Translations under genes and position numbers: made by a program
DNA from: PVC group bacterium
GTDB taxonomy: Bacteria; Verrucomicrobiota; Kiritimatiellia; CAIKKV01
Direction of reading: 5' to 3'
Length of the DNA stretch: 64,000 nt
Assembly (NCBI GenBank): GCA_945898015.1
Contig: CAMDGM010000006.1
Location: 11,032 to 75,031, forward strand
Notes under the pieces: model-generated
What the model was told of the DNA's origin: nothing
Databases searched by the model: none
Seen by the model: only the letters and a program-made list of their open reading frames with translations
In this document: positions 1 through 64,000 of the stretch, in pieces
How positions within the stretch are numbered: the first letter of the stretch is position 1
Layout: every line of letters begins with the position of its first letter

Positions 1-173
1 GCTTCCGTCCAGACCGTGGCGCCGGACTCGCCAAACGCCTTCTTCACCACGTCAATAGCCGCACGATCCCCCGGCGTGCCAGCCAGGCGAACGCCGATCG
101 TTTCCGCCAGCTCCCGCATCACCCGTTCCAACCGCTGCGGCGAAACGGAATCCAGCCCGCCGTTATTGGCCAT
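1..173 (-). CDS. N-terminal part of a gene that runs off the window; M28/M20-type metallopeptidase-like (tentative)
   Basis: Hand translation of the minus strand from ATG 173-171 gives MANNGGLDSVSPQRLERVMRELAETIGVRLAGTPGDRAAIDVVKKAFGESGATVWTE. The IGxRxAGTPGxxxA pattern resembles M28 aminopeptidase N-termini. It overlaps the upstream stop by 11 nt. Too short for a firm call. Confidence 0.35.
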   Translation of the reverse strand, partial: MANNGGLDSVSPQRLERVMRELAETIGVRLAGTPGDRAAIDVVKKAFGESGATVWTE

Positions 174-504
174 GTCCGCTCTCTTTCGAGGCGCCCGGGG
201 CGCCCTTGCCGTCCAGCACCTTTCCAAACTCCCCGCGGATCGTCTCCACCGCCTCGCGCTTCAACACGTCCCGCTGGCCGGGATCCACGGTCCTGTAGGA
301 AACCCAGAGCCAGACGGCGCCCACCCCCAGAACCACCACCAAAAAGACCAACAAGGCCCACAGCGAGGCTTTGAACAGGTATTTCACCGCTCGCCACAAG
401 GGTATTCCGCCCGCCACGACCACGATCGCCCCCACCCCGATCAGCACCGCCACGCCTACCGGCGTCGTGGCAAATGTTTTGAACACGGCCATGGTTTCGC
501 TCAT
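163..504 (-). CDS. small membrane protein, unknown function
   Basis: 113-aa ORF with a GAAAGGA RBS-like motif about 7 nt upstream of the ATG. Two hydrophobic spans (VGVAVLIGVGAIVVVAGGI, LWALLVFLVVVLGVGAVWLWV). No family recognised. Confidence 0.5.
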   Translation of the reverse strand: MSETMAVFKTFATTPVGVAVLIGVGAIVVVAGGIPLWRAVKYLFKASLWALLVFLVVVLGVGAVWLWVSYRTVDPGQRDVLKREAVETIRGEFGKVLDGKGAPGASKESGHGQ

Positions 505-543
505 CGCTCGTCCTTTCGTTAAAACTTCACCCGGCGCCCGCGT

Positions 544-1734
544 TCAACCCCGATCCATCTTCTGAATCGCCTGGCGAAGCCGGTCAGCCCGGCGCCGCGC
601 TTCCTCCATCGGCTGGAAAATGAGGTTCACCGTCACCAGGCGGGGCATGACCTCCTCCACCACCGGACAGAGTCCATCCCGGTACTTGTAGTCGCTCAGC
701 GCGGTGAACGGCGGCGTATGATAGGGCACGCCATTCCCGAAAATATCGCCTTTCTTGAAGAAATCAAACTGGTAGGGCGCGGTCTCGTTGAACCCGAAGC
801 GAAGCCCGACATCCAGCTCCTCATTCAAGGCCTTGAACCGGGCGTAGTCCATTCCGGCTCGATGCCCCTCCCAGGTGCAGGCGAACCAGTAGCCGCTGGT
901 CGTGGCCTCTTTCGGAATCAGGCGCGGCTTCAGCCAGCGGCAGCCGGCGATCGCCTCGTTCCAGATCGCCAGGGTTTTGTCGTAGGTCCCGCGGATGATC
1001 CCCTCCACCTTTTCAAGCTGGGCCAGCCCGATGGCCGCCGTCATCTCGTTCATCCGCCAATTGAGCGTGAACACCACCGGGCTTTCCCCGGAAAAGGCCC
1101 ACACGTCCTCCATCTTGTCCGCCAAGGAACGATCCCGGACCGTCACCATGGCGCCATCCCCGGTGGACAGCTGCTTGAACTCCTGGAAGCTGAACATACC
1201 CAGATCGCCAAACGTGCCGACATGCTGTCCGTTCCACCGGACGCCCACGGAGTGGGCGCAGTCCTCGATCAGGAACAGGCGATGGCGCCGGCAAATATCC
1301 CGGATTTCGGCAATGCGCGCCGGCACCCCCCAGAGATGGGTGCAGATCACCGCCTTCGTATTCTCCGTGATGTTGGCCTCCAGCGAGACGGGGTCCATGT
1401 TGTAGGAACCGGGCTCGATGTCGCAGAACCGCGGGATGCAATTCCAATACAGCGCCGCCAGCCCGCCGAAATGCACCACGGGGTCGCAGATCACCTCGTT
1501 GCCGGCTTTGGCGCCGCTCACGCTGACCGCCTCCGCCAGGGCGCACATGCCGTTGCACCGGGCCAGGGCCGCCGTCGCGCCCGTATACGCCGCAAAGGCT
1601 TTCTGAAACCGCTCCACAAAGCCGCCCTCATTGTAAAAGATACTCATGCGGCCGCGCTCGAACACCTCGCGCAGGTTGGCCAGTTCGGCCTCGCCCAAAG
1701 TCCTCAACTGCTTGGCAAACGGTCCGTAATTCAT
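544..1734 (-). CDS. DegT/DnrJ/EryC1/StrS-family sugar aminotransferase (PLP-dependent)
   Basis: 396-aa ORF with family-typical segments FLIEDCAHSVG and FSFQEFKQLSTGDG (putative PLP lysine). GAAGGAG RBS 8 nt upstream. ATGA start/stop overlap with the upstream gene at 1731-1734. Confidence 0.8.
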   Translation of the reverse strand: MNYGPFAKQLRTLGEAELANLREVFERGRMSIFYNEGGFVERFQKAFAAYTGATAALARCNGMCALAEAVSVSGAKAGNEVICDPVVHFGGLAALYWNCIPRFCDIEPGSYNMDPVSLEANITENTKAVICTHLWGVPARIAEIRDICRRHRLFLIEDCAHSVGVRWNGQHVGTFGDLGMFSFQEFKQLSTGDGAMVTVRDRSLADKMEDVWAFSGESPVVFTLNWRMNEMTAAIGLAQLEKVEGIIRGTYDKTLAIWNEAIAGCRWLKPRLIPKEATTSGYWFACTWEGHRAGMDYARFKALNEELDVGLRFGFNETAPYQFDFFKKGDIFGNGVPYHTPPFTALSDYKYRDGLCPVVEEVMPRLVTVNLIFQPMEEARRRADRLRQAIQKMDRG

Positions 1735-2783
1735 ACGTCGAACTCCTTCAGGGATACCACCCGCCCCAGCCGGGCCGCCTCCATGGCGGCAAAACAGGCG
1801 GCCGTCGTCCGATAGGCGCTTTGCACATCATTCATACACGGCGCGCCCGCCGTGAGCATGGCGATGAAATGATGCATCCACGGGCCCCACGATTCCGCAA
1901 TGCCGCCCTGCACGTTGTCGGGAATCCAGGAGGCCGGCAGCTCGATCGCCTCGCGCTCGTGACCGGGCTCGGCAAATCGGGGCATCGTGTCGAACCAAAG
2001 CCGGTTGTCGAGCGCCGAGCCCTGGGTGCCGTAAAGCTTCAGGTGAAACTGGAACGGGGTGATCGGGCCGATGCAAAACTGAACCTTGCCGAGCGCCCCG
2101 CTTTCAAAACGAAACAACGCCACGGCGGTATCCTCGGTTTCCACCTGATTCTCCCGCGGCAAATAGGTGCCTTTCAGGCAGGTCGCTTCCGTAATCTCGC
2201 CGCAGAAGAAGCGCAGCAGATCCACGTTGTGCCCCCCGCCCGCGTGAAACAGGCTGCCGGCCACCGCTTCGCGGCCCAGCCACGACCAGATATCCCAGTC
2301 GCCCGGAATATGGTGGAGATAATCCGACTCGGCCATGAACAGCCGGCCGAACCGGCCCTCCTGCACCAGCCCCCGCAGATGCTGGTAAAGCGGATTCATG
2401 CGGCGGTGATACCCGATCAGGTACGGCACACGGGCCTTTTCCACCGCCGCCCGCACCCGCCGGGCATCGGCCATCGAAATGGCCATCGGCTTTTCGCAGT
2501 AAATCGCCTTGCCGGCCGCCGCCGCCGCCACGCACATGTCCGCATGCAGGGCGTTGGGGCTCGCAATCACCACGGCGTCGATCGCATCCTGCAGCAAATC
2601 ATCCAGCCGGGCATGCGTCCGGAACGGCGAGCCGGTCTCCGCCTTCAGCCGCGCCGTAGCCGTCGCGTCCGCATCGCACACCGCCACCAGCTCGGCCTTC
2701 GGATGGCTCAGGATGTTTCGCGCATGTTCGCGGCCGATCCAGCCCGCCCCCACCAATCCCACTCTGACCTTATTCGTCATCAT
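1731..2783 (-). CDS. Gfo/Idh/MocA-family NAD(P)-dependent sugar oxidoreductase
   Basis: N-terminal Rossmann motif VRVGLVGAGWIGREHARN and the AIYCEKPMA (EKP) motif. Start trimmed from ORF-track 2975 to ATGATG at 2783 because the upstream extension is Arg/Pro/Cys-rich junk that overlaps the neighbouring gene. Confidence 0.8.
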   Translation of the reverse strand: MMTNKVRVGLVGAGWIGREHARNILSHPKAELVAVCDADATATARLKAETGSPFRTHARLDDLLQDAIDAVVIASPNALHADMCVAAAAAGKAIYCEKPMAISMADARRVRAAVEKARVPYLIGYHRRMNPLYQHLRGLVQEGRFGRLFMAESDYLHHIPGDWDIWSWLGREAVAGSLFHAGGGHNVDLLRFFCGEITEATCLKGTYLPRENQVETEDTAVALFRFESGALGKVQFCIGPITPFQFHLKLYGTQGSALDNRLWFDTMPRFAEPGHEREAIELPASWIPDNVQGGIAESWGPWMHHFIAMLTAGAPCMNDVQSAYRTTAACFAAMEAARLGRVVSLKEFDV

Positions 2784-2808
2784 ATTCCTTTTTTCGAGCG
2801 GATCCGTC

Positions 2809-3516
2809 TCACGGAAGCACCGGCCGCGTCTTGATCGCCCCGCGCGCCGCCATGGGAAGAAACGGCTCGGCATACGAACAGCCCGCCTTCTGCCCCCAGT
2901 AGGCGTCCGGCACGCGGCACAATTCCGCCATGCCCGTGCCCAGCGCCGCGCGCATGGACCGCTCCTGAGACTCATGCTTCGTCACCAGCTCCGCTTTCGC
3001 GGACTCAAATGCCGTAATGTCCACAAATGCCGAGGCCGGAAAAGGAACCGGCCCGTGCGGCTCCACGCAATAGACCGCGGGATGCTCGCGCAGCGGCGGC
3101 GAGGCGGTCGGCAGCAGGGGCAGGCACGCCAGCATGCAGGCGTGCTTGGCCAGCGCGTGAGTCAGGGAATGGTCCAGATTGTAGTCATCGTGATAATGCG
3201 TGAACACCAGCTCCGCGCCTGTGGCGCGAAGCGCCTCCACCAGCGCCATTCGCAATTCCGGCGTGTCGGCCATGAACTCATCCGGGGCATTCAGGCACCG
3301 GTACGTGGCGCCCGCCGCGCGGGCCAGGGCCTTCATTTCCGCGGCGCGGATCCGGGCGGCATCCGCCGGCGTCGGCGCCTCCGCGCCGAGCACGCCCGCG
3401 GAACCGTCGGTCAGGCAGACGAAATGAAGCTGATCGCCGCGCGCCCGGCATTTCAACATCGTGCCGAGGCAACGCATTTCGTCGTCCTGATGTGCCATAA
3501 GCGAAACCACGTTCAT
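2809..3516 (-). CDS. PIG-L/LmbE-family N-acetylglucosaminyl deacetylase
   Basis: MNVVSLMAHQDDE (AHxDDE zinc motif) and HYHDDYNLDH (HxDH motif). ATG at 3516 is preceded by GAGGAGG. The ORF-track start at 3534 is a TTG inside that RBS. Confidence 0.8.
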   Translation of the reverse strand: MNVVSLMAHQDDEMRCLGTMLKCRARGDQLHFVCLTDGSAGVLGAEAPTPADAARIRAAEMKALARAAGATYRCLNAPDEFMADTPELRMALVEALRATGAELVFTHYHDDYNLDHSLTHALAKHACMLACLPLLPTASPPLREHPAVYCVEPHGPVPFPASAFVDITAFESAKAELVTKHESQERSMRAALGTGMAELCRVPDAYWGQKAGCSYAEPFLPMAARGAIKTRPVLP

Positions 3517-3587
3517 GCCTGGAGCCCTCCTCAATCCAACACGGGACCCACTCTATCCGCTTCCGTTTTGCCTCGCAAGCTCCAACG

Positions 3588-4358
3588 CTAGCGCCGACCC
3601 CGTTCGTCGCGAATCTCGAAGCTTTCCGCATACGGCCACGGCCCGCCCTGCTCCTCGGCAATCTGGCGGTTGACACCCAGCACCCGCTCATCGAATCCCT
3701 TCTGCCGCGTATTCAGGTTCCGCTGGTGCTGCGACTGGTGAAACCGCAGCAGCTCCCCTTTCCAGCGGGCCGCCTCATCGTCAAAACCGGTGACGAGATC
3801 GGTCCGCATCGCCAACGTCTTGGGATCCCGGTTCAGAAAGGCCACCACGGGCAGGCGGGCCTCCCGCACGATCTTCCGGAAAAATGCATCCACGCGCTGA
3901 TGATCGGCATTCGTGTCGTTCCCATGAGGCAGGAACACGAGGTCCGGGCGGGCCTGGACCACATAATCCCTCAGCCGGGCCTCATTGGCGGCATCCGGCT
4001 TCACATGCCCGTCACCGTCCTCGGCCAGGTACAGGAACGTCAGCCGATCGTCCGGAAGCCCGAACCACCGGCAGCTGGCCCGCTGTTCCTCTTCCCGGAC
4101 GGCGGCCTTGGCGGCGGGGATAAACGCCCCGCGGAAGCCATCCTCCACCCCGCTGGCCCCGGAGGTCAACACCGCCACCTCGATCCGGTTTCCGTTGTCG
4201 CGCAGCCGGCGCAGCGTAACCCCGATGGCATCAAAATCGTCAGGGTGCGGCGCCAGCACCGCGACCCGCAAGGCCGCGGGAATGGCCAAACGATGGAGCA
4301 GCAACGGCCTCGGGCCGCCCAGAAAATCCGCCTCCGTCACGGGCTTGTCACAGGTCAT
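3588..4358 (-). CDS. second PIG-L/LmbE-family deacetylase
   Basis: VLAPHPDDFDAIG and FLPHGNDTNADH motifs. Start chosen at ATG 4358 (GGGAGG 6 nt upstream). The alternative starts at 4364 and 4382 (GTG) cannot be excluded. Confidence 0.75.
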   Translation of the reverse strand: MTCDKPVTEADFLGGPRPLLLHRLAIPAALRVAVLAPHPDDFDAIGVTLRRLRDNGNRIEVAVLTSGASGVEDGFRGAFIPAAKAAVREEEQRASCRWFGLPDDRLTFLYLAEDGDGHVKPDAANEARLRDYVVQARPDLVFLPHGNDTNADHQRVDAFFRKIVREARLPVVAFLNRDPKTLAMRTDLVTGFDDEAARWKGELLRFHQSQHQRNLNTRQKGFDERVLGVNRQIAEEQGGPWPYAESFEIRDERGRR

Positions 4359-4451
4359 CCCCATCCTCCCTTCGCTCCACACGATTCGCTCCCCAGCCTA
4401 CGCCGCCGCTCCCCCGCACGCAAGCGGGTTCATCACTCGCCATTCATCACG

Positions 4452-5038
4452 GGCGCATCTCTGAGTATTGCACGTTCTCTTTGCGATTGTGTTGTCGGTT
4501 GAGCTGAGTTCGGCGTTTCGGCCGCGGGCTGGTGCGCGCTTTTGCGCGCTACGGGGCTCCGGCTGGATGAGCCGGGACCCTTATTCCACGTCTCATCGCC
4601 GTCGCCCCGGATCATCGCAAAATCGCATCACCATCCCGCGGCAGATCGAAACGCCGCCCCCGGAACGCCTCGCGCGCCCGCGATCTGTCGATCAGCTCGG
4701 GCGGCGCGCGACTACGGCTTCCATGAGGAAGCCCGTTCAGCAAAAGCAGGACATTCAACGGGCTATTCTTGGGGAACCAGCTCGCGCGCCGCCCGAGGCA
4801 CATCGGCAGATGGCCAGGGCGCGCGATGGCTCGGGGGGGGTGCCGTTTCGATCAGGCGGACCTGGCCGAGTTGATTTTGAGGCGTAGGCGGTTGACGGCG
4901 ATGCGACGTGGCCTATAGGCCCGGCGCATCTAGCCGGAAACCGGATACGCCCAAAAGCAGCCGGCAAGGTCCGCCCGAAACGGCGCTCCCAGCTCAACCG
5001 ACAAAACAACCGAAAAATATCAAAATCAGAGATGCGCC
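4452..5038. repeat. copy A of a ~360-bp GC-rich noncoding element, with a 172-bp internal extra module and 13-bp terminal inverted repeats
   Basis: 4456-4538 plus 4711-4986 align with 31677-32037 at roughly 95% identity by eye. GGCGCATCTCTGA at 4452-4464 is the exact reverse complement of 5026-5038. Many perfect short helices are present. Confidence 0.8.
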
Positions 5039-5074
5039 TGTTCCTCACTCACATTTCTCAACATCGCCTCGCCC

Positions 5075-5103
5075 TTGACAGCGCCCAGCCCGCCCCGCAT
5101 ACT
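5075..5103 (+). promoter_or_regulatory. candidate sigma70-type promoter for the nagB-like operon
   Basis: TTGACA (5075-5080), a 17-nt spacer, then CATACT (5098-5103), about 60 nt upstream of ATG 5167. Based on consensus matching only. Confidence 0.25.
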
Positions 5104-5166
5104 GTAAAGCTCAAAACGGAGCCTGGGCACCGCACGATCAGGAACCTTTACCGCAAGGAGTTCGTC

Positions 5167-6102
5167 ATGGCTGAATTCACCTATACCCCCTCCCAGTGGA
5201 TCCCCTTCCGCGACCAGAAGGTCCTCAACCGCGTCCGCCGCATCAAGCGCAAGGATATCACCCGCCACAAGAACCCGGAGCTCAACATCCAGGTCATCCC
5301 CGACGACATGGCCGAATTCGTCTGGCTCAACGACATGTTCTACCGCATCAAGACGGCCATGGACGCCAACAAGACCTGCGTCCTGATCATGCCCAACCCG
5401 GCCCACACCTACGTCAAGCTCGCCCTCATGCTGAACCGGTTCAAGGTCAACTGCCGGAACCTGTGGATCTTCATCATGGATGAATATGCCGACCAGGACG
5501 GCCGCATCGCGCCCGACACCTGGAAGCTCGGCTTCATGTACTCGTTCAAGAAGTTCTTTTACCAGACCCTCGACCCCAAGCTCCGCCCGCCCGAAAAGCA
5601 GATCTGCGGGCCCACCACCCAAAACGTCAAGGACTACGGCCGCATGATCGCGGACAAGGGCAACGCCGACGCCTGCTACAGCGGGCCCGGCTGGACCGGC
5701 CACCTCGCCTTCATCGAACCCGACGCCCCCGAGTTCGCCGCCGGCAGCCTGGAGGAATGGATGACCTACGGCCCCCGCGTCGTCACGCTCAGCCCGTTCA
5801 CCATCGCCCAGAATTCCCTTCACGGCTTCTTCGGCATGAGCGGCGATCTGGCCGCCGTCCCGCCCCGGGCCTTCACCATCGGCCCCGCGCAGGTCAAGGC
5901 CGCCCGGTACCGCATGGACATGAGCGCGATCACCACCTGCGGCACCAATGTCTCCTGGCAGCGGTTCATCACCCGCCTCGTCTGGCACGGCCCCGTCACG
6001 CCGCGCGTCCCCACCTCCCTCCACCAGCTCCTGAAGACGGACGTTTTCATCTCCGAAAGCAACGCGGCCGACATCGCGCCGCTTTGGAACCGGGGTTATT
6101 AA
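5167..6102 (+). CDS. glucosamine-6-phosphate deaminase/isomerase (NagB)-like protein with N-terminal extension
   Basis: FIMDEYADQDG (DEY motif) and GPGWTGHLAFIEPD (GxxGHxAFxEP motif) of the NagB/6-phosphogluconolactonase superfamily. AGGAG sits 6 nt upstream of ATG 5167. The ORF-track start at 5032 lies inside the repeat element. Confidence 0.65.
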   Translation: MAEFTYTPSQWIPFRDQKVLNRVRRIKRKDITRHKNPELNIQVIPDDMAEFVWLNDMFYRIKTAMDANKTCVLIMPNPAHTYVKLALMLNRFKVNCRNLWIFIMDEYADQDGRIAPDTWKLGFMYSFKKFFYQTLDPKLRPPEKQICGPTTQNVKDYGRMIADKGNADACYSGPGWTGHLAFIEPDAPEFAAGSLEEWMTYGPRVVTLSPFTIAQNSLHGFFGMSGDLAAVPPRAFTIGPAQVKAARYRMDMSAITTCGTNVSWQRFITRLVWHGPVTPRVPTSLHQLLKTDVFISESNAADIAPLWNRGY

Positions 6103-6103
6103 G

Positions 6104-8044
6104 ATGCGATACACCACCCTGGGGGCCCGCGGCCCCCGTGTCTCACGGCTCGGCTTCGGATGCATGCGCCTTCCCATGGGCGCCGATGGCAAGGTCAACC
6201 GAAGCCTCTCCATCCCCATGCTGCACCGCGCCGTCGAACTGGGCGTGACCTACTTCGACACCGCCGTCGGCTACTGCCAGGGCGACAGCCAGCGCGTCGT
6301 GGGCGAAGCCTTCGAGCACATGCGGGACAAGGTGGTCCTCTCCACGAAGAACCCCTTCCACAGCGCCTCCGATGCCGACTGGCTCGCCCGCCTCGCGGAA
6401 TCGCTGCGCTTCTTGCGGACGGATCACCTCGACATCTACAACTTCCACGGCCTGACCTGGGACACCTACGTCCAGCATATCCGGGAGCCCGGCAAGCTGC
6501 GCCTCATGAAGCAGGCCAAGGCCGACGGCCGCATCCGGCACCTCTGCTGCTCGTTCCACGACACGGCCGAGGCGCTCGTCAAGCTCGCCGAAACCGGCGA
6601 GTTCGACTCGATCACCGTGCAGTACAACCTGCTGTGGCGCGATCTCGAGAAGGCCATCCACCGCTGTCACGAACTCGGCGTCGGCATCGTGGTCATGGGC
6701 CCGGTGGGCGGCGGCCGGCTCGGCGTGGACAGCGACCGCATCCGGGAAAGCCTCAGGGGCGAAGCCAAGTCCACCCCCGAAGCCGCGCTTCGATTCGTGC
6801 TCGCCCATCCCGGGGTCAACGTGGCCCTGTCGGGCATGACCACCCTGGCGCAGGTCGAGGAAAATTGCGGCATTGTCTCCAGCAAGGATCCCTTCACCCC
6901 CGCCCAGATCGCAGCCATGGAGGACGAGCTCGGCCAGGTCCGCGCCAAAACGGGGGTCAACTGTCCCGCCTGCGGCTACTGCCTCCCCTGTCCCGCCGGC
7001 GTGGACATCCCCGAGCATTTCAAGATTTACAACGAATACAAGCTCTACGGGCTGACCGCCGCCGCCAAACGCGCCTACGCCACCCTCTCCCGCACGGCCG
7101 CCGCCTGCACCGAGTGCGGCGCCTGCCTCGCCCGCTGCCCCCAGAAGCTCTCCATTCCCAAACTGCTCCGGCGCATCATGACGGAGCTGGATGATTCCTG
7201 CCAGGGCTTCGGGTCGGCCATGACCCCCACCGGCGCCACGACGAACGGACTCAAATCCCTGGTGATTGTCCGCAACCTGGGCAAACCTGCGGCCCCCTTC
7301 GCCGTCTCGTTCGCCCTGGAGGACGGCGTCACCGCAACCCCCGAATCGCTCACCACGGGCCCGCTCGCCTCCGACGAATCCGCCCGCCAGGCCGTGACCC
7401 TGACCGTGCCTGACGGCGTGGGCATACTCCGCGGCGCGATTCACACCACGAGCGGGGACGAAGAACGCATCACGCCTCTCTTCCAGCCCTTCTTCCTGAT
7501 TCCCTCCGGCGTCTGGCGTAAACACGAGGCCGTGATCGACGCCAAGGCCTTCAGCGTTCCGGGCGTGGCCCGGGAAGTCGGCTATTCCGTTTTTCTCCGG
7601 CGGGATGCCGACGCCATCCACGCCCGGCTGGCTATCCGCTCCAAACTCGAAGGGTTGGCCAAGTTTTCCGAGATGGCCGGCGCCCGGGTGGAGCTCTACG
7701 TGGACCTGCGGCCCCATTCGCGCGGCGCCCGCAATTCCTACGAGGACGGCGTGGATCAAATCTTCCTCTGGCTGAACGAGCCTGGCGGCGCGAAGGCCAA
7801 ATCCGGAAAAGAGCTCGAGCTGGGACTTCAGGTCCGCCGCACCGCCGAGGGGTGCGACCTGTCCCTCTCCATTCCCTTCAAACAATTCCTGCCGGAAAAC
7901 ACGATGCCGCCCTCCGAAATCGGACTCGACTGGATGCTGATCGTGGCCAATGCGGAAGGCGCCGATATCGGCCACCCCACCTATGGCCACCGCCAAGGCC
8001 TCTACCAGAATCCCAGGCTGTTCACCCGCGCCTTTTTAGCGTAA
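6104..8044 (+). CDS. aldo/keto reductase fused to a 2x[4Fe-4S]-type Cys module and a C-terminal CBM9/DOMON-like beta-sandwich domain
   Basis: N-terminus LGFGCMRLP...VTYFDTAVGYCQGDSQ is AKR-like. CPACGYCLPCPAGVDIP and CTECGACLARCPQKLSIP are ferredoxin-type motifs. The last ~270 aa (ARVELYVDLRP...GLDWMLIVANAEG...NPRLFTRAFL) resemble CBM9-like domains. The start lies 1 nt after the upstream stop. Confidence 0.7.
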   Translation: MRYTTLGARGPRVSRLGFGCMRLPMGADGKVNRSLSIPMLHRAVELGVTYFDTAVGYCQGDSQRVVGEAFEHMRDKVVLSTKNPFHSASDADWLARLAESLRFLRTDHLDIYNFHGLTWDTYVQHIREPGKLRLMKQAKADGRIRHLCCSFHDTAEALVKLAETGEFDSITVQYNLLWRDLEKAIHRCHELGVGIVVMGPVGGGRLGVDSDRIRESLRGEAKSTPEAALRFVLAHPGVNVALSGMTTLAQVEENCGIVSSKDPFTPAQIAAMEDELGQVRAKTGVNCPACGYCLPCPAGVDIPEHFKIYNEYKLYGLTAAAKRAYATLSRTAAACTECGACLARCPQKLSIPKLLRRIMTELDDSCQGFGSAMTPTGATTNGLKSLVIVRNLGKPAAPFAVSFALEDGVTATPESLTTGPLASDESARQAVTLTVPDGVGILRGAIHTTSGDEERITPLFQPFFLIPSGVWRKHEAVIDAKAFSVPGVAREVGYSVFLRRDADAIHARLAIRSKLEGLAKFSEMAGARVELYVDLRPHSRGARNSYEDGVDQIFLWLNEPGGAKAKSGKELELGLQVRRTAEGCDLSLSIPFKQFLPENTMPPSEIGLDWMLIVANAEGADIGHPTYGHRQGLYQNPRLFTRAFLA

Positions 8045-8050
8045 CTCCAC

Positions 8051-9262
8051 ATGACACACCGAACGACACGGCGCGCGATTCACATTCTGATCGCCGTGTC
8101 CGCCGCGGTGCTGGCGCTTCAACTCATTCCCTGGGAACCGGCGGCCCGCCTTTTCCCCTCCCTGAGCCCGATCCTCGGGCTGGGCGGAGCGCTGGCCCGG
8201 CGCGCCGCCGGACCGGCGGCCCTGATGGGCTTTCCGATCCTCCTGCTCGCCTTCACCCACAAGCGGTGGTTCTGCTATCACGCCTGCCCCACCGGCCTGT
8301 GCGCGGAAGCCGCCGGCCGGCTGAACCCCCGGGCGGCGGCGCATTTCGGAACCTGGCCCCGGCTCGGAGGCGGGCTCGCGCTCCTGCTGCTCGGCAGCGC
8401 GGCCATCGGCTATCCTCTGGCTTTGGGACTGGATCCCCTCTCCCTCTTCAATGGATTTTTCAGCGCCTGGCGCCGGCCTTTCGAGGCTGGCCTTCCTCCG
8501 CTCGCTTCAGGCTTCATCCTCGTGCTGTTAATCAGCCTGGCCCGGCCGCATTTGTGGTGCCTGCGGTTATGTCCGCTGGGCGGCCTGCAAGACGGCCTGC
8601 ATGGCCTTGCCCGGTTCGCCGGATCCCGGCGGCGCCCGGAGGCTTCGGCCGACGAATCCGCCGCCCTTCCCCTGCGCCGCATCTTCCTGGGTGCGGCGGC
8701 CGGCGGGCTGGCCGGACTGCTCCTGCGGCGACGGCCGGCGGGAACGGCGGTGATCCGACCGCCGGGCGCGGCGCCGGAAGCTCGGTTCACGGGCCTGTGC
8801 GCCCGGTGCGGAGCCTGTATCCGGGCCTGTCCGCGCCATATTCTCTTTCCCGATCTGGGCGAAGCCGGGGCGGCCGGATTGCTGGCCCCGATCATACAAT
8901 ACGGAAACGGCTATTGCTTCGAACAATGCAAGGCCTGCACGGAGGCCTGCCCCACCGGCGCAATCCGGGCGCTGACGCTGGAACAGAAACGCCAGCTGGC
9001 ACTCGGCACCGCGGGGGTGGAAAAAAGCCGCTGCCTGGCGTGGAAAGACGGCCTCTACTGCATGGCCTGCCAGGAATCCTGCCCTTACTCGGCCATTACC
9101 ATTGTGGTACAAAAAGGCGTCAACTGCCCGGTGGTGGAGCCCCGCCACTGCCGGGGTTGCGGGGCCTGCCAGGCCAACTGTCCGGCCCGCCCCCGGCGCG
9201 CCATCACGGTGCGGGCCGCGCCGCAGCACGAACTTCCAGGCCAATCTCCCCAAGCCGGGTGA
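8051..9262 (+). CDS. NapH/NosR-like membrane-bound polyferredoxin
   Basis: Several TM spans carry the membrane CxxCP motifs WFCYHACPTG and LWCLRLCPLGG. These are followed by four ferredoxin motifs (CARCGACIRACP, CFEQCKACTEACP, CMACQESCP, CRGCGACQANCP). Confidence 0.65.
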   Translation: MTHRTTRRAIHILIAVSAAVLALQLIPWEPAARLFPSLSPILGLGGALARRAAGPAALMGFPILLLAFTHKRWFCYHACPTGLCAEAAGRLNPRAAAHFGTWPRLGGGLALLLLGSAAIGYPLALGLDPLSLFNGFFSAWRRPFEAGLPPLASGFILVLLISLARPHLWCLRLCPLGGLQDGLHGLARFAGSRRRPEASADESAALPLRRIFLGAAAGGLAGLLLRRRPAGTAVIRPPGAAPEARFTGLCARCGACIRACPRHILFPDLGEAGAAGLLAPIIQYGNGYCFEQCKACTEACPTGAIRALTLEQKRQLALGTAGVEKSRCLAWKDGLYCMACQESCPYSAITIVVQKGVNCPVVEPRHCRGCGACQANCPARPRRAITVRAAPQHELPGQSPQAG

Positions 9263-9548
9263 AATAAGCCCGCTCGTCCGCGTCCGGCGAGGCCGCCGCC
9301 ATTTCCAATAACCGGACCAGCGTGTCATCCAGCATCGCCAGGCATTCATCATCCAGGGCGCCGGTCTTGAGAAAGGTGGAAATGCAGCCTGCCGCCACGG
9401 CGTCCACCTGCTCATAGAGCATGCCCCGGACTATCCGCCCCTGGCAGGCGGGCGGAAATTCCTCGACCTCGAAAGCATACCAGGACGCTTTCAACACCGG
9501 AGTCAGTCCTCCCGCCGAAGCGGGCTCCACAATCGGCTTTTCTTTCAT
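9204..9548 (-). CDS. small hypothetical protein, third gene of the two-component operon
   Basis: 114-aa ORF with a strong AAAGGAG RBS 4 nt upstream of the ATG. ATGA overlap with the histidine kinase stop (9545-9548). Non-repetitive composition. No family recognised. Confidence 0.45.
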   Translation of the reverse strand: MKEKPIVEPASAGGLTPVLKASWYAFEVEEFPPACQGRIVRGMLYEQVDAVAAGCISTFLKTGALDDECLAMLDDTLVRLLEMAAASPDADERAYFTRLGEIGLEVRAAARPAP

Positions 9549-11980
9549 AGGGCTCCTTTTGTCGCCAGCCCGGCAGGAGGCTCTGAGAGCGCCGCCACCA
9601 GGGCTGGATAATCGTACGCCTCGAGCAACCGCCGGATCGCCACCACCGTGGCGGAATCCGGAACGGTCAACAACAACGTCTCGATCTCGGCCACGTCGGC
9701 CTCCCGGGCGGCCTGGCAGATCGCGGCGCGCAAGGGGGCCGGCCAGCGCATCGCCTCGGCCAGCGCCCCGCCCTCGATCGATAGCATTTCCGCCTCAAAC
9801 GCAGGGACCTGCTCATACGCCATCGGAACATGCTCCGTGATGACCTGCAACAGCTCGGGAAGCTTGAACGGCTTGCGGATATACCCGGACAGGCCGCCGG
9901 CCAGAATGCGGTCCTTATCGCTTTCGAAGGCGCTGGCCGTCAAGGCCACCACGGGGACAGACTGGCCGCCGGGACGTTTCCGGATCCGGGCCGTGGCCTC
10001 GATGCCGTCCATGCGGGGCATTCGGATATCCATCAGCACCAGATCGGGCTGGCCGGCGTCAAACTGCGCAAGGGCTTCTTCGCCATCCGCCGCCTCCCGG
10101 ATTTCAAAACCCATCGTTTCGAGCGCCCGCACGATGACGCGTCGATTAATGGACTCATCCTCCACCACCAGGACCCGGGGGGCACGCCCGTCGGGCATGC
10201 GGGCATGGATCACCTCCCGCGAAACGGAAACGGAGGCCGCCGGCCCGGATTCGGCAGGCGTAAAAGGCATTTCAAAAGCAAACAGGCTGCCCGTGCCCAG
10301 CTCGGTTCGAACAAGGACGATATCGCCCCCGAGCAGCTTGGCATACCGGCGACTGATCGTCAGACCCAACCCGGTTCCGCCGCGCGTACCGCTCATGCCT
10401 TCTCCCTGCACGAACGCCCCAAAGATGCTCTCCTGATCCTGCGGGGAAACGCCGGGGCCCGTATCCTCGACCTCACACCGCAACCGGGGGTGTCCCGCGA
10501 CAGAGAGGCTGGCCACCCGGACCGACACCCGGCCGGCCTGAGTGAATTTGACGGCATTGCCGACCAGATTAATGAGAATCTGCCTGATTTTTCCAAGATC
10601 GGCGACAATGCGGCGGGGAACTCCGGGTTCGGCCGTCACGCGGAGGCCGATGCCCTTGGCTCCAGCCCGGACCAGGAACATGGTCTCCAGGTCGCGCAGC
10701 AGATCAAGAAGGTCGAACGAAATCGGATCGACGGAGATCTGGGCCGCTTCGATTTTTGAAATTTCAAGGATGTCGTTGATGAGCCCGAGAAGATGTTCGC
10801 CGCTGCGGAGAATGGTGTCCACCTGTTCCCGGCTTTCCCGCGGGAGGGCGGGATCCCGGGCCAGGATTTGAGCAAACCCGATAACGACATTCAGCGGGGT
10901 GCGGATCTCGTGGGACATGTTGGCGAGGAACATGCTTTTGGCCTGGTTGGCGGCGTCGGCCGCATCACGGGCCTGACGGAGTTCCAACTCATACTTCTGG
11001 CGGAACGCGATTTCGCGCATGAGCAGGCGGTTCCACGCGGCAATCGCGACCAGGAGCAACGCCGCGACCCCAAGCACCACGAGCGCCACCGTCGTCAGGC
11101 GCCGCCAGTTGAACTTGTCGCGCGGTGTGGCCACCCAGGTGGTGAGGATGCGGTCTCGCTCCGCGCTGGAAATGGCCCCCAGCCCCTTGTTGAGAATGTC
11201 CACGAGAATCGGCCAATCCTTCCGAACGGCGAATCCGATACGGGCGGAATACGGGGTGGAGAGCACCACCCGGAGATCGCTGCCGATCGTGTTGAGGGCG
11301 GGGACAACGGTCGCCAGGCTGCCGATGCAGGCATCGGCCTGGCCGCTGCGTACCCGCTCCAAGCCCTGTTCGACGGTGGACACCGGAGCGGGCTTCATCC
11401 AGGGGTAATCCTGTCTTAAACGCCGGTAGGCGCCCGGATACCTCCCCTGAAACACAAACCGCTTGCCCTTCAGGGACGCCAAATTTTCCACAACCGGGGC
11501 ATCGGCCCGCATGACCACCACGAGCGGTGACAACACGAACGGCCGCATGAACAGGAATTCCGAGCGAAGCTCGGGCTGATCGTCAAGGGTGGCGATCACG
11601 TCGATCTTCCCGGACCGGGCCAGGTCGAGCAAATCCTCCGTCGTGTGCGCCTGAATGGAAAACGGGAATCCAATAAACCGGGAAAGGTGAAATTCGTAAT
11701 CGGACACGACCCCGCCCAATTCGCCCTCGTGCGTGACGAAGGAAAAGGGGGGACAGTCCGTGTTGAAGCCCAGCCGGATCACCGGATGATTATCGATCCA
11801 GTCGCTTTCCTGCTGGGTGAGAAGCCCCGCCTCCTCCCGTGAAATCGCATCGCGAAACGAACCCGCTTGCCCCGGACCGGAAGGACTGTCGTCCTGCGCC
11901 CAGGAACTCGCCGCCATCACGCCAAGGGCCAGGCAGGCAAGGGCGACGCCCCTTCTTTTTCGCGGGAATCGGTCGTTCAT
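9545..11980 (-). CDS. hybrid sensor histidine kinase (periplasmic SBP-type-3 domain, TM, HisKA, HATPase_c, receiver, ~100-aa unassigned tail)
   Basis: Signal-like N-terminus followed by a solute-binding-like block ([15 protein letters not shown]...). H-box [15 protein letters not shown]-boxes DTGPGV and GTGLGL, receiver [13 protein letters not shown]...[14 protein letters not shown]. Confidence 0.85.
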
Positions 11981-13137
11981 GACCCGGTCGTCGGGCGGGT
12001 TTCTTTATGGCCGGTGGGCTTTTGCAGTGAAAACCAAAAAACGCAGCCTTCCCCGGCTTTGCTGCGAATGCCGATTTCGCCCCCTTGCGCCTCAATCACC
12101 ATGCGGCTGAACACCAGGCCCAAACCGATTGAAGACTTTTTCGCGTTCGAATCGTTCGTCAGCCGGCCGAATTTTTCGAATAACCGGTCGTGCAGCTCCG
12201 GCGGCACCCCCTGGCCCTGATCCGTCACCGAAAGCCGGATCACATCGCCTTCGTCCACGGTCTGAAGCCGGATCACGGACCCGTTGGGCGCGTGCTTGAC
12301 GGCGTTGCTGAAAAGATTGATCAGCACACGGCTGGTCAGGGCCGAATCGCAAAGCGCCATCAAGTCCGGGGACGGCAAGGTATACGAAAAGCGGTGATGC
12401 TTCATCAATCCGCCCATGATGCGGATGGCATCGGAAACAATGCCGGCCACGGGCGCGGGCGCCAGGGCCACCAGCCGGCCCCCATTCTCCATTTTATACA
12501 CATCCAGGATGTCCGCGATCATCTGCTCCAGCATGCCGATGGAATCCCGGGCGTCGGTCAAATGATGCTGGACCGGCGCATCGACCGTCAGGGCATCAGA
12601 CAACCCGATCAAATCCAGCGAGGCCGATATATTGAACAGGGGCGTCCGCATATCGTGGATGAGCAAATGAACCAGGTGGGCGTTCATCTCCTGCGACGAC
12701 TCCAGCTGGCGGCACTTCTCCTCCATCTCGCCGCGCAATTCGGCCAGGCGGAGATGGTTTTCAATGCGGATCCGCACCTCTTCCATGTGGAACGGCTTGG
12801 TGATGTAATCGACCCCGCCAACCTCGAACGCGCGGACTTTGTCCAGCAAGTCCCCCATGGCGCTGAGAAAAACAATAGGCACTTCCTTCAGGTCCGGATT
12901 TTCCTTCATCCGGCGGCACGCCTCATATCCATCCATTTCCGGCATGCTCACATCCATGAGCACCAGGTCGGGGCGGATGTGCTGGGCAAGCTCCAATGCC
13001 GCAGCCGCGCTGGTGACCGGCCGGACCTTATACCCCTCGTTGCGCAGGAAATGCACCAGAAGCTGCAGATTGGCAGGCATGTCATCCACGATCATGATGT
13101 TGGCCTGCCGCCGGCCGGATTTCATGGTTTCATTCAT
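11977..13137 (-). CDS. response-regulator receiver fused to a histidine kinase core
   Basis: IMIVDDMPANLQL...DLVLMDVSMPEMDG...YITKPF receiver, then the LIHDMRTPL H-box and DQGQGV / GLGLVF ATPase motifs. Start at ATG 13137 preceded by GAGGAGG. ATGA overlap with the downstream kinase. Confidence 0.85.
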   Translation of the reverse strand: MNETMKSGRRQANIMIVDDMPANLQLLVHFLRNEGYKVRPVTSAAAALELAQHIRPDLVLMDVSMPEMDGYEACRRMKENPDLKEVPIVFLSAMGDLLDKVRAFEVGGVDYITKPFHMEEVRIRIENHLRLAELRGEMEEKCRQLESSQEMNAHLVHLLIHDMRTPLFNISASLDLIGLSDALTVDAPVQHHLTDARDSIGMLEQMIADILDVYKMENGGRLVALAPAPVAGIVSDAIRIMGGLMKHHRFSYTLPSPDLMALCDSALTSRVLINLFSNAVKHAPNGSVIRLQTVDEGDVIRLSVTDQGQGVPPELHDRLFEKFGRLTNDSNAKKSSIGLGLVFSRMVIEAQGGEIGIRSKAGEGCVFWFSLQKPTGHKETRPTTGS

Positions 13138-13267
13138 GAGAACCTCCTCTTTCCTCGCCAATCCGCCGAAACGCCGACCCACTCCGTCACCCGTTTGTTT
13201 GACGGGGGCTGACAAGCCAAACCTTAACACCCTTTTTTCCGGACAACAAGGTGTGATTTTCCGCCCG

Positions 13268-13819
13268 TCAAGGGGGCGGGGCCAGATTCGCCCGGACCCG
13301 CATGAACTCGAACGACTCCCCCACCCGCTTCGTCTTGCTTATCGGCCTCGGAAAGGTGACCAGCCACAGGGGCGCGCAATTGAGGCACACGGCCGGATCG
13401 CCCTCGGGGTCGGTCTTCAGGCGCCACGCCTGGCCATCCTTCATGACCACCTCCACGTACGCGCCGCTGAAGGGGCCCATCAAGCCGGCCACGCAGGCGG
13501 ACGCGACCACGTCGCCGCGCTGGGCATAACTGCGGGTCACCGATTCAATGTCGGCGTAATAGAGCTTGATGATGCGCCCGTTCTCCACCGCGTACCACCC
13601 GTCGGCATCCGCCCAGGTCTGTTTGTCTCCGACGTCAAGCGCGGGCTCGCGGGTCATGGCATTCAACTGGGCGGACCGCTCGATCACCGTCACCGCCTGA
13701 TCCGCCATCATCCGATTATGCCGCGGAAGCGTGACGGTGGTGGTCCCGCACCCGCCCGCCACCCCTGCCACCGCCATCGCCCAAACAGCCCGCCACCAGC
13801 CATTCCTGTTTTTCTGCAT
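13268..13819 (-). CDS. putative lipoprotein, unknown function
   Basis: 183-aa ORF with a CAGGAGG RBS. The N-terminus WWRAVWAMAVAGVAGGC has a lipobox-like cysteine. Confidence 0.5.
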   Translation of the reverse strand: MQKNRNGWWRAVWAMAVAGVAGGCGTTTVTLPRHNRMMADQAVTVIERSAQLNAMTREPALDVGDKQTWADADGWYAVENGRIIKLYYADIESVTRSYAQRGDVVASACVAGLMGPFSGAYVEVVMKDGQAWRLKTDPEGDPAVCLNCAPLWLVTFPRPISKTKRVGESFEFMRVRANLAPPP

Positions 13820-13859
13820 GATCCTCCTGCCTCCCTCGCTGTTGGCCCGAAACCCGCCC

Positions 13860-14213
13860 TCAGGTTGAAGACGGTTTACCTGAAAAAATAAGAAACGCCG
13901 CCGCCACGATCAGGACAAATCCGACCGCATAATTCCACCGGAACTCCTCCTTGAGATAAAAGATCGAAAACACGCTGAATACCACCAGCGTAATGATCTC
14001 CTGGAGGGTCTTAAGCTGGGCCGCCGTCAAGGTCTTGTGGCCATGCCGGTTGGCCGGCACCTGGAAGCAGTACTCGAAAAAGGCGATCCCCCAGCTCGCG
14101 AGGATCACGATCCAGAGCGGGGACGACTTGAACTTCAGATGCCCGTACCAGGCGAACGTCATAAAGACATTCGAAATGGTCAGCAGGAGAATCGGCGCCC
14201 AGATACGGCTCAT
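13860..14213 (-). CDS. DUF486-type small DMT-superfamily membrane protein
   Basis: 117 aa. ISNVFMTFAWYGHLKF near the N-terminus is the pattern I associate with DUF486. Four hydrophobic spans. ATGA overlap with the upstream gene. Confidence 0.65.
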   Translation of the reverse strand: MSRIWAPILLLTISNVFMTFAWYGHLKFKSSPLWIVILASWGIAFFEYCFQVPANRHGHKTLTAAQLKTLQEIITLVVFSVFSIFYLKEEFRWNYAVGFVLIVAAAFLIFSGKPSST

Positions 14214-16180
14214 CGTACAATCCCTGTCGTTGAATGCTTAACATGCTCCCGGATCACGCCCCCCACCGCGGCGGGATCGGCCGCCTCCAGGCGGTCCAGG
14301 ACCCGCTCCCAGCGGTAGGCGAAGCTGCCTTTCTCGTCGCGCGGCCGGTACCGGAAAAGGGCCCTGAACGCGCGCCGATGCCGGCGATAATCATGTTGGA
14401 TGTGGGTAAACCGACTGACGAAAGCAGCCAGATACGCCTCGGAAAAGGCCCGCGCATCCGGAAGCAGTCCGAGCCGGCTGTTGACGGGAAGCGCATAGGC
14501 CGGCGCCAGCCGGACGAACGGCGAGGTGAAATCCATGAAGGTGCCGGTGTGATCCGCCACCTGGATCCGGGCGGGCAGGCCCTGCTCGTCGAAGCAGACC
14601 ACTTCGTCGCCTTCGTCGAACACCGGGCTGCCGTCGCGTTCGGTGCTGCCGACGATCAGGTTCGGCGCGGCGGCCTCGCCCAGCAACGCGGCCAGCCGCA
14701 ACGCATAGTCGGGCATCCGGTAGGCGGCGGGCGGCAGCTTGTCCGTCGCGCGTCCGTCAATGTAATCGCGCTCGAAACAGCTGAGCCAGTACGTGGCGCC
14801 GGCATACCGCTTCGTCGGCCCGGCATACCGCTCCTGAATGCGGCGGGTCACCACGCGGGGCGGGAGGTTCATGCCCAGCTGCCGGCATCCCAGCCGGCGG
14901 TCGAGCACATAGTCCGCATACTCGTCGGATTCCATGACGGCGGCAAAAAACTCCTTGCCCGCATCCAGGTGATCGGGCACGCCCCACTTCTGGACGCGCA
15001 CGATGTGCACCACGGGCTCGGCCAGGTCACGCCGCTTGACCTGGGCGATGTAGACGTTATGCCGCAGCCCGCCGATGTAGGACCGGTACGAAAGCGAACG
15101 GCTGATGCGGCCGATATTCACATATTCAATATTCCCGTATTCCCGGATATAATTGAAAATGAAGGCGCGGGCCCGCAAATCACACAGCCGGCGCAAGATC
15201 AGGTTTTCCGGGGCGCGGTCCAACTCGTCAAAGACCGGGTCAAAAATAAGCTCTTCGTCCTCGATGCGGCCGCCGGGCAGCCACTCGACCTGCATGAAAA
15301 ACTCGGGGCTCAGCCCCATGAGCACATCCTCGTTGATCGCCTCATCGCGCTGCCCGAGCAAAACCCCGAACATCCGGTTCCGCCACTCGATGTCCTCCGG
15401 ATTATCCTCGCGCAGATGAGCCGGCACCGCACCTTCAAACCGGCCCCCGAGCTCCGCATGCGCGGCCCGCACCGCCGCGGCGTCCAGCTCCTTGAAGTCG
15501 AGAGCCCTGAAATCCGCCTCCCCGAACCGGCCCTCCGCGAGAAAAAAATCGATCTCCGGGTTGCCCACCCGGTTGCGGCGCCGGCAATTGGTCTGGATTT
15601 CGACCAGATGAACCCGCAAGTCCTCGTCGCTAAACCGGGCCAGGCTGCGGAACTCGGCCAGGGTCAGGTACCGCGTCCCGGTGACGCGGTTGAAATAATA
15701 GATGACGCCGCCCCCGATGCCCAGGCGCGAGGCCAGGATCATCTCCCGCATCTCCTCGCCGGTGCGCGGGAGCGGGCTCATCCGCCAGTATTCGCCCCGG
15801 TCGCGCAAGGCGTTGCGCACCTTGAGGTTCGTCACATACAAAAAGCGGATCTGCCGCTTGGAAACAAACTCCAGCAGAAGCTCGTCGCCGCGGAAGGCCA
15901 GATCTAACGCCTCGGGATCGGGGCGGATCAGCAGCGTGTCCGACTCGATAATCAGGTCGACGGACTCCGCCCATTCGAGCTCGACCTCGGCCGGGTCCAG
16001 CGGCGGCCGGCCCTCGGCCGTGCGAAGCACATTGAGCGCATCCACCCAGGCCACCCGCTGGGTGGCGTGAATGCCGGGAAGCGTAACGAGGCCCGGCGTG
16101 CGCAGGAACAACGTGGCAATCGGCGACCGGAGTCGGCCTCCGGTGTCCTTGGCAAAAGGATGTTCTCCCAGCACAAACAT
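14210..16180 (-). CDS. large conserved-looking hypothetical protein (656 aa), possibly an atypical kinase-like fold
   Basis: Complex, non-repetitive composition. Start trimmed to ATG 16180 (CGAGGA RBS), which removes the overlap with mutL. No family recognised with confidence. Confidence 0.55.
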   Translation of the reverse strand: MFVLGEHPFAKDTGGRLRSPIATLFLRTPGLVTLPGIHATQRVAWVDALNVLRTAEGRPPLDPAEVELEWAESVDLIIESDTLLIRPDPEALDLAFRGDELLLEFVSKRQIRFLYVTNLKVRNALRDRGEYWRMSPLPRTGEEMREMILASRLGIGGGVIYYFNRVTGTRYLTLAEFRSLARFSDEDLRVHLVEIQTNCRRRNRVGNPEIDFFLAEGRFGEADFRALDFKELDAAAVRAAHAELGGRFEGAVPAHLREDNPEDIEWRNRMFGVLLGQRDEAINEDVLMGLSPEFFMQVEWLPGGRIEDEELIFDPVFDELDRAPENLILRRLCDLRARAFIFNYIREYGNIEYVNIGRISRSLSYRSYIGGLRHNVYIAQVKRRDLAEPVVHIVRVQKWGVPDHLDAGKEFFAAVMESDEYADYVLDRRLGCRQLGMNLPPRVVTRRIQERYAGPTKRYAGATYWLSCFERDYIDGRATDKLPPAAYRMPDYALRLAALLGEAAAPNLIVGSTERDGSPVFDEGDEVVCFDEQGLPARIQVADHTGTFMDFTSPFVRLAPAYALPVNSRLGLLPDARAFSEAYLAAFVSRFTHIQHDYRRHRRAFRALFRYRPRDEKGSFAYRWERVLDRLEAADPAAVGGVIREHVKHSTTGIVR

Positions 16181-16194
16181 GCGGTTCCTCGGGG

Positions 16195-17994
16195 TCAGGT
16201 CCGGCCGAACCGGCGGTGCAATTCGGAAAACGAGAGCCACACCATGGTGGGCCGGCCGTGGGGACACGTGTAGGGCATGTCCGCGGAGGCGAGGTCCAGG
16301 ACCAGCTTTTCAATCTCCGCCAGCGTCAGGCGATCGCGCTGCTTGATGGCGCTCTTGCAGGCCGCCTGGGCAATCCCCTCCTCGCTCCAGCGGGACCGGT
16401 CGGCACGGGGCCCGGTGGATTCGAGCTCCGAAACCAGGTCCGGCAAAAGACGGGCGGCAGAGGCCCCGCCAAAAAGGGCGGGCAGCGCATCCACCACCAT
16501 TGTATCGCCCCCGAACTCCGAGATGCCGAACCCCATCGCCCGCAGCAGCTCAAGGTGCCGGCGGCAGGGCTGGACGGTGGCCGGCGTCAGCGTAATCGTT
16601 TCCGGCACCAGCAGCGACTGGCTCTCCACCCGTCCGGCGGCCACCGCTTTCATGAACCGTTCGAACAGCACGCGTTCGTGGGCGGCATGAGGATCGAGTA
16701 AGACAAGGCCCTCGGCCGTCTCCAGCACCACGTAAAGAGAACCCGCCTGGCCCAGGACCCGGCACCAGTCCCACGGACTTTTCCCATCCGACGGGGCCGC
16801 GGCGGTCGGCGCGGCAGGCTCTCCGCCAGGAAGGTCCGGCGGAAGCGGTCGCTCGGAGACCGGCCCCAGCGGCAGCCGTGGATAGCGGAAGGCGCGAACG
16901 GGTGGAAGGTCGGTGATGGGAAACGAGGCCGGCGCCGACTCGGCGCCAAAGGCCGCAGGCGGCGCCGAAGGGCCAGACCCCGCCGCCAGAACGGCGGCCC
17001 CGTCAGACGCAAGTGACCGGCGAAGCGCGCCAATCACGGCGTCGCGCACCTCGTCATGATCCCGAAAACGCACCTCCCGCTTGGCCGGATGAACGTTGAC
17101 ATCCACCCGGTCAGGCGGAATTTCAAGAAACAGGAACACCACCGGATGCCGGTCGGAGGCCAGGAGCGTGTGGTAGCCTTCCCGCACGGCCCGGGCCAGC
17201 GTGGGCGCGGAGGCGGGCCGGCGATTGATGAAGACGTATTGCTCACCGCGATCCAGGCGGGCGGCGGCGGGAACGCCGGCGAACCCGGAAACACGAACGG
17301 ATCCGTGCTCGTATGAAACCGGACGAAGGCGGGCCAGATACTCGAGCCCGAACAGATCGCGGATGCGATCAGCCACTGTGGCGTCGCCCGCCAGGGCGTA
17401 AATCGGGCGGCCATCGGCCTGCAACGTCATGCCCACCGCGGGATGGCCCAGGGCCTGGGTCAGGAACGCCAGGCGAAGATGGCCGGACTCCGTCTCCGGA
17501 GCGCGCAGGAACTTGCGACGGGCCGGGGTATTGAAAAACAGGTCCCGCACTTCAACCGTGGTGCCCTGGGGACCGCCCGCCTCCCGCACATCGCCCAGGC
17601 GCCCGCCCGTGATAGTCAATTCCGTTCCCGATAAGGCCCCGAACAGACGGGTGATAAGACGAAAACGCGACACGGAAGCAATGGCAGCCAGCGCCTCGCC
17701 GCGAAATCCAAGCGTGTCAAGGCGGGCGATATCCTCGGCATCCCGGATCTTGCTGGTGGCGTGGCGTTCCACAGAAAGGAGCGCATCATCACGATCCATC
17801 CCGCTGCCGTCATCCGAAACGGCAATCCGCTTGATACCCCCGGCCTGGATGTCCACATCAATCCGGGCGGCGCCGGCATCAATCGCGTTCTCCATCAACT
17901 CTTTGAGCACCGACGCCGGCCGGTCGACTACTTCGCCGGCCGCAATCTGGTTGGCGACGACATCGGAAAGAATCTGGATGTGTCGGTCCGGCAT
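16195..17994 (-). CDS. mutL: DNA mismatch repair protein MutL
   Basis: IQILSDVVANQIAAGEVVDRPASVLKELMENAIDAGA...DDGSGM GHKL ATPase motifs, plus a C-terminal dimerisation region ending CPHGRPT. Start taken at ATG 17994 to avoid overlapping the upstream gene. Confidence 0.9.
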   Translation of the reverse strand: MPDRHIQILSDVVANQIAAGEVVDRPASVLKELMENAIDAGAARIDVDIQAGGIKRIAVSDDGSGMDRDDALLSVERHATSKIRDAEDIARLDTLGFRGEALAAIASVSRFRLITRLFGALSGTELTITGGRLGDVREAGGPQGTTVEVRDLFFNTPARRKFLRAPETESGHLRLAFLTQALGHPAVGMTLQADGRPIYALAGDATVADRIRDLFGLEYLARLRPVSYEHGSVRVSGFAGVPAAARLDRGEQYVFINRRPASAPTLARAVREGYHTLLASDRHPVVFLFLEIPPDRVDVNVHPAKREVRFRDHDEVRDAVIGALRRSLASDGAAVLAAGSGPSAPPAAFGAESAPASFPITDLPPVRAFRYPRLPLGPVSERPLPPDLPGGEPAAPTAAAPSDGKSPWDWCRVLGQAGSLYVVLETAEGLVLLDPHAAHERVLFERFMKAVAAGRVESQSLLVPETITLTPATVQPCRRHLELLRAMGFGISEFGGDTMVVDALPALFGGASAARLLPDLVSELESTGPRADRSRWSEEGIAQAACKSAIKQRDRLTLAEIEKLVLDLASADMPYTCPHGRPTMVWLSFSELHRRFGRT

Positions 17995-18052
17995 GACGTC
18001 CCAGGGTAAATAAACCGCGGATTGAAGCGAGCCCGCATTCCCAACGCCCGTT

Positions 18053-18847
18053 CTATTTTCCGCCCGAACTCTTTTTGACAAAGGGGCTGTTGGGATAGTC
18101 CGTTGCCAGTTTCTTCCTCAAGTCCACCGCGCGGGGATCCCGGAGCTCCTCGAGCAATCCGGCCGCCTTGTACAGCGCCTCGGGCTGAAGCGCCGCCTCT
18201 TTTTCATAGAGAATCACCGTGCGCAGATAATCCAGCAAGGCCTCGTTTTTCTGCCCCTGCGCCAGGTACATGTCGCCCCGTAAAATCTGGGCCATGGCGG
18301 CGGTTTCGCGCGACCCCATGGCGATGACATCGTCCAGATCTTTTTTGAGCAGCGGATACAACTCGGCGGCCTTCAACGCCTCCCAGTAATGACGGCGAAT
18401 GCCAAGCGTCACACGCTCGACGGGCACATTTTCCAGAATCTCCTTATAGGTGGAAACCGCCTTCTTGCCATCCTTCTTTCCCATGTAGGCCTGACCCAGC
18501 ACATCGCGCGCCACGTTGTCCCACTCCAGTCCCGTGTTTTCCGTGACCACGGTTTCCAGCGCGGCAATCGCGGCGTCATATTTGCCGGCGTCCACATTGG
18601 CAATCGCCGCGTCCAGGGCCGGAGGCCGGGGCACCACCGCATGGTCCACCAGTTTGGCCGCGACCGGCACGGTGGAGTCCGCGGTCGTCACGATATACTC
18701 CAGGGTGCTGGACTTGAACCGGACGGACTTGGCCTCCATGACCTGCCCGTTTTTCATAATGAGCTGATCCGCCCGGAGTTCCGCGGCCACCATCAAAAGC
18801 GCCGCCGCGAAGGTTAGCCGACAACCGGTTTCCATGCGTGTCTTCAT
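18053..18847 (-). CDS. secreted TPR-like repeat protein
   Basis: Signal-like N-terminus (LTFAAALLMVAAELRA), helical repeat composition (YDAAIAALE..., GDMYLAQGQKNEALLDYL), CGAGGA RBS. Confidence 0.5.
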   Translation of the reverse strand: MKTRMETGCRLTFAAALLMVAAELRADQLIMKNGQVMEAKSVRFKSSTLEYIVTTADSTVPVAAKLVDHAVVPRPPALDAAIANVDAGKYDAAIAALETVVTENTGLEWDNVARDVLGQAYMGKKDGKKAVSTYKEILENVPVERVTLGIRRHYWEALKAAELYPLLKKDLDDVIAMGSRETAAMAQILRGDMYLAQGQKNEALLDYLRTVILYEKEAALQPEALYKAAGLLEELRDPRAVDLRKKLATDYPNSPFVKKSSGGK

Positions 18848-18893
18848 AGTCGATTCCTCGTTATAATCCCTCGTGCCGGACGCCGCCCAGGGC

Positions 18894-20444
18894 TTATTCG
18901 GCGTCCGGGCGTCCAGGCGGGCGCCCGTGCTTGCGCTCTTCCCGCTTGGCCTGCTGCACCTTGCGGACCGCGCTTCTCGGAACCGCCAGGCGACCGTCCG
19001 AAAACTCGATCACATGCCCCTTGTCCACCAGCCAGCGCAGCTGCGTGAGCAGCTCGTGAGCCAGCGGGGAATCCGGGGCGGACCCGGGACGCAGCGTTTC
19101 CAGAAGCTTGGCCCGTTCCGTGCCGGGATTCGTCTCCAGCACCTGGAGGATCTCCTTGATCAGGGGAATCGCCGTCTCCGGATCCAGGGCCGACGGCACA
19201 ACAGCCGTCACAAAATTGCCGCCCGCCGCGGTCTTGAAGGTGTGCAAGCCCAAGTGGCGGAAAGCCAGCCGCAGGGTGATCGACAGCCTGAGCGGGAACC
19301 GGTTTTCCCGATGCCACGCATCCATCACAGCCCGGCGCAGACGCCGATCCTCCAGCTCACGCGAAACCGGACCGGCCATGGTGAAGGAGAAACCCTCCTT
19401 CACCACCTCGGCCGCACCATGCTCGGAAAAATGCTTCTCCACCTCCGAAAAGCTTTGCAACGGAGCAAGGTCCGGAGCGGCAACCACGCGGTAAACCGTC
19501 CGCTTTTTCATCTGCTCCTTCCACTGCTCCAGCAGCGCCGCATCATGCACATTCTCAATCCGGCGGCGATATTCATCCAGTGAAAGGTGGGAATACCGGG
19601 TCTGGTGCAACTCCATGACGCGATCGCTGAAGCTATGATAGTTAGGCGGGCCCAACAGCTCCCCGGAAAATCCGCAGCGGGCCACGGCCGTGAAGGCGCC
19701 CTGCGGAGGATCAACGACCAATTCCTCGCGTTTATAGAACGCCTCCAGATGCCGGGCCATGGCGTGGCTGACAGCCTGCGCCCGGTCCGCGAAAATCTGC
19801 TTGCACTCCCGGCATTGGAACAGGGTTGTTTTGACGGCCGGGGCGGCCGCCACCGGGGCCGGAGGCGGCGCCGCACCTTCTGGAGCCGGTCCCGGACCGG
19901 ATGAAACCGCCGGCTCCGAAATGGCGTTCAGCTTGAGCGTGAAATAATCCGGCTGGCTCAGGAAAAGCGAGGCCACGTCAAACAGCGAAAACGCCCGGCC
20001 CACCTTGGCGATGCGGCGGGCAATGGCAATCAGCCCCGCCCGCTCGGGAACAAACGTCACCTCCACCGGAAAGGGCGGCGGCAAGGCTTCTGTCCGGGGA
20101 CCCCGGGGCGCGCCGCCGCGATCCCAGTCGCCCGCCGGAGCCCGATCCCGCTCCGGCGCGGAAGCGCCGGGACCCGGCTCGGCCCGGGGGGGGCGCGGCA
20201 GGCTGGTGTCGCGATCGTTCCGATCCCGCCCCCCGCCGCTATCCCGGCGACGGGTCCGGTCCGTCCGATCCCGATCCCGGCCATCACGACGATCATCGTG
20301 CCGGCGGCTCGGCCGGGACGGCGATCCGTCATCCCGGATAAACTCGCCATAGGGGCTCGCCTCGGGGGGCTTTCGCGCCCAGGTGGGCACAAAATTCAAG
20401 TCGAGCAGCACGTCTATTTTATTATCGCCGGATTCCGGATTCAC
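18894..20444 (-). CDS. hypothetical protein with an Arg/Asp-rich disordered tract and a C2H2-like motif
   Basis: 516-aa ORF with a GTG start. Residues ~45-95 read RRHDDRRDGRDRDRTDRTRRRDSGGGRDRNDRD. FQCRECKQIFADRAQAVSHAMARH looks like a CxxC...HxxxxH zinc knuckle. The remainder is complex sequence. Confidence 0.55.
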   Translation of the reverse strand: MNPESGDNKIDVLLDLNFVPTWARKPPEASPYGEFIRDDGSPSRPSRRHDDRRDGRDRDRTDRTRRRDSGGGRDRNDRDTSLPRPPRAEPGPGASAPERDRAPAGDWDRGGAPRGPRTEALPPPFPVEVTFVPERAGLIAIARRIAKVGRAFSLFDVASLFLSQPDYFTLKLNAISEPAVSSGPGPAPEGAAPPPAPVAAAPAVKTTLFQCRECKQIFADRAQAVSHAMARHLEAFYKREELVVDPPQGAFTAVARCGFSGELLGPPNYHSFSDRVMELHQTRYSHLSLDEYRRRIENVHDAALLEQWKEQMKKRTVYRVVAAPDLAPLQSFSEVEKHFSEHGAAEVVKEGFSFTMAGPVSRELEDRRLRRAVMDAWHRENRFPLRLSITLRLAFRHLGLHTFKTAAGGNFVTAVVPSALDPETAIPLIKEILQVLETNPGTERAKLLETLRPGSAPDSPLAHELLTQLRWLVDKGHVIEFSDGRLAVPRSAVRKVQQAKREERKHGRPPGRPDAE

Positions 20445-20637
20445 AAAGCAGCCATCCCTTCTGTGTTCAAATATATCCTTTTATCATCTTCAAGAAAATA
20501 ATTCAATGCCGGATTCAAAATAAATCTGCATCGCTTGTCAATCCCCCGATAATTGACCCGTTACACGAAAAGGCTTTCCTTCCCGCCCGCGAAAGAGCAC
20601 TATGAACGCTCAACGAGTGAAAGCGACGTGAGGATCT

Positions 20638-21741
20638 ATGGGATTTGAAAGCGGAACAATGGGTTTCCGCCTGTTTTATCTGCCCCGCCCCCTGCCCGAT
20701 GACGCCGTCAAGCGGTTTGCCGCCCATGCGGCCTGCGGGCTTGACGCCATCCAGGCGGAGGAAAGCGCGGGCTGGGTGACCGGACGGCACTTGCTGGACA
20801 GGAATATCACGGAAGACTCGATCACCTACGCCGGATACCTGCGCATCACCTTGCGCCAGGGCCAGCGCAAGATTCCCACCTCCCTCCTGCAGGCCGAGTG
20901 CCGCATGGAGGAGCTCGCCGCCTGCGCCGCCGACGGCCACGCCTTCGTCAACCGCCGCAAACGCGCGGAAATCCGCGACGCGGTAACTGAACGGCTCCTG
21001 CCAAACATGCCCCCCCAGCTCAAGGGCATCCCCCTGGTGCACCAGCCCGGCGCCAACATCCTCTATGCCGGCGCCATGAACGACACACAATCCGACCTGC
21101 TCTGCGCGCGTTTCCTGCAAACCATGGGCTACCACCTCATCCCCGTCACCCCGGAGTCGGCCGCCCTCTCCCTCCGCAAGGTGGATGTGCAGGACCTGCT
21201 GCCCGTCAGCTTCTCCCCGGATGTCGACGACGGGCTCATGGAAGCCCAGCCGGGCCGCGACTTTCTCACCTGGCTCTGGTTCAAGGCCGAATCGGGACGG
21301 GGCAACGTGCCCCTGCCGGACATCGGCGAGCTCGGCGTCCTTCTGGAAGGGCCGCTCACCTTCATGCACGAAGGGGACGGCGCGCACGTGATCGTGCTCC
21401 GGAAAGGCGAGCCCATCGGCAGCGCCGAAGCCAAAACCTGCCTGCTGTCAGGCAAGAAGCTCAAACAGTCCCGGCTCACATTCGGCCTGGGCAACGAGCT
21501 GTGGAAGTGCATGTTCGACGCCGACGGCTTCGTCTGCCGCGGCCTCACGGTTCCCGAAGAAGAAGGGAGCCTCGACCCCATGAGCCGTTTCCAGGCCCGG
21601 ATCCGCCAGTTGGATCGCTTCCGGGATATGCTATTCGCGCTCTACGACCGCTTCCTGGAAGAGCGGACCGACAAAGCCGGGTGGCCCGGCGCCAAGAAAA
21701 AGATCCGGGAATGGGCCAAGGCCCGTTCGTCCCGGGTGTAA
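20638..21741 (+). CDS. rdgC: RdgC-like recombination-associated protein
   Basis: The overall pattern matches my recollection of RdgC: an N-terminal FRLFYLPRPLP...ESAGWV block, then RKIPTSLL, then RRKRAEIRDAVTERLLP. GAGGA lies upstream of ATG 20638. Confidence 0.5.
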   Translation: MGFESGTMGFRLFYLPRPLPDDAVKRFAAHAACGLDAIQAEESAGWVTGRHLLDRNITEDSITYAGYLRITLRQGQRKIPTSLLQAECRMEELAACAADGHAFVNRRKRAEIRDAVTERLLPNMPPQLKGIPLVHQPGANILYAGAMNDTQSDLLCARFLQTMGYHLIPVTPESAALSLRKVDVQDLLPVSFSPDVDDGLMEAQPGRDFLTWLWFKAESGRGNVPLPDIGELGVLLEGPLTFMHEGDGAHVIVLRKGEPIGSAEAKTCLLSGKKLKQSRLTFGLGNELWKCMFDADGFVCRGLTVPEEEGSLDPMSRFQARIRQLDRFRDMLFALYDRFLEERTDKAGWPGAKKKIREWAKARSSRV

Positions 21742-21752
21742 GCAAGGTTGAT

Positions 21753-23402
21753 ATGGTTACCAGACTGCTGAAGAAGATTGCCCGCAAAATGTTCGGTTTT
21801 GGAAAATCCAAGGCCCCCTCGAAAGAAGGACACCCCACTCCCGTCAAGCCGCATGCCGATGCCCCGAAGCCTCATGCCCAGCCCGCCACCCCCGACCGCG
21901 GCGAAGCCCCCCGCCCGCCCCGGCGGCCGGCACCCGAAGGCGACCGCGCCCGGTTCGAAGGCCGGCGCGACGACCGCCGCCCCGGCGGCCGGCCCGATGA
22001 CCGCCGGTCCGGCGGACGCCCCGACCGCGGCCCGCGCCGCGACTCCCGTGACAGCGGACCCGGCGATTCCCGCCCGCGACGCCCCGCCATGCTCGACGCC
22101 GCCGGCGGCCCGGCCCCCTCCCGCATCCAGGCCCCCGTCAAACCCGCCGAACCGGCCATCCCCTGGAATCCGGACGAGTTCCAGGTGGCCCCGCAGGAAG
22201 GCAAGGTCCGCTTCCACGACCTGGGCCTGCCGGATCCGATCATGCACGCGATCGCCGACCTGAAATTCGAATATTGCACGGCCATCCAGGGCAAATCGCT
22301 GCCCCTCTCCCTGGCCGGCAAGGACGTGGCCGGCCGCGCCCAGACCGGCACCGGCAAGACCGCCGCCTTCCTGCTCGCCATCCTGAACCAGTTCATCAAG
22401 AAGCCCACCGCCGCCGACCGACCCTTCGGCTCGCCCCGGGCGCTCATGCTGGCCCCCACCCGCGAACTCGTGGTGCAGATCGACAAGGACGCCGCCGCAC
22501 TGAGCAAATACTGCCCCATCAACACCCTGGCCGTCTACGGGGGCATGGAGTTCAAGTCCCAGCAGCGCAAGCTCTCCGAAGGGCATATCGACCTGATCGC
22601 CGCCACCCCGGGCCGGTTGCTCGACTTCTGCGGCCGCAGCGTCATCAACCTGCGGAACATCGAGATCCTCGTGATCGACGAGGCCGACCGGATGCTGGAC
22701 ATGGGCTTCATACCCGATATCCGCCGCATCCTCCGCCAGCTCCCCCCCCGCGACCAGCGCCAGACCATGCTCTTCAGCGCCACGCTGAGCGACGACGTGA
22801 TGCGCCTCGCCTCCCAGTGGATGCGCAACCCCGACATCGTGGAGATCGAGTCCGAACACGTCACCGTGGACTCCGTCAAGCAGATCGTCTACGCCGTCTC
22901 CTCCCGCGACAAGCTCCGCCTCCTGCTCAACCTCATGGAAAAGGAGAACATGGAGCGCGTCCTCATCTTCTCCAACCGCCGGGACGAGACGCGGGAGCTG
23001 ACCGAACGGCTCCATAAAAAAGGCGTCCAGTGCGAGCTCCTCTCCGGCGATGTGCCCCAGGAACGGCGAATGCGGGTGCTGGAAGCCTTCCGCGAAGGCA
23101 AGATCCGCGTGCTCGTGGCCACGGACGTGGCGGGCCGCGGCATTCACGTGGACGGCATCTCGCACGTGGTGAACTACAATCTCCCCTACGAGCCCGAGGA
23201 ATACGTCCACCGCATCGGCCGCACGGGCCGCGTCGGACAGGAGGGCACCGCCATCTCCTTCGCGTGCGAGGACGAATCGTTCGTCCTGCCCGAGATCGAA
23301 AAGTTCATCGGCCGCGAAATTCAGGTCGTCGTTCCCGACGCCGAGCTCCTCCCCCCGCTGCCGCCGCCCCGGGCGCATGAGCACCGGCCTCACGGAAGCT
23401 GA
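21753..23402 (+). CDS. DEAD-box ATP-dependent RNA helicase with an Arg-rich N-terminal extension
   Basis: Q-motif region, AQTGTGKT, VIDEADRMLDMGF, SAT, HRIGRTGR. Start moved to ATG 21753 because the ORF-track start at 21501 overlaps the rdgC-like gene in another frame. Confidence 0.9.
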   Translation: MVTRLLKKIARKMFGFGKSKAPSKEGHPTPVKPHADAPKPHAQPATPDRGEAPRPPRRPAPEGDRARFEGRRDDRRPGGRPDDRRSGGRPDRGPRRDSRDSGPGDSRPRRPAMLDAAGGPAPSRIQAPVKPAEPAIPWNPDEFQVAPQEGKVRFHDLGLPDPIMHAIADLKFEYCTAIQGKSLPLSLAGKDVAGRAQTGTGKTAAFLLAILNQFIKKPTAADRPFGSPRALMLAPTRELVVQIDKDAAALSKYCPINTLAVYGGMEFKSQQRKLSEGHIDLIAATPGRLLDFCGRSVINLRNIEILVIDEADRMLDMGFIPDIRRILRQLPPRDQRQTMLFSATLSDDVMRLASQWMRNPDIVEIESEHVTVDSVKQIVYAVSSRDKLRLLLNLMEKENMERVLIFSNRRDETRELTERLHKKGVQCELLSGDVPQERRMRVLEAFREGKIRVLVATDVAGRGIHVDGISHVVNYNLPYEPEEYVHRIGRTGRVGQEGTAISFACEDESFVLPEIEKFIGREIQVVVPDAELLPPLPPPRAHEHRPHGS

Positions 23403-23437
23403 GTCCTCCGGCCTTCTTGCACACCAAGAGAATAACC

Positions 23438-24229
23438 ATGCCCGCCGCGCAGACCGTAACCTATCGCCGGATCGGCGACACCGCCCTTCAGATGGACGTC
23501 TACACGCCCGAGGCAGGGGCGGGACTCCGGCCGGGCGTGCTCTTCATTCACGGCGGAGGCTGGAGCGGCGGCAATCGGAGCCAGTTCACCTGGCACGCCC
23601 AGGAGCTGGCCAAGGCCGGCTTCGTGACCGCCTCCGCCAGCTACCGCCTGGCGCCGGCCCATCCCTACCCCGCCGCCCTGGACGATTGCCAGGCGGCCAT
23701 GCGCTGGCTGCGCAAGCACGCGGAGGCGCTCCTCCTCGATCCGGCCCGACTCGGCGCCTTCGGCTCCTCCGCCGGCGGCCACCTGGTCGCCTGCCTCGGC
23801 GTGCGGGACACGCGCCTTGATGACGACCCCGCTTTGAGCGGCATTTCCAGCAAGGCGCAAGGCGTTGTCGATGTGCATGGGGTTCACGACTTCGCCGCCT
23901 TGAACGGCGCCCGGCTTCACCCCACGGCGGAGGCGTTTCTCGGGGGATCCCTGGCCGACAAGCCCGAGGCCTGGCGGGAGGCCTCGCCCCTCGCCTTCGT
24001 CGACGCCGACACCGCGCCCATGCTGCTGGTCCACGCGCCGGATGACCCCACCGTGCCCTATGCCCAGAGCACCCGGTTCGCCGACGCGCTGATGGCCGTC
24101 GCGCGCCCCTTCGAGTTCATGCCCACGCCGGGCTCCGGCCATGGCTTTGTTTACAGTCCGGAAAATCCATGGACGCTCCGCGTCTGGCCCCGCGCCGTGG
24201 CCTGGCTGTCCAGCTGGCTGAAACCCTGA
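23438..24229 (+). CDS. alpha/beta-hydrolase fold-3 esterase/lipase
   Basis: FIHGGGW oxyanion motif and the GSSAGGH nucleophile elbow. ATG 23438 preferred over the TTG at 23417. Confidence 0.75.
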   Translation: MPAAQTVTYRRIGDTALQMDVYTPEAGAGLRPGVLFIHGGGWSGGNRSQFTWHAQELAKAGFVTASASYRLAPAHPYPAALDDCQAAMRWLRKHAEALLLDPARLGAFGSSAGGHLVACLGVRDTRLDDDPALSGISSKAQGVVDVHGVHDFAALNGARLHPTAEAFLGGSLADKPEAWREASPLAFVDADTAPMLLVHAPDDPTVPYAQSTRFADALMAVARPFEFMPTPGSGHGFVYSPENPWTLRVWPRAVAWLSSWLKP

Positions 24230-24299
24230 CCGCCTCTTGACTTTAGCCGGAAACCGCACTGGCAACCGACACAACCGGCCACCACAAAAAGCCGGGGAA

Positions 24300-27200
24300 T
24301 CAACGGATATCAGCGTGATATTCCTGGAGGGACTTCACCCCGCCCTTGCCACTCGCCTGGGCCGCCTCAATGCCCTTGACCGCCGCCCGCGCCGCCGCCA
24401 GCGTGGTGATGTAGGGGACCTTGTACTTGATCGCAGTCTTGCGAATGTAGGAGTCGTCGGTCACGCTCTTCTTCCCCGCCGGCGTGTTGATGACAAGCTG
24501 GATCTCCTTGTTCATGATGCCGTCCGCAATGTTGGGCCGGCCCTCCATGAGCTTGTTGATCCGCTCGCACGCCACCCCGTGCTGGGCAAAAAAGGCGTGC
24601 GTCCCTTCGGTGGCCGTGATGCGGAAGCCCAGCTTCACAAACGCCTGGCCCACCTCCAGCGCCACCCCCGTCTTTTCCACCAGGCTCATCAGGACCGTGC
24701 CTTCGCGTGGCAACGCGGACGAGGCCGCCTCCTCCGCCTTGAAAAACGCGAGCCCGAAATTGTCCGCCATCCCCAGCACCTCGCCTGTGGAGCGCATCTC
24801 GGGACCCAGCACCGGATCCACCTCGTGATACTTGTCGAAGGGAAACACGGACTCCTTCACCCCGAAATGCTTGAAGACTTTCGCCTTCAGCTTCAATTCC
24901 GACAGCTTACGGCCCAGCATCAGCTCCGTGGCCGCGCGCGCCATGGACAGCCCGCACACCTTGGAGACCAGCGGCACCGTCCGTGACGCCCGCGGATTGG
25001 CCTCCAGCACGTACACCTGGTCCTTCTCAATGGCGTACTGCATGTTCATCAGCCCCACCACCTTGAGCTCCTGCGCGATGCGGCGCGTGTAGTCGGTGAT
25101 GGTCTTGAGATGCTTCGCGGGAATCGTGACCGGCGGAATCACGCAGGCCGAGTCGCCCGAGTGAATGCCGGCCAGCTCGATATGCTCCATCACGCTCGGC
25201 ACAAACACCTCGACGCCGTCGGACAAGGCATCCGCCTCGCACTCCAGCGCCTCCTGGAGGAACCGGTCAACCAGCAGGGGCTTGTCGGGCGTCACGCCCA
25301 CCGCCTTGCCCACGTACTCCCGCAGCATGGACTCGTCGTACACCACCTCCATGCCGCGCCCGCCGAGCACGAAGGACGGCCGCACCATGAGCGGATACCC
25401 GACCCGCTGCGCGATGACGACGGCCTCCTCGATCGTGGCGGCCATGCCGGACTCCGGCATCGGAATACCGAGCCGCTCCATCTTTTTGCGGAACAGGTCG
25501 CGATCTTCGGCAATGGTGATGGCCTCGATGCTGGTGCCGAGGATCTTCACGCCCGCCCGCTCCAGGTCCGCCGCAATGTTGAGGGGGGTTTGCCCGCCGA
25601 ACTGCACAATCACGCCCGCCGGCTTCTCCTTTTCATAGATGCTGAGCACATCCTCGACCGTCAGCGGCTCGAAGTAAAGCTTGTCGGAGGTGTCGTAGTC
25701 CGTGGACACCGTTTCGGGGTTGCAGTTGACCATGATGGTCTCGTACCCGAATTCGCGCATGGCCAGGGCGGCATGCACGCAGCAGTAGTCGAATTCGATG
25801 CCCTGCCCGATCCGGTTCGGCCCGCCGCCCAGGATCATGATCTTCTTGGGGTTCGCCGAGACGGGGGACGCCCCCGACTTCACGTAGCTCGAATAATAAT
25901 ACGCCGCGTTCTCCACGCCGCTGACCGGCACGGCATGCCAGCTCTCAACGCAGCCCAGCGCCTTGCGCTTTTCCCGGATGGCCGACTCCGGAACCCTCAG
26001 GATCGTGGCCAGATACTTGTCCGCAAAGCCGTCCTTCTTGGCCTGCACCAGGAGCTCGTCCGGCGGCAGCCCGCCCTTGTAGGCCAGCACGCGCTCCTCC
26101 AGCTCCACCAGCTCCTTCATCTGCTGAAGGAACCACGTCTTGATGTGGGTCAGGCGGAACAGCTCGCCGAGATCCGCGCCCTTGCGCAGGGCCTCGTACA
26201 GGATGAACTGGCGCTCGCTGGTGGGCTCCTGCAGCAAGGTCATCAGCTCGGGCAGCGATTTGCGGTTGAAGTCCTTCGCAAAGCCCAGGCCGTGCCGCCC
26301 GTTTTCGAGCGAGCGCATCGACTTCTGGAAGGACTCCTTGTAGGTCTTGCCGATGCTCATCACCTCGCCCACGGCGCGCATCTGCGTGCCCAGCTTGTCC
26401 TGCACGCCCTTGAACTTCTCGAAGGCCCAGCGGGAAAACTTGACGACCACATAGTCGCCCGACGGGGAATACTTCTCCAGCGTGCCGTCACGCCAGTAGG
26501 GAATATCGTCCAGCGTCAGCCCGCCGGCCAGCTTGGCCGACACCAGCGCGATGGGGAACCCGGTGGCCTTGGACGCGAGCGCCGAGGACCGCGACGTGCG
26601 CGGGTTGATCTCGATGATGACGATGCGGCCGGTCTTCGGGTCGTGCGCGAACTGGACGTTCGTGCCGCCGATCACGCCGATGGATTCCACGATCCGGAAC
26701 GCCTGCTCCTTCAGCTTGTCCTGCACCGCCTGCGAAATGGTCAGCATGGGCGCCGAGCAGAAGGAGTCGCCCGTATGCACCCCCATGGCGTCGATGTTCT
26801 CGATGAAGCACACCACGATCATCTGGTTCTTGGCGTCGCGCACGACCTCGACTTCCAGCTCCTCCCAGCCGAGCACGGACTCCTCCACCAGCACCTGGCC
26901 GATCAGGGAGGCGGCCAGGCCGCGGCTGCACACGACGCGCAACTCCTCGACGTTGTAGACGAGCCCGCCCCCGGTGCCGCCCATGGTGTAGGCGGGCCGG
27001 AGCACGACCGGATAGCCGAGCACGGCGGCGACCTTTTCGGCCTCTTCCACCGTATACGCCAGGTCGCTCTTCGGCATTTCAATGCCGAGCCCCTTCATGG
27101 TTTCCTTGAAAATGAGCCGGTCCTCGCCGCGCGCAATGGCGTCCAGGTTGACCCCGATCACCTTGACCCCGTATTTCTCCAGCACACCGGCCTTGTCCAG

Positions 27201-27503
27201 CTCGGAGGACAGGTTCAGCCCTATCTGCCCGCCCAGATTAGGCAGCAGGGCGTCGGGCCGCTCCTTCTCGATGATCTGGGTGATCCGCTCCACATTCAAC
27301 GGCTCGATGTACGTGGCGTCCGCCATGCCGGGGTCCGTCATGATGGTGGCCGGATTGGAATTGACCAGCACGATCTGGTACCCCATCCCGCGCAGGGCCT
27401 TACAGGCCTGGGTACCGGAATAATCGAATTCGCAGGCCTGTCCGATGACAATCGGTCCAGATCCAATGATCAGCACTTTGTGGATGTCGTTGCGTCGCGG
27501 CAT
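24300..27503 (-). CDS. carB: carbamoyl-phosphate synthase large subunit
   Basis: 1067 aa. Duplicated ATP-grasp halves and an MGS-like C-terminus. N-terminus MPRRNDIHKVLIIGSGPIVIGQACEFDYSGTQA. AAGGAG RBS. Confidence 0.95.
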   Translation of the reverse strand: MPRRNDIHKVLIIGSGPIVIGQACEFDYSGTQACKALRGMGYQIVLVNSNPATIMTDPGMADATYIEPLNVERITQIIEKERPDALLPNLGGQIGLNLSSELDKAGVLEKYGVKVIGVNLDAIARGEDRLIFKETMKGLGIEMPKSDLAYTVEEAEKVAAVLGYPVVLRPAYTMGGTGGGLVYNVEELRVVCSRGLAASLIGQVLVEESVLGWEELEVEVVRDAKNQMIVVCFIENIDAMGVHTGDSFCSAPMLTISQAVQDKLKEQAFRIVESIGVIGGTNVQFAHDPKTGRIVIIEINPRTSRSSALASKATGFPIALVSAKLAGGLTLDDIPYWRDGTLEKYSPSGDYVVVKFSRWAFEKFKGVQDKLGTQMRAVGEVMSIGKTYKESFQKSMRSLENGRHGLGFAKDFNRKSLPELMTLLQEPTSERQFILYEALRKGADLGELFRLTHIKTWFLQQMKELVELEERVLAYKGGLPPDELLVQAKKDGFADKYLATILRVPESAIREKRKALGCVESWHAVPVSGVENAAYYYSSYVKSGASPVSANPKKIMILGGGPNRIGQGIEFDYCCVHAALAMREFGYETIMVNCNPETVSTDYDTSDKLYFEPLTVEDVLSIYEKEKPAGVIVQFGGQTPLNIAADLERAGVKILGTSIEAITIAEDRDLFRKKMERLGIPMPESGMAATIEEAVVIAQRVGYPLMVRPSFVLGGRGMEVVYDESMLREYVGKAVGVTPDKPLLVDRFLQEALECEADALSDGVEVFVPSVMEHIELAGIHSGDSACVIPPVTIPAKHLKTITDYTRRIAQELKVVGLMNMQYAIEKDQVYVLEANPRASRTVPLVSKVCGLSMARAATELMLGRKLSELKLKAKVFKHFGVKESVFPFDKYHEVDPVLGPEMRSTGEVLGMADNFGLAFFKAEEAASSALPREGTVLMSLVEKTGVALEVGQAFVKLGFRITATEGTHAFFAQHGVACERINKLMEGRPNIADGIMNKEIQLVINTPAGKKSVTDDSYIRKTAIKYKVPYITTLAAARAAVKGIEAAQASGKGGVKSLQEYHADIR

Positions 27504-27625
27504 GGGAGGTCTCCTTGGGTTAGGCGGACCTTATAACGGAGGGGGGAGGGAAATCAAACCAAAACGACAATGATGAAGGATTCGCCATTTTTGTAGCGTT
27601 TTCGGGCGCCACGCCCGCGCTCGAA

Positions 27626-28555
27626 TCAGATCCTTTTGACCGGCACACGAGTTTGGGCGGCCACTGTTTCCAGCCAGCGGCTGACCTCGGATTCATCCGG
27701 GAAGCGGCTCTCCCGCAAACGGCTTTCCTTGCCCAGCCGGTCGCACTTGGCTTCGCCCAGGGGATGGTAGGGCATCAGGTTAACCTCCTGAACATGGCGC
27801 AACCCGTTAGCCAAGTCCGCAATCGCCCGCAAATGCCCGTCCCGTGCGTTATAGCCGGGCACGAGGGGACACCGCAGCACCAGCGCCGCGCCTCGCTCAT
27901 CCAGTCGTCTCAGGTTGTCAAGTATCGCGTCAGGCGGCACGCCCGTGAACTCGCGGTGCCGGACCGGGTCCGACTCCTTGTAGTCGTAAAGAAAGACATC
28001 GGTCACCTCCAGCATTTGCTCGTACTGCTCCCAGGCGGCAAACCCGCAGGTTTCCAGACACACATGCAGTCCCGCCTCCTTGGCCGCCCGCGCCAGAGCC
28101 AGGGTGAAGGCAAACTGGGCCATCGGCTCGCCGCCCGAAAGCGTCATCCCGCCGCCCGAGGTCTCGTAGAACGGCTTGTCCTGCAGGACCTCCTGAAGAA
28201 CCGACTCCACCGTCCGGTCCTTGCCGATCACCTCCAGCGCGCGGACCGGACACGACGCGGCGCAGGCTCCGCACCGGAGGCAGCCCTCGCGACGGAAGAG
28301 CCGCCGCCCCGCCTCCATCGCCTGGCACTGGCGCGGACACGCCGCGAGACAGCGGCCGCACCCGATGCACAACCCGGGGTTCATCGCGATCTCCACGCCG
28401 CAGTCCTGTGACTCGGGGTTGTGGCACCACGCGCACCGCAACGGGCAGCCTTTGAGGAAGACCGTCGTCCGGATCCCGGGGCCGTCATGGATCGAAAACC
28501 GCTGAATATCATAGACCCAACCGGTCACGGGCGGTGGTTCGACGCCCCGGGTCAT
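27626..28555 (-). CDS. glycyl-radical enzyme activating protein (radical SAM)
   Basis: CPLRCAWCHNPES (CX3CX2C) plus two ferredoxin-type motifs, CIGCGRCLAACP and CLRCGACAASCP. Start ATG 28555 overlaps the GRE stop (ATGA). Confidence 0.85.
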   Translation of the reverse strand: MTRGVEPPPVTGWVYDIQRFSIHDGPGIRTTVFLKGCPLRCAWCHNPESQDCGVEIAMNPGLCIGCGRCLAACPRQCQAMEAGRRLFRREGCLRCGACAASCPVRALEVIGKDRTVESVLQEVLQDKPFYETSGGGMTLSGGEPMAQFAFTLALARAAKEAGLHVCLETCGFAAWEQYEQMLEVTDVFLYDYKESDPVRHREFTGVPPDAILDNLRRLDERGAALVLRCPLVPGYNARDGHLRAIADLANGLRHVQEVNLMPYHPLGEAKCDRLGKESRLRESRFPDESEVSRWLETVAAQTRVPVKRI

Positions 28556-30705
28556 AGGGTCTGCTCGGTGCGGGCGATGACCATGTCCTGCCAGTCCCGG
28601 GCCAGGGTGGCAAATCGGGCGGACCATCCCGAGACCCGCACAGACAGGTTCGGATACAGCTCCGGATGCTCCTGCGCCGCGCGCAGCAGCGCGCCGTCCA
28701 CCACATCGATCTGCATGAAGATGCCGCCCAGCCGGACAAAGGCGCGCATCAGCCCGGCTAACGCCTGGAGGCCCGTCTCCCCCCGGACGCTGGCCGGCAG
28801 GATCTTGAGGTCGAGCGCCGTGCCGCAGGGCAGCTTCGAAAAATCGACCGAGCAGTGCGACTTGATGACGGCGGTCGGCCCGCGCTGGTCGGTTCCGGGC
28901 GACGGCGAGAAGTTCGGCGCCAGGATCGCCCCCTTCTTCCGGCCGGAGGCGGTCGCCGTGCGATGCGGCAAAAAGCCCGATCCCTCGCGACCGAAGGTGC
29001 TGATGCCCGCCGGCCGCAACACCCCGTGCCGCTCCCGCGTCGCGCCCACCAGGTCCGTGAAATCATTGAAGACCCGCTGAAGCAGCGCATCGGCCTCGGC
29101 GTTGTCGTTGCCATAGAAATCAAAATCGGCCTGGATCCGCCGCCGCAGGAGTTCCTGCCCCTCCCAATCGCTCGACAGGACCTCGGCCAGCCGGGACAGG
29201 GTCAGGCTCTTCTCTTCGTAGACCAGCCGGCGAATGACCAACAGGCTGTTGGCGACGTCGGGAAGACCGCCGGCATGCGGCGACCGCACGGTATAGCAGG
29301 GTCCGCCGTCGAGATAACTGCGGCCGCGCTCCACGCACCCGTCCACAAGCAGGGAGAACAGGGGGCAGGGCGCCTTGTCGAACGGACGTTCGTCCAGCAA
29401 CCGGTTCACTTCGCGTGCCAGGCGGGACTTGAAATCGGCATAAAGGGCCTCGAAATCGGCGAAACACTCCAGCGTCCCGGCTCCCCGCGGGCGGGCGATC
29501 CACTCCGTGCATTCGGCTTTGTTCTGGCGCGGACTGGCTTCGGCCGCCGACACCCCCAGGGTCTCCTGAAGCAGCAGCAGGGCGTCGAACGGCTGATACC
29601 CAAACCGGGTCTTGCCGGGGATGAGAATTTCCCAGCATCCGTCGTTGGCGTAGTTGCGCGCCTCCTCAAGCGGATACCCGAACCGGACAAGGGACGGAAT
29701 GATGCGGTCGTCGTTGTACACCGCCACGATGCCACCGCCCAGGCGCTGAAGGGTCGCAATGCGGTGCAGGAGCCACTCCGGCGTGTCGGCGGCGATGCGC
29801 ACCGCGATCGGGAAATCGCTGATGTGGAGCTCTTCAACCACATCGAGGACCAGGCCGGTCACCTCGTTGAGCACCGGGACGCCGGCCTCATCCACGCCGG
29901 CCAGGATGATGTTCTGGTAAAACTGGGCGTCGCCGCTTCCCCGGTCCTGGGCCGTGATCCATTCGCATCCCTTGATCCAGAAGTGGGCGAGCAGTTCGCG
30001 GGCCTCGTCAATCGAGATGAGGCCGGCCTCCAGATCGCGCCGGAGGAACGGGCCGAGCATCTTGTCGATCCGGCCGAGGCCGCTCCAGTTGCCGCATAGC
30101 CGCTGGAAATCCCAGAGCAGCCAGAGCGCCTGCACCGCCTCCCGGAAGGTTTCTGGCGGATTCTCGGGAACGCGGCGCAACGCCGCCAGCACGCCGGCGT
30201 AATGGCGCTTGTCCTCTCCAGCCGAATCGGAGACGAGCTGCTCCACGGCCGCGACATAGCGGGCCTGCCAGACCGCCGCCGCCTCCAGGCAGACCCGCAT
30301 GGCGCGAAGCAGGTCCTCGCCCTCCTCATCCAGTCCGCCGCGCCGCATCCGGGCCTCGATCTCCGCCCGGATGCCCCGGTAGCCGACCTGCATCGCCTTT
30401 TCGAATCCGAGGGTCGAGTGGCTGAGCGACCCGAACGGGGTCGCCGGCATACGGTGCTGCATCGCCTCTTTCAGGGTGGCGGCGCCCACCAGCCGCTCGC
30501 CGGGCAGAATGCGCAGCGGAGCCTGGGCCGCAATCAGGCGGACGGCCTCGGCATAATGCCGGTTGGGTGTCGGCGCCTGAGCGAGAAACTCCGGAGCCGG
30601 GGTGAAGGCGACCGGCTGGATGGCGCGGCCGATCCGGCCCGACAGGTAGTGATCCGCCAGCTCGTGCGTGGCAAGGCTCAGGCGCGCAGTTTTCTTGTCC
30701 GGCAT
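28552..30705 (-). CDS. glycyl-radical enzyme, PFL2/dehydratase-lyase class, substrate unknown
   Basis: C-terminal glycine-radical motif VRVSGWSARFATL, thiyl loop YANDGCWEILIPG (C-x-E), FREAVQALWLLW block, AGGAGGA RBS. At 717 aa it is shorter than typical members. Confidence 0.85.
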   Translation of the reverse strand: MPDKKTARLSLATHELADHYLSGRIGRAIQPVAFTPAPEFLAQAPTPNRHYAEAVRLIAAQAPLRILPGERLVGAATLKEAMQHRMPATPFGSLSHSTLGFEKAMQVGYRGIRAEIEARMRRGGLDEEGEDLLRAMRVCLEAAAVWQARYVAAVEQLVSDSAGEDKRHYAGVLAALRRVPENPPETFREAVQALWLLWDFQRLCGNWSGLGRIDKMLGPFLRRDLEAGLISIDEARELLAHFWIKGCEWITAQDRGSGDAQFYQNIILAGVDEAGVPVLNEVTGLVLDVVEELHISDFPIAVRIAADTPEWLLHRIATLQRLGGGIVAVYNDDRIIPSLVRFGYPLEEARNYANDGCWEILIPGKTRFGYQPFDALLLLQETLGVSAAEASPRQNKAECTEWIARPRGAGTLECFADFEALYADFKSRLAREVNRLLDERPFDKAPCPLFSLLVDGCVERGRSYLDGGPCYTVRSPHAGGLPDVANSLLVIRRLVYEEKSLTLSRLAEVLSSDWEGQELLRRRIQADFDFYGNDNAEADALLQRVFNDFTDLVGATRERHGVLRPAGISTFGREGSGFLPHRTATASGRKKGAILAPNFSPSPGTDQRGPTAVIKSHCSVDFSKLPCGTALDLKILPASVRGETGLQALAGLMRAFVRLGGIFMQIDVVDGALLRAAQEHPELYPNLSVRVSGWSARFATLARDWQDMVIARTEQTL

Positions 30706-30719
30706 GCTATCTCCTCCTG

Positions 30720-30783
30720 TTTCATATACAATAGACCGAATCTCGTACGGAATCCATTGACAGGCATATCCATTTCATATACA
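30720..30783. promoter_or_regulatory. pair of 11-bp direct repeats in the GRE/AraC divergent intergenic region (candidate operator)
   Basis: TTTCATATACA occurs at 30720-30730 and again at 30773-30783, 53 bp apart. A perfect TTGACA at 30757-30762 precedes the second repeat, which could serve as a -10 (TATACA, 15-nt spacer). Confidence 0.3.
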
Positions 30784-30814
30784 GAACTATTGATCGTTAA
30801 ACGAAAGGTCGACC

Positions 30815-31666
30815 ATGAATCCGATCGAGGCCATACCGATCCAGGCGTTGACGGTCGAGCTGTGCACAGCCGGCAGTCTCGACAGCCTGCTCGCCGGGGT
30901 GGCGCATCGCAAAACCTGTCCATACACCATTCTGGCCCAGGCGGTTCAGGGACGCTATGAGATCACCTGCGGCGACGGACGGCACGAGACCCTGGCCGAA
31001 GGCGAGGCGTTCCTGACCGGCGCGAACCTCCCGCTGCATATTCTCCATCACGGCGACCCGAAAAAGGCCTTCCGCATGCGGGCCCGGTGGATCCACATTC
31101 ATTTCACGATCTTTGGCGCCCTGGACGTGACATCGTTGCTGGCCCTGCCGCTGCGGGTGACCCGGCGACAAGGCGAGCCCTTCGCCGCCGTGATCGAGGC
31201 TCTCCTGCAGGACCGTCAAACGCCGAAAACCTCGGTGGCATGGCTGGCGCATCGCCATGAACTGGCGTTTCGAGCCCTGCGCCTGCTGGGCGAACTGGCG
31301 CCGTGGCGGGAGAACGCCCTGGAACGGCTCCGTCATAAAGACCGGCTGGAGCCTGTCCTCGCGTTCATGAAGGAGCACCTGGCGGACACGCTGACCGTCG
31401 CCGACCTGGCCCGGAAAGCCAACCTCTCACCTCCCCGGTTTCACGCATTTTTCAGGGAACTCATGGGGCGATCGCCCATGCACCATCTGAAACAGCTTCG
31501 ACTTTCGGAAGCCTGCCGCCTGCTGGCGGCCGACCGCGAACCCCTCCGGGTCGTCGCCGCGAAATCGGGATTCTGCAACGAGTTCCACCTCAGCCGGGAA
31601 TTCCGGGCCGTATTCGGAAAACCGCCCGGCGGCTGGCGCCGGGAGTATGATCGCAACCTGGCCTGA
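30815..31666 (+). CDS. AraC-family transcriptional regulator
   Basis: C-terminal double HTH LTVADLARKANLSPPRFHAFFRELMGRSPMHHLKQLRL...GFCNEFHLSREFRAVFGKPP, and a cupin-like N-terminal half. Confidence 0.85.
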   Translation: MNPIEAIPIQALTVELCTAGSLDSLLAGVAHRKTCPYTILAQAVQGRYEITCGDGRHETLAEGEAFLTGANLPLHILHHGDPKKAFRMRARWIHIHFTIFGALDVTSLLALPLRVTRRQGEPFAAVIEALLQDRQTPKTSVAWLAHRHELAFRALRLLGELAPWRENALERLRHKDRLEPVLAFMKEHLADTLTVADLARKANLSPPRFHAFFRELMGRSPMHHLKQLRLSEACRLLAADREPLRVVAAKSGFCNEFHLSREFRAVFGKPPGGWRREYDRNLA

Positions 31667-31676
31667 CCGCCAGGCT

Positions 31677-32040
31677 CATCTCTGAGTTTTGGCACGTTCT
31701 CTTTGCGATTGTGTTGTCAGTTGAGCTGAGTTCGGCGTTTCGGCCGCGGGCTGGTGCGCGACTACGGCTTCCATGAGGAAGCCCGTTCGGCAAAAAGAAG
31801 GACAGTCAACGGGCTGTTCTTGGGGAACCAACTCGCGCGCCGCCCGAGGCACATCGGCAGATGGCCAGGGCGCGCGATGGCTCGGGGGGTGTGCCGTTTC
31901 GATCAGGCGGACCTGGCCGAGTTGATTTTGAGGCGTAGGCGGTTGACGGCGATGCGACGTGGCCTATAGGCCCGGCGCATCCAGCCGGAAACCGGATACG
32001 CCCAAAAGCAACCGGCAGGGGACGCCCGAAACGGCGCAAC
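31677..32040. repeat. copy B of the ~360-bp GC-rich noncoding element (single-module form)
   Basis: Aligns with 4456-4538 plus 4711-4986. It begins 11 nt after the AraC stop codon. The right-hand inverted repeat is not recognisable here. Confidence 0.8.
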
Positions 32041-32135
32041 CGGAACAACCCGCCACCAACCTCAACCCTGCGGCTCGGACAACGCCTCGCCTTACAGACA
32101 TTCACACCGGACTGACAACGAATCGTGTCAAACGT

Positions 32136-33110
32136 TCACGCACCCGTTCGCGGATTGAACTCCGTTTTCGCGGCCACCTGCTCCCACAGCTTCCGCTGCT
32201 CCGCCGTCACCTGCGCCGGCACCTGGATGGACACCACGGCGTACAGGTCACCCCGAGTCCCGCCGGCCACCGGCAGGCCCAGGCCCCGCAACCGGAATTG
32301 ACGACCCGCCACCGTGCCTGCCGGGATTTTCAGGGACGCCGGACCATCCAGCGCCGGGATGGACACCGTGGCGCCGAGGATCGCCTCCCACGGGGACAGC
32401 TCCAGCTCGTGATGCAGGCTGGAACCGCGCACCCGGAAATCGGGATGACTCGCAAACTTAACGCGTAAATACAAATGGCCGGGCTCGCCCCCGCCGATCC
32501 CTTCCTGACCCTTGCCGGCCAGCCGGATGCGCTGCCCGTCCCGGACGCCGGGCGGAATCTTCACCGCCAGCGTCTGGATGGCCGACTGCCCCGTGCGCGG
32601 ATCCGGGCGCTGAAGCCGGATCGTGCGCGTCGACCCGCCCACCGCCTCATCGAGCGTAACCACGATGTCGCTCTCGATGTCCTGTCCGCGCTGGGCCATC
32701 GGTTCGTCGCCAAACCCATACGCCCCCCCGCTCCGGCCGGCGCCGCCAAAATCGCGCCCGCCGCGGCCGAAGAACTGCTCGAAGAAATCGCTGAACCCCG
32801 TGCCTTCGAAATGAAACTGGGAACCCTCCTCGAACCCGCGGCCGGAAAACCCCCGCTGCCGGGCGGCCTCCCGCTCGGGATGATTCCAATTAGCCCCCAG
32901 TTCGTCGTATTTCCGCCGCTTATCCGGATCGCTGAGCACCTCGTTGGCCTCGTTGATCTCCCGGAACTTCTCCTCGGCCACCCGCTTGTCCTTGGCCACG
33001 TCGGGATGGTATTTGTTCGCGAGCGTGCGGAACGCCTTCTTGATGTCCGCTTCGCTGGCGCTGGACGGAACGCCCAGCACCTCATAATAATCTTTGAATT
33101 TAACGGCCAT
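32136..33110 (-). CDS. cbpA: J-domain co-chaperone, CbpA type (no zinc-finger region)
   Basis: [32 protein letters not shown]-domain, a G/F-rich linker, DnaJ C-terminal domains, no CxxCxGxG repeats. CAGGAG RBS. Confidence 0.75.
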
Positions 33111-33139
33111 GCGTCACTCCTGAAAAACAAGGGGCTTGC

Positions 33140-33949
33140 TCATGAATAGCTCTGGGCATCGGCGGGAAAACGGCCCGTCCGGACCTCGTCGCGATAGGCG
33201 GACAAAGCCTGGCGCATGACGGCGCCCACCTCGCCATAGCGCTTGACGAATTTCGGAACCGCCTCCGCCGGCGTCATGCCGAACATATCGTGACAGACCA
33301 GAATCTGGCCATCGCAATCGGGGCCCGCCCCGATGCCGATGGTGGGCACGCGAACCGCGGCGGTCAATTCCGCCCCCAGCTCGCGGGGCACGCACTCCAG
33401 CACAATGGCGAACACGCCGGCCTTTTCGAGCGCCCGGGCATCCGCCAGCAGCCGCTCCGCCTCTTCCGGGCGGCGGCCCTGGACCTTATACCCGCCCAGC
33501 TCCCGCAGGCTTTGCGGCGTGAGCCCGATGTGCCCCAGCACGGGAATCCCGTTCTGCACCAGCGCGGTAATGGTATCCGCCCGCAGCGCCCCGCCCTCCA
33601 GCTTCACCGCCCCCACCCCGCCCTCTTTCACGAACCGGCCCGCGTTCTGAAGCGCCTGCTCGCGGGACACCTGATAGGACATGAAAGGCATGTCCCCCAC
33701 CACCAGGGCCGACCGGACCGCGCGCGACACCGCCGCACTGTGGTCCAGCATCTGCTCCAGGGTCACAGGCAGGGTCGTCTCGTACCCGAGCATGGCCATG
33801 CCCAGCGAATCGCCCACCAGCACCAGCGGAAGGGCCGCCTCGTCCACCAGCCGGGCGGTGAAATAGTCATACGCGGTCAGGCACGCGAATTTTTCGCGCC
33901 CCTTGAGCGCCTTGATTTTGGACGCCGTCCATTTCACGATGTCTGCCAT
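33140..33949 (-). CDS. panB: 3-methyl-2-oxobutanoate hydroxymethyltransferase
   Basis: CLTAYDYFTARLVDEA...LVGDSLGMAMLGY...GDMPFMSYQ hallmark blocks. GGGAGG RBS. Confidence 0.9.
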   Translation of the reverse strand: MADIVKWTASKIKALKGREKFACLTAYDYFTARLVDEAALPLVLVGDSLGMAMLGYETTLPVTLEQMLDHSAAVSRAVRSALVVGDMPFMSYQVSREQALQNAGRFVKEGGVGAVKLEGGALRADTITALVQNGIPVLGHIGLTPQSLRELGGYKVQGRRPEEAERLLADARALEKAGVFAIVLECVPRELGAELTAAVRVPTIGIGAGPDCDGQILVCHDMFGMTPAEAVPKFVKRYGEVGAVMRQALSAYRDEVRTGRFPADAQSYS

Positions 33950-33965
33950 GGAGCCTCCCGTTTCG

Positions 33966-34463
33966 TTACCAATCTCCGTTCCACACCCGCACGCCGTCCA
34001 GGGGCAGGGCCGCCAGCGCCTCGCGCACGGTTCGCCGGCTTCCCGGCGGCGCCAGGTCCGGCCTCACGCCGGCCAGCGGCTCCAGCACAAACCGCCGGAC
34101 GCTCCACCGCGGATGCGGCACCACCAGGTCCGGCTCGTTGACTGTGCAGGAACCCGCATAAAGAATGTCGATGTCGAGAGGCCGGGGGCCATTCCGCACG
34201 CCCGGCTTCCGGCCGGCGGCCTTTTCAATGCCCCGGGTCGCGGCCAGCAAGTCCCGCACGGAGCCCGGCCATTCCACAATGACCACGGCGTTTAAAAAAG
34301 TCCGGTTCCGGAAATCCTCCGGCACATCGACCGGCTCGGTGTCATAGACGCGGGACTTGGCAAGAACCTGCAGCCCGGGCAACGCCGCGAGCCGGCGAAC
34401 CGCCTGACGCAGGTGGCCCATCCGGTTGCCCCGGTTGGATCCCAGGCTCAACCCCGATTCCAT
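33966..34463 (-). CDS. folK: 2-amino-4-hydroxy-6-hydroxymethyldihydropteridine diphosphokinase
   Basis: LSLGSNRGN...FLNAVV...GPRPLDIDIL...VPHPRWSVRRFVLEPL HPPK pattern. Confidence 0.9.
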   Translation of the reverse strand: MESGLSLGSNRGNRMGHLRQAVRRLAALPGLQVLAKSRVYDTEPVDVPEDFRNRTFLNAVVIVEWPGSVRDLLAATRGIEKAAGRKPGVRNGPRPLDIDILYAGSCTVNEPDLVVPHPRWSVRRFVLEPLAGVRPDLAPPGSRRTVREALAALPLDGVRVWNGDW

Positions 34464-34470
34464 AGGTCCT

Positions 34471-35274
34471 CTACTTCAGGCCCAGCACGTCCTGCATATC
34501 GTACAACCCGGGCGCGCGGCCCGTCACCCACCGCGCGGCCAGCACCGCGCCGGGCGCGAACGCTTCCCGGCCCGACGCCCGATGGGTCAATTCCACACGC
34601 TCCCCCGCCGCGGCAAAAAGCACCGTGTGGTCGCCCACCACGTCCCCGCCCCGGATGGCGTGAATGCCGATTTCACCCCGGGGCCGTTCGCCCGTGATGC
34701 CGTGTCGGCCATACACCGCCACCCGGTCCAGCTCCTGCTGCCGGCCCGCGGCCGCGGCTTTGGCCAGACTCAAGGCCGTGCCGCTCGGCGCGTCCTTCTT
34801 GAAATGGTGATGAGCTTCGACAATCTCAATGTCGTAGTCCGGGCCCAGCGCCTTGGCGGCCTGCTGCACCAGTGAAAAAAGCAGGTTCATGCCCAGGCTG
34901 TAGTTGGAGGCCCAGACCACCGGCACGTGCGCGGCCACCTCGCGAACCCGGGCGGACTCGGCGGCATCGAGACCCGTCGTGCCGAGCACCAGGGCCTTGC
35001 CCAGTTCGGCGCACAGCGCCGCGTTACCGGGCGCCGCCGTATGAAAGGTGAAGTCGATCGCCACATCCGCCGCCATCAGCGCGGCCCGGGTATCGGCGCC
35101 AATCCGCACACCGATGTCCCCGATTCCGGCGGCCAGGCCCGCGTCCCGCCCCACCCAGGGATTGGCGGGAATCTCCACGGCGGACACCAGCGCCACGCCC
35201 TCCGCCGCGCGGCTGGCGCGCACCAGCGCCTGGCCCATGCGGCCGGCTGCTCCCACTATTGCCACCTTGATCAT
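34471..35274 (-). CDS. dapB: 4-hydroxy-tetrahydrodipicolinate reductase
   Basis: MIKVAIVGAAGRMGQ... and EIVEAHHHFKKDAPSGTAL. Start trimmed from ORF-track 35499 to ATG 35274 (GGGAGA RBS). Confidence 0.9.
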   Translation of the reverse strand: MIKVAIVGAAGRMGQALVRASRAAEGVALVSAVEIPANPWVGRDAGLAAGIGDIGVRIGADTRAALMAADVAIDFTFHTAAPGNAALCAELGKALVLGTTGLDAAESARVREVAAHVPVVWASNYSLGMNLLFSLVQQAAKALGPDYDIEIVEAHHHFKKDAPSGTALSLAKAAAAGRQQELDRVAVYGRHGITGERPRGEIGIHAIRGGDVVGDHTVLFAAAGERVELTHRASGREAFAPGAVLAARWVTGRAPGLYDMQDVLGLK

Positions 35275-35291
35275 ACCGTCTCCCGTTTCGC

Positions 35292-36164
35292 TCAGCCCGT
35301 GACGAGCCCGAGCGCCGCCAATGTGCTCCGAAGTTTCGCGCGGGGACCGGGCGCCATCTCGCAGAGCGGCAACCGGTAAACCTCCTCGATCAGCCCGGCC
35401 ATGGCCATGGCCGCCTTCACGGGAATCGGATTGGTGTCCAGGAACAGATCGGTGAACAGCGAAAACAGCCGGTCGTGCATCACCCGGGCTTTCAGCCACT
35501 CATTATTCCGGGCCGCACGAACCATCTCCGCCACGGGCCCGGGCGCAATGTTGGACGCCACGCTGATCACCCCCTCGGCCCCGCACACCATCATGGGCAG
35601 GGTCAGGGAATCGTCCCCGCACAGCACGGTCATGCCGCAGGCGGCCCGGATCCGGCTGACCCGCTCCACGCTGCCCCCGGCCTCCTTGACCGCCACCACC
35701 TTGGGGTGCCGGGCCAGCTCCGCGACTGTCGCCACCTCGATTTCCCGGCACGACCGGCCGGGCACATTGTACAGCACCACGGGCAGTCCGAGATCGGCCA
35801 CGGCCGAAAAATGCCGGATCAGGCCTGTCTGACTGGGCTTGTTGTAATACGGCGTCACCTGCAGCGTGCCATCGGCGCCAACATCCATCGCGTGCCGGGT
35901 CAATTCGATGGCTTCGGACGTGGCGTTGCCGCCCGTGCCCGCAATCACCTTCGCCCGGCCGCGGGCGGCCTTGACGACCACCTCGATGACCTTTTTGTGC
36001 TCGTCATAATCCAGCGTGGGCGATTCGCCGGTGGTACCCACGGGCACCAGGCCGTCAATGCCGGCCGCCAGTTGCAACTCCACCAGCTCCTGGAGCTTGC
36101 GGTAATCCACGGCGCCCGCAGACGTGAACGGCGTCACGAGCGCGGTATATGTTCCTTCAAACAT
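35292..36164 (-). CDS. dapA: 4-hydroxy-tetrahydrodipicolinate synthase
   Basis: TALVTPF...GLVPVGTTGESPTL...YNKP...LYNVPGR pattern. AAGGAG RBS. Confidence 0.9.
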   Translation of the reverse strand: MFEGTYTALVTPFTSAGAVDYRKLQELVELQLAAGIDGLVPVGTTGESPTLDYDEHKKVIEVVVKAARGRAKVIAGTGGNATSEAIELTRHAMDVGADGTLQVTPYYNKPSQTGLIRHFSAVADLGLPVVLYNVPGRSCREIEVATVAELARHPKVVAVKEAGGSVERVSRIRAACGMTVLCGDDSLTLPMMVCGAEGVISVASNIAPGPVAEMVRAARNNEWLKARVMHDRLFSLFTDLFLDTNPIPVKAAMAMAGLIEEVYRLPLCEMAPGPRAKLRSTLAALGLVTG

Positions 36165-36179
36165 GACACAGACTCCTTG

Positions 36180-37469
36180 CTATGATGAAAATGCCCGTTC
36201 CCCGCGCACCAGGTCGGGCCAGGCTTCCCGCTCCCGCACCAGCGCCTGCCGGGTTCCCTCGACCATCACCTCGGCCACCCGCGGACGGCTGTTGTAAGTG
36301 GACGACATGCTGAACCCGTAGGCGCCCGCGCTCATCACCGCCAGCAGATCACCCGCCTGGGCGGCCGGCAGCTCCCGGTCCGCCGCCAGGAAATCGCCCG
36401 ACTCGCAGATGGGGCCCACCAGGTCGCCAAACACCCGGGCGTCCGTTTCCCGGACCGCCTGGATCTCATGGTGCGCCTGATAAAGGGCCGGGCGGATGAG
36501 GTCGTTCATCCCCGCGTCGATGACCACGAATTTCTTGAAATAGCTGTCCTTGACCGCCACCACACGGCAGACCAGGATACCGCCGTTGCCCACGAGGCCG
36601 CGGCCGGGCTCCATGACCACCTCCAGGCCGAGCTTCTGCAGCCAGGGGGTCAGCGCCGAAGCATAGGTCTTCGGGTCCAGGGCGTCCTGATCGGGCTTGT
36701 ACTGGATGCCGATCCCCCCGCCGATATCCATATACCGGAATCCGGGATAAAGCGCCTTCAGCTCCGCGGCCAATTCGGCCACCACCTTCATGGCCTCGGC
36801 AAACGGTTCGGCCGACAGGATCTGCGACCCGATATGCATATGCAGGCCCACGATCTCCAGGTTCGGCATCTTGGCGGCGGCGGCATAGGCATGCCGGACG
36901 CGCTCCAGGTCGAGGCCGAACTTGTTTTCCTTCTTGCCCGTGGAGATGTAGGTGTGCGTCCGGGGATCCACCCCGGGATTGACACGGAACGCCACGCGGC
37001 CTTTCACGCCCAGCCGCTGGGCCACCTGGGAAATCATGGCCGCTTCGGGCTCGGACTCCACCGTGAAGAACAGGATCCCCTCGCGCAGGGCGTACTCGAT
37101 TTCGGGCATGCTCTTGCCCACCCCGGCATACACGACCCGGGCGGGATCCCCGCCGGCCTGCCGGACGCGGTACAGCTCGCCGCCGGACACAATGTCGAAC
37201 CCCGACCCCTGCTCGGCAAACGTCCGGAGCACGGCCCCGTTGGAGTTGGCTTTGACGGAATAGCACAGCAGCGGCTTCACCGCCTTCATCGCCTCCGCCA
37301 GCGCGCGGTACCGGGAAATGAAATGCCCGCGGCTGTAAATATACAACGGCGTGCCGTAGCGCTCCGCCAGTTCCCGAACCGAAACCCCTTCCGCAAAAAG
37401 CTCGCCGCCCTGATATCCAAATGCTTTCACAATGCCCCATCCTGCTTCTGCCCGATGAAACCTATCCAC
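36180..37469 (-). CDS. lysA: diaminopimelate decarboxylase
   Basis: GTPLYIYS...CYSVKANSN (PLP lysine)...HMHIGSQ...GGGIGI...CESGD pattern. The start could instead be the internal GTG near 37427. Confidence 0.9.
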   Translation of the reverse strand: MDRFHRAEAGWGIVKAFGYQGGELFAEGVSVRELAERYGTPLYIYSRGHFISRYRALAEAMKAVKPLLCYSVKANSNGAVLRTFAEQGSGFDIVSGGELYRVRQAGGDPARVVYAGVGKSMPEIEYALREGILFFTVESEPEAAMISQVAQRLGVKGRVAFRVNPGVDPRTHTYISTGKKENKFGLDLERVRHAYAAAAKMPNLEIVGLHMHIGSQILSAEPFAEAMKVVAELAAELKALYPGFRYMDIGGGIGIQYKPDQDALDPKTYASALTPWLQKLGLEVVMEPGRGLVGNGGILVCRVVAVKDSYFKKFVVIDAGMNDLIRPALYQAHHEIQAVRETDARVFGDLVGPICESGDFLAADRELPAAQAGDLLAVMSAGAYGFSMSSTYNSRPRVAEVMVEGTRQALVREREAWPDLVRGERAFSS

Positions 37470-37543
37470 CGTAGCTAGCCTTAAACCATATCAAAGGGGG
37501 CGCGCCGCTGTCAAAAGCAGATTCCCGGCCATCCCAACCACCC

Positions 37544-39790
37544 TCACCACTGGAACACAAAATCGGCTGTGACCGCCGCCGTGGGCGCCAGGGTGTCATA
37601 CCGGAAGTGATTGTATTTCGCAAAGGAGCTGGAATAGGAATAGACCACCTTGGTCGGCTCCAGGCAGCCGGACAGTTCCGCGCCCGCCGCCGTCGGAGTC
37701 AGCCGCATCAGAGGGCCGTCCCCCACACGCCCTTCAAGCCCCTCCATCGTGCCCCCCGCATCCGCGCGAATCTGGAAGAGCCAGGACAGCTTGCGCGGCT
37801 TGTCCAGCACCACATAATCCCGGCACGTCACCGACCGGTTGGTGGACACCCGGAACTCGCGGGTATAGTGCGCGACGCCCGCTTCCGGCGGATAGGCCCG
37901 CTTCAAGTCGAGCCGGATCAGCCCCTCGCCCGTCGCCGGATTCCAGCGGACCTCCTCCACCCGGTCGCCCCGGTGCGGCTGCGAGGGAATGGACATGGGA
38001 TACCCCACGTCGCCGATCTGACCCTGCCCGTCCACCAGCATGCAGGAGCGGACGGCGGACCGCAGCTTGTACCCGATGTCCGGGCTGACCAGCACCGGGC
38101 GACCGCCCAGATACAGGGCAAAATGCCCGGCCCCGGGGAGGCATTCCATCATGTCGCACGGGCCCGTCGCGCGCCGCTGGGTGTTGTACCCCAGCCACGG
38201 CCCGCATTTCACGGACAGCGCCACGCCAGTATCGTCATTGCGATATTGGACAAATCCGGAATCCTCGAACAGGCGGAGATCCCGCCTCGGGCGGACCGGA
38301 ACCGGCAGCGAATCCGACGCCGGATCGTGCGCCAGGAATCCCCACAACAGCCCCAGCGCCGCCGTGCAGGCGCCCGTCTTCAACACCTCCGCCGGACGGT
38401 CCCGCATCACCCGGGCGACCCGGGCGGCCTCGCCATCCCGCCACGTGGCCGCCATGGATTCCAGAAAGAGCTCACCGCCAAACAGCGGGGCCTTGTCGCC
38501 GCACTCCACCATGAGCAGGGTCAGGTCCTTTTCGTCCAGCACGGTGGTTATGAAGGAGGGCACCGCCTTCAGAGACGGATGCCCCAGCAGATCCACGCCG
38601 GTGCGGGCGAGCAGCGAGTCGCGGTACCACATGACGCCGTCGGTATACATGTGCAACCCGTTGTAGGAGCTGCCCGGAATGACGCCGTCCAGCGCGGCCG
38701 CGTCCAGGCCGCGCTCGATGCGGGGGACAATGTAGCTGACCCAGCGATCCGCCTCGGGCGCGATGCCCCACAAGCACATGGCGGCGGTGCCGAAATCATG
38801 CACCGCCTTGCGCCCGTGATCCTGGATGAGGGAGCCGCCCCAGTAATCGCGCATCAGCAGGATCTGCACCCAGAAGGCTTCGCCCTGATAGACCAGCTTC
38901 CGATACAGCCGCTCCTTGCGTTCAGGGCCCAGCTCGTTGCCCAGCATATGGTAGGCCAGCGCCATATTCCGCAGCATGGCCCCGGCGCCAATGTCGCCAT
39001 TATGGCCGTACACATCCTCCGCCGGCCGCCCCCACGCCGGCAGCTCGATGGCGCTATCCACCAACTTCAACGCCTGCGCCAGCGCCTCTTTCTGCCCGTC
39101 CAGGTGATACGCGGCCACCAGCACCGGAATCGCATCCTGCCCGCCGGAAGCCTGTTTCGCCCAATCAAATACCGCCCGCATGGCCTTCTGATAAGGCTGG
39201 TGCGTGGTCTCCAGTTTCCGGCGCTGCCCGGACCAGAAGGCCGGATCCGAAAATTGCGCGGCCGGAAGCGCGGAAGGCGAATGAGTGGGGCGCAGGCCCG
39301 GCCGCAGCGTGTCCTCGGGATCCGCCTCCAGCCGCGCCGACAGCCAGGCAACCTTCATGGGGCGGAACGGCTCGAAAGACAGCTCATGCAACCCGGCCGC
39401 CCGGATATCCATGGAAAACCGGCCGCGGAAGCGCTTGGCCGCCACATCCTCCAGCGACACGCGCTGGACATACCATAGCCCCAGTTTTTTCCCGTCGAGC
39501 TTGATCCAGTAGCTCGGCACCACCGGCCGGGCGGTCATCAGCTCGAAATCCCACGGCCCTGTTCGCTCGTTTTCGTTGTGGTGCACATTCAGCACCTGGT
39601 AAAGCGATTCCCAGTCGAACTGGGCGGCATCCAGAAAAAGCGAAAACTGGAGCAGACCCGGCTCGCTCTCGAACCGGATGATTTTGCCGCCCTCGGGAAG
39701 CTCCTGCACGGGAAGCACCGTGGTGCCGCCCGATGTCCACACTGTCAATCCTGTCATCGCCGCCATCATTTCAGCCCCCTTCTTCATCAT
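37544..39790 (-). CDS. heparinase II/III-like (alpha/alpha-toroid plus beta-sandwich) putative polysaccharide lyase with an extra N-terminal beta-domain
   Basis: 748 aa. The middle region (WGRPAEDVYGHNGDIGAGAMLRNMALAYH) and the C-terminal block (AGHFALYLGGRPVLVSPDIGY) fit the family layout. No signal peptide seen. ATGA overlap with the upstream gene. Confidence 0.6.
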   Translation of the reverse strand: MMKKGAEMMAAMTGLTVWTSGGTTVLPVQELPEGGKIIRFESEPGLLQFSLFLDAAQFDWESLYQVLNVHHNENERTGPWDFELMTARPVVPSYWIKLDGKKLGLWYVQRVSLEDVAAKRFRGRFSMDIRAAGLHELSFEPFRPMKVAWLSARLEADPEDTLRPGLRPTHSPSALPAAQFSDPAFWSGQRRKLETTHQPYQKAMRAVFDWAKQASGGQDAIPVLVAAYHLDGQKEALAQALKLVDSAIELPAWGRPAEDVYGHNGDIGAGAMLRNMALAYHMLGNELGPERKERLYRKLVYQGEAFWVQILLMRDYWGGSLIQDHGRKAVHDFGTAAMCLWGIAPEADRWVSYIVPRIERGLDAAALDGVIPGSSYNGLHMYTDGVMWYRDSLLARTGVDLLGHPSLKAVPSFITTVLDEKDLTLLMVECGDKAPLFGGELFLESMAATWRDGEAARVARVMRDRPAEVLKTGACTAALGLLWGFLAHDPASDSLPVPVRPRRDLRLFEDSGFVQYRNDDTGVALSVKCGPWLGYNTQRRATGPCDMMECLPGAGHFALYLGGRPVLVSPDIGYKLRSAVRSCMLVDGQGQIGDVGYPMSIPSQPHRGDRVEEVRWNPATGEGLIRLDLKRAYPPEAGVAHYTREFRVSTNRSVTCRDYVVLDKPRKLSWLFQIRADAGGTMEGLEGRVGDGPLMRLTPTAAGAELSGCLEPTKVVYSYSSSFAKYNHFRYDTLAPTAAVTADFVFQW

Positions 39791-40803
39791 TCGCCTGTTC
39801 CTGTCTTTTCCGCGGACCGCTTCGCCAACACGTGATACGTTTCGGGCCGCCGATACTGCCGCCGCACGGACTCACGGTCCGGTGCGCTCTCCTGATCGTT
39901 CGGCCATTTCCGTTTTTCTTGGATTGTCGTCTCGCCCACCGCCATCCCCGTGCCGGAACCCGGCACGGCGGCCCGCACATCGCCATTCGGCGCAATCACG
40001 CAGGACCCGCCGGGCCCGCCCGATTCAAGGGGCGCGAAGGAGCTGTACAGCAGGGCGCTGAAATGATCGCTGGCCCGGACACGAAGCCGGTTGCGTCCCA
40101 TGTCGCGCGTCTCGTCGGGCAGCGTATAGCCCGCGGAAGGATGCAGGACCAGCTGGGCGCCTTGAACGGCCAGCGCGGCCGTCGCTTCCGGAAACTGGAT
40201 GTCATAACAGATGGCGAACCCGATCCGTCCGATCGTCGTCTCCGCCACATCATACGTCCGCCCGGGCGTAAAATGAACCGCCTCATCCGACGGCAGGTGA
40301 ATCTTGTCGTACTGAAGCACCAGCGTCCCGTCCACGTCCGCCAGCAGCCCGGTATTGTAAAGGCGCCCGCCCCGCGACATCAGCGTGGCCGCCCCGATCA
40401 GCAGGCGATGCTCGCGGCTCCACCGGGCCAGGGATTCAGCGAAAAGCCGGCCGGACCACGCATACAGATGCACCGCATCCTTCACCGCATGCGGGTTCGG
40501 GGCGATCTCCGGCGCCGGCGACGCCAGCACCCCCGGCACAAAGCAGAACTCGGGAAACAGGAGCAGCTCCACGTTCCGGGCCGCCGCCTTTTTAACCCAC
40601 GCTTCCAGATACAGCAGATAAGACTCGCCGTATTGCCGGACGTAGGTTTCGTCATAAGTGGAGGCACCCAGATTGTACTTGAGGAAATGATCCCGCCGGC
40701 CGGCGGGATCATTCGGCAACTGCCTCATCCGCCGCGCCTTCGCGCTCAAAGGCTGGGCCGCCGCCAGCCGCACTGTTTTCATCGTTTTCATAATCCGCCC
40801 CAT
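39787..40803 (-). CDS. carbon-nitrogen hydrolase (nitrilase-superfamily amidase)
   Basis: Catalytic triad context: LLLFPEFCF (Glu), YDKIHLP (Lys), GFAICYDIQFPE (Cys). Start ambiguous (40803 or 40791). The ORF-track start at 40998 overlaps the upstream gene. Confidence 0.75.
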   Translation of the reverse strand: MGRIMKTMKTVRLAAAQPLSAKARRMRQLPNDPAGRRDHFLKYNLGASTYDETYVRQYGESYLLYLEAWVKKAAARNVELLLFPEFCFVPGVLASPAPEIAPNPHAVKDAVHLYAWSGRLFAESLARWSREHRLLIGAATLMSRGGRLYNTGLLADVDGTLVLQYDKIHLPSDEAVHFTPGRTYDVAETTIGRIGFAICYDIQFPEATAALAVQGAQLVLHPSAGYTLPDETRDMGRNRLRVRASDHFSALLYSSFAPLESGGPGGSCVIAPNGDVRAAVPGSGTGMAVGETTIQEKRKWPNDQESAPDRESVRRQYRRPETYHVLAKRSAEKTGTGE

Positions 40804-40808
40804 CCGCT

Positions 40809-42761
40809 TCAGTCTTTCACGTCCACCCGCGCCTGCTTCAGGTCGAACGTCACCGTGGTCGACCGCCGGCCGCGCTGGACACTCACCGTGAACGCCTCCG
40901 CCGTCATGGGCGCCCCCTGCCGTTCGAACGCGGCCGGACGGAACCCCTTCTTCCCGAATTGAAGCGCGGTAACAAACACCAGCCGCGGTTTGCGGCACAG
41001 GTTTTCGACATACAGGTACCGGAGGCGCCGTTCCGCCAGACCGGGCGGCGGCTGGTATGTCGTCTTCCGGTCATCCAGCCCCATGATCAGATGATCGTTC
41101 TTCGCCGGGGACAACAGCGTCCCCTGCAACAGCGCCGGCCCGTTCGTGAAGGCGAAGCGGTCGCCGCCCCACTCCACCCCGCCGGCGGGATGAAACTGGA
41201 CGCGCGCACGAACCGGCCGGACGGCCCGGACCTCATCCACCAGCAGGACCACGTCGGGCTGCAGATACACCACATACCGGCGCACCCTCGTCGCCAAAGG
41301 CTTGTACACCGACGTCATGTCCACCACCGCCGCCTCATGCCGGCGGCCGGACTCGACCCTGAGGAAACGGGCGCGGGCGCCGACGAACGGCTGGGGATAC
41401 TGCCCCTCCAGCGTCACCAGGTTATGCCCGAGCGCGGCCACATAATCAAAGTCCCACCGCATCCAGCGCTTATTCTCGATGTCGTAGTAGCCCGGCTTGG
41501 CGCCCTTGACCTTCGGATCCTTGCGGCCCTCGTACGGATACGACCATTTATCCTCCTCGGCCAGCAATTCACGGCCTTCCGCATGGATCACCAGGTTCCC
41601 GAAATCCATCTGGCAGTGGTGGTTGAAGTGCGGAATATCGCCCGCCTGGAATCCGATATACGAATCCCGCGGCCCGAACCCGCCGCGCCAGACCGCCACT
41701 CCCACGCCTGGAAAAAACCGGCTTGCCGGCTTGCCGCTCGGCGGCGCCTCCGCCTTCAGGGCGGGATCCAGCAGATACAATTGATTAAGGGATTTAACCC
41801 CCTGGCGGAGCGCCGCCCACTGGTAAGCCGGGCTCTGATAGGCCCGGGCCAGCCCCAGCAGTGTGATGGAGGGACCCACCTTCTTGGTCGCATCCGACCA
41901 GTTCCAGATTTCATCTTTCCCCGTCTGCATGAACATCCGGAAATCGCCGGTTTTTCTCAGAAACGGATGCTTGAACAGGTCCACCGCTCCGCCGGTGAAG
42001 ATGTTCAGCGTCCGCGCGAACAGGACCGCATAGCCCAGCCCGTAATCCCAGTACCCCGGCCCCTCGTTCCACCCCCCCGCCGGGTCGCCCGTGCCCAGGC
42101 AAACCAGCATGGCCTCGATCGCATATTCGAGAAATTCCCGATAATCGGGACACTCTTCGGCGAACGCCATGGCCCCGACCGCGAAGGTGCCCGGCAGGAT
42201 GATGCGCCAGTTCGCCTTGTTTTTCATCCAGGGATACGTCTTGGCCCGCTCGGCCGCCAGGCCCGGCTTCAGGCAGCGGTTCACCATCAGGTCCGCCATC
42301 CGGCGCCGGACGCCCGCGTCCAGAGCCTCGCCGAAACAGCTCTTCATCATGGCCAGGCAGAGCGCCACCTCGGCGGTCCGCAGGTCCATGTCCAGCACGC
42401 CGATGCAGGAGGAGAAGGTCCAGTAGGGGCGCGGGCACGTCTCAAACGCCGTCAACGCCTCAAGCGCCGGCGGAATCGCCCGCCGATCGCCCGTGAACAG
42501 GTAATACAGGGCCGCGCGCTGGGCCTTGTGGAACACCTTGGCGCACCGGGAGTCCCAGTCCTCCTTCGGGTCCAGGGGCTTCATCATCAGGTCGTACTCG
42601 GCCTTCAACACCGCCGGGTACCGGTCCGCCTTGATCCGGATTTCTTCGGGCGACAGGACGTCCCTGAAAATATTCGGCGGCGGACCGCTCCGCTCCCACC
42701 GGTCAAACGCCTTGAAAAAGGCCAGCTCCGCCGGCTTGAACGCTTTTCGATGAATGGCCAT
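40809..42761 (-). CDS. heparinase II/III-like protein, cytoplasmic type (paralog of 61582-63618)
   Basis: 650 aa. PWMKNKANWRIILPG, GGWNEGPGYWDYG and HFNHHCQMDFGNLVIHAEGRELL blocks. No signal peptide. AAGGAA RBS. Confidence 0.6.
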   Translation of the reverse strand: MAIHRKAFKPAELAFFKAFDRWERSGPPPNIFRDVLSPEEIRIKADRYPAVLKAEYDLMMKPLDPKEDWDSRCAKVFHKAQRAALYYLFTGDRRAIPPALEALTAFETCPRPYWTFSSCIGVLDMDLRTAEVALCLAMMKSCFGEALDAGVRRRMADLMVNRCLKPGLAAERAKTYPWMKNKANWRIILPGTFAVGAMAFAEECPDYREFLEYAIEAMLVCLGTGDPAGGWNEGPGYWDYGLGYAVLFARTLNIFTGGAVDLFKHPFLRKTGDFRMFMQTGKDEIWNWSDATKKVGPSITLLGLARAYQSPAYQWAALRQGVKSLNQLYLLDPALKAEAPPSGKPASRFFPGVGVAVWRGGFGPRDSYIGFQAGDIPHFNHHCQMDFGNLVIHAEGRELLAEEDKWSYPYEGRKDPKVKGAKPGYYDIENKRWMRWDFDYVAALGHNLVTLEGQYPQPFVGARARFLRVESGRRHEAAVVDMTSVYKPLATRVRRYVVYLQPDVVLLVDEVRAVRPVRARVQFHPAGGVEWGGDRFAFTNGPALLQGTLLSPAKNDHLIMGLDDRKTTYQPPPGLAERRLRYLYVENLCRKPRLVFVTALQFGKKGFRPAAFERQGAPMTAEAFTVSVQRGRRSTTVTFDLKQARVDVKD

Positions 42762-42784
42762 CGCTGTTCCTTGTTCCCGATCCC

Positions 42785-44290
42785 TTACACCGTTTCGGAC
42801 AGGACATAGGGCCGCATCGCGCGCGCGAGGAGGTCCGCGTCGGACTGGTGGGGATTCCAGAGCGTTTCGGCGAAGAGCGACACGCTGGGCTGCACGCGCC
42901 CGTCGAACAAGCCATCCTCCACGAGTCCGGTGGCCCAGACGTTGGGGTTGACGGCGCAGACTTCCCGGTAGAACCGGGCCGCCAGCGGGTAATGCCGGAA
43001 CCAGCCGGCATTAATCCCGTTCCACTCCCCCTGCCGGGCGGCCAGCCGTTCCCGGAGATAGGCGGGATCGCGCTCGCCGAGCAGGAACGGGCCATGCTTG
43101 GCGAACTCGTCCCCCCATCGCAGGCACATCCACCCCTTCGGCACCAGCGCGAACGGCGAGCCGGGCCGGAATGCGGCAAGCTGTTTCGAATAGGCCAGCG
43201 TGGACTCGAACCCGTCATCCTGGCTGGGATTCGGCGAATAGCTGAACGGCAGGGCGCCGGCGTCCTCCCACGTGATGACCAGCTTCGGATCGAGCCCCGC
43301 CAGGTCCGTGTAATGCGCGCGGATCGACGTCGCGTGCAGCCCGAACTGGATCGACAGCTTCGGATCGAGCGCGTAGAACTCTTTCGCGATCTCGTTCACC
43401 ATGTCACAGCACCAGGCGGCGACCGAGCGGCCGTTGATCTCCTGGGTCTTATGTTCCGTTTCGGACTGGAAATAGAGGCCGTCGATCGGCAGCCCGGCAT
43501 ACTCTTCCCGGTACGCGTCCAGCGCCAGCTCCTTGATGAAGGCCCGGCCCTCGGCGGTCGAAATGTCGCGCTTGTAGCCCCAGCCCCAGTTGAACCCGGC
43601 AATGATCTTGATGCCACGCTGGTGGGCGTAGTCGCAAATCTCCCGCAGATTCACCGGCGCTTCGCTGTTCCAGATCGTCAGCATATTGAACTTCAACCGC
43701 GCCATGTTGTCGAGGAAGCGCCGGTAATCGTAGATGACATACCCCCACGTCCAGATACCGCGCTCCTTCACCGCCGGGGCCTCGACGACCGACCGGTCCG
43801 CCAGTTTCGCCAGCGCTGCGCGCCGCTCCACCGGCTTGTCGAGCGGCACCACCTGGTCCGACAGCGCCGCCAGCAATTCCTGCGCGCCGTAATAAACGCC
43901 CACCGCGTCCGCGCCGGCCACCACCATCAGCCGATGCTCCGCGTTCCACGGCGCCGGGCCGACCCACCAGGTGAACCCCTGCGCCCCAGCCGGCGCCGGA
44001 ATGACCTTGTCCGCCACGAGCTGCGCAATGACCGGATTGCTCCGGACGGTGCCGAGCAGCACCACGTGCTCGCACACCGGCTGATAGCGCCGGCTCTGCC
44101 GGTCCGTCCCGGGCTTCAGCCGGAGCGCCAGCGTCTTCGGATCCACGTCCGAAGCCGGACGAACGGGCAGGACATAATTCACGTACAAATTCAGGCCTCG
44201 ATACAATTCTGTGAGCGCCTGCTGTTCCACGCCCTCATACGAACCGTAAACCAGGGTCCACCGCTTTTCACCGGGAGTCAAATCCGCCAT
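42785..44290 (-). CDS. putative glycoside-hydrolase-like TIM-barrel protein (GH20b-like N-domain), family unassigned
   Basis: 501 aa. VVAGADAVGVYYGAQELLAAL followed by VKERGIWTWGYVIYDYRRFLDNMARLKFNMLTIW resembles the N-domain/barrel junction of GH20/GH67-type enzymes. No signal peptide. Confidence 0.4.
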   Translation of the reverse strand: MADLTPGEKRWTLVYGSYEGVEQQALTELYRGLNLYVNYVLPVRPASDVDPKTLALRLKPGTDRQSRRYQPVCEHVVLLGTVRSNPVIAQLVADKVIPAPAGAQGFTWWVGPAPWNAEHRLMVVAGADAVGVYYGAQELLAALSDQVVPLDKPVERRAALAKLADRSVVEAPAVKERGIWTWGYVIYDYRRFLDNMARLKFNMLTIWNSEAPVNLREICDYAHQRGIKIIAGFNWGWGYKRDISTAEGRAFIKELALDAYREEYAGLPIDGLYFQSETEHKTQEINGRSVAAWCCDMVNEIAKEFYALDPKLSIQFGLHATSIRAHYTDLAGLDPKLVITWEDAGALPFSYSPNPSQDDGFESTLAYSKQLAAFRPGSPFALVPKGWMCLRWGDEFAKHGPFLLGERDPAYLRERLAARQGEWNGINAGWFRHYPLAARFYREVCAVNPNVWATGLVEDGLFDGRVQPSVSLFAETLWNPHQSDADLLARAMRPYVLSETV

Positions 44291-44306
44291 CTGCTTTTCC
44301 TTTTTC

Positions 44307-46043
44307 TTATTTCACCGCTGACGTCATTACCGCCGCGCTCATCCGGGCCAGGATTCCACTCCTGGCGCCCGATAACGCCGACCAGTTTGCCGGCGGCGCC
44401 TTGCCGGCGGATTTTTCCATGGCCCCGGCCAGGAACTCGATCAGAACCGGATCCTCCACCGTCATGGCATAGCGCACAAACGCTTCGCCCTGGACGGCTG
44501 GAATCGGCCCGGCTTGATCGACCACAACCGCCCACGCCGCCTGGAATTTCCCGTGGCAGTCAACGATCATCTCCTTTATCATCTTCCCCTGGGGATCCCT
44601 TGGCCACCGCTGAGAGGCGTTCAGCATGATCCGCCGGTAAAGATTCAGGTCCCGGGCCAGCGCGCAGAGCCCGGCAACCCCGTCCGGATCCCCCAGCCGG
44701 TATAGCGCGATCGCCGCATAGGCGGCCGGCCGGGCCGCATCCGAAAATTCCACCGGCTCCCAGCGGTCCGGGCCGGCCCGCAGCCGGGCCGGAGCCAGAA
44801 CCTCCTTGAGCCGGCGGCGAAGAACCGGAATGGCCTCCACCTGACCCAGCCGCCCGAGCCCCTCCATGGCCGCCAGCTCCGTCTTTTTTTCTTTCACCGC
44901 TTTCACCAGCAGGTCGTAGGCCAGCGGAGACCGGCTGGCGCCCATCAGGATCAGCGCCGCTTTCCGGGTCTCCAGGTTCGGATTCCAGGTGTCGGCCGCG
45001 GTTTTCAGCTTGTCCGCCCACTCCGGCTTGGCGTACGGAAGAATCGCCGGCAGCACCACATCCAGCGTGCACGTCGCCTCGCCATTCTCCGTCGTCGCCA
45101 GATCCAGCAGGGTCTTCGCCGTCGCCTCGTCCGGATGGGCCAGCGCCTGTTTCACAAAATCCTTGGGCAACTCCGCCAGCCCCAATTCCGCCAGCCCCAG
45201 ATCGGCCGACGTTGCCGCCCCTTTTGCCGCCGACGAGGGGGCCGCCGGTCCCTGAGGAGGCGCGACTCCCGCCGGACGGGCGCCACCGGCCCAGGCCAGC
45301 GCCTGGCCCAGCACCACCGGCCACTCCTTCCACTCCCAGAACGGCAGCACCCCGGCGTCCGGCTCCCCATTGACCGTCAACGCGCACGCCACCACCCGGC
45401 CCTTGCCAAACACCCCGCTGATCAGCGCCGGCTGATCGCCCACCTTAACCTGAACTTTCGCGCCCGCCGCGGGAACCAGCGTGTGAAAATAATACGCCGT
45501 GGGTCCGGCCTTGAAATCGACGGCCATCGGCCAGTCCGCCTGCTCGGCCCGCGCCAGCTTCGCCCCCTTCAACGCCGAGGGGAAATGCCCGATATAACTG
45601 CCGCTGATCGAGACCGGCAGGACCTCCTCCAGGGGCGACCCCGCATACCCGCCGTTCTCGAACGCCCCCAGCCCGCCCAGCACCACCAGTCCGCCGCCCG
45701 CGCGCACGAATTCGCGGATGCGGGCCAACGCGCCGGCCGGAAATCGCGAAACCGCCGAATTGACGATCACCACCACCGTGGCGTTCGACAGGCCCATACC
45801 CTCCGGCCCGGTGCGGATTCCAGCCTTGTCCAGCGCCTCATCGACCCGGAACCACTCGGCCCAAATCCCCTCCACCACCACCGCTTTTGGAAGCACCGTC
45901 GACTTCCATTGCCATTCCGTTGAAGCGGACGCGGCAGGGGCGGTTTCCGAAAACGCGGTCATGGCCAACGCCAGCACGGCGAACAGGCTCGCCACGAATC
46001 GACGGCCCAGCCGACCCAGAAAATGAAGACGGGGATTTTTCAT
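44307..46043 (-). CDS. secreted protein: class-I glutamine-amidotransferase-like (DUF1355/ThuA-like) domain plus HEAT repeats
   Basis: Signal-like N-terminus. ATVVVIVNSAVSRFPAGALARIREFVRAGGGLVVLGG block. C-terminal HEAT/PBS-lyase-like repeats (AAMEGLGRLGQVEAIPVLRRRL). ATGA overlap with the upstream gene. Confidence 0.45.
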   Translation of the reverse strand: MKNPRLHFLGRLGRRFVASLFAVLALAMTAFSETAPAASASTEWQWKSTVLPKAVVVEGIWAEWFRVDEALDKAGIRTGPEGMGLSNATVVVIVNSAVSRFPAGALARIREFVRAGGGLVVLGGLGAFENGGYAGSPLEEVLPVSISGSYIGHFPSALKGAKLARAEQADWPMAVDFKAGPTAYYFHTLVPAAGAKVQVKVGDQPALISGVFGKGRVVACALTVNGEPDAGVLPFWEWKEWPVVLGQALAWAGGARPAGVAPPQGPAAPSSAAKGAATSADLGLAELGLAELPKDFVKQALAHPDEATAKTLLDLATTENGEATCTLDVVLPAILPYAKPEWADKLKTAADTWNPNLETRKAALILMGASRSPLAYDLLVKAVKEKKTELAAMEGLGRLGQVEAIPVLRRRLKEVLAPARLRAGPDRWEPVEFSDAARPAAYAAIALYRLGDPDGVAGLCALARDLNLYRRIMLNASQRWPRDPQGKMIKEMIVDCHGKFQAAWAVVVDQAGPIPAVQGEAFVRYAMTVEDPVLIEFLAGAMEKSAGKAPPANWSALSGARSGILARMSAAVMTSAVK

Positions 46044-48463
46044 TGTTTTTCACTCCAAACCAGCATGCTCCAGAACCGCACGGACGGCGCCTTCACCGCA
46101 TACACGCCCTCCCCGCAACGTTCAACCGGAAGCCGGATCGCCGTCATGTTCGGCTCCGCCGTCAGAAACCATACCTCGGGTTCGGCGCGGCATTTTTTGC
46201 GGACCCCCACATCACAACTCCACGGGACCTGGCTCTGGGTCTCCGCCTTGACGTGGTCAAATTCCGGCCGGGCGATCAGATGCATGACCGTCTGGAGCAC
46301 CGGCCCGGTTTGCCGCTGCCGGATATACCGTTCCCATAACAGCGGATTCCGGGACTCCACGGCGAGGCCGGCGGCCTCCGCGCTCACCGGGGCCAGGGCG
46401 AGATCCCAGCAGTACTCCCCGTACCGGGTCATGAACCGCGAATACATGCCGGGCTTGGCGCCCAGCCAGCCATAGTTGAGGTACGGATGGGACCCCGAGG
46501 CAAACGTGAAGATGGCGGAATACACGCTGGCCAGCGGCGCAGAACACCGCTCGGCCTGGAACAGGCAGCTGTAGCCGCCCGCCTGGCGGCACGTCTCGGC
46601 ATGCCACCACGCCACCTCCACATAATTCGAGATGCTGCCCATGGTGCGGATCGCCTCGTTCATGATCTGCCCGCCCGCCTGACACTGCTCGCGAAACCAG
46701 GCCATCTTCACGGCATTCGTATCGATTCGCGTCAGCGAGCCTCCATTATAGGACATCGCGAACTGGGCGCCGAGCTCGCGGGTGAACACGTGCCGGAAAT
46801 ACCGCACATTCCGCTTGCCGATCGCCACGCTGCTCCACGCGCTGTTCGTGGAAGCGTATTCCTCGGGCATCAGCTGCTTCATCAAATCCTGAACGCCCAT
46901 GATCTCGAACTCCCGGTGCACATCCGCCGTGCCCATCTCGCTCCAGCTCGGGGGATAATCGAACCGGATGCCGTCCCACCCGAAAGTCCGGGAGGACTGG
47001 ATCACTTCCGAGGCGTGATGCTGGATCGCCCGCAGGAGGCCCAGGTTGATGAAGTTGTTCAGCCAGTTCGCGCTCTGGTACCGCCACAGCTCGGGCCGGG
47101 ACTGGGTGATGCCCTGCAACCGCAAATCCTCCAGGTCGATATTCGGGGCGACCCCCATCTTCTCCCGGCACAAGATGTCCGGAAACCGCCGGCCCAGGTC
47201 AAACCCGGACTTGCCGCTCGCCGAGGCCCAGGAATAGGTGATCATTTTGATGCCGTTGCTGTGGCTCCGGGCCATCCACTCCATCAGGCCAGCCCGGCTG
47301 TTATGTGCCCCGCCCTGCCCCGTCCACCAGTCGGCGGTGGTGGGATTCAGGTCGGTCCAGCTGCTCGGCTGCCAGCTGAACGCCTCCTCGACGTTGATAT
47401 AGGCCCGCCGGTTCTCGTCCACGTGATCCGCCAGATAGGGCTCCCGGCCATACCAGGTCAGGAACCCATCCCCCTGGATCGCCGTCTTCCAGACAGGTAC
47501 GCCCACGCTGAAATATTCCGACCGCGAATGAACCGGACGGCCCGCCACGCTGACCGTGGCAACCGCCTCATGCCCGTATTCGCGGGCGCCGGCCGTCCAG
47601 GGAAACACGGCGGTCACGGCGCCATGCGCCGGAACCTGGATCGCTTCTTCGCCAACCCCGGCCGTCTCGTCGAGCCCGGTCCGCATCTCCAGCCGCACCC
47701 GGGCCTCCGCCTTCTGGTCCGTGAAATTGCGGACCGTCACCGCGACCGGATTGGACCCGCCCGGATACACGTGAACGTAGTCCGGCCACACCTTTTCCAC
47801 GGCCAGCGTCGTGACGACCGCCTCCACCACCGGCGTGCCGACCAGGAGCGCCGGATATTGAATCTCCGATAGCGGCCTCGGCACATCGGCCTTCAACTGT
47901 TCAATCATGCCCAGCGTGAGCTCGTCCGTGTCCGGCCCGGCCTCCGTAAACGATCCGGCGGTATCCGGCCGCTCAGGCCCGACAACCTTGACCGGTTTGC
48001 CTTCCTCTTTTTCCAGATTGTAATTCCAGGCGATCTTCAGCCGGTCCTTGCCCGGCAGCGGATCGAGGCGCGTCACCGTATGGGTCAACCGGGTCCAGAC
48101 CTCCGGCGCGCCATCCATCTGGGCCCGCGAAATCGGAAACGACAGCCAGGCCGTATTGCTTCCCCCGAACGACACATTCATCCGGACGGACGGAAAACTG
48201 GAATCCGGAGGGGTGAGCACCCGAAGCGGGAGCGATACCCGGTACACGCCCGGCAAGGCGTTCGTCCATACGATGGGCAACACGACACGGCCCGACTCGT
48301 CCGTGATGCGGACGGCGGTGCAGACCCCCCCCGGCGCGCCGGGATCGATCACCAACGCGGTGCCGACCGGCGTCTCCTCCGCCCCCGCCGTCAGCGCCGC
48401 CACCAGCACCGCCGCAAACACCCCCCGGCGCAAGGCGCCGAAGACTCCCTCACACAGCTTCAT
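46040..48463 (-). CDS. secreted TIM-barrel glycosidase-like protein (GH66-like FGWDGIRFDY motif), family unassigned
   Basis: 807 aa with a signal-like N-terminus and N-terminal beta-rich region, then NGIKMITYSW...TFGWDGIRFDYPPSW reminiscent of GH66/GH-like barrels. CAGGAG RBS. Confidence 0.4.
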   Translation of the reverse strand: MKLCEGVFGALRRGVFAAVLVAALTAGAEETPVGTALVIDPGAPGGVCTAVRITDESGRVVLPIVWTNALPGVYRVSLPLRVLTPPDSSFPSVRMNVSFGGSNTAWLSFPISRAQMDGAPEVWTRLTHTVTRLDPLPGKDRLKIAWNYNLEKEEGKPVKVVGPERPDTAGSFTEAGPDTDELTLGMIEQLKADVPRPLSEIQYPALLVGTPVVEAVVTTLAVEKVWPDYVHVYPGGSNPVAVTVRNFTDQKAEARVRLEMRTGLDETAGVGEEAIQVPAHGAVTAVFPWTAGAREYGHEAVATVSVAGRPVHSRSEYFSVGVPVWKTAIQGDGFLTWYGREPYLADHVDENRRAYINVEEAFSWQPSSWTDLNPTTADWWTGQGGAHNSRAGLMEWMARSHSNGIKMITYSWASASGKSGFDLGRRFPDILCREKMGVAPNIDLEDLRLQGITQSRPELWRYQSANWLNNFINLGLLRAIQHHASEVIQSSRTFGWDGIRFDYPPSWSEMGTADVHREFEIMGVQDLMKQLMPEEYASTNSAWSSVAIGKRNVRYFRHVFTRELGAQFAMSYNGGSLTRIDTNAVKMAWFREQCQAGGQIMNEAIRTMGSISNYVEVAWWHAETCRQAGGYSCLFQAERCSAPLASVYSAIFTFASGSHPYLNYGWLGAKPGMYSRFMTRYGEYCWDLALAPVSAEAAGLAVESRNPLLWERYIRQRQTGPVLQTVMHLIARPEFDHVKAETQSQVPWSCDVGVRKKCRAEPEVWFLTAEPNMTAIRLPVERCGEGVYAVKAPSVRFWSMLVWSEKQ

Positions 48464-48487
48464 AATTCTACTCCTGACCCGCGGATT

Positions 48488-48947
48488 TCATTGGAATAAA
48501 TACTTGTAATCGATGCCATTAAACCAGAACCAGCGCTTGAAGGCCCGGCTGATCGCCTGGCGCAGGGCGGCCTCGTCCCGCCGGGCTTGGACGCACAGAT
48601 CTGGCTATACGGATAAAACCCGCCATGCCAGGCGCTGATGTCGGCGCGCAGTTCCGGGGGTCTCTCCAGAACCCGTGCGGATACCCGTTCATGTCCAGCC
48701 AGAAGGTCAACCGGTCGCAGCCCCAGAGCGCCATGTCTTCAATGTAGCGCTCGACGCGCTCAAGGGGCGCCGCCTCGTACCAGTTGTTGAAGTGGGTGGC
48801 AACGTACACGCCCCGGTTGTAGACCGCCGGCGACGCGCCGCGGGACAGGAGGCGGACCCGCGTCCGCTCCTGCCAGCGACTGAGGAACAGCTCCACCGCC
48901 TTGGCGACCAGCGGGTCTTGTCCATTCCGGACCGTCAACTTGATCAT
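48488..48947 (-). pseudogene. frameshifted short ORF (GH-like N-terminal fragment); pseudogene or homopolymer assembly error
   Basis: The annotated frame degenerates after ...LTFWLDMNGYPHGFWRD. Adding one C in the C5 run (forward G5 at 48656-48660) continues PPELRADISAWHGGFYPYSQICASKP. A second +1 near 48583-48585 gives RRDEAALRQAISRAFKRWFWFNGIDYKYLFQ with a stop at 48488. Confidence 0.45.
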
Positions 48948-48975
48948 GTCAGGGGTTCCTCAAAGGCCGCGGCCT

Positions 48976-51279
48976 TTAGCGCACGATCATCCAGTCGAGG
49001 GTGGCGCCGTCGGGCGCCGGCTTCTCGAATTGGACGGTAAAGCCGGCGGCATCCTTCTTGGAGACCGCCCGGTTGCCCAGCCAGCTTTGCTCCACAAACA
49101 CCGCGTAGCTCGCATCCATTTCCGGATTCGCAAACGTGATGGTCACCGCCGTCTCGCCCGCCTTCACGGCCACATCCTTGCCGCGCAGGTTGCGGGCCGG
49201 GCTGGCATCGGCGGACAGGCCGGACGCCCCGATCGACCCTTCCACGCGCAGGCCGCCGCCGGTGAGATTGAATTCGCCCGTCTCCCGGGAGACCGTCAAG
49301 CTCGCCACTTTCGGCGCCGCATTGGAGGTGATCCCGTAGTGCCACTGGATCGGCTGGACATGGTGCGGCTGGGCAAACTGAATCGCCGCCTCTTCCGTAT
49401 CGGCCCCGAACCAGAGCCCCACTTTGCACGCGGATTCAATTCTCATCAATTTATTCCACGCCAGCTGCCGGTCATAATGGAAAGCCCGGTCCTTTTCGCT
49501 GTCTCCGGTGGAATTGCCGTGAACCCACAGGACGCTGTCGCGCATGACGCCGTTGTTGGCGATGTCAAACACCGACGACGGAAAGACGCCGGGCACCTTA
49601 TCCCACAGCCAGCTCCGGAAAGGGGTCGGCTTGAACGGATCCGGGCCCATGGCCTGCTCGATCGCGTCGTTGGTCGCGAAATCCACGGACGTGCCGGCAA
49701 ACGGGGTCGGAACCAGCCGGATGAGGCGCTTGGAACCGGTGACGCCATCCGACACATCATACGCATTGGCGCCCGGGGCCACGATGTAGCGCAACGGCTT
49801 CTCATGCCCGTCCCAGCTGTAATTTTCCGGCTTGTACAGCGTCGGAGCGCCGGCCGACTTCGCGCCCCACCAGTGCCGGACGATCCGGATGTCCGCCGTT
49901 CCATCAGCATTCTTCGTCACGCTGTCGATCAGGTACCAACGACGGACGTTTGCCGCCTTCGGAACATATTCGTCGGCTTCGTCCACGGCAAAGTAGCGGC
50001 CCACCACGTCCTCGCTGATCGGCGAGTCGGCGGAAAAGCGGATCAGCCCGCCCATCCGGAGCCCGGAAATCCCGGCCCTGTCTTTCCAGCTCGCGGTCGG
50101 GTAGGTTTTCCCCTGGAAGGTCGCGTTCGACAGCCTCACGTCGACTTCCCAGAAAGAGGCCGGGCTCACGATCATGACCGTGCCGTTGGTGATCAGCTTC
50201 GCCGGATTCAGGTTGATGATCGGGCGGCCGCTGCCGAGCGTATCGGGGGTCCTCTCGAGGGCGTTCTTGTACACCAGTTCGCCCGAAACGGGATCCCACC
50301 GCTCCACCTTGGCCCGGAAGATGCCCGTCAATGACTCCACAAACGCGGCATAGATGACGCCGTTCTCGTCGCCTGACGTGGAATGCACGTCGCCCATATA
50401 CTTGAAGCGGGCATCGAACAGGTAGTTGTCGCCCTGCGAATAATTATGCCGCCACAGGCGCACGTCGAACGTCTGGTTCTCGTTATGGGAGTTCGACTGC
50501 AAATCGAGAATGCTGACATGATTTTTGTTGCTGAAGATGTCGCCTTTGGGATGCCGGAAGAGCGCGTCAGCCGTGAAATACCACATCTTCTTCGCCTGAT
50601 CATAACCCAACGATTTCACGTAAAGGCGTTCGACCTCGCCATATTCGCCAAGACTCAGAAACATGCCCGGGAACACCCCGCGGATGGTGGCCAGATAGAA
50701 GCGCTGGTCCTTGCCGGGCTGGACCTCTTCCTGCAGCCAGTCCCGGTAACTGGTCGAGCCATGGAGAATGGTGTTCCTCATCCGGACCATGGGGTAATAC
50801 CCCCAGAACGACAGGCTTTCCCCCTGCGCCAGGTTCATCACCCGCTCGATCGACAGCCCGGTGGATTGTGGCGGAAAGAGTCTCGGCATGTTGCCGCGGG
50901 CATCAAAGACGGTCACGCCGTCACCCGATTTCCAGGACTTCGCCGATTCGGGCGGCGCGGGCGTGCGCAATTCCCTCTGGCTGTTGTTCCTGGGCGTCCA
51001 GTTCGAAGCCGCCTTGGCCGGAATGACAATCACACCGCCACCCCCGGCCATGACCGCCTTCGCCGCTATGTCCAGTGTGGCCTGGGCGTTGGAGGCATTC
51101 CCCACCGGCCCGAACTGATCCAGGGAATAAAACGGGCCGGAATCGGCCTCCGGCGCATTCGAGCCCGCGCCCACAGGGGCCGACACGCCTGCGCTTACGG
51201 GCGCTTGCGCCCATGCCGACACAGCCACACCGGCGGCCAACCACGCTGAACCGATCCTCAAACAACGTTTCGAGATCAT
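48976..51279 (-). CDS. secreted protein of unknown function, tailspike/pectate-lyase-3-like N-terminus and fibre-tip-like C-terminus (paralog of 57327-59633)
   Basis: 767 aa with a signal peptide ending AWAQA. LDQFGPVGNASNAQATLDIAAKAVMAGGGGVIVIP resembles the start of Pectate_lyase_3 beta-helix proteins. Shared GDENG motif. Ends ...DWMIVR, like its paralog. Confidence 0.4.
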   Translation of the reverse strand: MISKRCLRIGSAWLAAGVAVSAWAQAPVSAGVSAPVGAGSNAPEADSGPFYSLDQFGPVGNASNAQATLDIAAKAVMAGGGGVIVIPAKAASNWTPRNNSQRELRTPAPPESAKSWKSGDGVTVFDARGNMPRLFPPQSTGLSIERVMNLAQGESLSFWGYYPMVRMRNTILHGSTSYRDWLQEEVQPGKDQRFYLATIRGVFPGMFLSLGEYGEVERLYVKSLGYDQAKKMWYFTADALFRHPKGDIFSNKNHVSILDLQSNSHNENQTFDVRLWRHNYSQGDNYLFDARFKYMGDVHSTSGDENGVIYAAFVESLTGIFRAKVERWDPVSGELVYKNALERTPDTLGSGRPIINLNPAKLITNGTVMIVSPASFWEVDVRLSNATFQGKTYPTASWKDRAGISGLRMGGLIRFSADSPISEDVVGRYFAVDEADEYVPKAANVRRWYLIDSVTKNADGTADIRIVRHWWGAKSAGAPTLYKPENYSWDGHEKPLRYIVAPGANAYDVSDGVTGSKRLIRLVPTPFAGTSVDFATNDAIEQAMGPDPFKPTPFRSWLWDKVPGVFPSSVFDIANNGVMRDSVLWVHGNSTGDSEKDRAFHYDRQLAWNKLMRIESACKVGLWFGADTEEAAIQFAQPHHVQPIQWHYGITSNAAPKVASLTVSRETGEFNLTGGGLRVEGSIGASGLSADASPARNLRGKDVAVKAGETAVTITFANPEMDASYAVFVEQSWLGNRAVSKKDAAGFTVQFEKPAPDGATLDWMIVR

Positions 51280-51356
51280 CTGGACTCCTTGTTTATCGAA
51301 CGATCATCCCGCCCCATTTCGCCCCCGCCAAACCGGCATGACGGCGAATCTAAAAT

Positions 51357-53369
51357 TCACACCAGTTCCGGAAACACCCGTTCGGCGCCTCGTTTGCGCT
51401 TGCCGGCCGGGATGGCGAACCGCAGGAAAAAGCCCCAGCCCTCCCCAGCCTCCGTATCCAGGGTCACCTGCAAGGTATGCACGCCCTTGGCCAGCTTCAC
51501 CCGCCCGACCGTGCGGTCCGGCTTCGCCGGGTTGCGGCGTTCCCGTTGTTGAAGGACCCGCTGGCGATCCACAAACAAGGCCGCCCCGCCGTCATGTCCA
51601 AGCCGGACCTCCCACTCCCCGCCAACCCGCGCCCGCACCCGGCACAGGGCATGCACCAGCCCGTCTTCCTTGCCGGCCAGCACATGCACATTGAGAAATC
51701 CGGCCGCCGGGCCGGTCGTCGTCACCGTCTGCACCGTCCAGCGCAACGCCGTGTCCGTCAAGCGGACCGACCGGGCCGCCGCCAGGCCCGCGCCGGACTT
51801 TTTCACCAGCTTGCTGACCCGCCAGGCCGAGATGAACGGCGACACCCATTTGTCATCCGCCTGGCGGTCCAGCCGGGCGCGCTCCTTGCGGAGGCTGGCC
51901 GCGAAACCGGGGGCGCCGGAAATCGCGGGCTCGGATAGATCGAGCATATCCGTCAACACCCGCGCGCCCAGGCTGGCGGGATGCCGGCGAATAATACGTT
52001 TAGCCATGCTCTGGCTTTTCTGGAGGAGCGGCACCGCCGGCAGCAGCTGGTCAACCGCTTCGCCCACGGCGCTGGGGTTGTTCAAATCCGCCATGATCCG
52101 CTTCGCATCCCGATAGGCCCGGACCAGCACGGACGTCTTGATCAGGTCGCGCATGGTCTCGGAAAAATGCAGGGTCACCGAGGTGTCCTGTTTTTTCGGG
52201 AACAACGCCGTGCGGGGATCGAGCTTCGGCTGGTCGAAGTGGTCGTGGCGCCACGCTTGGCGTTGCGCCGGATCGCGGAAGTCCGGGACGTCATACGCTT
52301 GGCCGTTTTCAAACGACGACCGGAACGCGAGAATACCGGGAATGGTGCAGTCGCAGGCTTTGTAGATTTCAAACGGCCCGGGCTCGCCGAACAGAATGTG
52401 CCGGGCAAAATAGTAAAGCACCCAGAAGTCGCCGCCGCCATGGCCGGTTTTCGCGGCCATTTCCCCGAGCGCGTCCCAGCGCGGGTTCACCTCCAGCATC
52501 CGGCCGTGGCCGGTCGCGCCCACGCGGACCCGCAGCTTGAAGTCCACCATTTCCGCGGCCGCATTCGTGCCCCAGATCCGCTGGTGATGCGAGTCGCTGG
52601 TCGTCGCCCCCATCAGGTTGCGCACCACCGAGCCATTCGACATCGTGATCAGGGACGGCGCCACGCCCCCCTTCTTCCCCGCATTCGGCCCCCGCGAGGG
52701 ATAGCCGCGCAGCCCGACCGTGCCCGGCAACGACACGACGCGCGTCGGCCGCAACCCGGTGATGTGCATCATCGGCCCGAGCGAATGCGTGTTGTAGTAA
52801 TGGCCGTTCAGCCAGCTCCGCCACGAATGAAGCTGGTTGCCGGGCTGGATGGGCGTCCCGTCGATGTAGGTGTAGGCCAGCGACCGGCATTCGTGGACAT
52901 ATTCGAACTCCGCATACATCAGGTCGCCGAAGAACCCTTCGCGCCATTTCCGCTCCAGCCACATGTTCGCGGCCGAAAACGGGTAATTCTCCGCCAGGTT
53001 GTACACCAGCTTGTGCTTCTCGACCTCCTCCACCAGCTGGACGCCCTCGGCCATGGTGTGGAACGCGGTCACTTCAGACAGCACATGCTTGCCGGCGCGC
53101 AGGCAGGCGATGGCATCGGGCCCGTGCGCCACGCAAAAGGTGGCGAGCAGCACCGCATCGAAATCCATCGCCAGGAACTCGGCGGCATCCGCCGTGACCC
53201 GCGCGCCGGGATTCGCCTTCAGGAAACCAGCGCGCATATGCGCGTTGTAATCGCAACCCGCCACGACGTCATAATTCAGCGCCCGGCAACTCGCGTAAAA
53301 ATCCATGCCGCGCCCCAGGCCCCAAATACCCAGCCGGATCTTCTTGTCAGTCTTGAACAGCGTATTCAT
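51357..53369 (-). CDS. Gfo/Idh/MocA-family oxidoreductase with a long C-terminal extension ending in a PA14-like beta-sandwich
   Basis: KIRLGIWGLGRGMDF Rossmann start and HVLSEVTAF (the EKP-position variant). The last ~150 aa (GGEWEVRLGHDGGAALFVDRQRVL...VKLAKGVHTLQVTLDTEAGEGWGFFLRF) resemble PA14. Start trimmed to ATG 53369 (GGGAGA RBS). Confidence 0.65.
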   Translation of the reverse strand: MNTLFKTDKKIRLGIWGLGRGMDFYASCRALNYDVVAGCDYNAHMRAGFLKANPGARVTADAAEFLAMDFDAVLLATFCVAHGPDAIACLRAGKHVLSEVTAFHTMAEGVQLVEEVEKHKLVYNLAENYPFSAANMWLERKWREGFFGDLMYAEFEYVHECRSLAYTYIDGTPIQPGNQLHSWRSWLNGHYYNTHSLGPMMHITGLRPTRVVSLPGTVGLRGYPSRGPNAGKKGGVAPSLITMSNGSVVRNLMGATTSDSHHQRIWGTNAAAEMVDFKLRVRVGATGHGRMLEVNPRWDALGEMAAKTGHGGGDFWVLYYFARHILFGEPGPFEIYKACDCTIPGILAFRSSFENGQAYDVPDFRDPAQRQAWRHDHFDQPKLDPRTALFPKKQDTSVTLHFSETMRDLIKTSVLVRAYRDAKRIMADLNNPSAVGEAVDQLLPAVPLLQKSQSMAKRIIRRHPASLGARVLTDMLDLSEPAISGAPGFAASLRKERARLDRQADDKWVSPFISAWRVSKLVKKSGAGLAAARSVRLTDTALRWTVQTVTTTGPAAGFLNVHVLAGKEDGLVHALCRVRARVGGEWEVRLGHDGGAALFVDRQRVLQQRERRNPAKPDRTVGRVKLAKGVHTLQVTLDTEAGEGWGFFLRFAIPAGKRKRGAERVFPELV

Positions 53370-53442
53370 CAAATGTCTCCCAGTGAAATATAGAACAACC
53401 AGTTGCTGAAAACGAGAATGTGATTGTCTCCCGGCCGCAAGG

Positions 53443-56400
53443 TCACGGAAATCCGATCGGCGGCTTGTTGTCAACCGTGCCGATGTTCACAATCACCAAA
53501 TCCGGCTTCAACGCCAGCACATCCTTCGCATACCGCGCCTTGAGCTGGGCCGTGCTGTTGCCGGCCACGCCCGCATTGAACAGGACCAGGCCCGGATGCC
53601 CGTTGGTCTGGAGCGTCTCCACCACCCAATCGCACCAGGCTGATCCGTCCGTCAGGCTGTTGCCCGTGAAGACGATCCGCTTCACCCCGGCCAGGGGATC
53701 CCGGGTCGCCGTCTCCGCCATGCTCATGTCGGCCTCCGCTGTTTCGCCGTTGCCCATCGTTCGCCCGATCAGGATCAGCCGCGGCCTTTGCGCGATGTTG
53801 TTGCCGGCACTTCCTTCAAACACGCTTCCCGCGCCCGCCACGTAGTGGCCCGTATAATCCACTCGAATCAGCAGGCACACCGAATCGCGCCCGGCCTTCC
53901 GGGCCTGACTGACCGCCTTCGTGACGTCCCACGCCACGCGGGCGCCCGGCCCGGCCAGGAACACCGGCTCGGCGAAGGACTGGAACACGCCGCCCCGGTC
54001 CGGATCGTCCGCCCCCCAGGCTTGGCCCGAGCGGGGATGATTCCAGGTCGCGGCGGCGGGATCGCAGTCGTCCGTGATCGCGTTGCAGGACATCATGGTC
54101 GTCATCGGGCCGGCGGCGCAAAGGACCAGCTCCGCCCGCTCCGCCGGAACGGGCGGTATCTTGTCAAAGCGCACCATCACGACCTTCTGCTTTTCGCCTT
54201 TCGGAATCTGGGCAAACACCTTCAGCACGGCGGACGTGGCGCCGATCGCGTTCGGGCGCGAGGCATCCAGCGTCGCCGCCAGGCAGTTGGAATAGGCCGG
54301 CGCCGAATCACCGTCGGCCGGGCCGTTGCGCAGCACGGTCTCCTTCAGCGGAGGCGTGACCGCCCGGACGAGCTGGGAGATGCCCGACACCCGGTTGGAG
54401 GCATCCGCCGATTTGACCGCCATGGTCAGCCGTTTCCCGAAAGACGGGACGGGGATAACCGCGAACTGCGGTTCGCGGTTGGTTGCCGTGTAAAGCCCGT
54501 TCGTCCCGGGCAGGAGCGCCCACTCGGTTTCTCCGATCTCCAACGCGTCGCTCCACCGGACGTCATAGGCGACGGCGCCCGCGGGCCGGGTCCAGCTCAG
54601 ACGAATGCCGTCCGGCCCCGCGCCGGTCGCGGCCAGATCCGCCACGCGTTTCGGGGCGCCGGCCTCGACCCCCTTGAAAAACCGGAGCTCGCCCACGGAG
54701 TGGAGCAGGTCGGGAATGCCGTTGCCGTCCGCATCGGCGATATCGAAGTAGCGATACCCGTTGCCGGGCAGGAGTTTTTCGCCGTCCCCGCGCACACAGC
54801 CGGCTTTCCTGAAGACAAAGCCGGCTGGCGTGTTGCTGGCGATGTTTTCGTAATAGTCCAGTTCGCCGCCCATGGGCGCCTCCACCACCAGGTCGAGGCG
54901 GCCGTCGCCGTTCAGATCGATGGGCACGACGCCGCATTGGGGCGCATAGGCCTGGAACCAGTGAGCGGCTGGGACGATGGGATTCCCGCTCCCATCCGTG
55001 GCCGATACCGGGTCGGCGAACCGGGGATCGCCGTTGGAGCCGCTGTTCCGGTAAAGCCGGTACTGCTTCCGGTCGGGCCAGATACCGTTCCCCGACGTGC
55101 TGCCCAGAAGCAGGTCCGCCTTCCCGTCCTTGTCCCAGTCCACCAGGACCGGATGGCTGGTCAGCATCCCGGTATTCATGCGGTTGACCAGATTCGTCCA
55201 GGTTTGACCGTCGGGCGACACCTCCACCTTATACTGGTACCAGTTCTCCCCCTGCTCCATGCCCGTGCGGAACAGCTTGCCCTGCCAGAAGAAGGGGACG
55301 AAGCTGTCATACCAGCGGCTGTCGCGATCCGATAACAGGAACCGGATCGTGTCGATCTTGACCGGATCGGGCCAGGCGATTTCGGCGGCCAGCCTATAGT
55401 AGCCCCAGGAGGTGGCGTTGAACGCGTTTTCCGTATTGGCGTTGCCCGGGGTCAGCATGTTATACGGGCGATGGACCATCGGGTTTCCCTTCGACTCCCC
55501 CGAGGCCGGGGTCGTCACGGAGGCGCGGTTGCTCACGGCCAGATTCTCCCCCCCGCCAAGCGCCTCGAACTTCTCGACGTGCAGCAGGCTGTCACGCAGA
55601 TTGCCCATGCCGTTGCGGTCGTTGTTAATCCGAATCGCCTTGATCTTGAAGGGCACGTCAACGGGAACCTCCTGCCAGCCCTTGCGGCGATTGGATTCCC
55701 CCGCGAGCGCGATCCGTTTCATCGCGCGGAACGTCAGGCCGTCGGGGGAGAGATCGGAAAAGAAAAACAGTTTCCCGCCCACGCTGACCATGAGCCGCTT
55801 TTCCCCGGACCCGTCATCGGGAAACACGGCAAGCGCGCTGCCATACACCTCGTAGTGCCGTTCTTCCGCGGAAACGGGAACCAGGGCGGGATCGCCGTTG
55901 AAAGTGAGCCAGCCGGCAAACTCGTAGCGCATGTCGCCCGGCCGGACGGCCGTGTTCCGGTACAGGGCCGTGCGCCGCAAGCCCCATTTACAGTGGTGAT
56001 CGGTGACGCCGTGCAGGATCAGATCGCGCGACTTCGGGCCGAACCAGTTCACGACAACCGGCTGAAAAATGAAGCCGAACCGCAGGAAATCGCGGCCCCG
56101 CAGTTCAACCGGCTCCTGAAGCGCCAGGGGTTCGCGGGCCGACCGCGCCTCGTTCCGATACCAGCGCACGGTTCCCCTGAGGCCGGAATCCATGACAAAC
56201 AGGTCCGTTGTCCCCCGCCCGCGGAAATCGGCCAGACGGGCCATGGAGCCGGCCGGAACGGGTTTGGCCTTTCCGTCGAGCAGGGGCCGGGGCGGCTGGA
56301 GAACCGCCGTGTCGCTCTTCGCGGCCCGGCGGAACCAGGTCACGGCGGGCCGGGTCGGCCAGTCCACACGGAACGCGTTGCACCGGATCGGAGCCTCGCA

Positions 56401-57330
56401 GGAGACCAGGTCGGCGACGCCATCGCCGTCCATGTCGGCAACGACGGGATTGGGCGCGGCTATGGACGCCCCGGCAGGCGTCAGGATTTCCACGCCGGCG
56501 TCGAAACGGGGCCGCGCCTTCGTGCCCGTGTTCCGGTAGAAATACAGGCCCCGAGCCGGCGCCTCCTTCAACGGAGCCAGGAACGTCGGATCCGGCGCCG
56601 GCAGGCCGGGATCGGCCGGCTTTTGCGTGGCCATCCGCCCCCAGGCGGTCCACTGCTCCGCCACATTCAGGCCCCGGACCCCGGGTGCCTCGTCCTTCAT
56701 CCGGCAGATCAGCAGGTCCTCCAGGCCGTCGCCGTCCCAGTCGGCGGCCGTCAGGGTGAGCACCTGCCGGGGAAAGATGCCCTTGTTCCAATACATGCTT
56801 TCGGGCCCGGTGGAAAACCGGGCGTTCTCCCGGATCATCGCCGCCGAGCCCGGGAAAAACGCCGGGTCATTGGTCCAGAGCGCCCAGTGGAAGGGGCCGT
56901 GCGCGGTCCCCGTGTTGGGGCCGTAGCGCAACTGGCCGTCGAACAGGATCATGTCCCGAAGCCCGTCGTGATTCAGGTCGCAATCGGTCCGGGCCGACAC
57001 ATGTTCGACGGTCTGCGGCGTTGTTTCAGTGCTGTTGAACGGATAGGCGAGCCCGTACCCGAACCGGGGCTCGTCGCGGGACCCCTCGTTCAGGCAGGTC
57101 CAGCCGCGACCGATCGATCCGCCGTCGTGCACGTATAGGTCCGGCTTGCCGTCGTCGTTCCAGTCGAGGATGTCGAAGCCGGCGTCGGACGGAAACTGAC
57201 GGCCGTCCAGCAGGGCGCCGGGCGAGGGAAAGATCAGGTTGCTGTCGGCCCGAGCCGGATCCGCCCCGACAACGCCCAGCGCCCACGCGACGGTCAGAAT
57301 GAGCAGTGTCCGTTCGACGCAAACTGTCAT
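53443..57330 (-). CDS. giant secreted multidomain protein: FG-GAP/VCBS repeats, discoidin-like, FN3, DNRLRE-like, truncated SGNH
   Basis: 1295 aa with a signal peptide. Repeated DxDGDGxxDL motifs (DWNDDGKPDL, DWDGDGLEDL, DMDGDGVADL, DWDKDGKADL, DLNGDGRLDL, DADGNGIPDL). YKVEVSPDGQTWTNL is discoidin-like. IRLSWTRPAGAVAYDVRW is FN3. MVRFDKIPP...ATWNHP is DNRLRE-like. The C-terminal FTGNSLTDG...NAGVAGN...NIGTVD is SGNH blocks I-III only. Confidence 0.7.
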   Translation of the reverse strand: MTVCVERTLLILTVAWALGVVGADPARADSNLIFPSPGALLDGRQFPSDAGFDILDWNDDGKPDLYVHDGGSIGRGWTCLNEGSRDEPRFGYGLAYPFNSTETTPQTVEHVSARTDCDLNHDGLRDMILFDGQLRYGPNTGTAHGPFHWALWTNDPAFFPGSAAMIRENARFSTGPESMYWNKGIFPRQVLTLTAADWDGDGLEDLLICRMKDEAPGVRGLNVAEQWTAWGRMATQKPADPGLPAPDPTFLAPLKEAPARGLYFYRNTGTKARPRFDAGVEILTPAGASIAAPNPVVADMDGDGVADLVSCEAPIRCNAFRVDWPTRPAVTWFRRAAKSDTAVLQPPRPLLDGKAKPVPAGSMARLADFRGRGTTDLFVMDSGLRGTVRWYRNEARSAREPLALQEPVELRGRDFLRFGFIFQPVVVNWFGPKSRDLILHGVTDHHCKWGLRRTALYRNTAVRPGDMRYEFAGWLTFNGDPALVPVSAEERHYEVYGSALAVFPDDGSGEKRLMVSVGGKLFFFSDLSPDGLTFRAMKRIALAGESNRRKGWQEVPVDVPFKIKAIRINNDRNGMGNLRDSLLHVEKFEALGGGENLAVSNRASVTTPASGESKGNPMVHRPYNMLTPGNANTENAFNATSWGYYRLAAEIAWPDPVKIDTIRFLLSDRDSRWYDSFVPFFWQGKLFRTGMEQGENWYQYKVEVSPDGQTWTNLVNRMNTGMLTSHPVLVDWDKDGKADLLLGSTSGNGIWPDRKQYRLYRNSGSNGDPRFADPVSATDGSGNPIVPAAHWFQAYAPQCGVVPIDLNGDGRLDLVVEAPMGGELDYYENIASNTPAGFVFRKAGCVRGDGEKLLPGNGYRYFDIADADGNGIPDLLHSVGELRFFKGVEAGAPKRVADLAATGAGPDGIRLSWTRPAGAVAYDVRWSDALEIGETEWALLPGTNGLYTATNREPQFAVIPVPSFGKRLTMAVKSADASNRVSGISQLVRAVTPPLKETVLRNGPADGDSAPAYSNCLAATLDASRPNAIGATSAVLKVFAQIPKGEKQKVVMVRFDKIPPVPAERAELVLCAAGPMTTMMSCNAITDDCDPAAATWNHPRSGQAWGADDPDRGGVFQSFAEPVFLAGPGARVAWDVTKAVSQARKAGRDSVCLLIRVDYTGHYVAGAGSVFEGSAGNNIAQRPRLILIGRTMGNGETAEADMSMAETATRDPLAGVKRIVFTGNSLTDGSAWCDWVVETLQTNGHPGLVLFNAGVAGNSTAQLKARYAKDVLALKPDLVIVNIGTVDNKPPIGFP

Positions 57331-59633
57331 CGCACGATCATCCAGTCCACCTGGGCGCCATCGGCCGCGGGCTTCTCGAACTGCACGGTGAAGCCGGTGG
57401 CTTCCTTCTTCACCACCGACCGGTTCCCGAGCCAGTTCTGCTCGACGAACACGGCGTAATCGGCATCCGCTTCCGGAATCGCGAACACCACGGCCAGCGA
57501 CGTGGCGCCCGCCTTGACCGGCACATTCTTGCCCCGTAAATTCCGGGCCGGCACGCCGTCGGCGGACAGGCCGGACGCCGTCACGGAGCCCTCGAATCGC
57601 GCCCCGTTCGAGAAGCGCACCTCGCCCGACTCGCGCGAGACGGTCAACGTCGTCTCCTTCGGCAGCTGGTTGGACGCAAACCCGTAATACCAGGTCACCG
57701 GCTGTTCGTGATACGGCTGCTGGAACAGGATCGCGGCCTTGGTGAAGTCCGCCTTGCAGTTGAAGCCCACCTCGGCGGAGGTTTCAAGGATGATCCCGTT
57801 TTCCCACGCCGGCTTCTGCTCCTTGGTCTTGACAAGGTCATCCCGGTTCGCCGGCCCGCCCCGCACCTGCATGACGGCATACCGCTGGACGCCGTGATTG
57901 GCAATATCCATCACCGGCGACGGAAACGCGCCGGGCACCCGGTCCCACATCCATATCTTGAAAGGAATCGGCTTGAACGGATCGGGGCCGATCGCCTGCT
58001 CGACCTCATCGCCCTCCGCGAAATCAAACGCCTTGCCGGCATCGGGATGGGGCGTGACGCCCAGGATCGACTGGGTCTTGTAGCCGTCCGACGGCACCGC
58101 CTTGGACACATCGTTTACGAAAGCGCCGGGCGCAATGGCGTAGGGCAGCGGCCGCTCATGGCCGTCCCACGTATAGTTCTCCATCCGGTACAGGGAAGGA
58201 CTGCCCGCATCCTTGGCGCCCCACCAGAGGCGGCGGATCGTGATGTCTTTCGTGCCGTCCGCGTTGACTTTCAGGCCGGTGATTTCGAACCAGCGGTAAA
58301 GCTGAGCATGGGTCGCCTCGCTAGACGAGAACCAGCGGAAAAGAGGGTGCTGGATCGCCTCGGTAGGCTCGGTGACCGTGAAAAACCGGCCGATGATGGA
58401 GTCGTCCCACGGACAATCCTTATCGCCGCGGATCAACCCGCCCATGGCGAGCCCCTTGGTGTTGACGCCAGTCGGGTAATTAGTGCCCTGCCACGTGTAG
58501 AGTCCGTGGTTCATGGCGGTCTCCCAATACGACTCGGCCGGCACAATCCAGACCTTGCCGCCCGTCACCCATTTATTGGAATTCAGATTGATCAGCGGCC
58601 GGGAGTTGGACAGGGTGTCGGGATTCTTCCCGTCCTTGAAGGTCAGCGTGTTGGTGGTCCAGTTGGCGGCCTGGACCTTGGCCCTGAAATTATTGAGCAG
58701 GCTGTGCACGTAGCCGCCGTAGAGCGTGCCGTTTTCGTCGCCCGCGGCGGAATGAATATCGCTCATGTAGTCGTACCAGGCGAAGAACATGTAGGTGTCG
58801 CCCGCCGCATACTGCTTGCGCTTGAGCATGACGTCGTAGGTCTGCTCGTCGGTGTTGCAGATCTGGTTGAGCCAGAGCAGGCCGACATTGTTTTTGTTCT
58901 GGATCCAGGCCCGGGTGACATGATCGATCGTCGCATCGGCCACGAAATAATGACTTTTCTTGACCGGATCATAGCCGACGGATTTCACGAAGAGGCGGTC
59001 CACGCCGCCCTCGTAGTAGGGGCCGCCATGGGCGTTCAGGAACTGGCCGGGCCGGATGCCGCGGATGGTCGCCACATAAAACCGGGCGTCCTTGCCCTTG
59101 GCCGTGGGCTCGGTGATCCAGTCCAGGTAGCTGTTGGACCCGTGGATCAACTTGTTGTCCAGCTTGAGGAGATGATCGGTGGTCCAATGGCCGAGACTGT
59201 CGTTCGAGTCCATGCGCAGCGTGCGCTCGAAATTCAGGCCGGACATCTGGGGCACCTTGATGGTGGTCCCGCTCTTGCCGACCTCCACGATCGTGAAGCC
59301 CGGTCCGGCGCCCCAGTTTTTCGCCGGCGCCGGAGGTTCCGGAATTCGGAACGAATGCTGGTAGGCGTTTTCCGGGTTCAGGGACTCGGATTCCGACGGA
59401 GACAGGAACAAGAGACCGCCGGTTTTAGACAGCGCCTCGGTGGCGGCCTTGAACGTCGCCTGGATGGCAGCCGGATTCGTCACCGGCCCGAAGTCCGACA
59501 GGCGAACCTTGACTGGCGGCACGGCCGGAGCCGCCGTCTGGGCCAAGGCGGTCGCGCCATACAGCCCGATTGCCAGAAGCCCAGCCCACATTCCCACAAA
59601 CCGAATTTCGAGCCTATCCAGACGTGCGCGCAT
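57327..59633 (-). CDS. secreted protein of unknown function, paralog of 48976-51279
   Basis: 768 aa with a signal peptide. LSDFGPVTNPAAIQATFKAATEALSKTGGLLFLSP, a GDENG motif, and a C-terminus ...GFTVQFEKPAADGAQVDWMIVR nearly identical to the paralog. AAGGAGAG RBS. Its stop overlaps the start of the giant gene (ATGA). Confidence 0.4.
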   Translation of the reverse strand: MRARLDRLEIRFVGMWAGLLAIGLYGATALAQTAAPAVPPVKVRLSDFGPVTNPAAIQATFKAATEALSKTGGLLFLSPSESESLNPENAYQHSFRIPEPPAPAKNWGAGPGFTIVEVGKSGTTIKVPQMSGLNFERTLRMDSNDSLGHWTTDHLLKLDNKLIHGSNSYLDWITEPTAKGKDARFYVATIRGIRPGQFLNAHGGPYYEGGVDRLFVKSVGYDPVKKSHYFVADATIDHVTRAWIQNKNNVGLLWLNQICNTDEQTYDVMLKRKQYAAGDTYMFFAWYDYMSDIHSAAGDENGTLYGGYVHSLLNNFRAKVQAANWTTNTLTFKDGKNPDTLSNSRPLINLNSNKWVTGGKVWIVPAESYWETAMNHGLYTWQGTNYPTGVNTKGLAMGGLIRGDKDCPWDDSIIGRFFTVTEPTEAIQHPLFRWFSSSEATHAQLYRWFEITGLKVNADGTKDITIRRLWWGAKDAGSPSLYRMENYTWDGHERPLPYAIAPGAFVNDVSKAVPSDGYKTQSILGVTPHPDAGKAFDFAEGDEVEQAIGPDPFKPIPFKIWMWDRVPGAFPSPVMDIANHGVQRYAVMQVRGGPANRDDLVKTKEQKPAWENGIILETSAEVGFNCKADFTKAAILFQQPYHEQPVTWYYGFASNQLPKETTLTVSRESGEVRFSNGARFEGSVTASGLSADGVPARNLRGKNVPVKAGATSLAVVFAIPEADADYAVFVEQNWLGNRSVVKKEATGFTVQFEKPAADGAQVDWMIVR

Positions 59634-59723
59634 ACACTCTCCTTGATTTTTGTCGGGTTATCCTACAATGACTCTATCTGCTTACTCAAGAAAAACCGGA
59701 TTATCTCCTCGATTCGATTTCTG

Positions 59724-61571
59724 TCATGCTTTCCCGGCCTCCAGAGGAAGGCGCAACGACATCACTTTCGGACCGCAGGAGAAATAATAGCGGCCGTCAA
59801 TGATCACGGCCCCTCGATGGAATAACGAGCCGCCGGGCCATTTTTTCACCTGGGCGCCGGAACACCGGTACAAGACCTCGATTTTCCCCGTCTCCGGCCG
59901 CCAGCGGAAGAGGGAAATCCAGGTGATCCCGTATATCGCGCCATCGGGCCCCCAGCACATCGACTGCTCCCGGCAGGCCGAGAGGCGGGACGGAATCCGG
60001 TAATCCATCGTGCGGGTCGCCACATCGAACCGGAAGAAACAGAAATCACTCCCGGTCGTGCCATACAGCTTGCCATCCCGGTAAAGCAGGTTAAGGATGC
60101 CGGTCACCCCGGGTTTCAACGCCTCCTTCCAGAGGAGTTTCCGCCGGGCCACATCCCAGGCGAAGAGATGCGCCGCTTTCGTCACCGGATCCGTGCCACT
60201 GCCGCCTCCAATGCTCGTGCCGCCATACACAATGTCGCCCGACTCCGACGCCGTAAGCGCGATCACGCTTTGATTCGGAATGACCACGGGGTTGTTCACG
60301 TAGGTCTGGCGAAGCGTCTCATAGCACCCCAGCCCGCCGGTGCGCCGGCCGTATTCGGGGAAACTGCCGATCCACACCCGCTTCCGGCTGTCCACGAACA
60401 TGGCGCGGGGCCGGTTGTGGCCCGTGCCCAGCTGCGTGAGGAGCCGGGGATTATCCTTCCACATTCGCGCGCCGGGCGGATCCCGGTGAAGCGGCCGGGC
60501 CGGGTCATAGCACATCAGGTTGCCAAAGCTGTAACAGGCGTAATACAGCTTGCCGTCGCAATGCCCGAACGAATAGGCCTCGCCGTTATCCGGTGCGCCG
60601 CGCCCGAGATTTTCCAGCTTGCGCGTGGCCGGCGTGTACCGCAACAGGTACAGCGGCATGATCGTGCTGGCATACACGGTCTTACCCGGCCCCTCGGCCA
60701 GATGGAAAATGTCGGACCCGTCCCCCTTGTAGGTCATGGGAAAATGCCGGGCGCTCGCCCCCTCTCCCACGGCTATCACATCCGGGTCCAGCCGCCGGAT
60801 CCGGCGGCCATCCGGCAAGGCCGGCTGCGCCCAGTCCATCGTCTTTGTCTTTTTTTCAGGAAAAGCTTCGCCATGGGCCAGCCGATACCGGTTGCCGGTC
60901 ACGGCGCGGGTATACACCTGGCCGTCCGAGCTGCGCCCCAGCTGCGGAAAATCGGGACCGCAGTCGGATTCCGGCAACAGCAGCGTCGTGCGCCCGGTGG
61001 CGATATGATAGGCCGCCACCTGGGTCTTCTCTATGCCAAGGGAGCCATAGATATAGCCGTCGGCGCCATCAACCACCGTGCGCAAATACTTCAAGGTCGG
61101 ATGCAGCCGGCCGAGATCCTCCAGCTTCTCCGTCTCCGCGTCATACCGGAACAGGCGGGTTTCCGACGACGTCGCCAGGTAAAACCTGCCGTCCGAACCC
61201 CGCGTGATATCCCAGGTCCACTGGCGGAGCCGGGCCGTGACCCACAGCTTGCCGGTCTTCGGATCGAACCGGCAGAGATCCCCGTTGCAGCTGGTGACGA
61301 GCACGTGGCCGTCCATCGTGAACGCCATGCCCCACGGCCCGCTGCACTTCGGCGGCAGCCGGAAGTGCCGGCACCGGCCGGTCTCGGCCTCCATCTGCAC
61401 AAGCAGGGCCGGCCGGGTGAAGATGCCGGCGTAAATGTAATCCCGGCCGGTCCCGGCATCACGCCAGGGCTTGACCGTCTGGCAGCTGCCCTCGTACACG
61501 GCGATGCCGTGGTCACGAAGATTACCGATCAAGGGTCTTGTCATCGTCTTACGGTCCGTCATGGAGCACAT
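59724..61571 (-). CDS. cytoplasmic beta-propeller repeat protein, unknown function
   Basis: 615 aa with no signal peptide. Recurrent blade-like units (DGHVLVTS, DGRFYLATS, DGYIYGS, DGKLYYAC, GDIVYGGT, DGKLYGTT, DGAIYGIT). The start may be 61562. Confidence 0.5.
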   Translation of the reverse strand: MCSMTDRKTMTRPLIGNLRDHGIAVYEGSCQTVKPWRDAGTGRDYIYAGIFTRPALLVQMEAETGRCRHFRLPPKCSGPWGMAFTMDGHVLVTSCNGDLCRFDPKTGKLWVTARLRQWTWDITRGSDGRFYLATSSETRLFRYDAETEKLEDLGRLHPTLKYLRTVVDGADGYIYGSLGIEKTQVAAYHIATGRTTLLLPESDCGPDFPQLGRSSDGQVYTRAVTGNRYRLAHGEAFPEKKTKTMDWAQPALPDGRRIRRLDPDVIAVGEGASARHFPMTYKGDGSDIFHLAEGPGKTVYASTIMPLYLLRYTPATRKLENLGRGAPDNGEAYSFGHCDGKLYYACYSFGNLMCYDPARPLHRDPPGARMWKDNPRLLTQLGTGHNRPRAMFVDSRKRVWIGSFPEYGRRTGGLGCYETLRQTYVNNPVVIPNQSVIALTASESGDIVYGGTSIGGGSGTDPVTKAAHLFAWDVARRKLLWKEALKPGVTGILNLLYRDGKLYGTTGSDFCFFRFDVATRTMDYRIPSRLSACREQSMCWGPDGAIYGITWISLFRWRPETGKIEVLYRCSGAQVKKWPGGSLFHRGAVIIDGRYYFSCGPKVMSLRLPLEAGKA

Positions 61572-61581
61572 CCTAGGTCAG

Positions 61582-63618
61582 TCAACCCACGTCCGCGGCC
61601 GGACGATCCAAATCAAAGGCCACACGCGCCGTCCGGCGTCCTCGCCGGACGATCACGGAAAACCGGTTGTCGGTCGAAGGCGCCCCCTCCAGCTCGAAGG
61701 TGGCCGGCGCCAGGCCCCGGCGCCCGAACTGCAGGGCCGACACAAACACGAGCCGGGGCTTCCGGTAGAGGTTCTCGATATACACAAAGCGATTCCGGAC
61801 CGCCTGCAGGCCCGCGGGCGGCAGATAGGTCGTGACGCGCTCGTCGTGTCCCACGATCAGGTGATCCGCCCGCTTCGGGTACAGCGACTGCATCCTCAGC
61901 TGCGCCGGCCCGTTGGTGATCGTGAAGGCGTCATCCTCCCGGGCCAGGCGGGCGTCCACGCCGGCCAGGGGGGCCGGCCCGACGTTGCCCTCGACCGACG
62001 CCACCGCGATCGACGTTGGATAGTGGAACAGGAGTCGCGCGCGGACGGGTCGGCGGGCGAGAATCTCGTCGACCACCAGCATCACATCCGGATGCACAAA
62101 GACCACGTGCCGCCGCACACGCCGGGCCAGCGGCGTGTAGAACGGGGTCGAGTCCATCACCGTGGCGTCGAAGCCCTTGCCGGACCGGCAATAGAGGAAC
62201 CGCGACTTGACCTTCAGGCGGAGCTGCGGATAGTCGCCCTCCAGCATCACGCCGTTGTGCCCCACAGCCATCCGGGAGTCGAAATCGGCGCTCAGCCAGC
62301 GCTTGTTGTCGATATCGTAAAACCCCGGCTTGTACCCTTTTTTCGTCGGGTCCTTCCGCCCTTCGTACGGATAGGGCCAGCCGTTCAATTCGCTGAGCAG
62401 CTCCCGGCCCGCCGCATAGACCACCAGGCTGCCCATGTCGAGATGACAGTGGTGATTGTAATGCACGATGTCGCCAGCCTTGAGCCCGATGTAGGTGTCG
62501 CGATCGCCGAACCCGGTGCGCCACACCTGCACGCCCAGGTCCGGGAACAGCTTGGTCCGCGGATAGCCCGCGGCTTCGGGCGTCACCGCCGGCAGCGACG
62601 GATCGTAAAAGAACACCTGCCAGGCCGTGGACACGCCCAGCGCCAGCGCCCGCTGCTGGTGAACGGGGTTGCGGTCCGCCCGCGCATAGGCCATTTCCCC
62701 GGTCGTGGGGCCGCACGTCTTGCCGCCGTCCGACCAGTTCCACAAGCCGTCGCGCCGGGTGTGCATATAAAGCCAGAAGTCGCTCGTGCGCTGCAGGAAC
62801 GGGTGGCGGAAGAGATCCACCTCCCCGCCCGTGAAGACCCGGAGGGCCCAGCAGACGGTCGCGGTGAAGCCCAGGCCGTAGTTCCAATACCCCGGCCCCT
62901 CGTTCCAGCCGCCGGCGCGATCCCCCGTTTCAAGCCCCACCAGCACGCCCTCGATGGCATACTCCATGAGCTCGCGGTACTCCGGAAAATCCTCGGCAAA
63001 CACCATGCCGCCCATGGCAAGGCCCCCGCACAGGATCTGGCGCCAGTTGGCCTTGCTGTGCATCCAGGGATAGGTCTTGTTCCGCTCCGCCTCGAGCCCG
63101 GGGGCGAGGATGCGGGTCACCATCGTGTGCGACATGCGCCGGCGGACCGCCACCGGGATCAGGTCGCCGAAACAGCTCTTGATCATGGCCATGCCGTGCG
63201 CGACATGCGCCGTTCGCAAGTCCATGTCGAGCACCCCGAGGCACGACGAATAGGTGAAATGCTTGCGGTCGCATCGCTCCGCCGCCTCAAACCCCTCAAT
63301 GGCAACGGGCAGGGTCCGCTTCAAATCCCCCGTGAACAGGTAGTACAGGGAGGCCAGCTCCATTTTCGCCAGGGCCTTGCCGTGCCCCTTGTCCCAGTCC
63401 TGCGTCCAGTCGTAGGGCTTGCACACCACCTCAAACTGCTTGTCCAGGACGGACCGGAACTGGCGCCCTTTCAGCCGGATCTCCTCCGGCGTCATCATGT
63501 CGCGCATGATGTTCGGCGGCGACGCCGGGAGCGTCCAGCGGTCGAACGCCTCGAAATACCGCCGGGCGGAGGGTTTGAATTGACGCCGGTTCACAGTCCT
63601 GTGCTTGTGCTGGGCCAT
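61582..63618 (-). CDS. heparinase II/III-like protein, cytoplasmic type (paralog of 40809-42761)
   Basis: 678 aa from ATG 63618. It shares PWMHSKANWRQILCG, GGWNEGPGYWNYG and HYNHHCHLDMGSLVVYAAGRELL with the paralog. The ORF-track start at 63690 gives an unlikely extension. Confidence 0.6.
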   Translation of the reverse strand: MAQHKHRTVNRRQFKPSARRYFEAFDRWTLPASPPNIMRDMMTPEEIRLKGRQFRSVLDKQFEVVCKPYDWTQDWDKGHGKALAKMELASLYYLFTGDLKRTLPVAIEGFEAAERCDRKHFTYSSCLGVLDMDLRTAHVAHGMAMIKSCFGDLIPVAVRRRMSHTMVTRILAPGLEAERNKTYPWMHSKANWRQILCGGLAMGGMVFAEDFPEYRELMEYAIEGVLVGLETGDRAGGWNEGPGYWNYGLGFTATVCWALRVFTGGEVDLFRHPFLQRTSDFWLYMHTRRDGLWNWSDGGKTCGPTTGEMAYARADRNPVHQQRALALGVSTAWQVFFYDPSLPAVTPEAAGYPRTKLFPDLGVQVWRTGFGDRDTYIGLKAGDIVHYNHHCHLDMGSLVVYAAGRELLSELNGWPYPYEGRKDPTKKGYKPGFYDIDNKRWLSADFDSRMAVGHNGVMLEGDYPQLRLKVKSRFLYCRSGKGFDATVMDSTPFYTPLARRVRRHVVFVHPDVMLVVDEILARRPVRARLLFHYPTSIAVASVEGNVGPAPLAGVDARLAREDDAFTITNGPAQLRMQSLYPKRADHLIVGHDERVTTYLPPAGLQAVRNRFVYIENLYRKPRLVFVSALQFGRRGLAPATFELEGAPSTDNRFSVIVRRGRRTARVAFDLDRPAADVG

Positions 63619-63662
63619 CACGCGGAAGCCACCTTTCTGATCGTCCGATCCGCCATCCTGCT

Positions 63663-64000
63663 TTACGCCGACTTCCGGGACGCCCCGCACGAATCCCGCA
63701 CCACCAGGCGCGGCTTGACAATGACCATTTCAGGCTCGCCTTTCCCGTCCCGGCGCGCCTGGAGCAGCTTGTCCGCCGCCACGCGGGCAATCTCATCCTC
63801 GCGGATCGAGACTGACGTCAGCGCCACGCGGGTCATCTCCGCCCACGGCGTGTTCCAATATCCGACCACCGCCAGGTCGTCCGGCACGCGAAGACCCGCT
63901 TCCATGGCAATGTCGATCACATGCTTGGCCCGGTAGTCGCCGAACGCAAACACCGCATCGGGCCGGTCCGGACCCATCAGGACGGCTTTCAGCCGCTCCC
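63663..64000 (-). CDS. LacI/GalR-family transcriptional regulator, C-terminal part (gene continues beyond the window)
   Basis: PDAVFAFGDYRAKHVIDIAMEAGLRVPDDLAVVGYWNTPWAEMTRVALTSV matches the LacI effector-domain C-terminus. The frame stays open to position 64000. Confidence 0.75.
   Translation of the reverse strand, partial: ERLKAVLMGPDRPDAVFAFGDYRAKHVIDIAMEAGLRVPDDLAVVGYWNTPWAEMTRVALTSVSIREDEIARVAADKLLQARRDGKGEPEMVIVKPRLVVRDSCGASRKSA

Follow-up and report, generated by a model that had tools for sequence, protein, structure and literature searches.

A structured intergenic element that occurs twice in the window, that is, the whole 64,000-nucleotide stretch of DNA analysed here (C6:11032-75031 of a 72-contig, 3.29-Mb MAG, G000, with a completeness of 89.6%), very likely represents a family of mobile DNA. 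We interpret its first copy, copy A, as a non-autonomous MITE that descends from a Mutator-like DDE insertion sequence of the ISKra4 group, and the second, copy B, as a rearranged relic of the same design. The earlier, sequence-only reading of this DNA had left the choice between a structured RNA gene and a MITE-like element. The MITE half of that proposal is borne out by terminal inverted repeats, a 9-bp target duplication, the lack of coding capacity and dozens of relatives in the genome, as well as by an autonomous ISKra4-family relative with the same termini and by a fixed distance between tip and promoter. The other half, a stand-alone RNA gene, is not supported, given the lack of an Rfam match, the lack of an orientation bias and the location of the unit inside transposon ends. 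The family is new and the kind of mobile DNA is already known; it is not a new RNA gene.

The two copies are ~95% identical, non-coding and strongly structured. An alignment of 4456-4538 plus 4711-4986 with 31677-32037 gives ~16 differences, next to the approximately 15 counted previously, and the 13-bp inverted repeat reported at the ends of copy A (GGCGCATCTCTGA at 4452-4464 and TCAGAGATGCGCC at 5026-5038) is exact. However, the repeated unit is not the ~360-bp element that had been proposed but a core of ~230 nt (4755-4996 in copy A and 31806-32047 in copy B), whose flanks are interchangeable modules. Similarly, the 'extra' 172 bp of copy A (4539-4710), which had been taken for an insert, are the body of a second, inverted core, as follows from the covariance-model cores at 4500-4739 on the minus strand and 4755-4996 on the plus strand. 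Copy A is a head-to-head dimer of two such cores, 589 bp in length (4451-5039), with inverted ends of ~290 bp. The helices listed by the sequence-only reading are all present, including GGCTTCC-ATGA-GGAAGCC (4716-4733), TCGCGCGCC...GGCGCGCGA and GGCC-TATA-GGCC, but GCCCGTT...AACGGGC is not a helix of a single unit: what had been read as part of the core is in fact the junction between the two head-to-head cores.

From left to right, copy A is preceded by a target-site duplication, ATTCATCAC (4442-4450), which agrees at 7/9 positions with its right-hand counterpart GTTCCTCAC (5040-5048), both lying directly outside the tips. The tip of the left terminal inverted repeat, GGGCGCATCTCTGAG (4451-4465, plus strand), is identical to that of 14 identical elements at contig ends and is followed by 'm1', a ~55-nt 3' tail module of the inverted core (4466-4506, minus strand; the length is counted with the tip at 4451-4465). 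This tail also occurs after cores in C8, C20, C28 and C38 and at the contig ends of type 1 described below, and its inner end overlaps flank columns of the model match that starts at 4500. That match is the inverted core (core copy 1; 4500-4739, minus strand; model R1 201.8 bits, E 1.5e-47), which holds the supposed 172-bp insert and the palindrome at 4716-4733 (H0) and is ~70% identical to core copy 2. A short spacer (4740-4754) separates the 5' ends of the two head-to-head cores, a layout that recurs with gaps of 30-50 bp at five further loci (C3, C5, C6, C7 and C18). Core copy 2 (4755-4996, plus strand; model R1 226.5 bits) combines H0, H1 (TCGCGCGCC...GGCGCGCGA) and the 150-nt H2 with its apical GGCC-TATA-GGCC. 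It leads into a 3' tail and the right terminal inverted repeat tip (4997-5039, plus strand, ...AATCAGAGATGCGCCt), the reverse complement of the left end; the outermost part, 5025-5039, is the complement of GGGCGCATCTCTGAG and is counted among the type-A tips discussed below. Copy B has the design of copy A, with the inverted core deleted to its last ~15 nt and with another right-hand tail. Its terminal repeat is found on the left side only (31672-31686, two mismatches), where alignment with copy A delimits a left end (31672-31760, minus strand) made up of the degenerate tip AGGCTCATCTCTGAG, included in the tip list as C6 42703, the tail m1 and the last ~15 nt of the deleted inverted core. The core of copy B (31806-32047, plus strand) scores 230.2 bits with model R1. 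Beyond it, similarity to copy A stops after CGAAACGGCGC, and the right tail (32048-32105, plus strand), similar to those of C62 and C31, is what is left of a different module, the 'linker', and has no terminal repeat.

The core itself consists of a small 5' hairpin (H0), a 9-bp stem (H1) and a ~150-nt hairpin (H2), such that the folding strand reads 5'-H0-H1-H2-tail-tip-3'. The H1 stem (TCGCGCGCC/GGCGCGCGA) is nearly invariant, with a difference of 0.5-1%, and its apex is variable, four copies having a C(TTCG)G loop instead; H2 features conserved internal loops, tandem G·A pairs among them. RNAalifold predicted 59 pairs from 54 copies in the genome, 39 of them with double compensatory changes. 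When 63 copies drawn from six genomes were aligned on the basis of the model, 97.7% of the pair cells proved to be paired, as against ~40% in slid controls with the 3' partner moved by 1-3 columns, and 40 of the 59 modelled pairs show changes on both sides; none of 500 shuffles reached the observed values. The density of conserved helices is accordingly much stronger than had been claimed. Further, G·U pairs are found in 90 cells spread over 21 columns, where they reach high frequencies (30, 10, 9 and so on), compared to 19 cells with A·C mismatches, which affect only one or two cells per column, and the minimum free energy of the copy B core (-144.3 kcal/mol, z -8.2 versus shuffles) is better by 16 kcal/mol in the modelled strand than in its complement (-128.5). 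From the G·U excess and this energy difference it follows that the fold is single-stranded and strand-specific; the folding strand may act as RNA or DNA. In pairs of close copies, H2 stems and H2 loops differ alike (2.4% and 3.2%, respectively), and these pairs yielded no direct sign of selection on stems in individual inserted copies. This implies that the compensatory changes were fixed along subfamily ('master') lineages and not in resident copies, although hairpin-templated repair could be an alternative source of such changes.

BLASTN, suggested earlier as a means of counting copies genome-wide, together with an nhmmer profile, recovered ~71 core copies above 100 bits in the genome, 56 of them full length, a repetition far beyond chance; their identity to each other is 70-80%. 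By a crude GC3-based gene map, the cores are intergenic, at most clipping the ends of predicted ORFs, and display no bias in orientation relative to the neighboring genes, their settings being divergent (13), tandem (27, with 12 sense and 15 antisense) and convergent (3). Many lie at contig ends, which indicates that they have broken the assembly. Their flanks are mosaics in which several 5' modules and 3' tails replace one another and a ~125-nt linker also occurs, and the cores also come in pairs, six of them head-to-head, including copy A, and several tandem. Head-to-tail core arrays with the ~125-nt linker were seen in G000 at C31:146-722, C5:97657-98217, C28:2-578 and C44:25647-26290, the linker module having two hairpins of its own, GGCGGCGACGGCGCGCCGCC and CCGCCGCACTCAGTGCGGCG.

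Beyond this genome, model R1 detected the core throughout the genus, with 30 to at least 52 copies in every one of its five genomes. The same model gave seven copies for the sister genus and a single one for G037, picked up weak H2-like hairpins in two further families, and detected no copies in ~195 other genomes of the class. Across members of the genus the cores are 72-80% identical. The genes flanking copy B, when compared at the DNA level with those of genus members (E <1e-20), gave no match save one, namely 208 nt of a DnaJ gene at 71% in G004, and at that site (G004:C178) the gene order differs and a core is lacking. Orthologous empty sites sought in genus members gave none that was usable, as the species are too diverged at the DNA level. 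The single copy in G037, a genome of another family, is a lone high-scoring core (L170, G037:C483, 1501-1785; 161 bits) that begins right after the stop codon of a gene and whose H2 is interrupted in its 3' arm by ~60 inserted nt; bin contamination or horizontal transfer may account for its presence. In a distant Kiritimatiellia family, an H2-like long hairpin (L156, G208:C85, 1501-1728, minus strand; 61 bits) has the GATTTTTCGATGATGGCG...AGCGCGAAAAAGAC motifs in common with the core, so the hairpin module may predate the genus.

The affinities of the termini emerge most directly from the contig ends. Fourteen of these stop ~147 nt inside identical repeats, every one of which ends in AACTCAGAGATGCGCCC. 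They fall into type 1, with the 3' half of the core and its tail (six ends and a seventh, 98%-identical copy in C38), type 2, with a different inner module (five ends), and type 3 (two ends). Four pairs of contig ends carry perfect duplications: GCCCTGTGG at C42/C40, TTGCCGATG at C49/C20, CGGCGGCGA at C53/C51 and CGATCCGC at C1/C72. These paired duplications indicate that the element at the contig ends has inverted tips, generates 8-9-bp duplications and was recently active. Flanking target duplications, which the sequence-only reading had named as something to look for, are thus present both at copy A (7/9 positions) and, in perfect form and 8-9 bp long, at the four contig-end junctions. We also noticed that the inner 80 nt of the type 2 ends (GGATAGCGCCGACCGTCAAGCCGGGCTGTTCC...CCTCTCAGC) constitute a separate small intergenic repeat family rather than a gene; it is found at the G000 contig ends C8, C20, C40, C51 and C72 and in at least 14 places in G002, and is common to the genus, often at contig starts. 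The tips counted in the genome are 24 of type A and 16 of type B. Complete single-core MITEs, 365-644 bp long, have inverted repeats of 19-20 bp, and a second tip variant, AATCGCAGATGCGCCC, delimits ones of 365-475 bp; two elements (C55 and C50) retain duplications at 7/9 positions.

Other genera of the order share the conserved tip, which there also bounds a complete insertion sequence. This 1621-bp element (G037:C637, L041) has tips at 179-204 and 1774-1799, the left one base off GGGCGCATCTCTGAG and the right one exact, and a 9-bp duplication, GAGGGAATT. Its 433-aa transposase has NF033572 (ISKra4) as by far its best family (E 5.8e-50; 170.6 bits, under the curated NCBIfam cut-off of 205 bits). 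A second small ORF of ~65 aa lies between the transposase gene and the right tip of L041 (1561-1757, plus strand), and in the genus the core appears to hold the place of this ORF in the interval between transposase gene and tip. The same tips are seen in a 158-bp MITE of G024. A short core belonging to the type 1 subfamily lies 35 nt downstream of a decayed ISKra4 transposase gene in G002:C78 and has the strand in common with it, an arrangement that places the core between transposase gene and tip in the parent element. A tblastn search of the MAG with the G037 transposase found no ISKra4 transposase, and the decayed fragment in G002:C78 is the only one in the genus; accordingly, we infer the mobilizing enzyme. 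The interior of the 14 identical elements was recovered neither by exact-word searches of the MAG or tblastn with the G037 transposase, nor from 40 relatives, metagenome scans or an exact-protein look-up. Finally, ~19 of the 71 cores lie within 400 nt of a recognizable tip and 35 are without any. These tip-less cores end in other tail types, suggesting that many cores may spread or persist by another route.

Elements of the ISKra4 group are known to insert upstream of sigma-A promoters, with 13-17 bp between the promoter and the junction of inverted repeat and genome (Guerillot et al. 2014, PMC3942029). The tips studied here likewise target promoters: a TTG is found at exactly offset 27 beyond the tip in 7 of the 24 type-A tips (P = 1.8e-8; 9e-7 when corrected for 50 offsets), an offset that equals the 9-bp duplication plus 18 nt. 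At six of these seven, a TAnnnT-type -10 box lies 17-18 nt downstream of the -35 hexamer, the C21 tip having TTCAAT. The 27-nt spacing is one helical turn longer than the published 13-17 bp (PMC3942029); for the G037 element the distance to the -35 box is 17, and for some type-B tips it is 13-17. The promoter-facing end can be either end of the element, with no orientation bias relative to the targeted promoter. In copy A, the left tip stands 27 nt from the predicted -35 box of a PIG-L-family deacetylase gene, whose predicted promoter (4395-4423, minus strand) has -35 TTGCGT at 4423-4418, a 17-nt spacer and -10 TAGGCT at 4400-4395. The right side faces a promoter-like TTGACA-17-CATACT (5075-5103, plus strand; 10/12 matches, 0.1 expected in shuffles) of the gene starting at 5167; this adjoining 311-aa gene (5167-6102, plus strand) gave no Pfam match at E up to 0.01.

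Based on these observations, we posit that copy A arose as two long ends, each comprising a tip, a ~55-nt tail and a ~230-nt hairpin core, that were fused head to head without a transposase gene. The parent insertion sequence would have the core on the sense strand, after the 3' end of its transposase gene and ahead of the tip. Acting in trans, a transposase of ISKra4 type would bind the GGGCGCATCTCTGAG tips, cut the target with a 9-bp stagger on the upstream side of a sigma-70-type -35 box and insert the element there. H2 would be kept by selection on transposition-competent lineages and not on the host, and may provide a single-stranded platform (RNA or DNA) or an end-protecting structure, with the invariant H1 stem being a probable sequence-specific recognition site.

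Several other interpretations of the core merit consideration. That it is a decayed protein-coding gene is extremely improbable. ORFs of 97-139 aa do overlap the element on both strands, but a Pfam search of every ORF in it gave no match, five of the six substitutions in the minus-strand ORFs shared by copies A and B are non-synonymous (the same five replacements had been counted earlier), 1-2-nt indels between copies are many, with frameshifts across 54 copies, and conservation tracks base pairs, not codons. Taken together, these lines of evidence refute a pseudogene remnant for practical purposes and uphold the absence of coding that had been claimed. More deserving of attention, if still very unlikely, is a functional non-coding RNA, either a cis-acting one that stabilizes or insulates mRNAs or a trans-acting small RNA, which the transposon would disseminate and the fold of which would be selected for its benefit to the host. 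Very strong covariation across six species, the strand-specific excess of G·U over A·C, the C(UUCG)G tetraloop that replaces the H1 apex in four copies and the 72-80% identity of cores between species whose flanking genes hardly match at the DNA level are all consistent with such a role. Against it, Rfam returned no match to the whole window at gathering thresholds and, at E up to 10, nothing beyond miRNA and snoRNA matches that fell below threshold, in line with the earlier lack of fit to RNase P, tmRNA, SRP, 6S or riboswitches. The cores are also unbiased in orientation relative to both neighboring genes and the targeted promoter, no conserved promoter or U-tract terminator of their own was seen, stems are no more constrained than loops in recently diverged copies, and the copy numbers and contig-end breaks resemble transposon bursts. 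An RNA with a different allegiance, a guide scaffold of the omega-RNA or bridge-RNA type that serves an RNA-guided nuclease or recombinase of a transposon, would account for a long structured non-coding module that neighbors both a transposon end and the 3' end of the transposase gene, and for the many ORF-less copies with a superficial likeness to HEARO/omega-RNA elements. Its likelihood is nevertheless close to nil: none of the five genus genomes has the TnpB domain (PF07282), for which control genomes gave matches, and this led us to reject the TnpB omega-RNA idea; the Rfam scan, whose 4227 families presumably cover HEARO, produced no match of that type at E up to 10; and inverted-repeat tips with 9-bp duplications are typical of DDE transposition, the associated transposase being a DDE Mutator-like enzyme. 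This reading is largely refuted.

The strongest of these competitors, unlikely as it is, regards the core as an independent REP/REPIN-like hairpin repeat spread by some other enzyme, such as a 340-aa Y1/HUH protein, or by recombination; it would have lodged repeatedly in MITEs of ISKra4 origin, copy A being one that carries it as mere cargo. This would accommodate the aforementioned 35 tip-less cores, the at least four types of tails and tips that accompany cores, and the tandem arrays with ~125-nt linkers. Genes with a Y1_Tnp domain are present in all five genus genomes; of the 20 such matches in G002, one (G002:C39) lies at a distance of ~140 nt from a core. The G·U excess would also suit a single-stranded substrate, as for HUH enzymes. 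In G000, the Y1_Tnp (IS200-like) matches are at C14:79554-80561, C34:24544-25572, C6:102143-103168 and C13:26588-26854; three of them are full paralogues of ~340 aa that bear a long extension at the C-terminus, and the C13 match lies in a shorter open frame. However, none of these four genes is flanked on both sides by cores at distances of up to 5 kb, and none adjoins related modules. Moreover, the 230-nt unit far exceeds a REP (20-40 nt) or a REPIN (~100 nt), a conserved tetranucleotide cleavage tag was not identified, one core directly follows the transposase gene within the remnant of an insertion sequence, and the tip-less copies may be old or rearranged MITEs.

Returning to the derivation from an ISKra4-group element, it is conceivable, though unlikely, that the core is more than passive cargo, that is, a strand-specific, selection-maintained structured module needed by this Mutator-like transposon lineage. 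As a folded 3'-UTR or end structure, it might then recruit the DDE transposase or regulate it, or else shield the targeted promoter, with H1 as an invariant protein-recognition stem and H2 as a freely covarying scaffold. If this is true, a DDE transposon family that is not known to rely on a structured nucleic-acid cofactor would have one in the core, and if the hairpin is necessary for transposition, bacterial Mutator-like transposons would have a structured-nucleic-acid requirement. Independently of this, the MITE family explains a conspicuous intergenic class in a little-known genus of uncultured freshwater Kiritimatiellia and accounts for most of the assembly breaks there, and its recognition keeps core loci from being mistaken for new RNA genes. 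The family is also a further, well-documented example of ISKra4-type MITEs that home to promoters, here at a different spacing of 27 nt, and it offers an unusually clean natural data set for covariation, with 40 covarying pairs in one 150-nt hairpin.

In a broader context, this family finds parallels in several known systems. The modular intergenic repeats of bacteria, such as Correia/NEMIS in Neisseria, BOX and RUP in Streptococcus pneumoniae, ERIC and BIME/RIME, occur in tens to hundreds of intergenic copies with mosaic modules and strong predicted hairpins, and some of them are mobilized in trans by the transposase of an insertion sequence. Our family is comparable to these in intergenic copy number, mosaic modules and hairpins, but it bears no sequence relation to them, has a longer core with unusually rich compensatory variation, and is confined to one Kiritimatiellia genus and its sister. 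With the REP/REPIN elements and their RAYT (Y1/HUH) enzymes it has in common strand-specific hairpin repeats, inverted doublets and the occurrence of Y1-domain genes in the genus; unlike them, it has a 230-nt unit rather than one of 20-100 nt, no RAYT gene flanked by cores, and DDE-type tips with 9-bp duplications. The Mutator-like elements of eukaryotes (MULEs) possess long inverted ends (100-500 bp) with subterminal binding sites and create ~9-bp duplications. The transposase superfamily, the ~9-bp duplications and the long inverted ends are common to MULEs and the present family, which differs in being bacterial and in having long ends that are themselves internal hairpins; binding of transposase to the core would be hypothetical here. 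The closest counterparts are the ISKra4-group elements (p-MULT 4 of the prokaryotic Mutator-like DDE transposons; PMC3942029). The ends of copy A depart from these in carrying a ~230-nt conserved hairpin module, the -35 box is 27 nt from the tip as opposed to the published 13-17 bp (PMC3942029), the orientation relative to the promoter is not fixed, and the cognate transposase gene is not in the assembly. At the same time, the two agree in the terminal sequence of a complete ISKra4-family element, in 8-9-bp target duplications and transposase-less derivatives, and in insertion at a fixed distance upstream of sigma-70-type promoters.

Follow-up and report, generated by a model that had tools for sequence, protein, structure and literature searches.

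To our knowledge, every newly characterised glycyl radical enzyme (GRE) has so far exposed a previously invisible anaerobic pathway. Examples are the formation of trimethylamine from choline, the use of hydroxyproline, the conversion of sulfonate to sulfide, and anhydroglycolysis. Solved members include the glycerol dehydratase (GD) of C. butyricum (1R8W/1R9D), whose Ser282 and Asp447 we take to be the diol-binding residues (1R9D), the propanediol (PD) dehydratase of R. inulinivorans (5I2A/5I2G; 9RCO), the trans-4-hydroxy-L-proline dehydratase HypD (6VXC/6VXE), and YbiW and PflD of E. coli (8ID7, 8ID0, 8YJO), GRE isomerases that open the ring of 1,5-anhydrohexitol-6-phosphate. PFL2 of Archaeoglobus fulgidus (2F3O) is also solved; its function is debated and it has no assigned reaction. 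A Cys-x-Glu (CXE) motif is common to all characterised 1,2-eliminases and isomerases, its Glu forming a hydrogen bond with the substrate hydroxyl, and His164 of GD is the proposed acid for the loss of water (PMC13450708).

The window, that is, the whole 64,000-nucleotide stretch of DNA analysed here, comes from a bacterium of the Kiritimatiellia and encodes an intact GRE together with an activase and a regulator (Table 1). The GRE matches PF02901 (8.7e-89, 299 bits) and PF01228, the C-terminal glycyl radical domain with the RVxG loop (3.6e-21; 76 bits, cut-off 22), which bears out the glycine-radical motif described in an earlier note on this DNA and leaves its coordinates unchanged. The same note had read the thiyl loop as Cys-x-Glu and not Cys-Cys, and this also holds: residues C357-W358-E359 place the protein in the CXE class of 1,2-eliminases and isomerases. 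The formate lyases (PFL, TdcE) were rejected, as the loop has a single Cys followed by Trp-Glu, without the Cys-Cys pair, and TIGR01255 reaches just 66 of the 994 bits required.

Table 1. Features of the GRE locus, in window coordinates
Feature	Position	Strand	Basis
carB	24300..27503	-	
ORF, 294 aa	23390..24274		no family match
GRE-activating radical SAM enzyme, 309 aa, three [4Fe-4S] motifs	27626..28555	-	TIGR02494, 340 bits (cut-off 174)
GRE, 717 aa (P0001), "NDGCWE / SGW" clade	28552..30705	-	PF02901, PF01228, motifs
Glycyl radical loop RVSGWSARF, residues 690-698; Gly693	28612..28638	-	invariant in A1
Family-specific strand PAGISTFGRE, where other GREs have a substrate-lining strand (GD Tyr640 region)	28984..29013	-	profile alignments
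Cys loop NDGCWE, residues 354-359; predicted thiyl Cys357 and general base Glu359; Trp358 replaces the usual Val	29629..29646	-	NDGCWE in 78/78 full-length members
CGNWSGLGR barrel strand; Trp207 at the position of substrate-binding Ser282 of GD	30070..30096	-	2/3 alignments agree on register
SLSHSTLGF strand with His96	30403..30429	-	aligned to catalytic His164 of GD
Divergent control region, 109 bp, holding TTTCATATACA twice as a direct repeat (30720-30730, 30773-30783) plus the ribosome-binding site of the GRE	30706..30814	.	sequence inspection
Divergent AraC-family regulator, 283 aa	30815..31666	+	HTH_18 and HTH_AraC, residues 185-276 only

Translation of the GRE starts at 30705 behind a strong ribosome-binding site, AGGAGGAG, and no in-frame start codon exists further upstream. 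The protein is indeed as short as had been remarked, since solved relatives have 776-850 aa; the difference comes from a stretch of about 70 residues that the glycerol and propanediol dehydratases possess (about 90-158 of GD) and that is absent here just before the catalytic-His strand. The ATG of the activase overlaps the GRE stop codon (ATGA, 28552-28555), and the enzyme contains CPLRCAWC (CX3CX2C) and two CxxCxxCxxxC motifs at residues 37-44, 63-73 and 92-102. It is therefore of the three-cluster type, and the earlier description of a three-cluster, ATGA-coupled activase stands. Its best NCBIfam equivalog match is the HypD activase (315 bits against a cut-off of 425). The genome encodes no other bona fide GRE activase, and this one has a single possible client, the only GRE of the genome.

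A total of 347 species-level genomes carry members of the same clade. They come from anaerobes that degrade glycans and belong to the Lentisphaerota, Kiritimatiellia, Phycisphaerae, Armatimonadota, Hydrogenedentota, Anaerolineales and Bacteroidales. The carriers come from sediments, digesters and guts and include a cultured gut isolate, Alistipes hominis. Residues H96, C357, E359 and G693 do not vary within A1, STFGR[EQ] is kept in 76 of 78 clade copies, and Trp207 of the GNWSG strand occurs in nearly all of the 78. The word "orphan" in the earlier note thus suits the genomic context and does not suit the protein, which belongs to a large conserved clade. No characterisation of this clade, or of the glycyl radical enzymes of its hosts, was found in the literature searched, and nothing resembling it appears among the GREs of a June 2026 review.

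The GRE is distributed patchily among relatives: its nearest copy (81%) comes from another family of the same order, and same-genus copies are just 52% identical; moreover, the cassette sits among housekeeping genes. Both observations would suit a decaying or non-catalytic remnant of a horizontal transfer, without current function. This reading is highly improbable, as the frame is intact, the ribosome-binding site strong, the activase translationally coupled and retained in a genome where the GRE is its only possible client, and all catalytic motifs invariant. The gene is evidently under purifying selection, judging by a dN/dS of 0.16-0.21 against its closest orthologues.

Membership in described families was assessed with NCBIfam equivalog and subfamily profiles against their own cut-offs, and every equivalog scored far below. 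HypD (NF043068) reached 295 bits against 1100, the choline lyase CutC (TIGR04394) 233 against 1050, and the sulfonate GREs HpsG (NF048011) and HpfG (NF048009) 238 and 233, both against 1000. The B12-independent glycerol/propanediol dehydratase subfamily (TIGR01774) gave 343 bits against 678. Placement within the YbiW/PflD clade was rejected as well (NF007437 253 bits against 1109; 30% identity over 602 columns); in the tree, the stem between the E. coli enzymes and the GRE clade measures about 3.9 substitutions per site. Identity to solved GRE structures is 20-25%. The earlier reading, that of an eliminase-type GRE without pathway context, is not refuted, because the GRE clusters with none of the characterised clades.

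The AF2 model (pLDDT 81, pTM 0.85, with low confidence at the PAGISTFGRE strand) has the GRE fold, in which the catalytic Cys loop sits inside a 10-stranded barrel, with TMq values of 0.75-0.84 to solved eliminases and isomerases in Foldseek. Active-site residues were mapped by sequence and profile alignments with 1r8w, 5i2a, 9rco and E. coli YbiW. In these, H96 aligns with His164 of GD and with the corresponding His of PD dehydratase and YbiW. The diol-binding positions are changed, Asp447 to Gln371 and Ser282 to Trp207, or to Gly209, as the alignments disagree on the GNWSG strand and leave an uncertainty of two residues in its register.

The best profile and fold matches of the GRE are propanediol and glycerol dehydratases (5i2a, 9rco, 1r8w). 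These matches, together with the shared His96, YQN and PGKT, could speak for a known reaction on a divergent scaffold, namely a B12-independent dehydratase of a small vicinal diol (1,2-propanediol from fucose or rhamnose, glycerol, or ethylene glycol) that would hand its aldehyde to unlinked general dehydrogenases. Trp207 and Trp358, at pocket positions, might suit a small substrate, and the host phyla degrade fucose-rich glycans, with GH95 and fucosidase genes among the neighbours. Nevertheless, the shortfall to TIGR01774, an identity to GD and PD dehydratase of just 23-25%, and the substitution of both Ser282 and Asp447 all weigh against it. So do the lack of a microcompartment shell gene in the genome and of any recurrent aldehyde or alcohol dehydrogenase beside the GRE in 81 loci, and we consider this reading unlikely.

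Cleavage of a C-N or C-S bond, by a choline-lyase-like or sulfonate-lyase-like 1,2-eliminase acting on an amine or a sulfonate, is less probable still. CutC, IslA and HpsG likewise use the CXE motif, the invariant Arg573 of the STFGRE strand might bind an anion, and sulfatases occur among the neighbours. On the other hand, the CutC, HpsG and HpfG equivalogs are far from their cut-offs, sulfatases are abundant background genes in the host phyla, and the surveyed loci hold no sulfite- or amine-handling neighbours. The column of the invariant His96 contains Gln in the C-S lyases (IslA Gln193, HpsG Gln187, placed by alignment index arithmetic with residue numbers from PMC13450708), and no Arg stands four residues upstream. 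The Arg/Gln/Arg triad of the sulfonate enzymes is accordingly not found: Gly92 takes the place of IslA Arg189, His96 that of the Gln, and the third Arg is not placeable.

As the earlier note had observed, the neighbourhood offers an AraC regulator and carB and no informative gene. Also nearby are genes for a DEAD-box helicase and a DnaJ-like protein, together with panB, folK, dapB and dapA, and among the flanking ORFs scanned (21501-36164) there was no microcompartment shell, aldehyde/alcohol dehydrogenase or transporter gene, in line with that note. A GRM locus was also rejected: shell genes do not accompany the GRE, and the genome, at about 90% completeness, encodes no shell domain (PF00936) at all.

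To survey relatives, ORFs were called in 81 loci over at most 10 kb per side and clustered, and Pfam families were tallied for first and second neighbours. Only the AraC gene and the activase recurred, in about 26 and about 24 of these loci respectively; the activase is unlinked to the GRE in most clade copies. The absence of informative context thus extends to the clade as a whole. Near the GRE, sulfatases, MFS transporters and various glycoside hydrolases occur at a background-like frequency. Occasionally a glycosidase gene is tightly coupled to it (GH172, GH123-like, GH43-like or nucleoside-hydrolase-like), the GH172 link occurring in 2 of the 81 loci, as an activase-GH172 fusion (L051) and as an adjoining GH172 gene (L015). 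Such links are rare, and the carrier genomes are rich in these genes in any case. A reading of the Bacteroidota loci as polysaccharide utilisation loci was rejected, as their contexts differ and have no common theme: one holds starch-like SusD/E/F with GH13, another GH97, an esterase, a pyruvyl-transferase-like gene and a sulfatase, and others beta-propellers.

AraC regulators typically govern sugar catabolism. The one encoded here has an N-terminal effector domain that matches no known family in a domain search, and its likeness to E. coli YijO is confined to the DNA-binding domain. In relatives, the orthologous regulators that diverge from the GRE are concentrated in a PVC subclade. The spacer repeat has three exact matches in the genome where about 0.19 are expected; two lie in the 30706-30814 spacer and the third falls within an ORF of contig C48. 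A GTATAT core recurs in the equivalent spacer at other loci. A genome-wide regulon search with the TGTATATGAAA repeat returned no second paired site in a promoter-like position, and therefore the regulator apparently acts only locally. Scanning for promoters and terminators yielded no signal beyond chance level.

These results show an intact enzyme with its activase and regulator, its place in this clade and the conservation of its catalytic residues; from them we infer what class of reaction it performs, what each residue does and what kind of substrate it uses. The reading we favour, with a probability of about 0.6, is that of a Cys-x-Glu radical enzyme acting on a C-O bond, which it would cleave as a dehydratase or a ring-opening isomerase, in a hydroxylated metabolite derived from glycans. 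Counted in its favour were the intact GRE and activase motifs, the eliminase/isomerase fold, purifying selection, the retention of His96 (where the C-S lyases have Gln) and the CXE motif, the propanediol and glycerol dehydratases as best profile and fold matches with YQN and PGKT in common, the glycan-degrading hosts, the occasional glycosidase coupling, the AraC regulator, and the presence of a sole GRE with its activase. Counted against it were the sparse recurrent neighbours, the loss of the GD diol residues, the unsettled register of the GNWSG strand, the rarity of the glycosidase links in genomes rich in such genes, and the PAGISTFGRE strand, which no other clade has and which the model renders poorly. 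Because this is a large clade without a characterised member, its substrate almost certainly differs from those so far assigned to GREs.

In the proposed mechanism, the AraC-type regulator would sense a small molecule and switch on the two-gene operon, after which the activase, with S-adenosylmethionine and its iron-sulfur clusters, would place a radical on Gly693 that moves to Cys357. The Cys357 thiyl would abstract a hydrogen atom from a hydroxyl-bearing carbon while Glu359 deprotonates the substrate hydroxyl. The resulting ketyl radical would expel the adjacent oxygen-linked leaving group, with His96 as the putative acid, and the product radical would retrieve a hydrogen atom from Cys357. 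The net outcome would be a dehydration or ring-opening isomerisation of a hydroxylated metabolite, probably from glycan breakdown, and the reaction would run free in the cytoplasm, without a microcompartment.

A bolder version of C-O cleavage, which we offer as a tentative possibility, is that the clade performs a radical reaction new to GREs, namely ring opening or dehydration of a furanose- or anhydro-sugar-type glycan product, the two clade-specific Trp residues stacking on the sugar ring. If this were true, it would add a widespread and previously unseen cytoplasmic step to anaerobic glycan catabolism in PVC bacteria, Armatimonadota and Bacteroidales, and that sugar would be the effector of the dedicated AraC regulator. 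The cassette is a real and moderately interesting target for function discovery, and its compact arrangement of regulator, operator, enzyme and activase makes a convenient start: the regulator could serve as a biosensor, and the enzyme-activase pair could be co-expressed directly.

Among the known systems, the glycerol and propanediol dehydratases agree with this GRE in several respects: the barrel fold matches (TMq 0.78-0.83), both the Gly loop and the Cys-x-Glu loop are present, the first barrel strand carries the catalytic His, YQN and PGKT recur, and the activase is likewise of the three-cluster type. Unlike the GRE, they are longer by the missing segment and have CVE where the GRE has CWE and the Tyr640 strand in place of PAGISTFGRE; their low identity to it and its locus free of microcompartment or aldehyde-handling genes set the two further apart. 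HypD is the best single-sequence PDB match (254 bits) and the top NCBIfam equivalog match for both GRE and activase, whereas its Asp278 aligns to Ser208 and the locus has no proline-pathway context.

The A. fulgidus PFL2 retains the N-terminal segment absent from the NDGCWE/SGW clade and is only 25% identical in the fold alignment, with 326 bits to the profile, but it shares the Trp after the radical glycine (RVAGWSAYF) and has a DGCVE loop. Finally, YbiW and PflD are separated from this clade by the very long stem, and the GRE lacks their PTS, aldolase or phosphatase neighbours; yet they have in common with it the CXE motif and the His, sugar-utilising hosts, and an AraC-type regulator nearby, yijO lying beside pflD.

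The glycyl radical enzyme (GRE) of the window, P0001, carries NDGCWE at residues 354-359 and RVSGWSARF at residues 690-698; AGGAGGAG is the ribosome-binding site of its start codon, and there is no start codon further upstream in the frame. Its gene is followed, through an ATGA overlap, by that of a radical SAM activase, which contains CPLRCAWC and two CxxCxxCxxxC motifs and is therefore of the three-cluster type. ORF, motif and domain evidence bore out in every detail what the earlier note had described, namely the two motifs, the GRE with its coupled three-cluster activase, and the AraC and carB neighbours. The flanking genes with family matches are housekeeping ones (carB, DEAD-box helicase, DnaJ-like, panB, folK, dapB, and dapA), and the ORF that separates the helicase gene from carB may be an unknown gene or else a spurious frame in high-GC DNA. 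The genome assembly (3.29 Mb, 72 contigs, about 90% complete) contains no second Gly_radical domain, and the activase of the window is its only bona fide one for a GRE. Microcompartment shell genes are likewise missing from it, and the lack of shells first noted for the neighborhood now extends to this whole assembly.

Features of the cassette, its flanks, and related loci (window positions unless a locus or contig is named)
Feature	Position	Strand	Remarks
ORF, 294 aa	23390-24274	-	no Pfam or NCBIfam match
GRE-activating radical SAM enzyme, 309 aa	27626-28555	-	TIGR02494, 340 bits (cut-off 174)
ATGA	28552-28555		GRE stop codon overlapping activase start
GRE, 717 aa	28552-30705	-	PFL-like and Gly_radical domains
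Direct repeats TTTCATATACA	30720-30730, 30773-30783		AraC-GRE spacer
AraC-family gene	30815-31666	+	divergent from GRE, 109-bp spacer
TTTCATATACA match outside the window	C48, 1846		inside ORF
Victivallis GH172 gene	L015:12192-14237	+
Armatimonadia 651-aa protein gene	L047:12106-14058	+
Lentisphaerae fused activase	L051:12146-15019	+
Odoribacter propeller gene	L069:13004-13939	+
Alistipes hominis propeller genes	L081:12706-15229	+
E. coli K-12 yijO	L089:6467-7318

The window GRE scores far under the cut-off of every NCBIfam model of a characterized GRE: HypD (295 bits, cut-off 1100), YbiW-type (253, 1109), HpsG (238, 1000), HpfG (233, 1000), CutC (233, 1050), and the generic TIGR01774 subfamily (343, 678). 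It is also roughly equidistant, at 240-254 bits, from the solved structures of HypD, CutC, and the B12-independent glycerol (GD) and 1,2-propanediol (PD) dehydratases, and its AlphaFold model (alignment of 25 sequences; pLDDT 81, pTM 0.85) can be superposed on every eliminase and isomerase (TMq 0.75-0.84, 20-25% identity). A review of June 2026 names as characterized members of the superfamily GD, PD, HpfG, HypD, HpyG, HpzG, CutC, IslA/IseG, HpsG, HplG, YbiW, PflD, decarboxylases, X-succinate synthases, and formate lyases (PMC13450708). The comparisons took in every listed enzyme with a solved structure, and HpfG, which has none, through its NCBIfam model; the clustering with a characterized clade that the earlier note had wanted checked was found for none of them. 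Whole GRE clades are still without experimental validation (PMC13450708), and the existence of an unassigned one is unsurprising; what sets this clade apart is its unusually wide spread.

P0001 is a member of a large, strongly conserved, uncharacterized GRE clade, which comprises more than 120 clusters (90% level) at 58-79% identity to it. A scan in which one genome stood for each GTDB species gave 347 carriers, including Lentisphaerota, Kiritimatiellia, Phycisphaerae, Armatimonadota, Hydrogenedentota, Anaerolineales, Poribacteria, Sumerlaeota, and Bacteroidales, among the last the isolate Alistipes hominis New-7. The clade is tight in the tree, separated from E. coli YbiW and PflD by a stem about 3.9 substitutions per site long. 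Of the 78 full-length copies, all have NDGCWE and 76 have STFGR[EQ]. H96, C357, E359, and G693 are invariant in the alignment, and comparison with the closest orthologues gives a dN/dS of 0.16-0.21. The gene is patchy among relatives (G042, G029, G018, G019); its closest homologue (81%) belongs to another family of the same order and same-genus genomes hold 52%-identical copies or none, which suggests that the cassette was acquired by lateral transfer.

Profile alignments trace the short length to one compact gap relative to GD and PD, about 70 residues (GD ~90-158) after the N-terminal hairpin and ahead of the first barrel strand, and the enzyme also lacks a peptide of about 20 N-terminal residues present in many clade members. 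Because the GRE substrate channel adjoins the loop that follows the first barrel strand (PMC13450708), the deletion may reshape substrate access. Some clade members, such as the 857-890 aa homologues P0087 and P0109, are enlarged by about 150 residues inserted behind the N-terminal helix, a stretch that matched no Pfam family.

ORFs were called and clustered in 81 loci with flanks of up to 10 kb, and only two neighbors recur: an orthologous AraC gene in divergent orientation, at about 26 loci and chiefly in the PVC subclade to which the window belongs, and an activase downstream of the GRE, at about 24. The activase is absent from about 55 of these stretches, some contigs being shorter, and an unlinked bona fide TIGR02494 activase was found elsewhere in 15 of the 15 such genomes tested; in G014, it lies about 430 kb off on the same contig. 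In Pfam tallies of first and second neighbors, nothing appeared but a scatter of glycoside hydrolases, sulfatases, and transporters. The lack of gene context, already noted for the window, is shared across the clade as a whole.

Tight coupling to other genes is seen at a few loci. One Lentisphaerae locus encodes a 958-aa fusion of the GRE activase with a GH172 (DUF2961) domain, and in a Victivallis locus a GH172 gene starts 2 nt past the GRE stop codon, the GH172 link occurring in 2 of the 81 loci only. An Armatimonadia GRE overlaps (ATGA) a protein with PKD and inosine-uridine nucleoside hydrolase-like domains, and GH123-like and GH43-like genes are coupled elsewhere. These partners hint at glycan-derived, perhaps furanosidic, substrates and define no pathway. 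In the Bacteroidales loci L069 and L081, with or without an activase, the GRE is followed by β-propeller proteins, one Mala_s_1-like in Odoribacter and two six-bladed DUF5128 propellers in Alistipes hominis.

The two TTTCATATACA repeats are exact and 53 bp apart, with about 0.19 exact matches expected genome-wide, and six orthologous loci (L002, L004, L005, L015, L016, L021) have a GTATAT core in this spacer as well. A wider regulon was not found, since the sole other exact match in the genome is intra-ORF and no second paired site occurs there. The effector domain of the regulator matched no family. An AraC-family gene, yijO, also adjoins E. coli K-12 pflD, which codes for a characterized GRE isomerase; the yijO product resembles the window regulator in the DNA-binding domain only (25% over 111 residues).

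Active-site residues were mapped from sequence and profile alignments alone. His96 (SLSHSTLGF) aligns with the corresponding His of PD and YbiW and with GD His164, described as the acid protonating the leaving hydroxyl (PMC13450708). By index arithmetic on alignment ends, its column corresponds to Gln193 of IslA and Gln187 of HpsG, the sulfonate-binding glutamines (PMC13450708). With an invariant His where these two have Gln, the clade groups with the C-O cleaving enzymes. The YQN and PGKT motifs are common to GD, PD, and the window GRE. Among the changed positions, the usual CVE reads CWE, GD Ser282 is replaced by Trp207 (register from two of three alignments), Asp447 by Gln371, and the Tyr640-bearing strand by the clade-specific PAGISTFGRE, the roles of these three GD residues being presumed from 1R9D. 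The best-supported mechanism is CXE-type (Cys-x-Glu) radical C-O cleavage, either dehydration or ring-opening isomerization, of a hydroxylated, probably glycan-derived metabolite (probability about 0.6), and the window cassette offers a clean entry point to the function of the clade. The main rival, a divergent small-diol dehydratase, seems rather unlikely.

Follow-up and report, generated by a model that had tools for sequence, protein, structure and literature searches.

A 26-kb gene array in an uncultured freshwater PVC-group bacterium points to a probable undescribed family of secreted glycan-active proteins

Layout and regulator of the array

We analysed a 64-kb stretch of DNA (the window) from an uncultured freshwater PVC-group bacterium, in which a 26-kb array on the minus strand runs from position 63618 to 37544 and comprises 12 solid genes and one gene remnant (g07). 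At its head stands a regulator truncated at the edge of the window, with its N-terminus beyond it. The features are listed from the head of the array.

63663–64000, minus strand: regulator C-terminus, about 111 codons, PBP1/LacI-type sugar-binding domain (Peripla_BP_3, E 1.5e-22)
61582–63618, minus strand: g01, 678-aa PL35/PL15-like (heparinase II/III-like) putative lyase without signal peptide (Hepar_II_III_C)
59724–61571, minus strand: g02, 615-aa beta-propeller protein without signal peptide (PQQ_2 repeats)
57327–59633, minus strand: g03, 768-aa secreted protein with signal peptide, g03-type subfamily of the 767-aa family
53443–57330, minus strand: g04, 1295-aa secreted FG-GAP repeat protein (FG-GAP_3, E 3e-22)
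51357–53369, minus strand: g05, 670-aa Gfo/Idh/MocA-type NAD(P) oxidoreductase (GH109-like) without signal peptide
48976–51279, minus strand: g06, 767-aa secreted protein with signal peptide, g06-type subfamily of the 767-aa family
48519–48947, minus strand: g07, gene remnant covering the opening ~100 codons of a ~616-aa gene whose N-terminal domain is GH20b-like
46040–48463, minus strand: g08, 807-aa secreted protein with a GH66-like fold (AF2 and Foldseek)
44307–46043, minus strand: g09, 578-aa secreted GATase1-like and HEAT-repeat protein, partner of g08 (Pfam)
42785–44290, minus strand: g10, 501-aa protein with a GH115/GH67/GH20b-type N-terminal domain and a putative TIM barrel, without signal peptide
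40809–42761, minus strand: g11, 650-aa PL35/PL15-like putative lyase without signal peptide (Hepar_II_III_C)
39787–40803, minus strand: g12, ~338-aa nitrilase-superfamily C-N hydrolase (amidase) without signal peptide (CN_hydrolase)
37544–39790, minus strand: g13, 748-aa very distant candidate relative of heparinase II/III and DUF4962 proteins, without signal peptide

The preliminary description had counted thirteen co-directional open reading frames (ORFs); the minus-strand layout holds, with the correction that g07 is a truncated remnant. The three ATGA start/stop overlaps that it reported, each of 4 nt, lie at 57327/57330, 46040/46043 and 39787/39790. Its statement that no gap exceeds about 90 bp depends on g07: the remaining intergenic gaps are at most 90 nt if this 142-codon ORF is counted, and one of 512 nt appears if it is not. 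In-frame GC3 of the array ORFs is 0.77–0.88 against a GC2 of 0.45–0.52, nine products are exact sequences in a public NCBI/ENA contig (135,194 bp), and the proteins have hundreds of homologs. Thus, we conclude that these are real genes. Downstream of the array lie lysA, dapA, dapB and panB. Promoter and terminator patterns across the array occurred at chance level only. A promoter-like site lies at 59727–59700, upstream of g03.

Sec signal peptides were found on g03, g04, g06, g08 and g09 only, leaving seven products (g01, g02, g05 and g10–g13) without one. Pfam and NCBIfam gave no family-level assignment for g03, g06, g08, g10 and g13 and generic domains alone for g02, g04, g05 and g09, and we found no paper describing the array's gene set. 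Within the reach of these tools, most ORFs did not fall into well-characterised families that make up a known PUL type, and sequence comparison suggests that most array proteins, above all the secreted 767-aa family, fall outside described enzyme families. As first described for the locus, the searches yielded no transporter, SusC/D, sulfatase or Kdu/UGL genes. Within the 64-kb window there is also no unsaturated-uronate pathway (GH88/GH105, KduI/KduD) and no intact esterase.

We compared synteny with over 20 independent loci from MAGs or metagenomes (labels L004–L088). The regulator fragment, whose 111 codons span 63663–63998, is 65% identical to L062:3326-4522, which combines a GntR wHTH with Peripla_BP_3, and GntR-type HTH domains are also borne by its nearest homologs. 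The array had been called LacI-headed; this is right for the ligand-binding domain, and the complete regulator is probably a GntR-HTH and PBP1 hybrid, not a classical LacI.

Lyase-like, hydrolase-like and accessory products

Two of the three proteins initially read as heparinase II/III-like exceed the Pfam cut-off of 24 for Hepar_II_III_C (g01, 31.9 bits; g11, 26.3 bits). Their PDB matches include the PL35 structure 8KHV (E 5.6e-15 for g01, 1e-17 for g11) and the PL15 structure 3A0O (E 2e-8 and 4.6e-11), with 9O3Q also matched by g11 (E 3.9e-16). NW, YWdYG and HH..D motifs are kept in the g11 alignment and invariant in the family alignment (A5), and both proteins conserve the residues aligned to the neutraliser Asn192, Tyr246 and His401 of GAGase II. 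We suggest that g01 and g11 are putative, distant PL35/PL15-type lyases with the catalytic Asn/Tyr/His. Support for the third protein, g13, is sub-threshold: similarity to DUF4962 (E 0.0015) falls below the cut-off, an hhalign comparison with the g01/g11 family reaches E 7e-4 at a probability of 27% over 433 colinear columns, and PDB 6LJA is matched at E 0.11. Orthologs of g13 (L012, L020, L044, L081) are 49–68% identical.

The Pfam search gave no match for g08 and g10, and structure and profile comparisons point to glycoside hydrolase folds for both. The AF2 model of g08 (pLDDT 89.3, pTM 0.89) orders an N-terminal beta-sandwich, an Ig-like domain, a TIM barrel and a C-terminal beta-sandwich, and all of its top 18 Foldseek matches are GH66 (E down to 8e-29; target-length-normalised TM 0.56–0.66; identity 10–12%). 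Together with a profile match to the 5X7G GH66 N-domain (E 1.6e-5), this model shows a GH66-type fold, with remote similarity to GH66 (about 11% structure-based identity). The family profile of g10 (A2) matches N-terminal domains of GH115 (4ZMH, E 1.3e-11; 7PXQ, E 1.1e-8) and GH67 (1GQI, E 2.3e-5), and a few of its 647 homologs carry PF02838 or PF03648. The g09 product was correctly described as a secreted GATase1-like/HEAT protein, with GATase1_like at the cut-off (26.9 bits versus 27), HEAT_PBS above it (28 versus 20.9) and a signal peptide. The order g08 then g09 is kept in seven loci (L008, L010, L024, L036, L049, L053, L088), and the two are fused in the 1364-aa protein P0289 (39% identity, E 2e-90).

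The remaining genes encode accessory or truncated products. For g02, PQQ_2 repeats (30.5 bits versus a cut-off of 27.6; weak Kelch, GSDH and SGL matches) and the missing signal peptide agree with the cytoplasmic beta-propeller first proposed, and the gene is syntenic with nitrilase and lyase genes (L013, L020, L038, L044, L088). The g04 product was described as combining FG-GAP, discoidin, FN3 and DNRLRE domains; FG-GAP is present, discoidin is below cut-off, and FN3 and DNRLRE gave no match. Its last ~83 codons (53443–53694), overlooked at first, are a truncated GDSL/SGNH esterase fragment (residues 1221–1287 on Lipase_GDSL_2 profile positions 1–74 of 178) that is 63% identical to an intact GDSL gene of L081, and the g04 homologs of L034 and L043 stop short of it. 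For g05, the proposed Gfo/Idh/MocA part was recovered at the cut-off (24.4 bits versus 24), alongside Glyco_hydro_109_C (26.5 versus 27) and weak NCBIfam matches to glycoside and disaccharide 3-dehydrogenases; the suggested PA14 part gave no match, and the C-terminal extension of ~370 aa was matched to no family. Orthologs of g05 adjoin 767-family genes at 72–83% identity (L004, L011, L035, L038). The g07 remnant has GC3 of 0.90 in its first 270 nt, to which the coding signature is confined, and 0.58 beyond. It is 63–70% identical to the start of an intact 616-aa gene, with weak Glyco_hydro_20b similarity, that follows the g06 ortholog in L081/L082, and is probably a truncated pseudogene, as judged from these comparisons. 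The g12 product is a nitrilase-superfamily amidase as proposed (CN_hydrolase, 88 bits, E 7.7e-25), with no NCBIfam equivalog at cut-off. Its Glu-Lys-Cys triad is complete, FPE, KIHL and ICYD motifs are kept in its orthologs, and its start codon may lie 12–21 nt further in.

The secreted 767-aa family and its neighbourhoods

The two ~767-aa secreted paralogs of the preliminary description, g03 and g06, share 47% identity, and each bears a signal peptide. Neither matched anything in Pfam, NCBIfam or PDB; the g06 profile likewise gave no PDB match, and all 282 g06 homologs are named hypothetical. The family forms 886 clusters at 50% identity. The AF2 model of g06 reaches pLDDT 73, with the most conserved segment modelled worst, and found no fold match. 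The family has a beta-helix-cap-like N-terminus and weak similarity to tail-fibre/tailspike-like all-beta proteins. Additionally, many Asp, Glu, His, Arg and Lys residues are invariant, a pattern that an active site would be expected to show.

In MAGs of Verrucomicrobiota, Kiritimatiellia, Planctomycetota and Armatimonadota, the array families appear again as movable modules, in every case grouped around the 767-aa family. Lyase, nitrilase, g13 and propeller genes accompany it in L020 and L044; a g03-type gene, g05 and a g01-type lyase gene follow one another, with a propeller gene, in L038 and L085; g08 and g09 join it in L008, L010, L024, L036, L049 and L053; and GDSL and Gfo genes with a second family member do so in L004, L011 and L035. 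A g11-type lyase gene follows a family gene directly or one gene apart in L020, L040, L044, L045 and L062, and L088 combines nitrilase, propeller and lyase genes downstream of g08 and g09. A census of 117 ORFs lying no more than 5 kb from family genes counted GDSL esterases (9), Gfo/Idh (7), 3-keto-disaccharide hydrolases (3), GH88 (2) and SASA (2). A PL8 lyase lies between two family paralogs in L006, and GH130, a PfkB kinase and four esterase-type genes stand beside the g06 ortholog in L081. These neighbours bear out the carbohydrate reading first proposed, and the family appears to be the conserved hub of such loci.

Parts of the array had been thought duplicated. The paralog pairs g03/g06 and g01/g11 are real, and duplication in place is not what their relationships indicate: protein identity within the pairs is 47% and 53%, respectively, and every copy is closer to orthologs from other MAGs (g03, 78–80% in L009, L038, L040 and L044; g06, up to 85%; g11, up to 70%; g01, 56–57%). 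Thus, they are ancient paralogs that came to share one array when modules merged. The array bears two deletion scars, namely the truncated GDSL piece and g07.

Proposed function and alternative readings

We consider it on balance probable that the array is a sugar-regulated catabolic operon, or tight operon set, that dismantles a complex acidic glycan, probably O-acetylated. The LacI-type sugar-binding repressor, probably with a GntR-type DNA-binding head, would control the 26-kb array, a step that the findings above bear out in part. Outside the cytoplasm, g03, g06, g04, the GH66-like TIM-barrel protein g08 and its partner g09 would act on the glycan, and the fragments may enter through a transporter encoded elsewhere. 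The seven products without signal peptides, including the g02 propeller, would finish degradation inside: g01 and g11 by beta-elimination next to uronic acids, with g13 as a distant relative, g10 as a GH115/GH67-like hydrolase, g05 as an NAD-dependent Gfo/Idh (GH109-like) enzyme and g12 as a nitrilase-type amidase removing an amide-linked group. The PL35/PL15, GH66 and GH115/GH67 resemblances of g01/g11, g08 and g10 accord with the depolymerisation by uncharacterised families proposed earlier. Our best guess for the substrate is a uronate-containing, O-acetylated glycan, uronates because lyases and GH88 occur together and O-acetylation because esterases occur in related loci and a GDSL remnant in the window. 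Judged purely by association, the 767-aa proteins most likely act as the key depolymerase outside the cell and would represent an undescribed family.

Alternatively, the array could be an island of three or four independent modules (g01–g03, g04–g06, g08–g09 and g10–g13) acting on different glycans or linkages and united through rearrangements, which we regard as rather unlikely, though worth serious attention. Modules are separate and differently ordered elsewhere, so a single shared substrate is not required; in ELA384, the closest MAG, the orthologs are spread over at least two contigs (L038, L081), both scars sit at junctions, and the promoter-like site precedes g03. However, the genes are very closely spaced, start/stop overlaps bridge module borders, and one regulator stands at the head. 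Additionally, the same families re-associate with the 767-aa family across phyla, and L088 joins g08–g09 to nitrilase, propeller and lyase genes. Such repeated re-association argues for functional coupling.

It is improbable that the locus serves glycan remodelling or sensing instead of depolymerisation. In that case the heparinase-like proteins would be uronyl C5-epimerases or enzymes with another non-degradative role, and the 767-aa family would consist of non-catalytic glycan-binding or surface proteins. Lyases and C5-epimerases of the heparinase II/III-like fold have C5 proton-abstraction chemistry in common, and the record name of PF16332, labelled DUF4962 in the Pfam scan, is DSE-like_N, apparently from dermatan-sulfate epimerase. 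The missing signal peptides of g01, g11 and g13 would also fit, as would a 767-aa family with weak tailspike-like similarity and without a recognisable catalytic fold. Against this, g01 and g11 find their best sequence matches among characterised lyases (PL35, PL15) and keep the lyase catalytic residues, the invariant residues of the 767-aa family are of the kind expected in an active site, and degradation agrees with the GH88, PL8, esterases and hydrolase-like folds encoded in these neighbourhoods.

A role in making the cell's own exopolysaccharide, or in modifying it in the periplasm, is highly improbable, as the 64-kb window holds no glycosyltransferase, polymerase, flippase, synthase or export gene, the regulator is of a sugar-responsive repressor type, and related loci carry catabolic genes (GH88, GH130, PfkB kinase, 3-keto-disaccharide hydrolase). 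This reading draws on an analogy with the alginate system, in which case the locus would supply a lyase, a beta-helix protein resembling an epimerase, an SGNH protein for acetyl transfer and a HEAT/TPR scaffold; the lyase-like proteins, SGNH remnant, secreted HEAT protein and beta-helix-cap-like 767 N-terminus loosely recall AlgL, AlgG, AlgX and AlgK.

Under the preferred catabolic reading, the array is of value chiefly because it may lead to a carbohydrate-active enzyme family that is probably new, the 767-aa proteins. The putative lyases beside them resemble PL35 enzymes at a distance: about a quarter of aligned residues are identical, as judged by eye in the alignment, and the Mn2+ ligand His403 of PL35 is Gln in g11. 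They also lack a signal peptide, unlike the characterised members of PL35, which are secreted enzymes.

Layout, boundaries and regulator of the array

The thirteen ORFs that the preliminary description had placed on one strand between 63618 and 37544 are indeed co-directional, all on the minus strand, and the three ATGA start/stop overlaps that it reported lie at g03/g04, g08/g09 and g12/g13. Its statement that no gap exceeds about 90 bp holds only with the remnant g07 counted as a gene, the other gaps being 5-90 nt. Codon-position GC of the array ORFs is gene-like (GC3 0.77-0.88 in a genome of 65% G+C), and nine array products are letter-for-letter identical in a public 135-kb NCBI/ENA contig. 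Of the array products, g03, g04, g06, g08 and g09 alone show an evident signal peptide.

ORFs of the array, with window coordinates, strand, product and length
g01, 61582-63618, minus, putative lyase of the heparinase II/III type, 678 aa
g02, 59724-61571, minus, beta-propeller protein, 615 aa
g03, 57327-59633, minus, secreted protein of the 767-aa family, 768 aa
g04, 53443-57330, minus, FG-GAP repeat protein, 1295 aa
g05, 51357-53369, minus, Gfo/Idh/MocA-type protein, 670 aa, counted from the first ATG
g06, 48976-51279, minus, secreted protein of the 767-aa family, 767 aa
g07, 48519-48947, minus, putative gene remnant, 142 codons
g08, 46040-48463, minus, secreted protein with a modelled GH66-like fold, 807 aa
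g09, 44307-46043, minus, GATase1-like/HEAT protein, 578 aa
g10, 42785-44290, minus, protein with a GH115/GH67-like N-terminal domain, 501 aa
g11, 40809-42761, minus, putative lyase, paralog of g01, 650 aa
g12, 39787-40803, minus, nitrilase-superfamily amidase, ~338 aa
g13, 37544-39790, minus, candidate distant relative of the heparinase II/III fold, 748 aa

Immediately downstream of the array are lysA, dapA, dapB and panB (Pfam), with carB, mutL, hybrid sensor kinases and other housekeeping genes farther on, and the array therefore ends sharply at 37544. An assignment of the three genes downstream of g13 to an ABC transporter was rejected, as these are lysA, dapA and dapB. In the g13-lysA intergenic stretch, a sigma-70-like site (37485-37514, minus; TTGACA-18-TATGGT with an extended-10 TG) fits both a promoter of lysA's own and an array ending at 37544. 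A second pattern match, to a promoter-like site (59700-59727, minus; ATGACA-16-GATAAT), falls in the 90 nt ahead of g03 and could mark an internal promoter. Promoter and terminator pattern counts across the array region are no higher than in shuffled controls.

Two further gene pairs in the window were recorded. At 544-2975 (minus), a DegT/DnrJ/EryC1-type aminotransferase gene overlaps a Gfo/Idh/MocA oxidoreductase gene by 4 nt, a pair that looks like amino-sugar nucleotide biosynthesis unrelated to the array. At 9545-13230 (minus), two hybrid sensor kinase/response-regulator genes lie side by side; one encodes an SBP_bac_3 sensor domain, and neither has an evident connection with the array.

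Directly upstream of g01, the last 111 residues of a regulator occupy 63663-64000 (minus); the N-terminus lies beyond base 64000, so that the effector domain alone falls within the window. This domain is a type-1 periplasmic-binding-protein sugar-binding domain (Peripla_BP_3, E 1.5e-22), which agrees with part of the earlier label 'LacI-headed'. The DNA-binding domain, however, is probably not of the LacI type, because the nearest homologs (65%, 52% and 48% identity), located at L062:3326-4522, L043:4747-5871 and L036:8563-9930 where they head related loci of other genomes, are hybrids of Peripla_BP_3 with a GntR-type wHTH instead. The spacer between regulator and g01 is 44 nt, which leaves little room for a promoter.

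Pfam detected no transporter, SusC/D or sulfatase in the 33 scanned window ORFs, as had been described, and no GH88/GH105 or Kdu genes in the array. An NCBIfam scan named none of the array proteins. That most ORFs lie outside characterised families is borne out, five of the 12 intact products having no family-level match in Pfam or NCBIfam, and no relevant published description of this gene combination was found in the literature.

Lyase and glycosidase relatives in the array

Three proteins had been called heparinase II/III-like; the label stands for g01 and g11, whose Hepar_II_III_C domains score above the Pfam gathering threshold, but g13 remains below it. The best PDB matches of g01 and g11, at E 1e-15 to 1e-17 and over about 370 residues, are the PL35 GAG lyases 8KHV, 8KHW and 9O3Q, and the PL15 exo-type oligoalginate lyase 3A0O (Atu3025) is matched as well. 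With phmmer, similarity to 8KHV, 8KHW and 9O3Q (E 1e-11 to 1e-17) extends over ~360-440 residues, about one quarter of them identical by eye, which suffices for placement in the superfamily and falls short of a CAZy family assignment.

In GAGase II (PL35), Tyr246 and His401 serve as acid/base and Asn192 as neutraliser, and the Mn2+ site consists of His403, Asp405, Asp421 and His457 (PMC12088678). The HMMER alignment of g11 with 8KHV pairs 'aNW' with 'nNW', 'YWdYG' with 'YWgYG' and 'nHHcqmD' with 'tsHaHmD'; by sequence alignment the Asn neutraliser and the catalytic Tyr and His of PL35 are kept in g01 and g11, and N184, Y237/Y240, H381/H382 and D386 are invariant in a seven-member alignment of the family (A5). 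At the Mn2+ site, the Asp405 equivalent and a 'GHN' His are retained, and the alignment gave no placement for Asp421. Thus g01 and g11 share the Heparinase II/III C-terminal domain and catalytic residues with PL35 (GAGase II/VII, 8KHV/8KHW) and with PL15 Atu3025 (3A0O), and are probably active beta-eliminases of the PL35/PL15 superfamily. They differ from PL35 in that g11 has Gln in place of the Mn2+ ligand His403, and in that neither has a signal peptide; the PL35 enzymes that were crystallised carried one (PMC12088678).

The third protein, g13, matches DUF4962 below threshold (E 0.0015; 17.6 bits against a Pfam cut-off of 28.7), aligns with the g01/g11 family in hhalign over 433 colinear columns (E 7e-4, probability 27%) and has a weak PDB match to 6LJA (E 0.11). 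It is a candidate distant relative of the heparinase II/III fold.

Two TIM-barrel glycosidase-like proteins, g08 and g10, had been considered unplaceable, and both are indeed without a Pfam family, but a GH66-like fold can be assigned to the first and a GH115/GH67 N-domain to the second. An AlphaFold2 model of g08, built from 60 homologs (pLDDT 89.3, pTM 0.89), retrieves only GH66 entries at Foldseek ranks 1-18 (E 8e-29 to 5e-23; TM 0.56-0.66, target-length-normalised; identity 10-12%), with GH66 dextranases and CITases such as 5AXG, 3WNK, 3VMN and 8IU8 as its PDB neighbours. The modelled chain contains the three-domain GH66 fold, that is, an Ig-like N-domain, a (beta/alpha)8 barrel and a C-terminal beta-sandwich. 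The family profile matches the GH66 N-domain alone in the PDB (E 1.6e-5); the window protein matches no Pfam family at E<=0.01, PF13199 Glyco_hydro_66 included, and precomputed PF13199 matches exist in four homologs. As modelled, g08 is GH66-like in fold, not demonstrably GH66. Invariant D502 and E603 follow strands 498-501 and 599-602 at the barrel strand ends and are inferred candidate catalytic residues.

Two features separate g08 from the GH66 dextranases and CITases: an extra N-terminal beta-sandwich, and its coupling or fusion to the GATase1-like/HEAT protein g09, for which we know of no GH66 precedent. The description of g09 as a secreted GATase1-like/HEAT protein is confirmed by Pfam domains at threshold and a signal peptide, and the GATase1_like assignment is firm in a fused g08-g09 homolog (43.6 bits). 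The gene follows g08 in seven other loci, and the two form a single polypeptide in metagenomic proteins of ~1364 aa (P0289, P0296, P0298), a classical sign of joint action. From this arrangement we predict that g08 and g09 would form a physical complex in the window organism.

The profile of the g10 family (A2) matches 4ZMH (E 1.3e-11), 7PXQ (E 1.1e-8), 6NPS (E 1.9e-7) and 1GQI (E 2.3e-5) in the PDB. All matches to GH115/GH67 fall at query ~20-190, the N-terminal alpha/beta domain, and end at the first barrel strand; significant similarity to GH115/GH67 across the catalytic barrel is absent, as is any Pfam or NCBIfam family match. The g10 family shares this N-domain, the 'RGI(W/F)' barrel entry and a C-terminal 'W-N-P' with the GH115/GH67 alpha-glucuronidases (4ZMH, 7PXQ, 1GQI), but g10 is 501 aa long against their 700-970 aa and has neither the further GH115 domains nor a signal peptide.

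The nitrilase-superfamily amidase g12 is confirmed (PF00795 CN_hydrolase, 88.1 bits against a cut-off of 23.2): the motifs of its Glu-Lys-Cys triad (LLLFPEF, YDKIHLP, AICYD) are kept in the L013 and L044 orthologs, and no NCBIfam equivalog reaches its cut-off. The 'Gfo/Idh/MocA-PA14-like fusion' g05 does have a Gfo/Idh/MocA domain and a near-threshold GH109 C-domain (Pfam), but PA14 has no match, and the 'FG-GAP/discoidin/FN3/DNRLRE protein' g04 retains the FG-GAP repeats, whereas discoidin is below threshold and FN3 and DNRLRE have no match; PA14, FN3 and DNRLRE were sought by Pfam and NCBIfam scans of protein sub-segments. The cytoplasmic beta-propeller g02 is upheld by propeller repeats in Pfam and no evident signal peptide.

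In its Rossmann domain and near-threshold GH109 C-terminal domain, g05 resembles GH109 and the Gfo/Idh glycoside 3-dehydrogenases (BT_2158/BT_2159 families). Its NCBIfam matches to glycoside and disaccharide 3-dehydrogenases are weak (26 bits against an equivalog cut-off of 650). The oxidative 3-keto-glycoside route pairs such dehydrogenases with 3-keto-disaccharide hydrolase (DUF1080), and 3keto-disac_hyd genes do occur near 767-family genes in other loci; unlike that route, g05 has a ~370-aa extension with no assigned domain and the window has no DUF1080 gene.

The 767-aa family, its neighbourhoods and the history of the array

The two secreted paralogs of ~767 aa, g03 and g06, are as described: they are 47% identical and both have a signal peptide. 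Neither has a match in Pfam, NCBIfam or the PDB, as a single sequence or as a profile, and the named homologs among the matches listed are all 'hypothetical protein'. By exhaustive profile search the family comprises 886 clusters at 50% identity, and the ten divergent or longer members scanned all lack Pfam domains. An AlphaFold2 model is mediocre (pLDDT 73) and aligns in Foldseek, against the PDB and BFVD, only over a ~60-residue N-terminal motif reminiscent of a beta-helix tailspike cap; compared by hhalign with a right-handed beta-helix family from the neighbourhood, the 767-aa family shares a 29-column N-terminal motif only (probability 2%), and no internal repeats were found among five segments of the family.

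The most invariant stretch in the family alignment (A1), rich in His, Asp, Glu and Asn, covers aa ~250-315 of g06 (window ~50335-50530) and is also the worst-modelled part in AlphaFold2 (pLDDT 32-37). A site that depends on a metal or cofactor would be one possible role for it, a new structural element another. In Verrucomicrobiota and Phycisphaeraceae MAGs (L004, L009, L021, L030), three to four paralogs stand in tandem. Secreted, highly conserved and amplified repeatedly, this large family is a hub of gene neighbourhoods and has no solved or described relative.

A scan for this family that took one genome per GTDB species returned 77 loci, mostly from lakes and groundwater and none from the window's own genome. 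All lie in MAGs of Verrucomicrobiota, Kiritimatiellia, Lentisphaeria, Planctomycetota and Armatimonadota. The best matches, with 78-83% identity for g03, g05 and g10, come from an unclassified MAG of an ELA lake and from one MAG each of Verrucomicrobiota and Kiritimatiellia. When every window protein was compared with these loci by tblastn, recurring modules emerged. In five loci (L040, L044, L045, L062, L020), a g11-type lyase gene comes next after a 767-family gene or one gene farther on, and the order g03-type gene, g05, g01-type lyase gene recurs in L038 and L085. Nitrilase, g13 and propeller join the 767-family and lyase genes in L020 and L044, and in L013 nitrilase and propeller lie ahead of a 767-family gene.

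The g08-g09 pair follows a 767-family gene in L008, L010 and L049 and lies near one in L024, L036 and L053, and on the metagenome contig L088 it is joined with nitrilase, propeller and lyase. The order 767-family gene, GDSL esterase, g05, 767-family gene is found in L004, L011 and L035, and g04 adjoins a 767-family gene in L034 and L043. A metagenome scan by g01 alone found no relative; a rescan by family alignment revealed further synteny in L085 and L088 and no regulator context.

Among 117 ORFs within 5 kb of 767-family genes, a Pfam census of families other than the window's own counted GDSL esterases (9), Gfo/Idh oxidoreductases (7, three with a GH109 C-domain), 3-keto-disaccharide hydrolase (3), GntR regulators (3), GH88 (2) and SASA esterases (2). 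In a Kiritimatiellia MAG, a PL8 lyase without signal peptide (L006:12296-14293) lies between two 767-family paralogs. In the ELA384 MAG (L081:1755-3017), the g06 ortholog stands behind PfkB kinase, GH130 and Gfo/Idh genes and four of esterase type, namely SASA, two GDSL and an S15-type esterase or peptidase.

The preliminary description held that parts of the locus are duplicated, and there are indeed two paralog pairs, g03/g06 and, at 53% protein identity, g01/g11. A recent in-situ duplication was rejected, as paralog DNA is alignable only in patches, the best segments just 72-76% identical, and each paralog is closer to outside orthologs (g03 78-80%, g06 up to 85%, g11 up to 70%, g01 56-57%). 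These closer orthologs and the low identity within pairs indicate that the duplications are old.

Two scars are visible in the window. The C-terminus of g04 (53443-53694, minus, ~83 codons) is the N-terminal third of a GDSL/SGNH esterase fused in frame, with blocks I-III only and no block V Asp/His; this fragment is absent from g04 homologs elsewhere and is 63% identical to the intact GDSL gene that precedes the g06 ortholog in L081. In g07, coding-type codon bias is confined to the first ~270 nt, and its first ~100 codons match, at 63-70% identity, the beginning of a 616-aa gene (L081:12563-14413; weak GH20b-like N-domain) that is intact after the g06 ortholog in L081/L082. Read from its sequence, g07 is a putative deletion remnant or pseudogene. 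Given the age of the duplications, the two scars, and the spread of array-gene orthologs over at least two contigs of the ELA MAG (L038, L081), the 26-kb array seems to have arisen when modules that already existed were merged and two genes were lost.

A proposed catabolic route and its relation to known systems

On balance, we favour the interpretation that the locus is a sugar-induced catabolic system for an acidic, probably O-acetylated glycan. The lyases of the array, together with PL8 and GH88 in sister loci, argue for uronate in the substrate, and the esterases that accompany the 767 family, with the esterase remnant in g04, argue for O-acetylation; the one argument for an amide group is the intact nitrilase-type amidase syntenic with the lyases. 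The identity of the polymer is not deducible from sequence, as the preliminary description also held of the gene content. In the proposed route, exported g03, g06, g04 and g08 with g09 would attack the polymer, and a transporter encoded elsewhere would import the fragments. Inside the cell, the signal-peptide-less g01 and g11, and perhaps g13, would carry out beta-elimination at uronates, g10 would hydrolyse imported fragments, g05 may perform NAD-dependent oxidation or elimination, g12 may remove an amide-linked group and g02 would contribute a step of unspecified kind.

As the main rival to this interpretation, each module could act on a glycan of its own and simply lie beside the others, which we consider unlikely; the apparent merger of modules speaks for it, and the joining of nitrilase, propeller and lyase genes with 767-family genes in some loci and with the g08-g09 pair on a metagenome contig speaks against it. 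Reading the locus in terms of epimerases or binding proteins is improbable, and reading it as EPS biosynthesis is very improbable.

Within the favoured catabolic interpretation, we tentatively propose, at less than even confidence, that the 767-aa proteins found a new CAZyme family with a novel fold or active-site module, and that, outside the cell, they are the primary depolymerase in a pathway for acidic glycans that has not been described before. Such a depolymerase might act alongside cytoplasmic lyases of PL35-like type, an amidase of the nitrilase type and a GH66-like enzyme complexed with its GATase1-like/HEAT partner. The pathway might let freshwater Verrucomicrobiota, Kiritimatiellia, Planctomycetota and Armatimonadota feed on a polysaccharide that is acidic and O-acetylated and may carry amide-linked groups.

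In lakes, soils and sediments, PVC-group bacteria and Armatimonadota are generally regarded as important consumers of complex glycans, and much of the machinery presumed to serve this degradation is annotated as hypothetical. Here several dark families are gathered around lyase and hydrolase relatives and recur jointly across phyla, so that proteins once only listed as hypothetical become an enzyme set that is defined and can be tested, its notable parts being the 767 family, the g08-g09 pair and the nitrilase-type amidase among lyases. If these were characterised, new CAZyme families could follow, and the polymer that feeds the hosts, such as an exopolysaccharide of algae, cyanobacteria or bacteria, could be revealed.

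Like the SusC/SusD PULs of Bacteroidota, the array places co-directional genes for secreted and intracellular glycan-active proteins under a sugar-responsive regulator. It differs from them in its PVC-group host, in having neither a SusC/SusD pair nor a transporter among the window ORFs scanned, and in that most of its components belong to no described CAZyme family. In PVC bacteria, CAZyme clusters that lack SusC/D are to be expected. Thus, the kind of system is known, and what is unusual is how few of its products fit described families.
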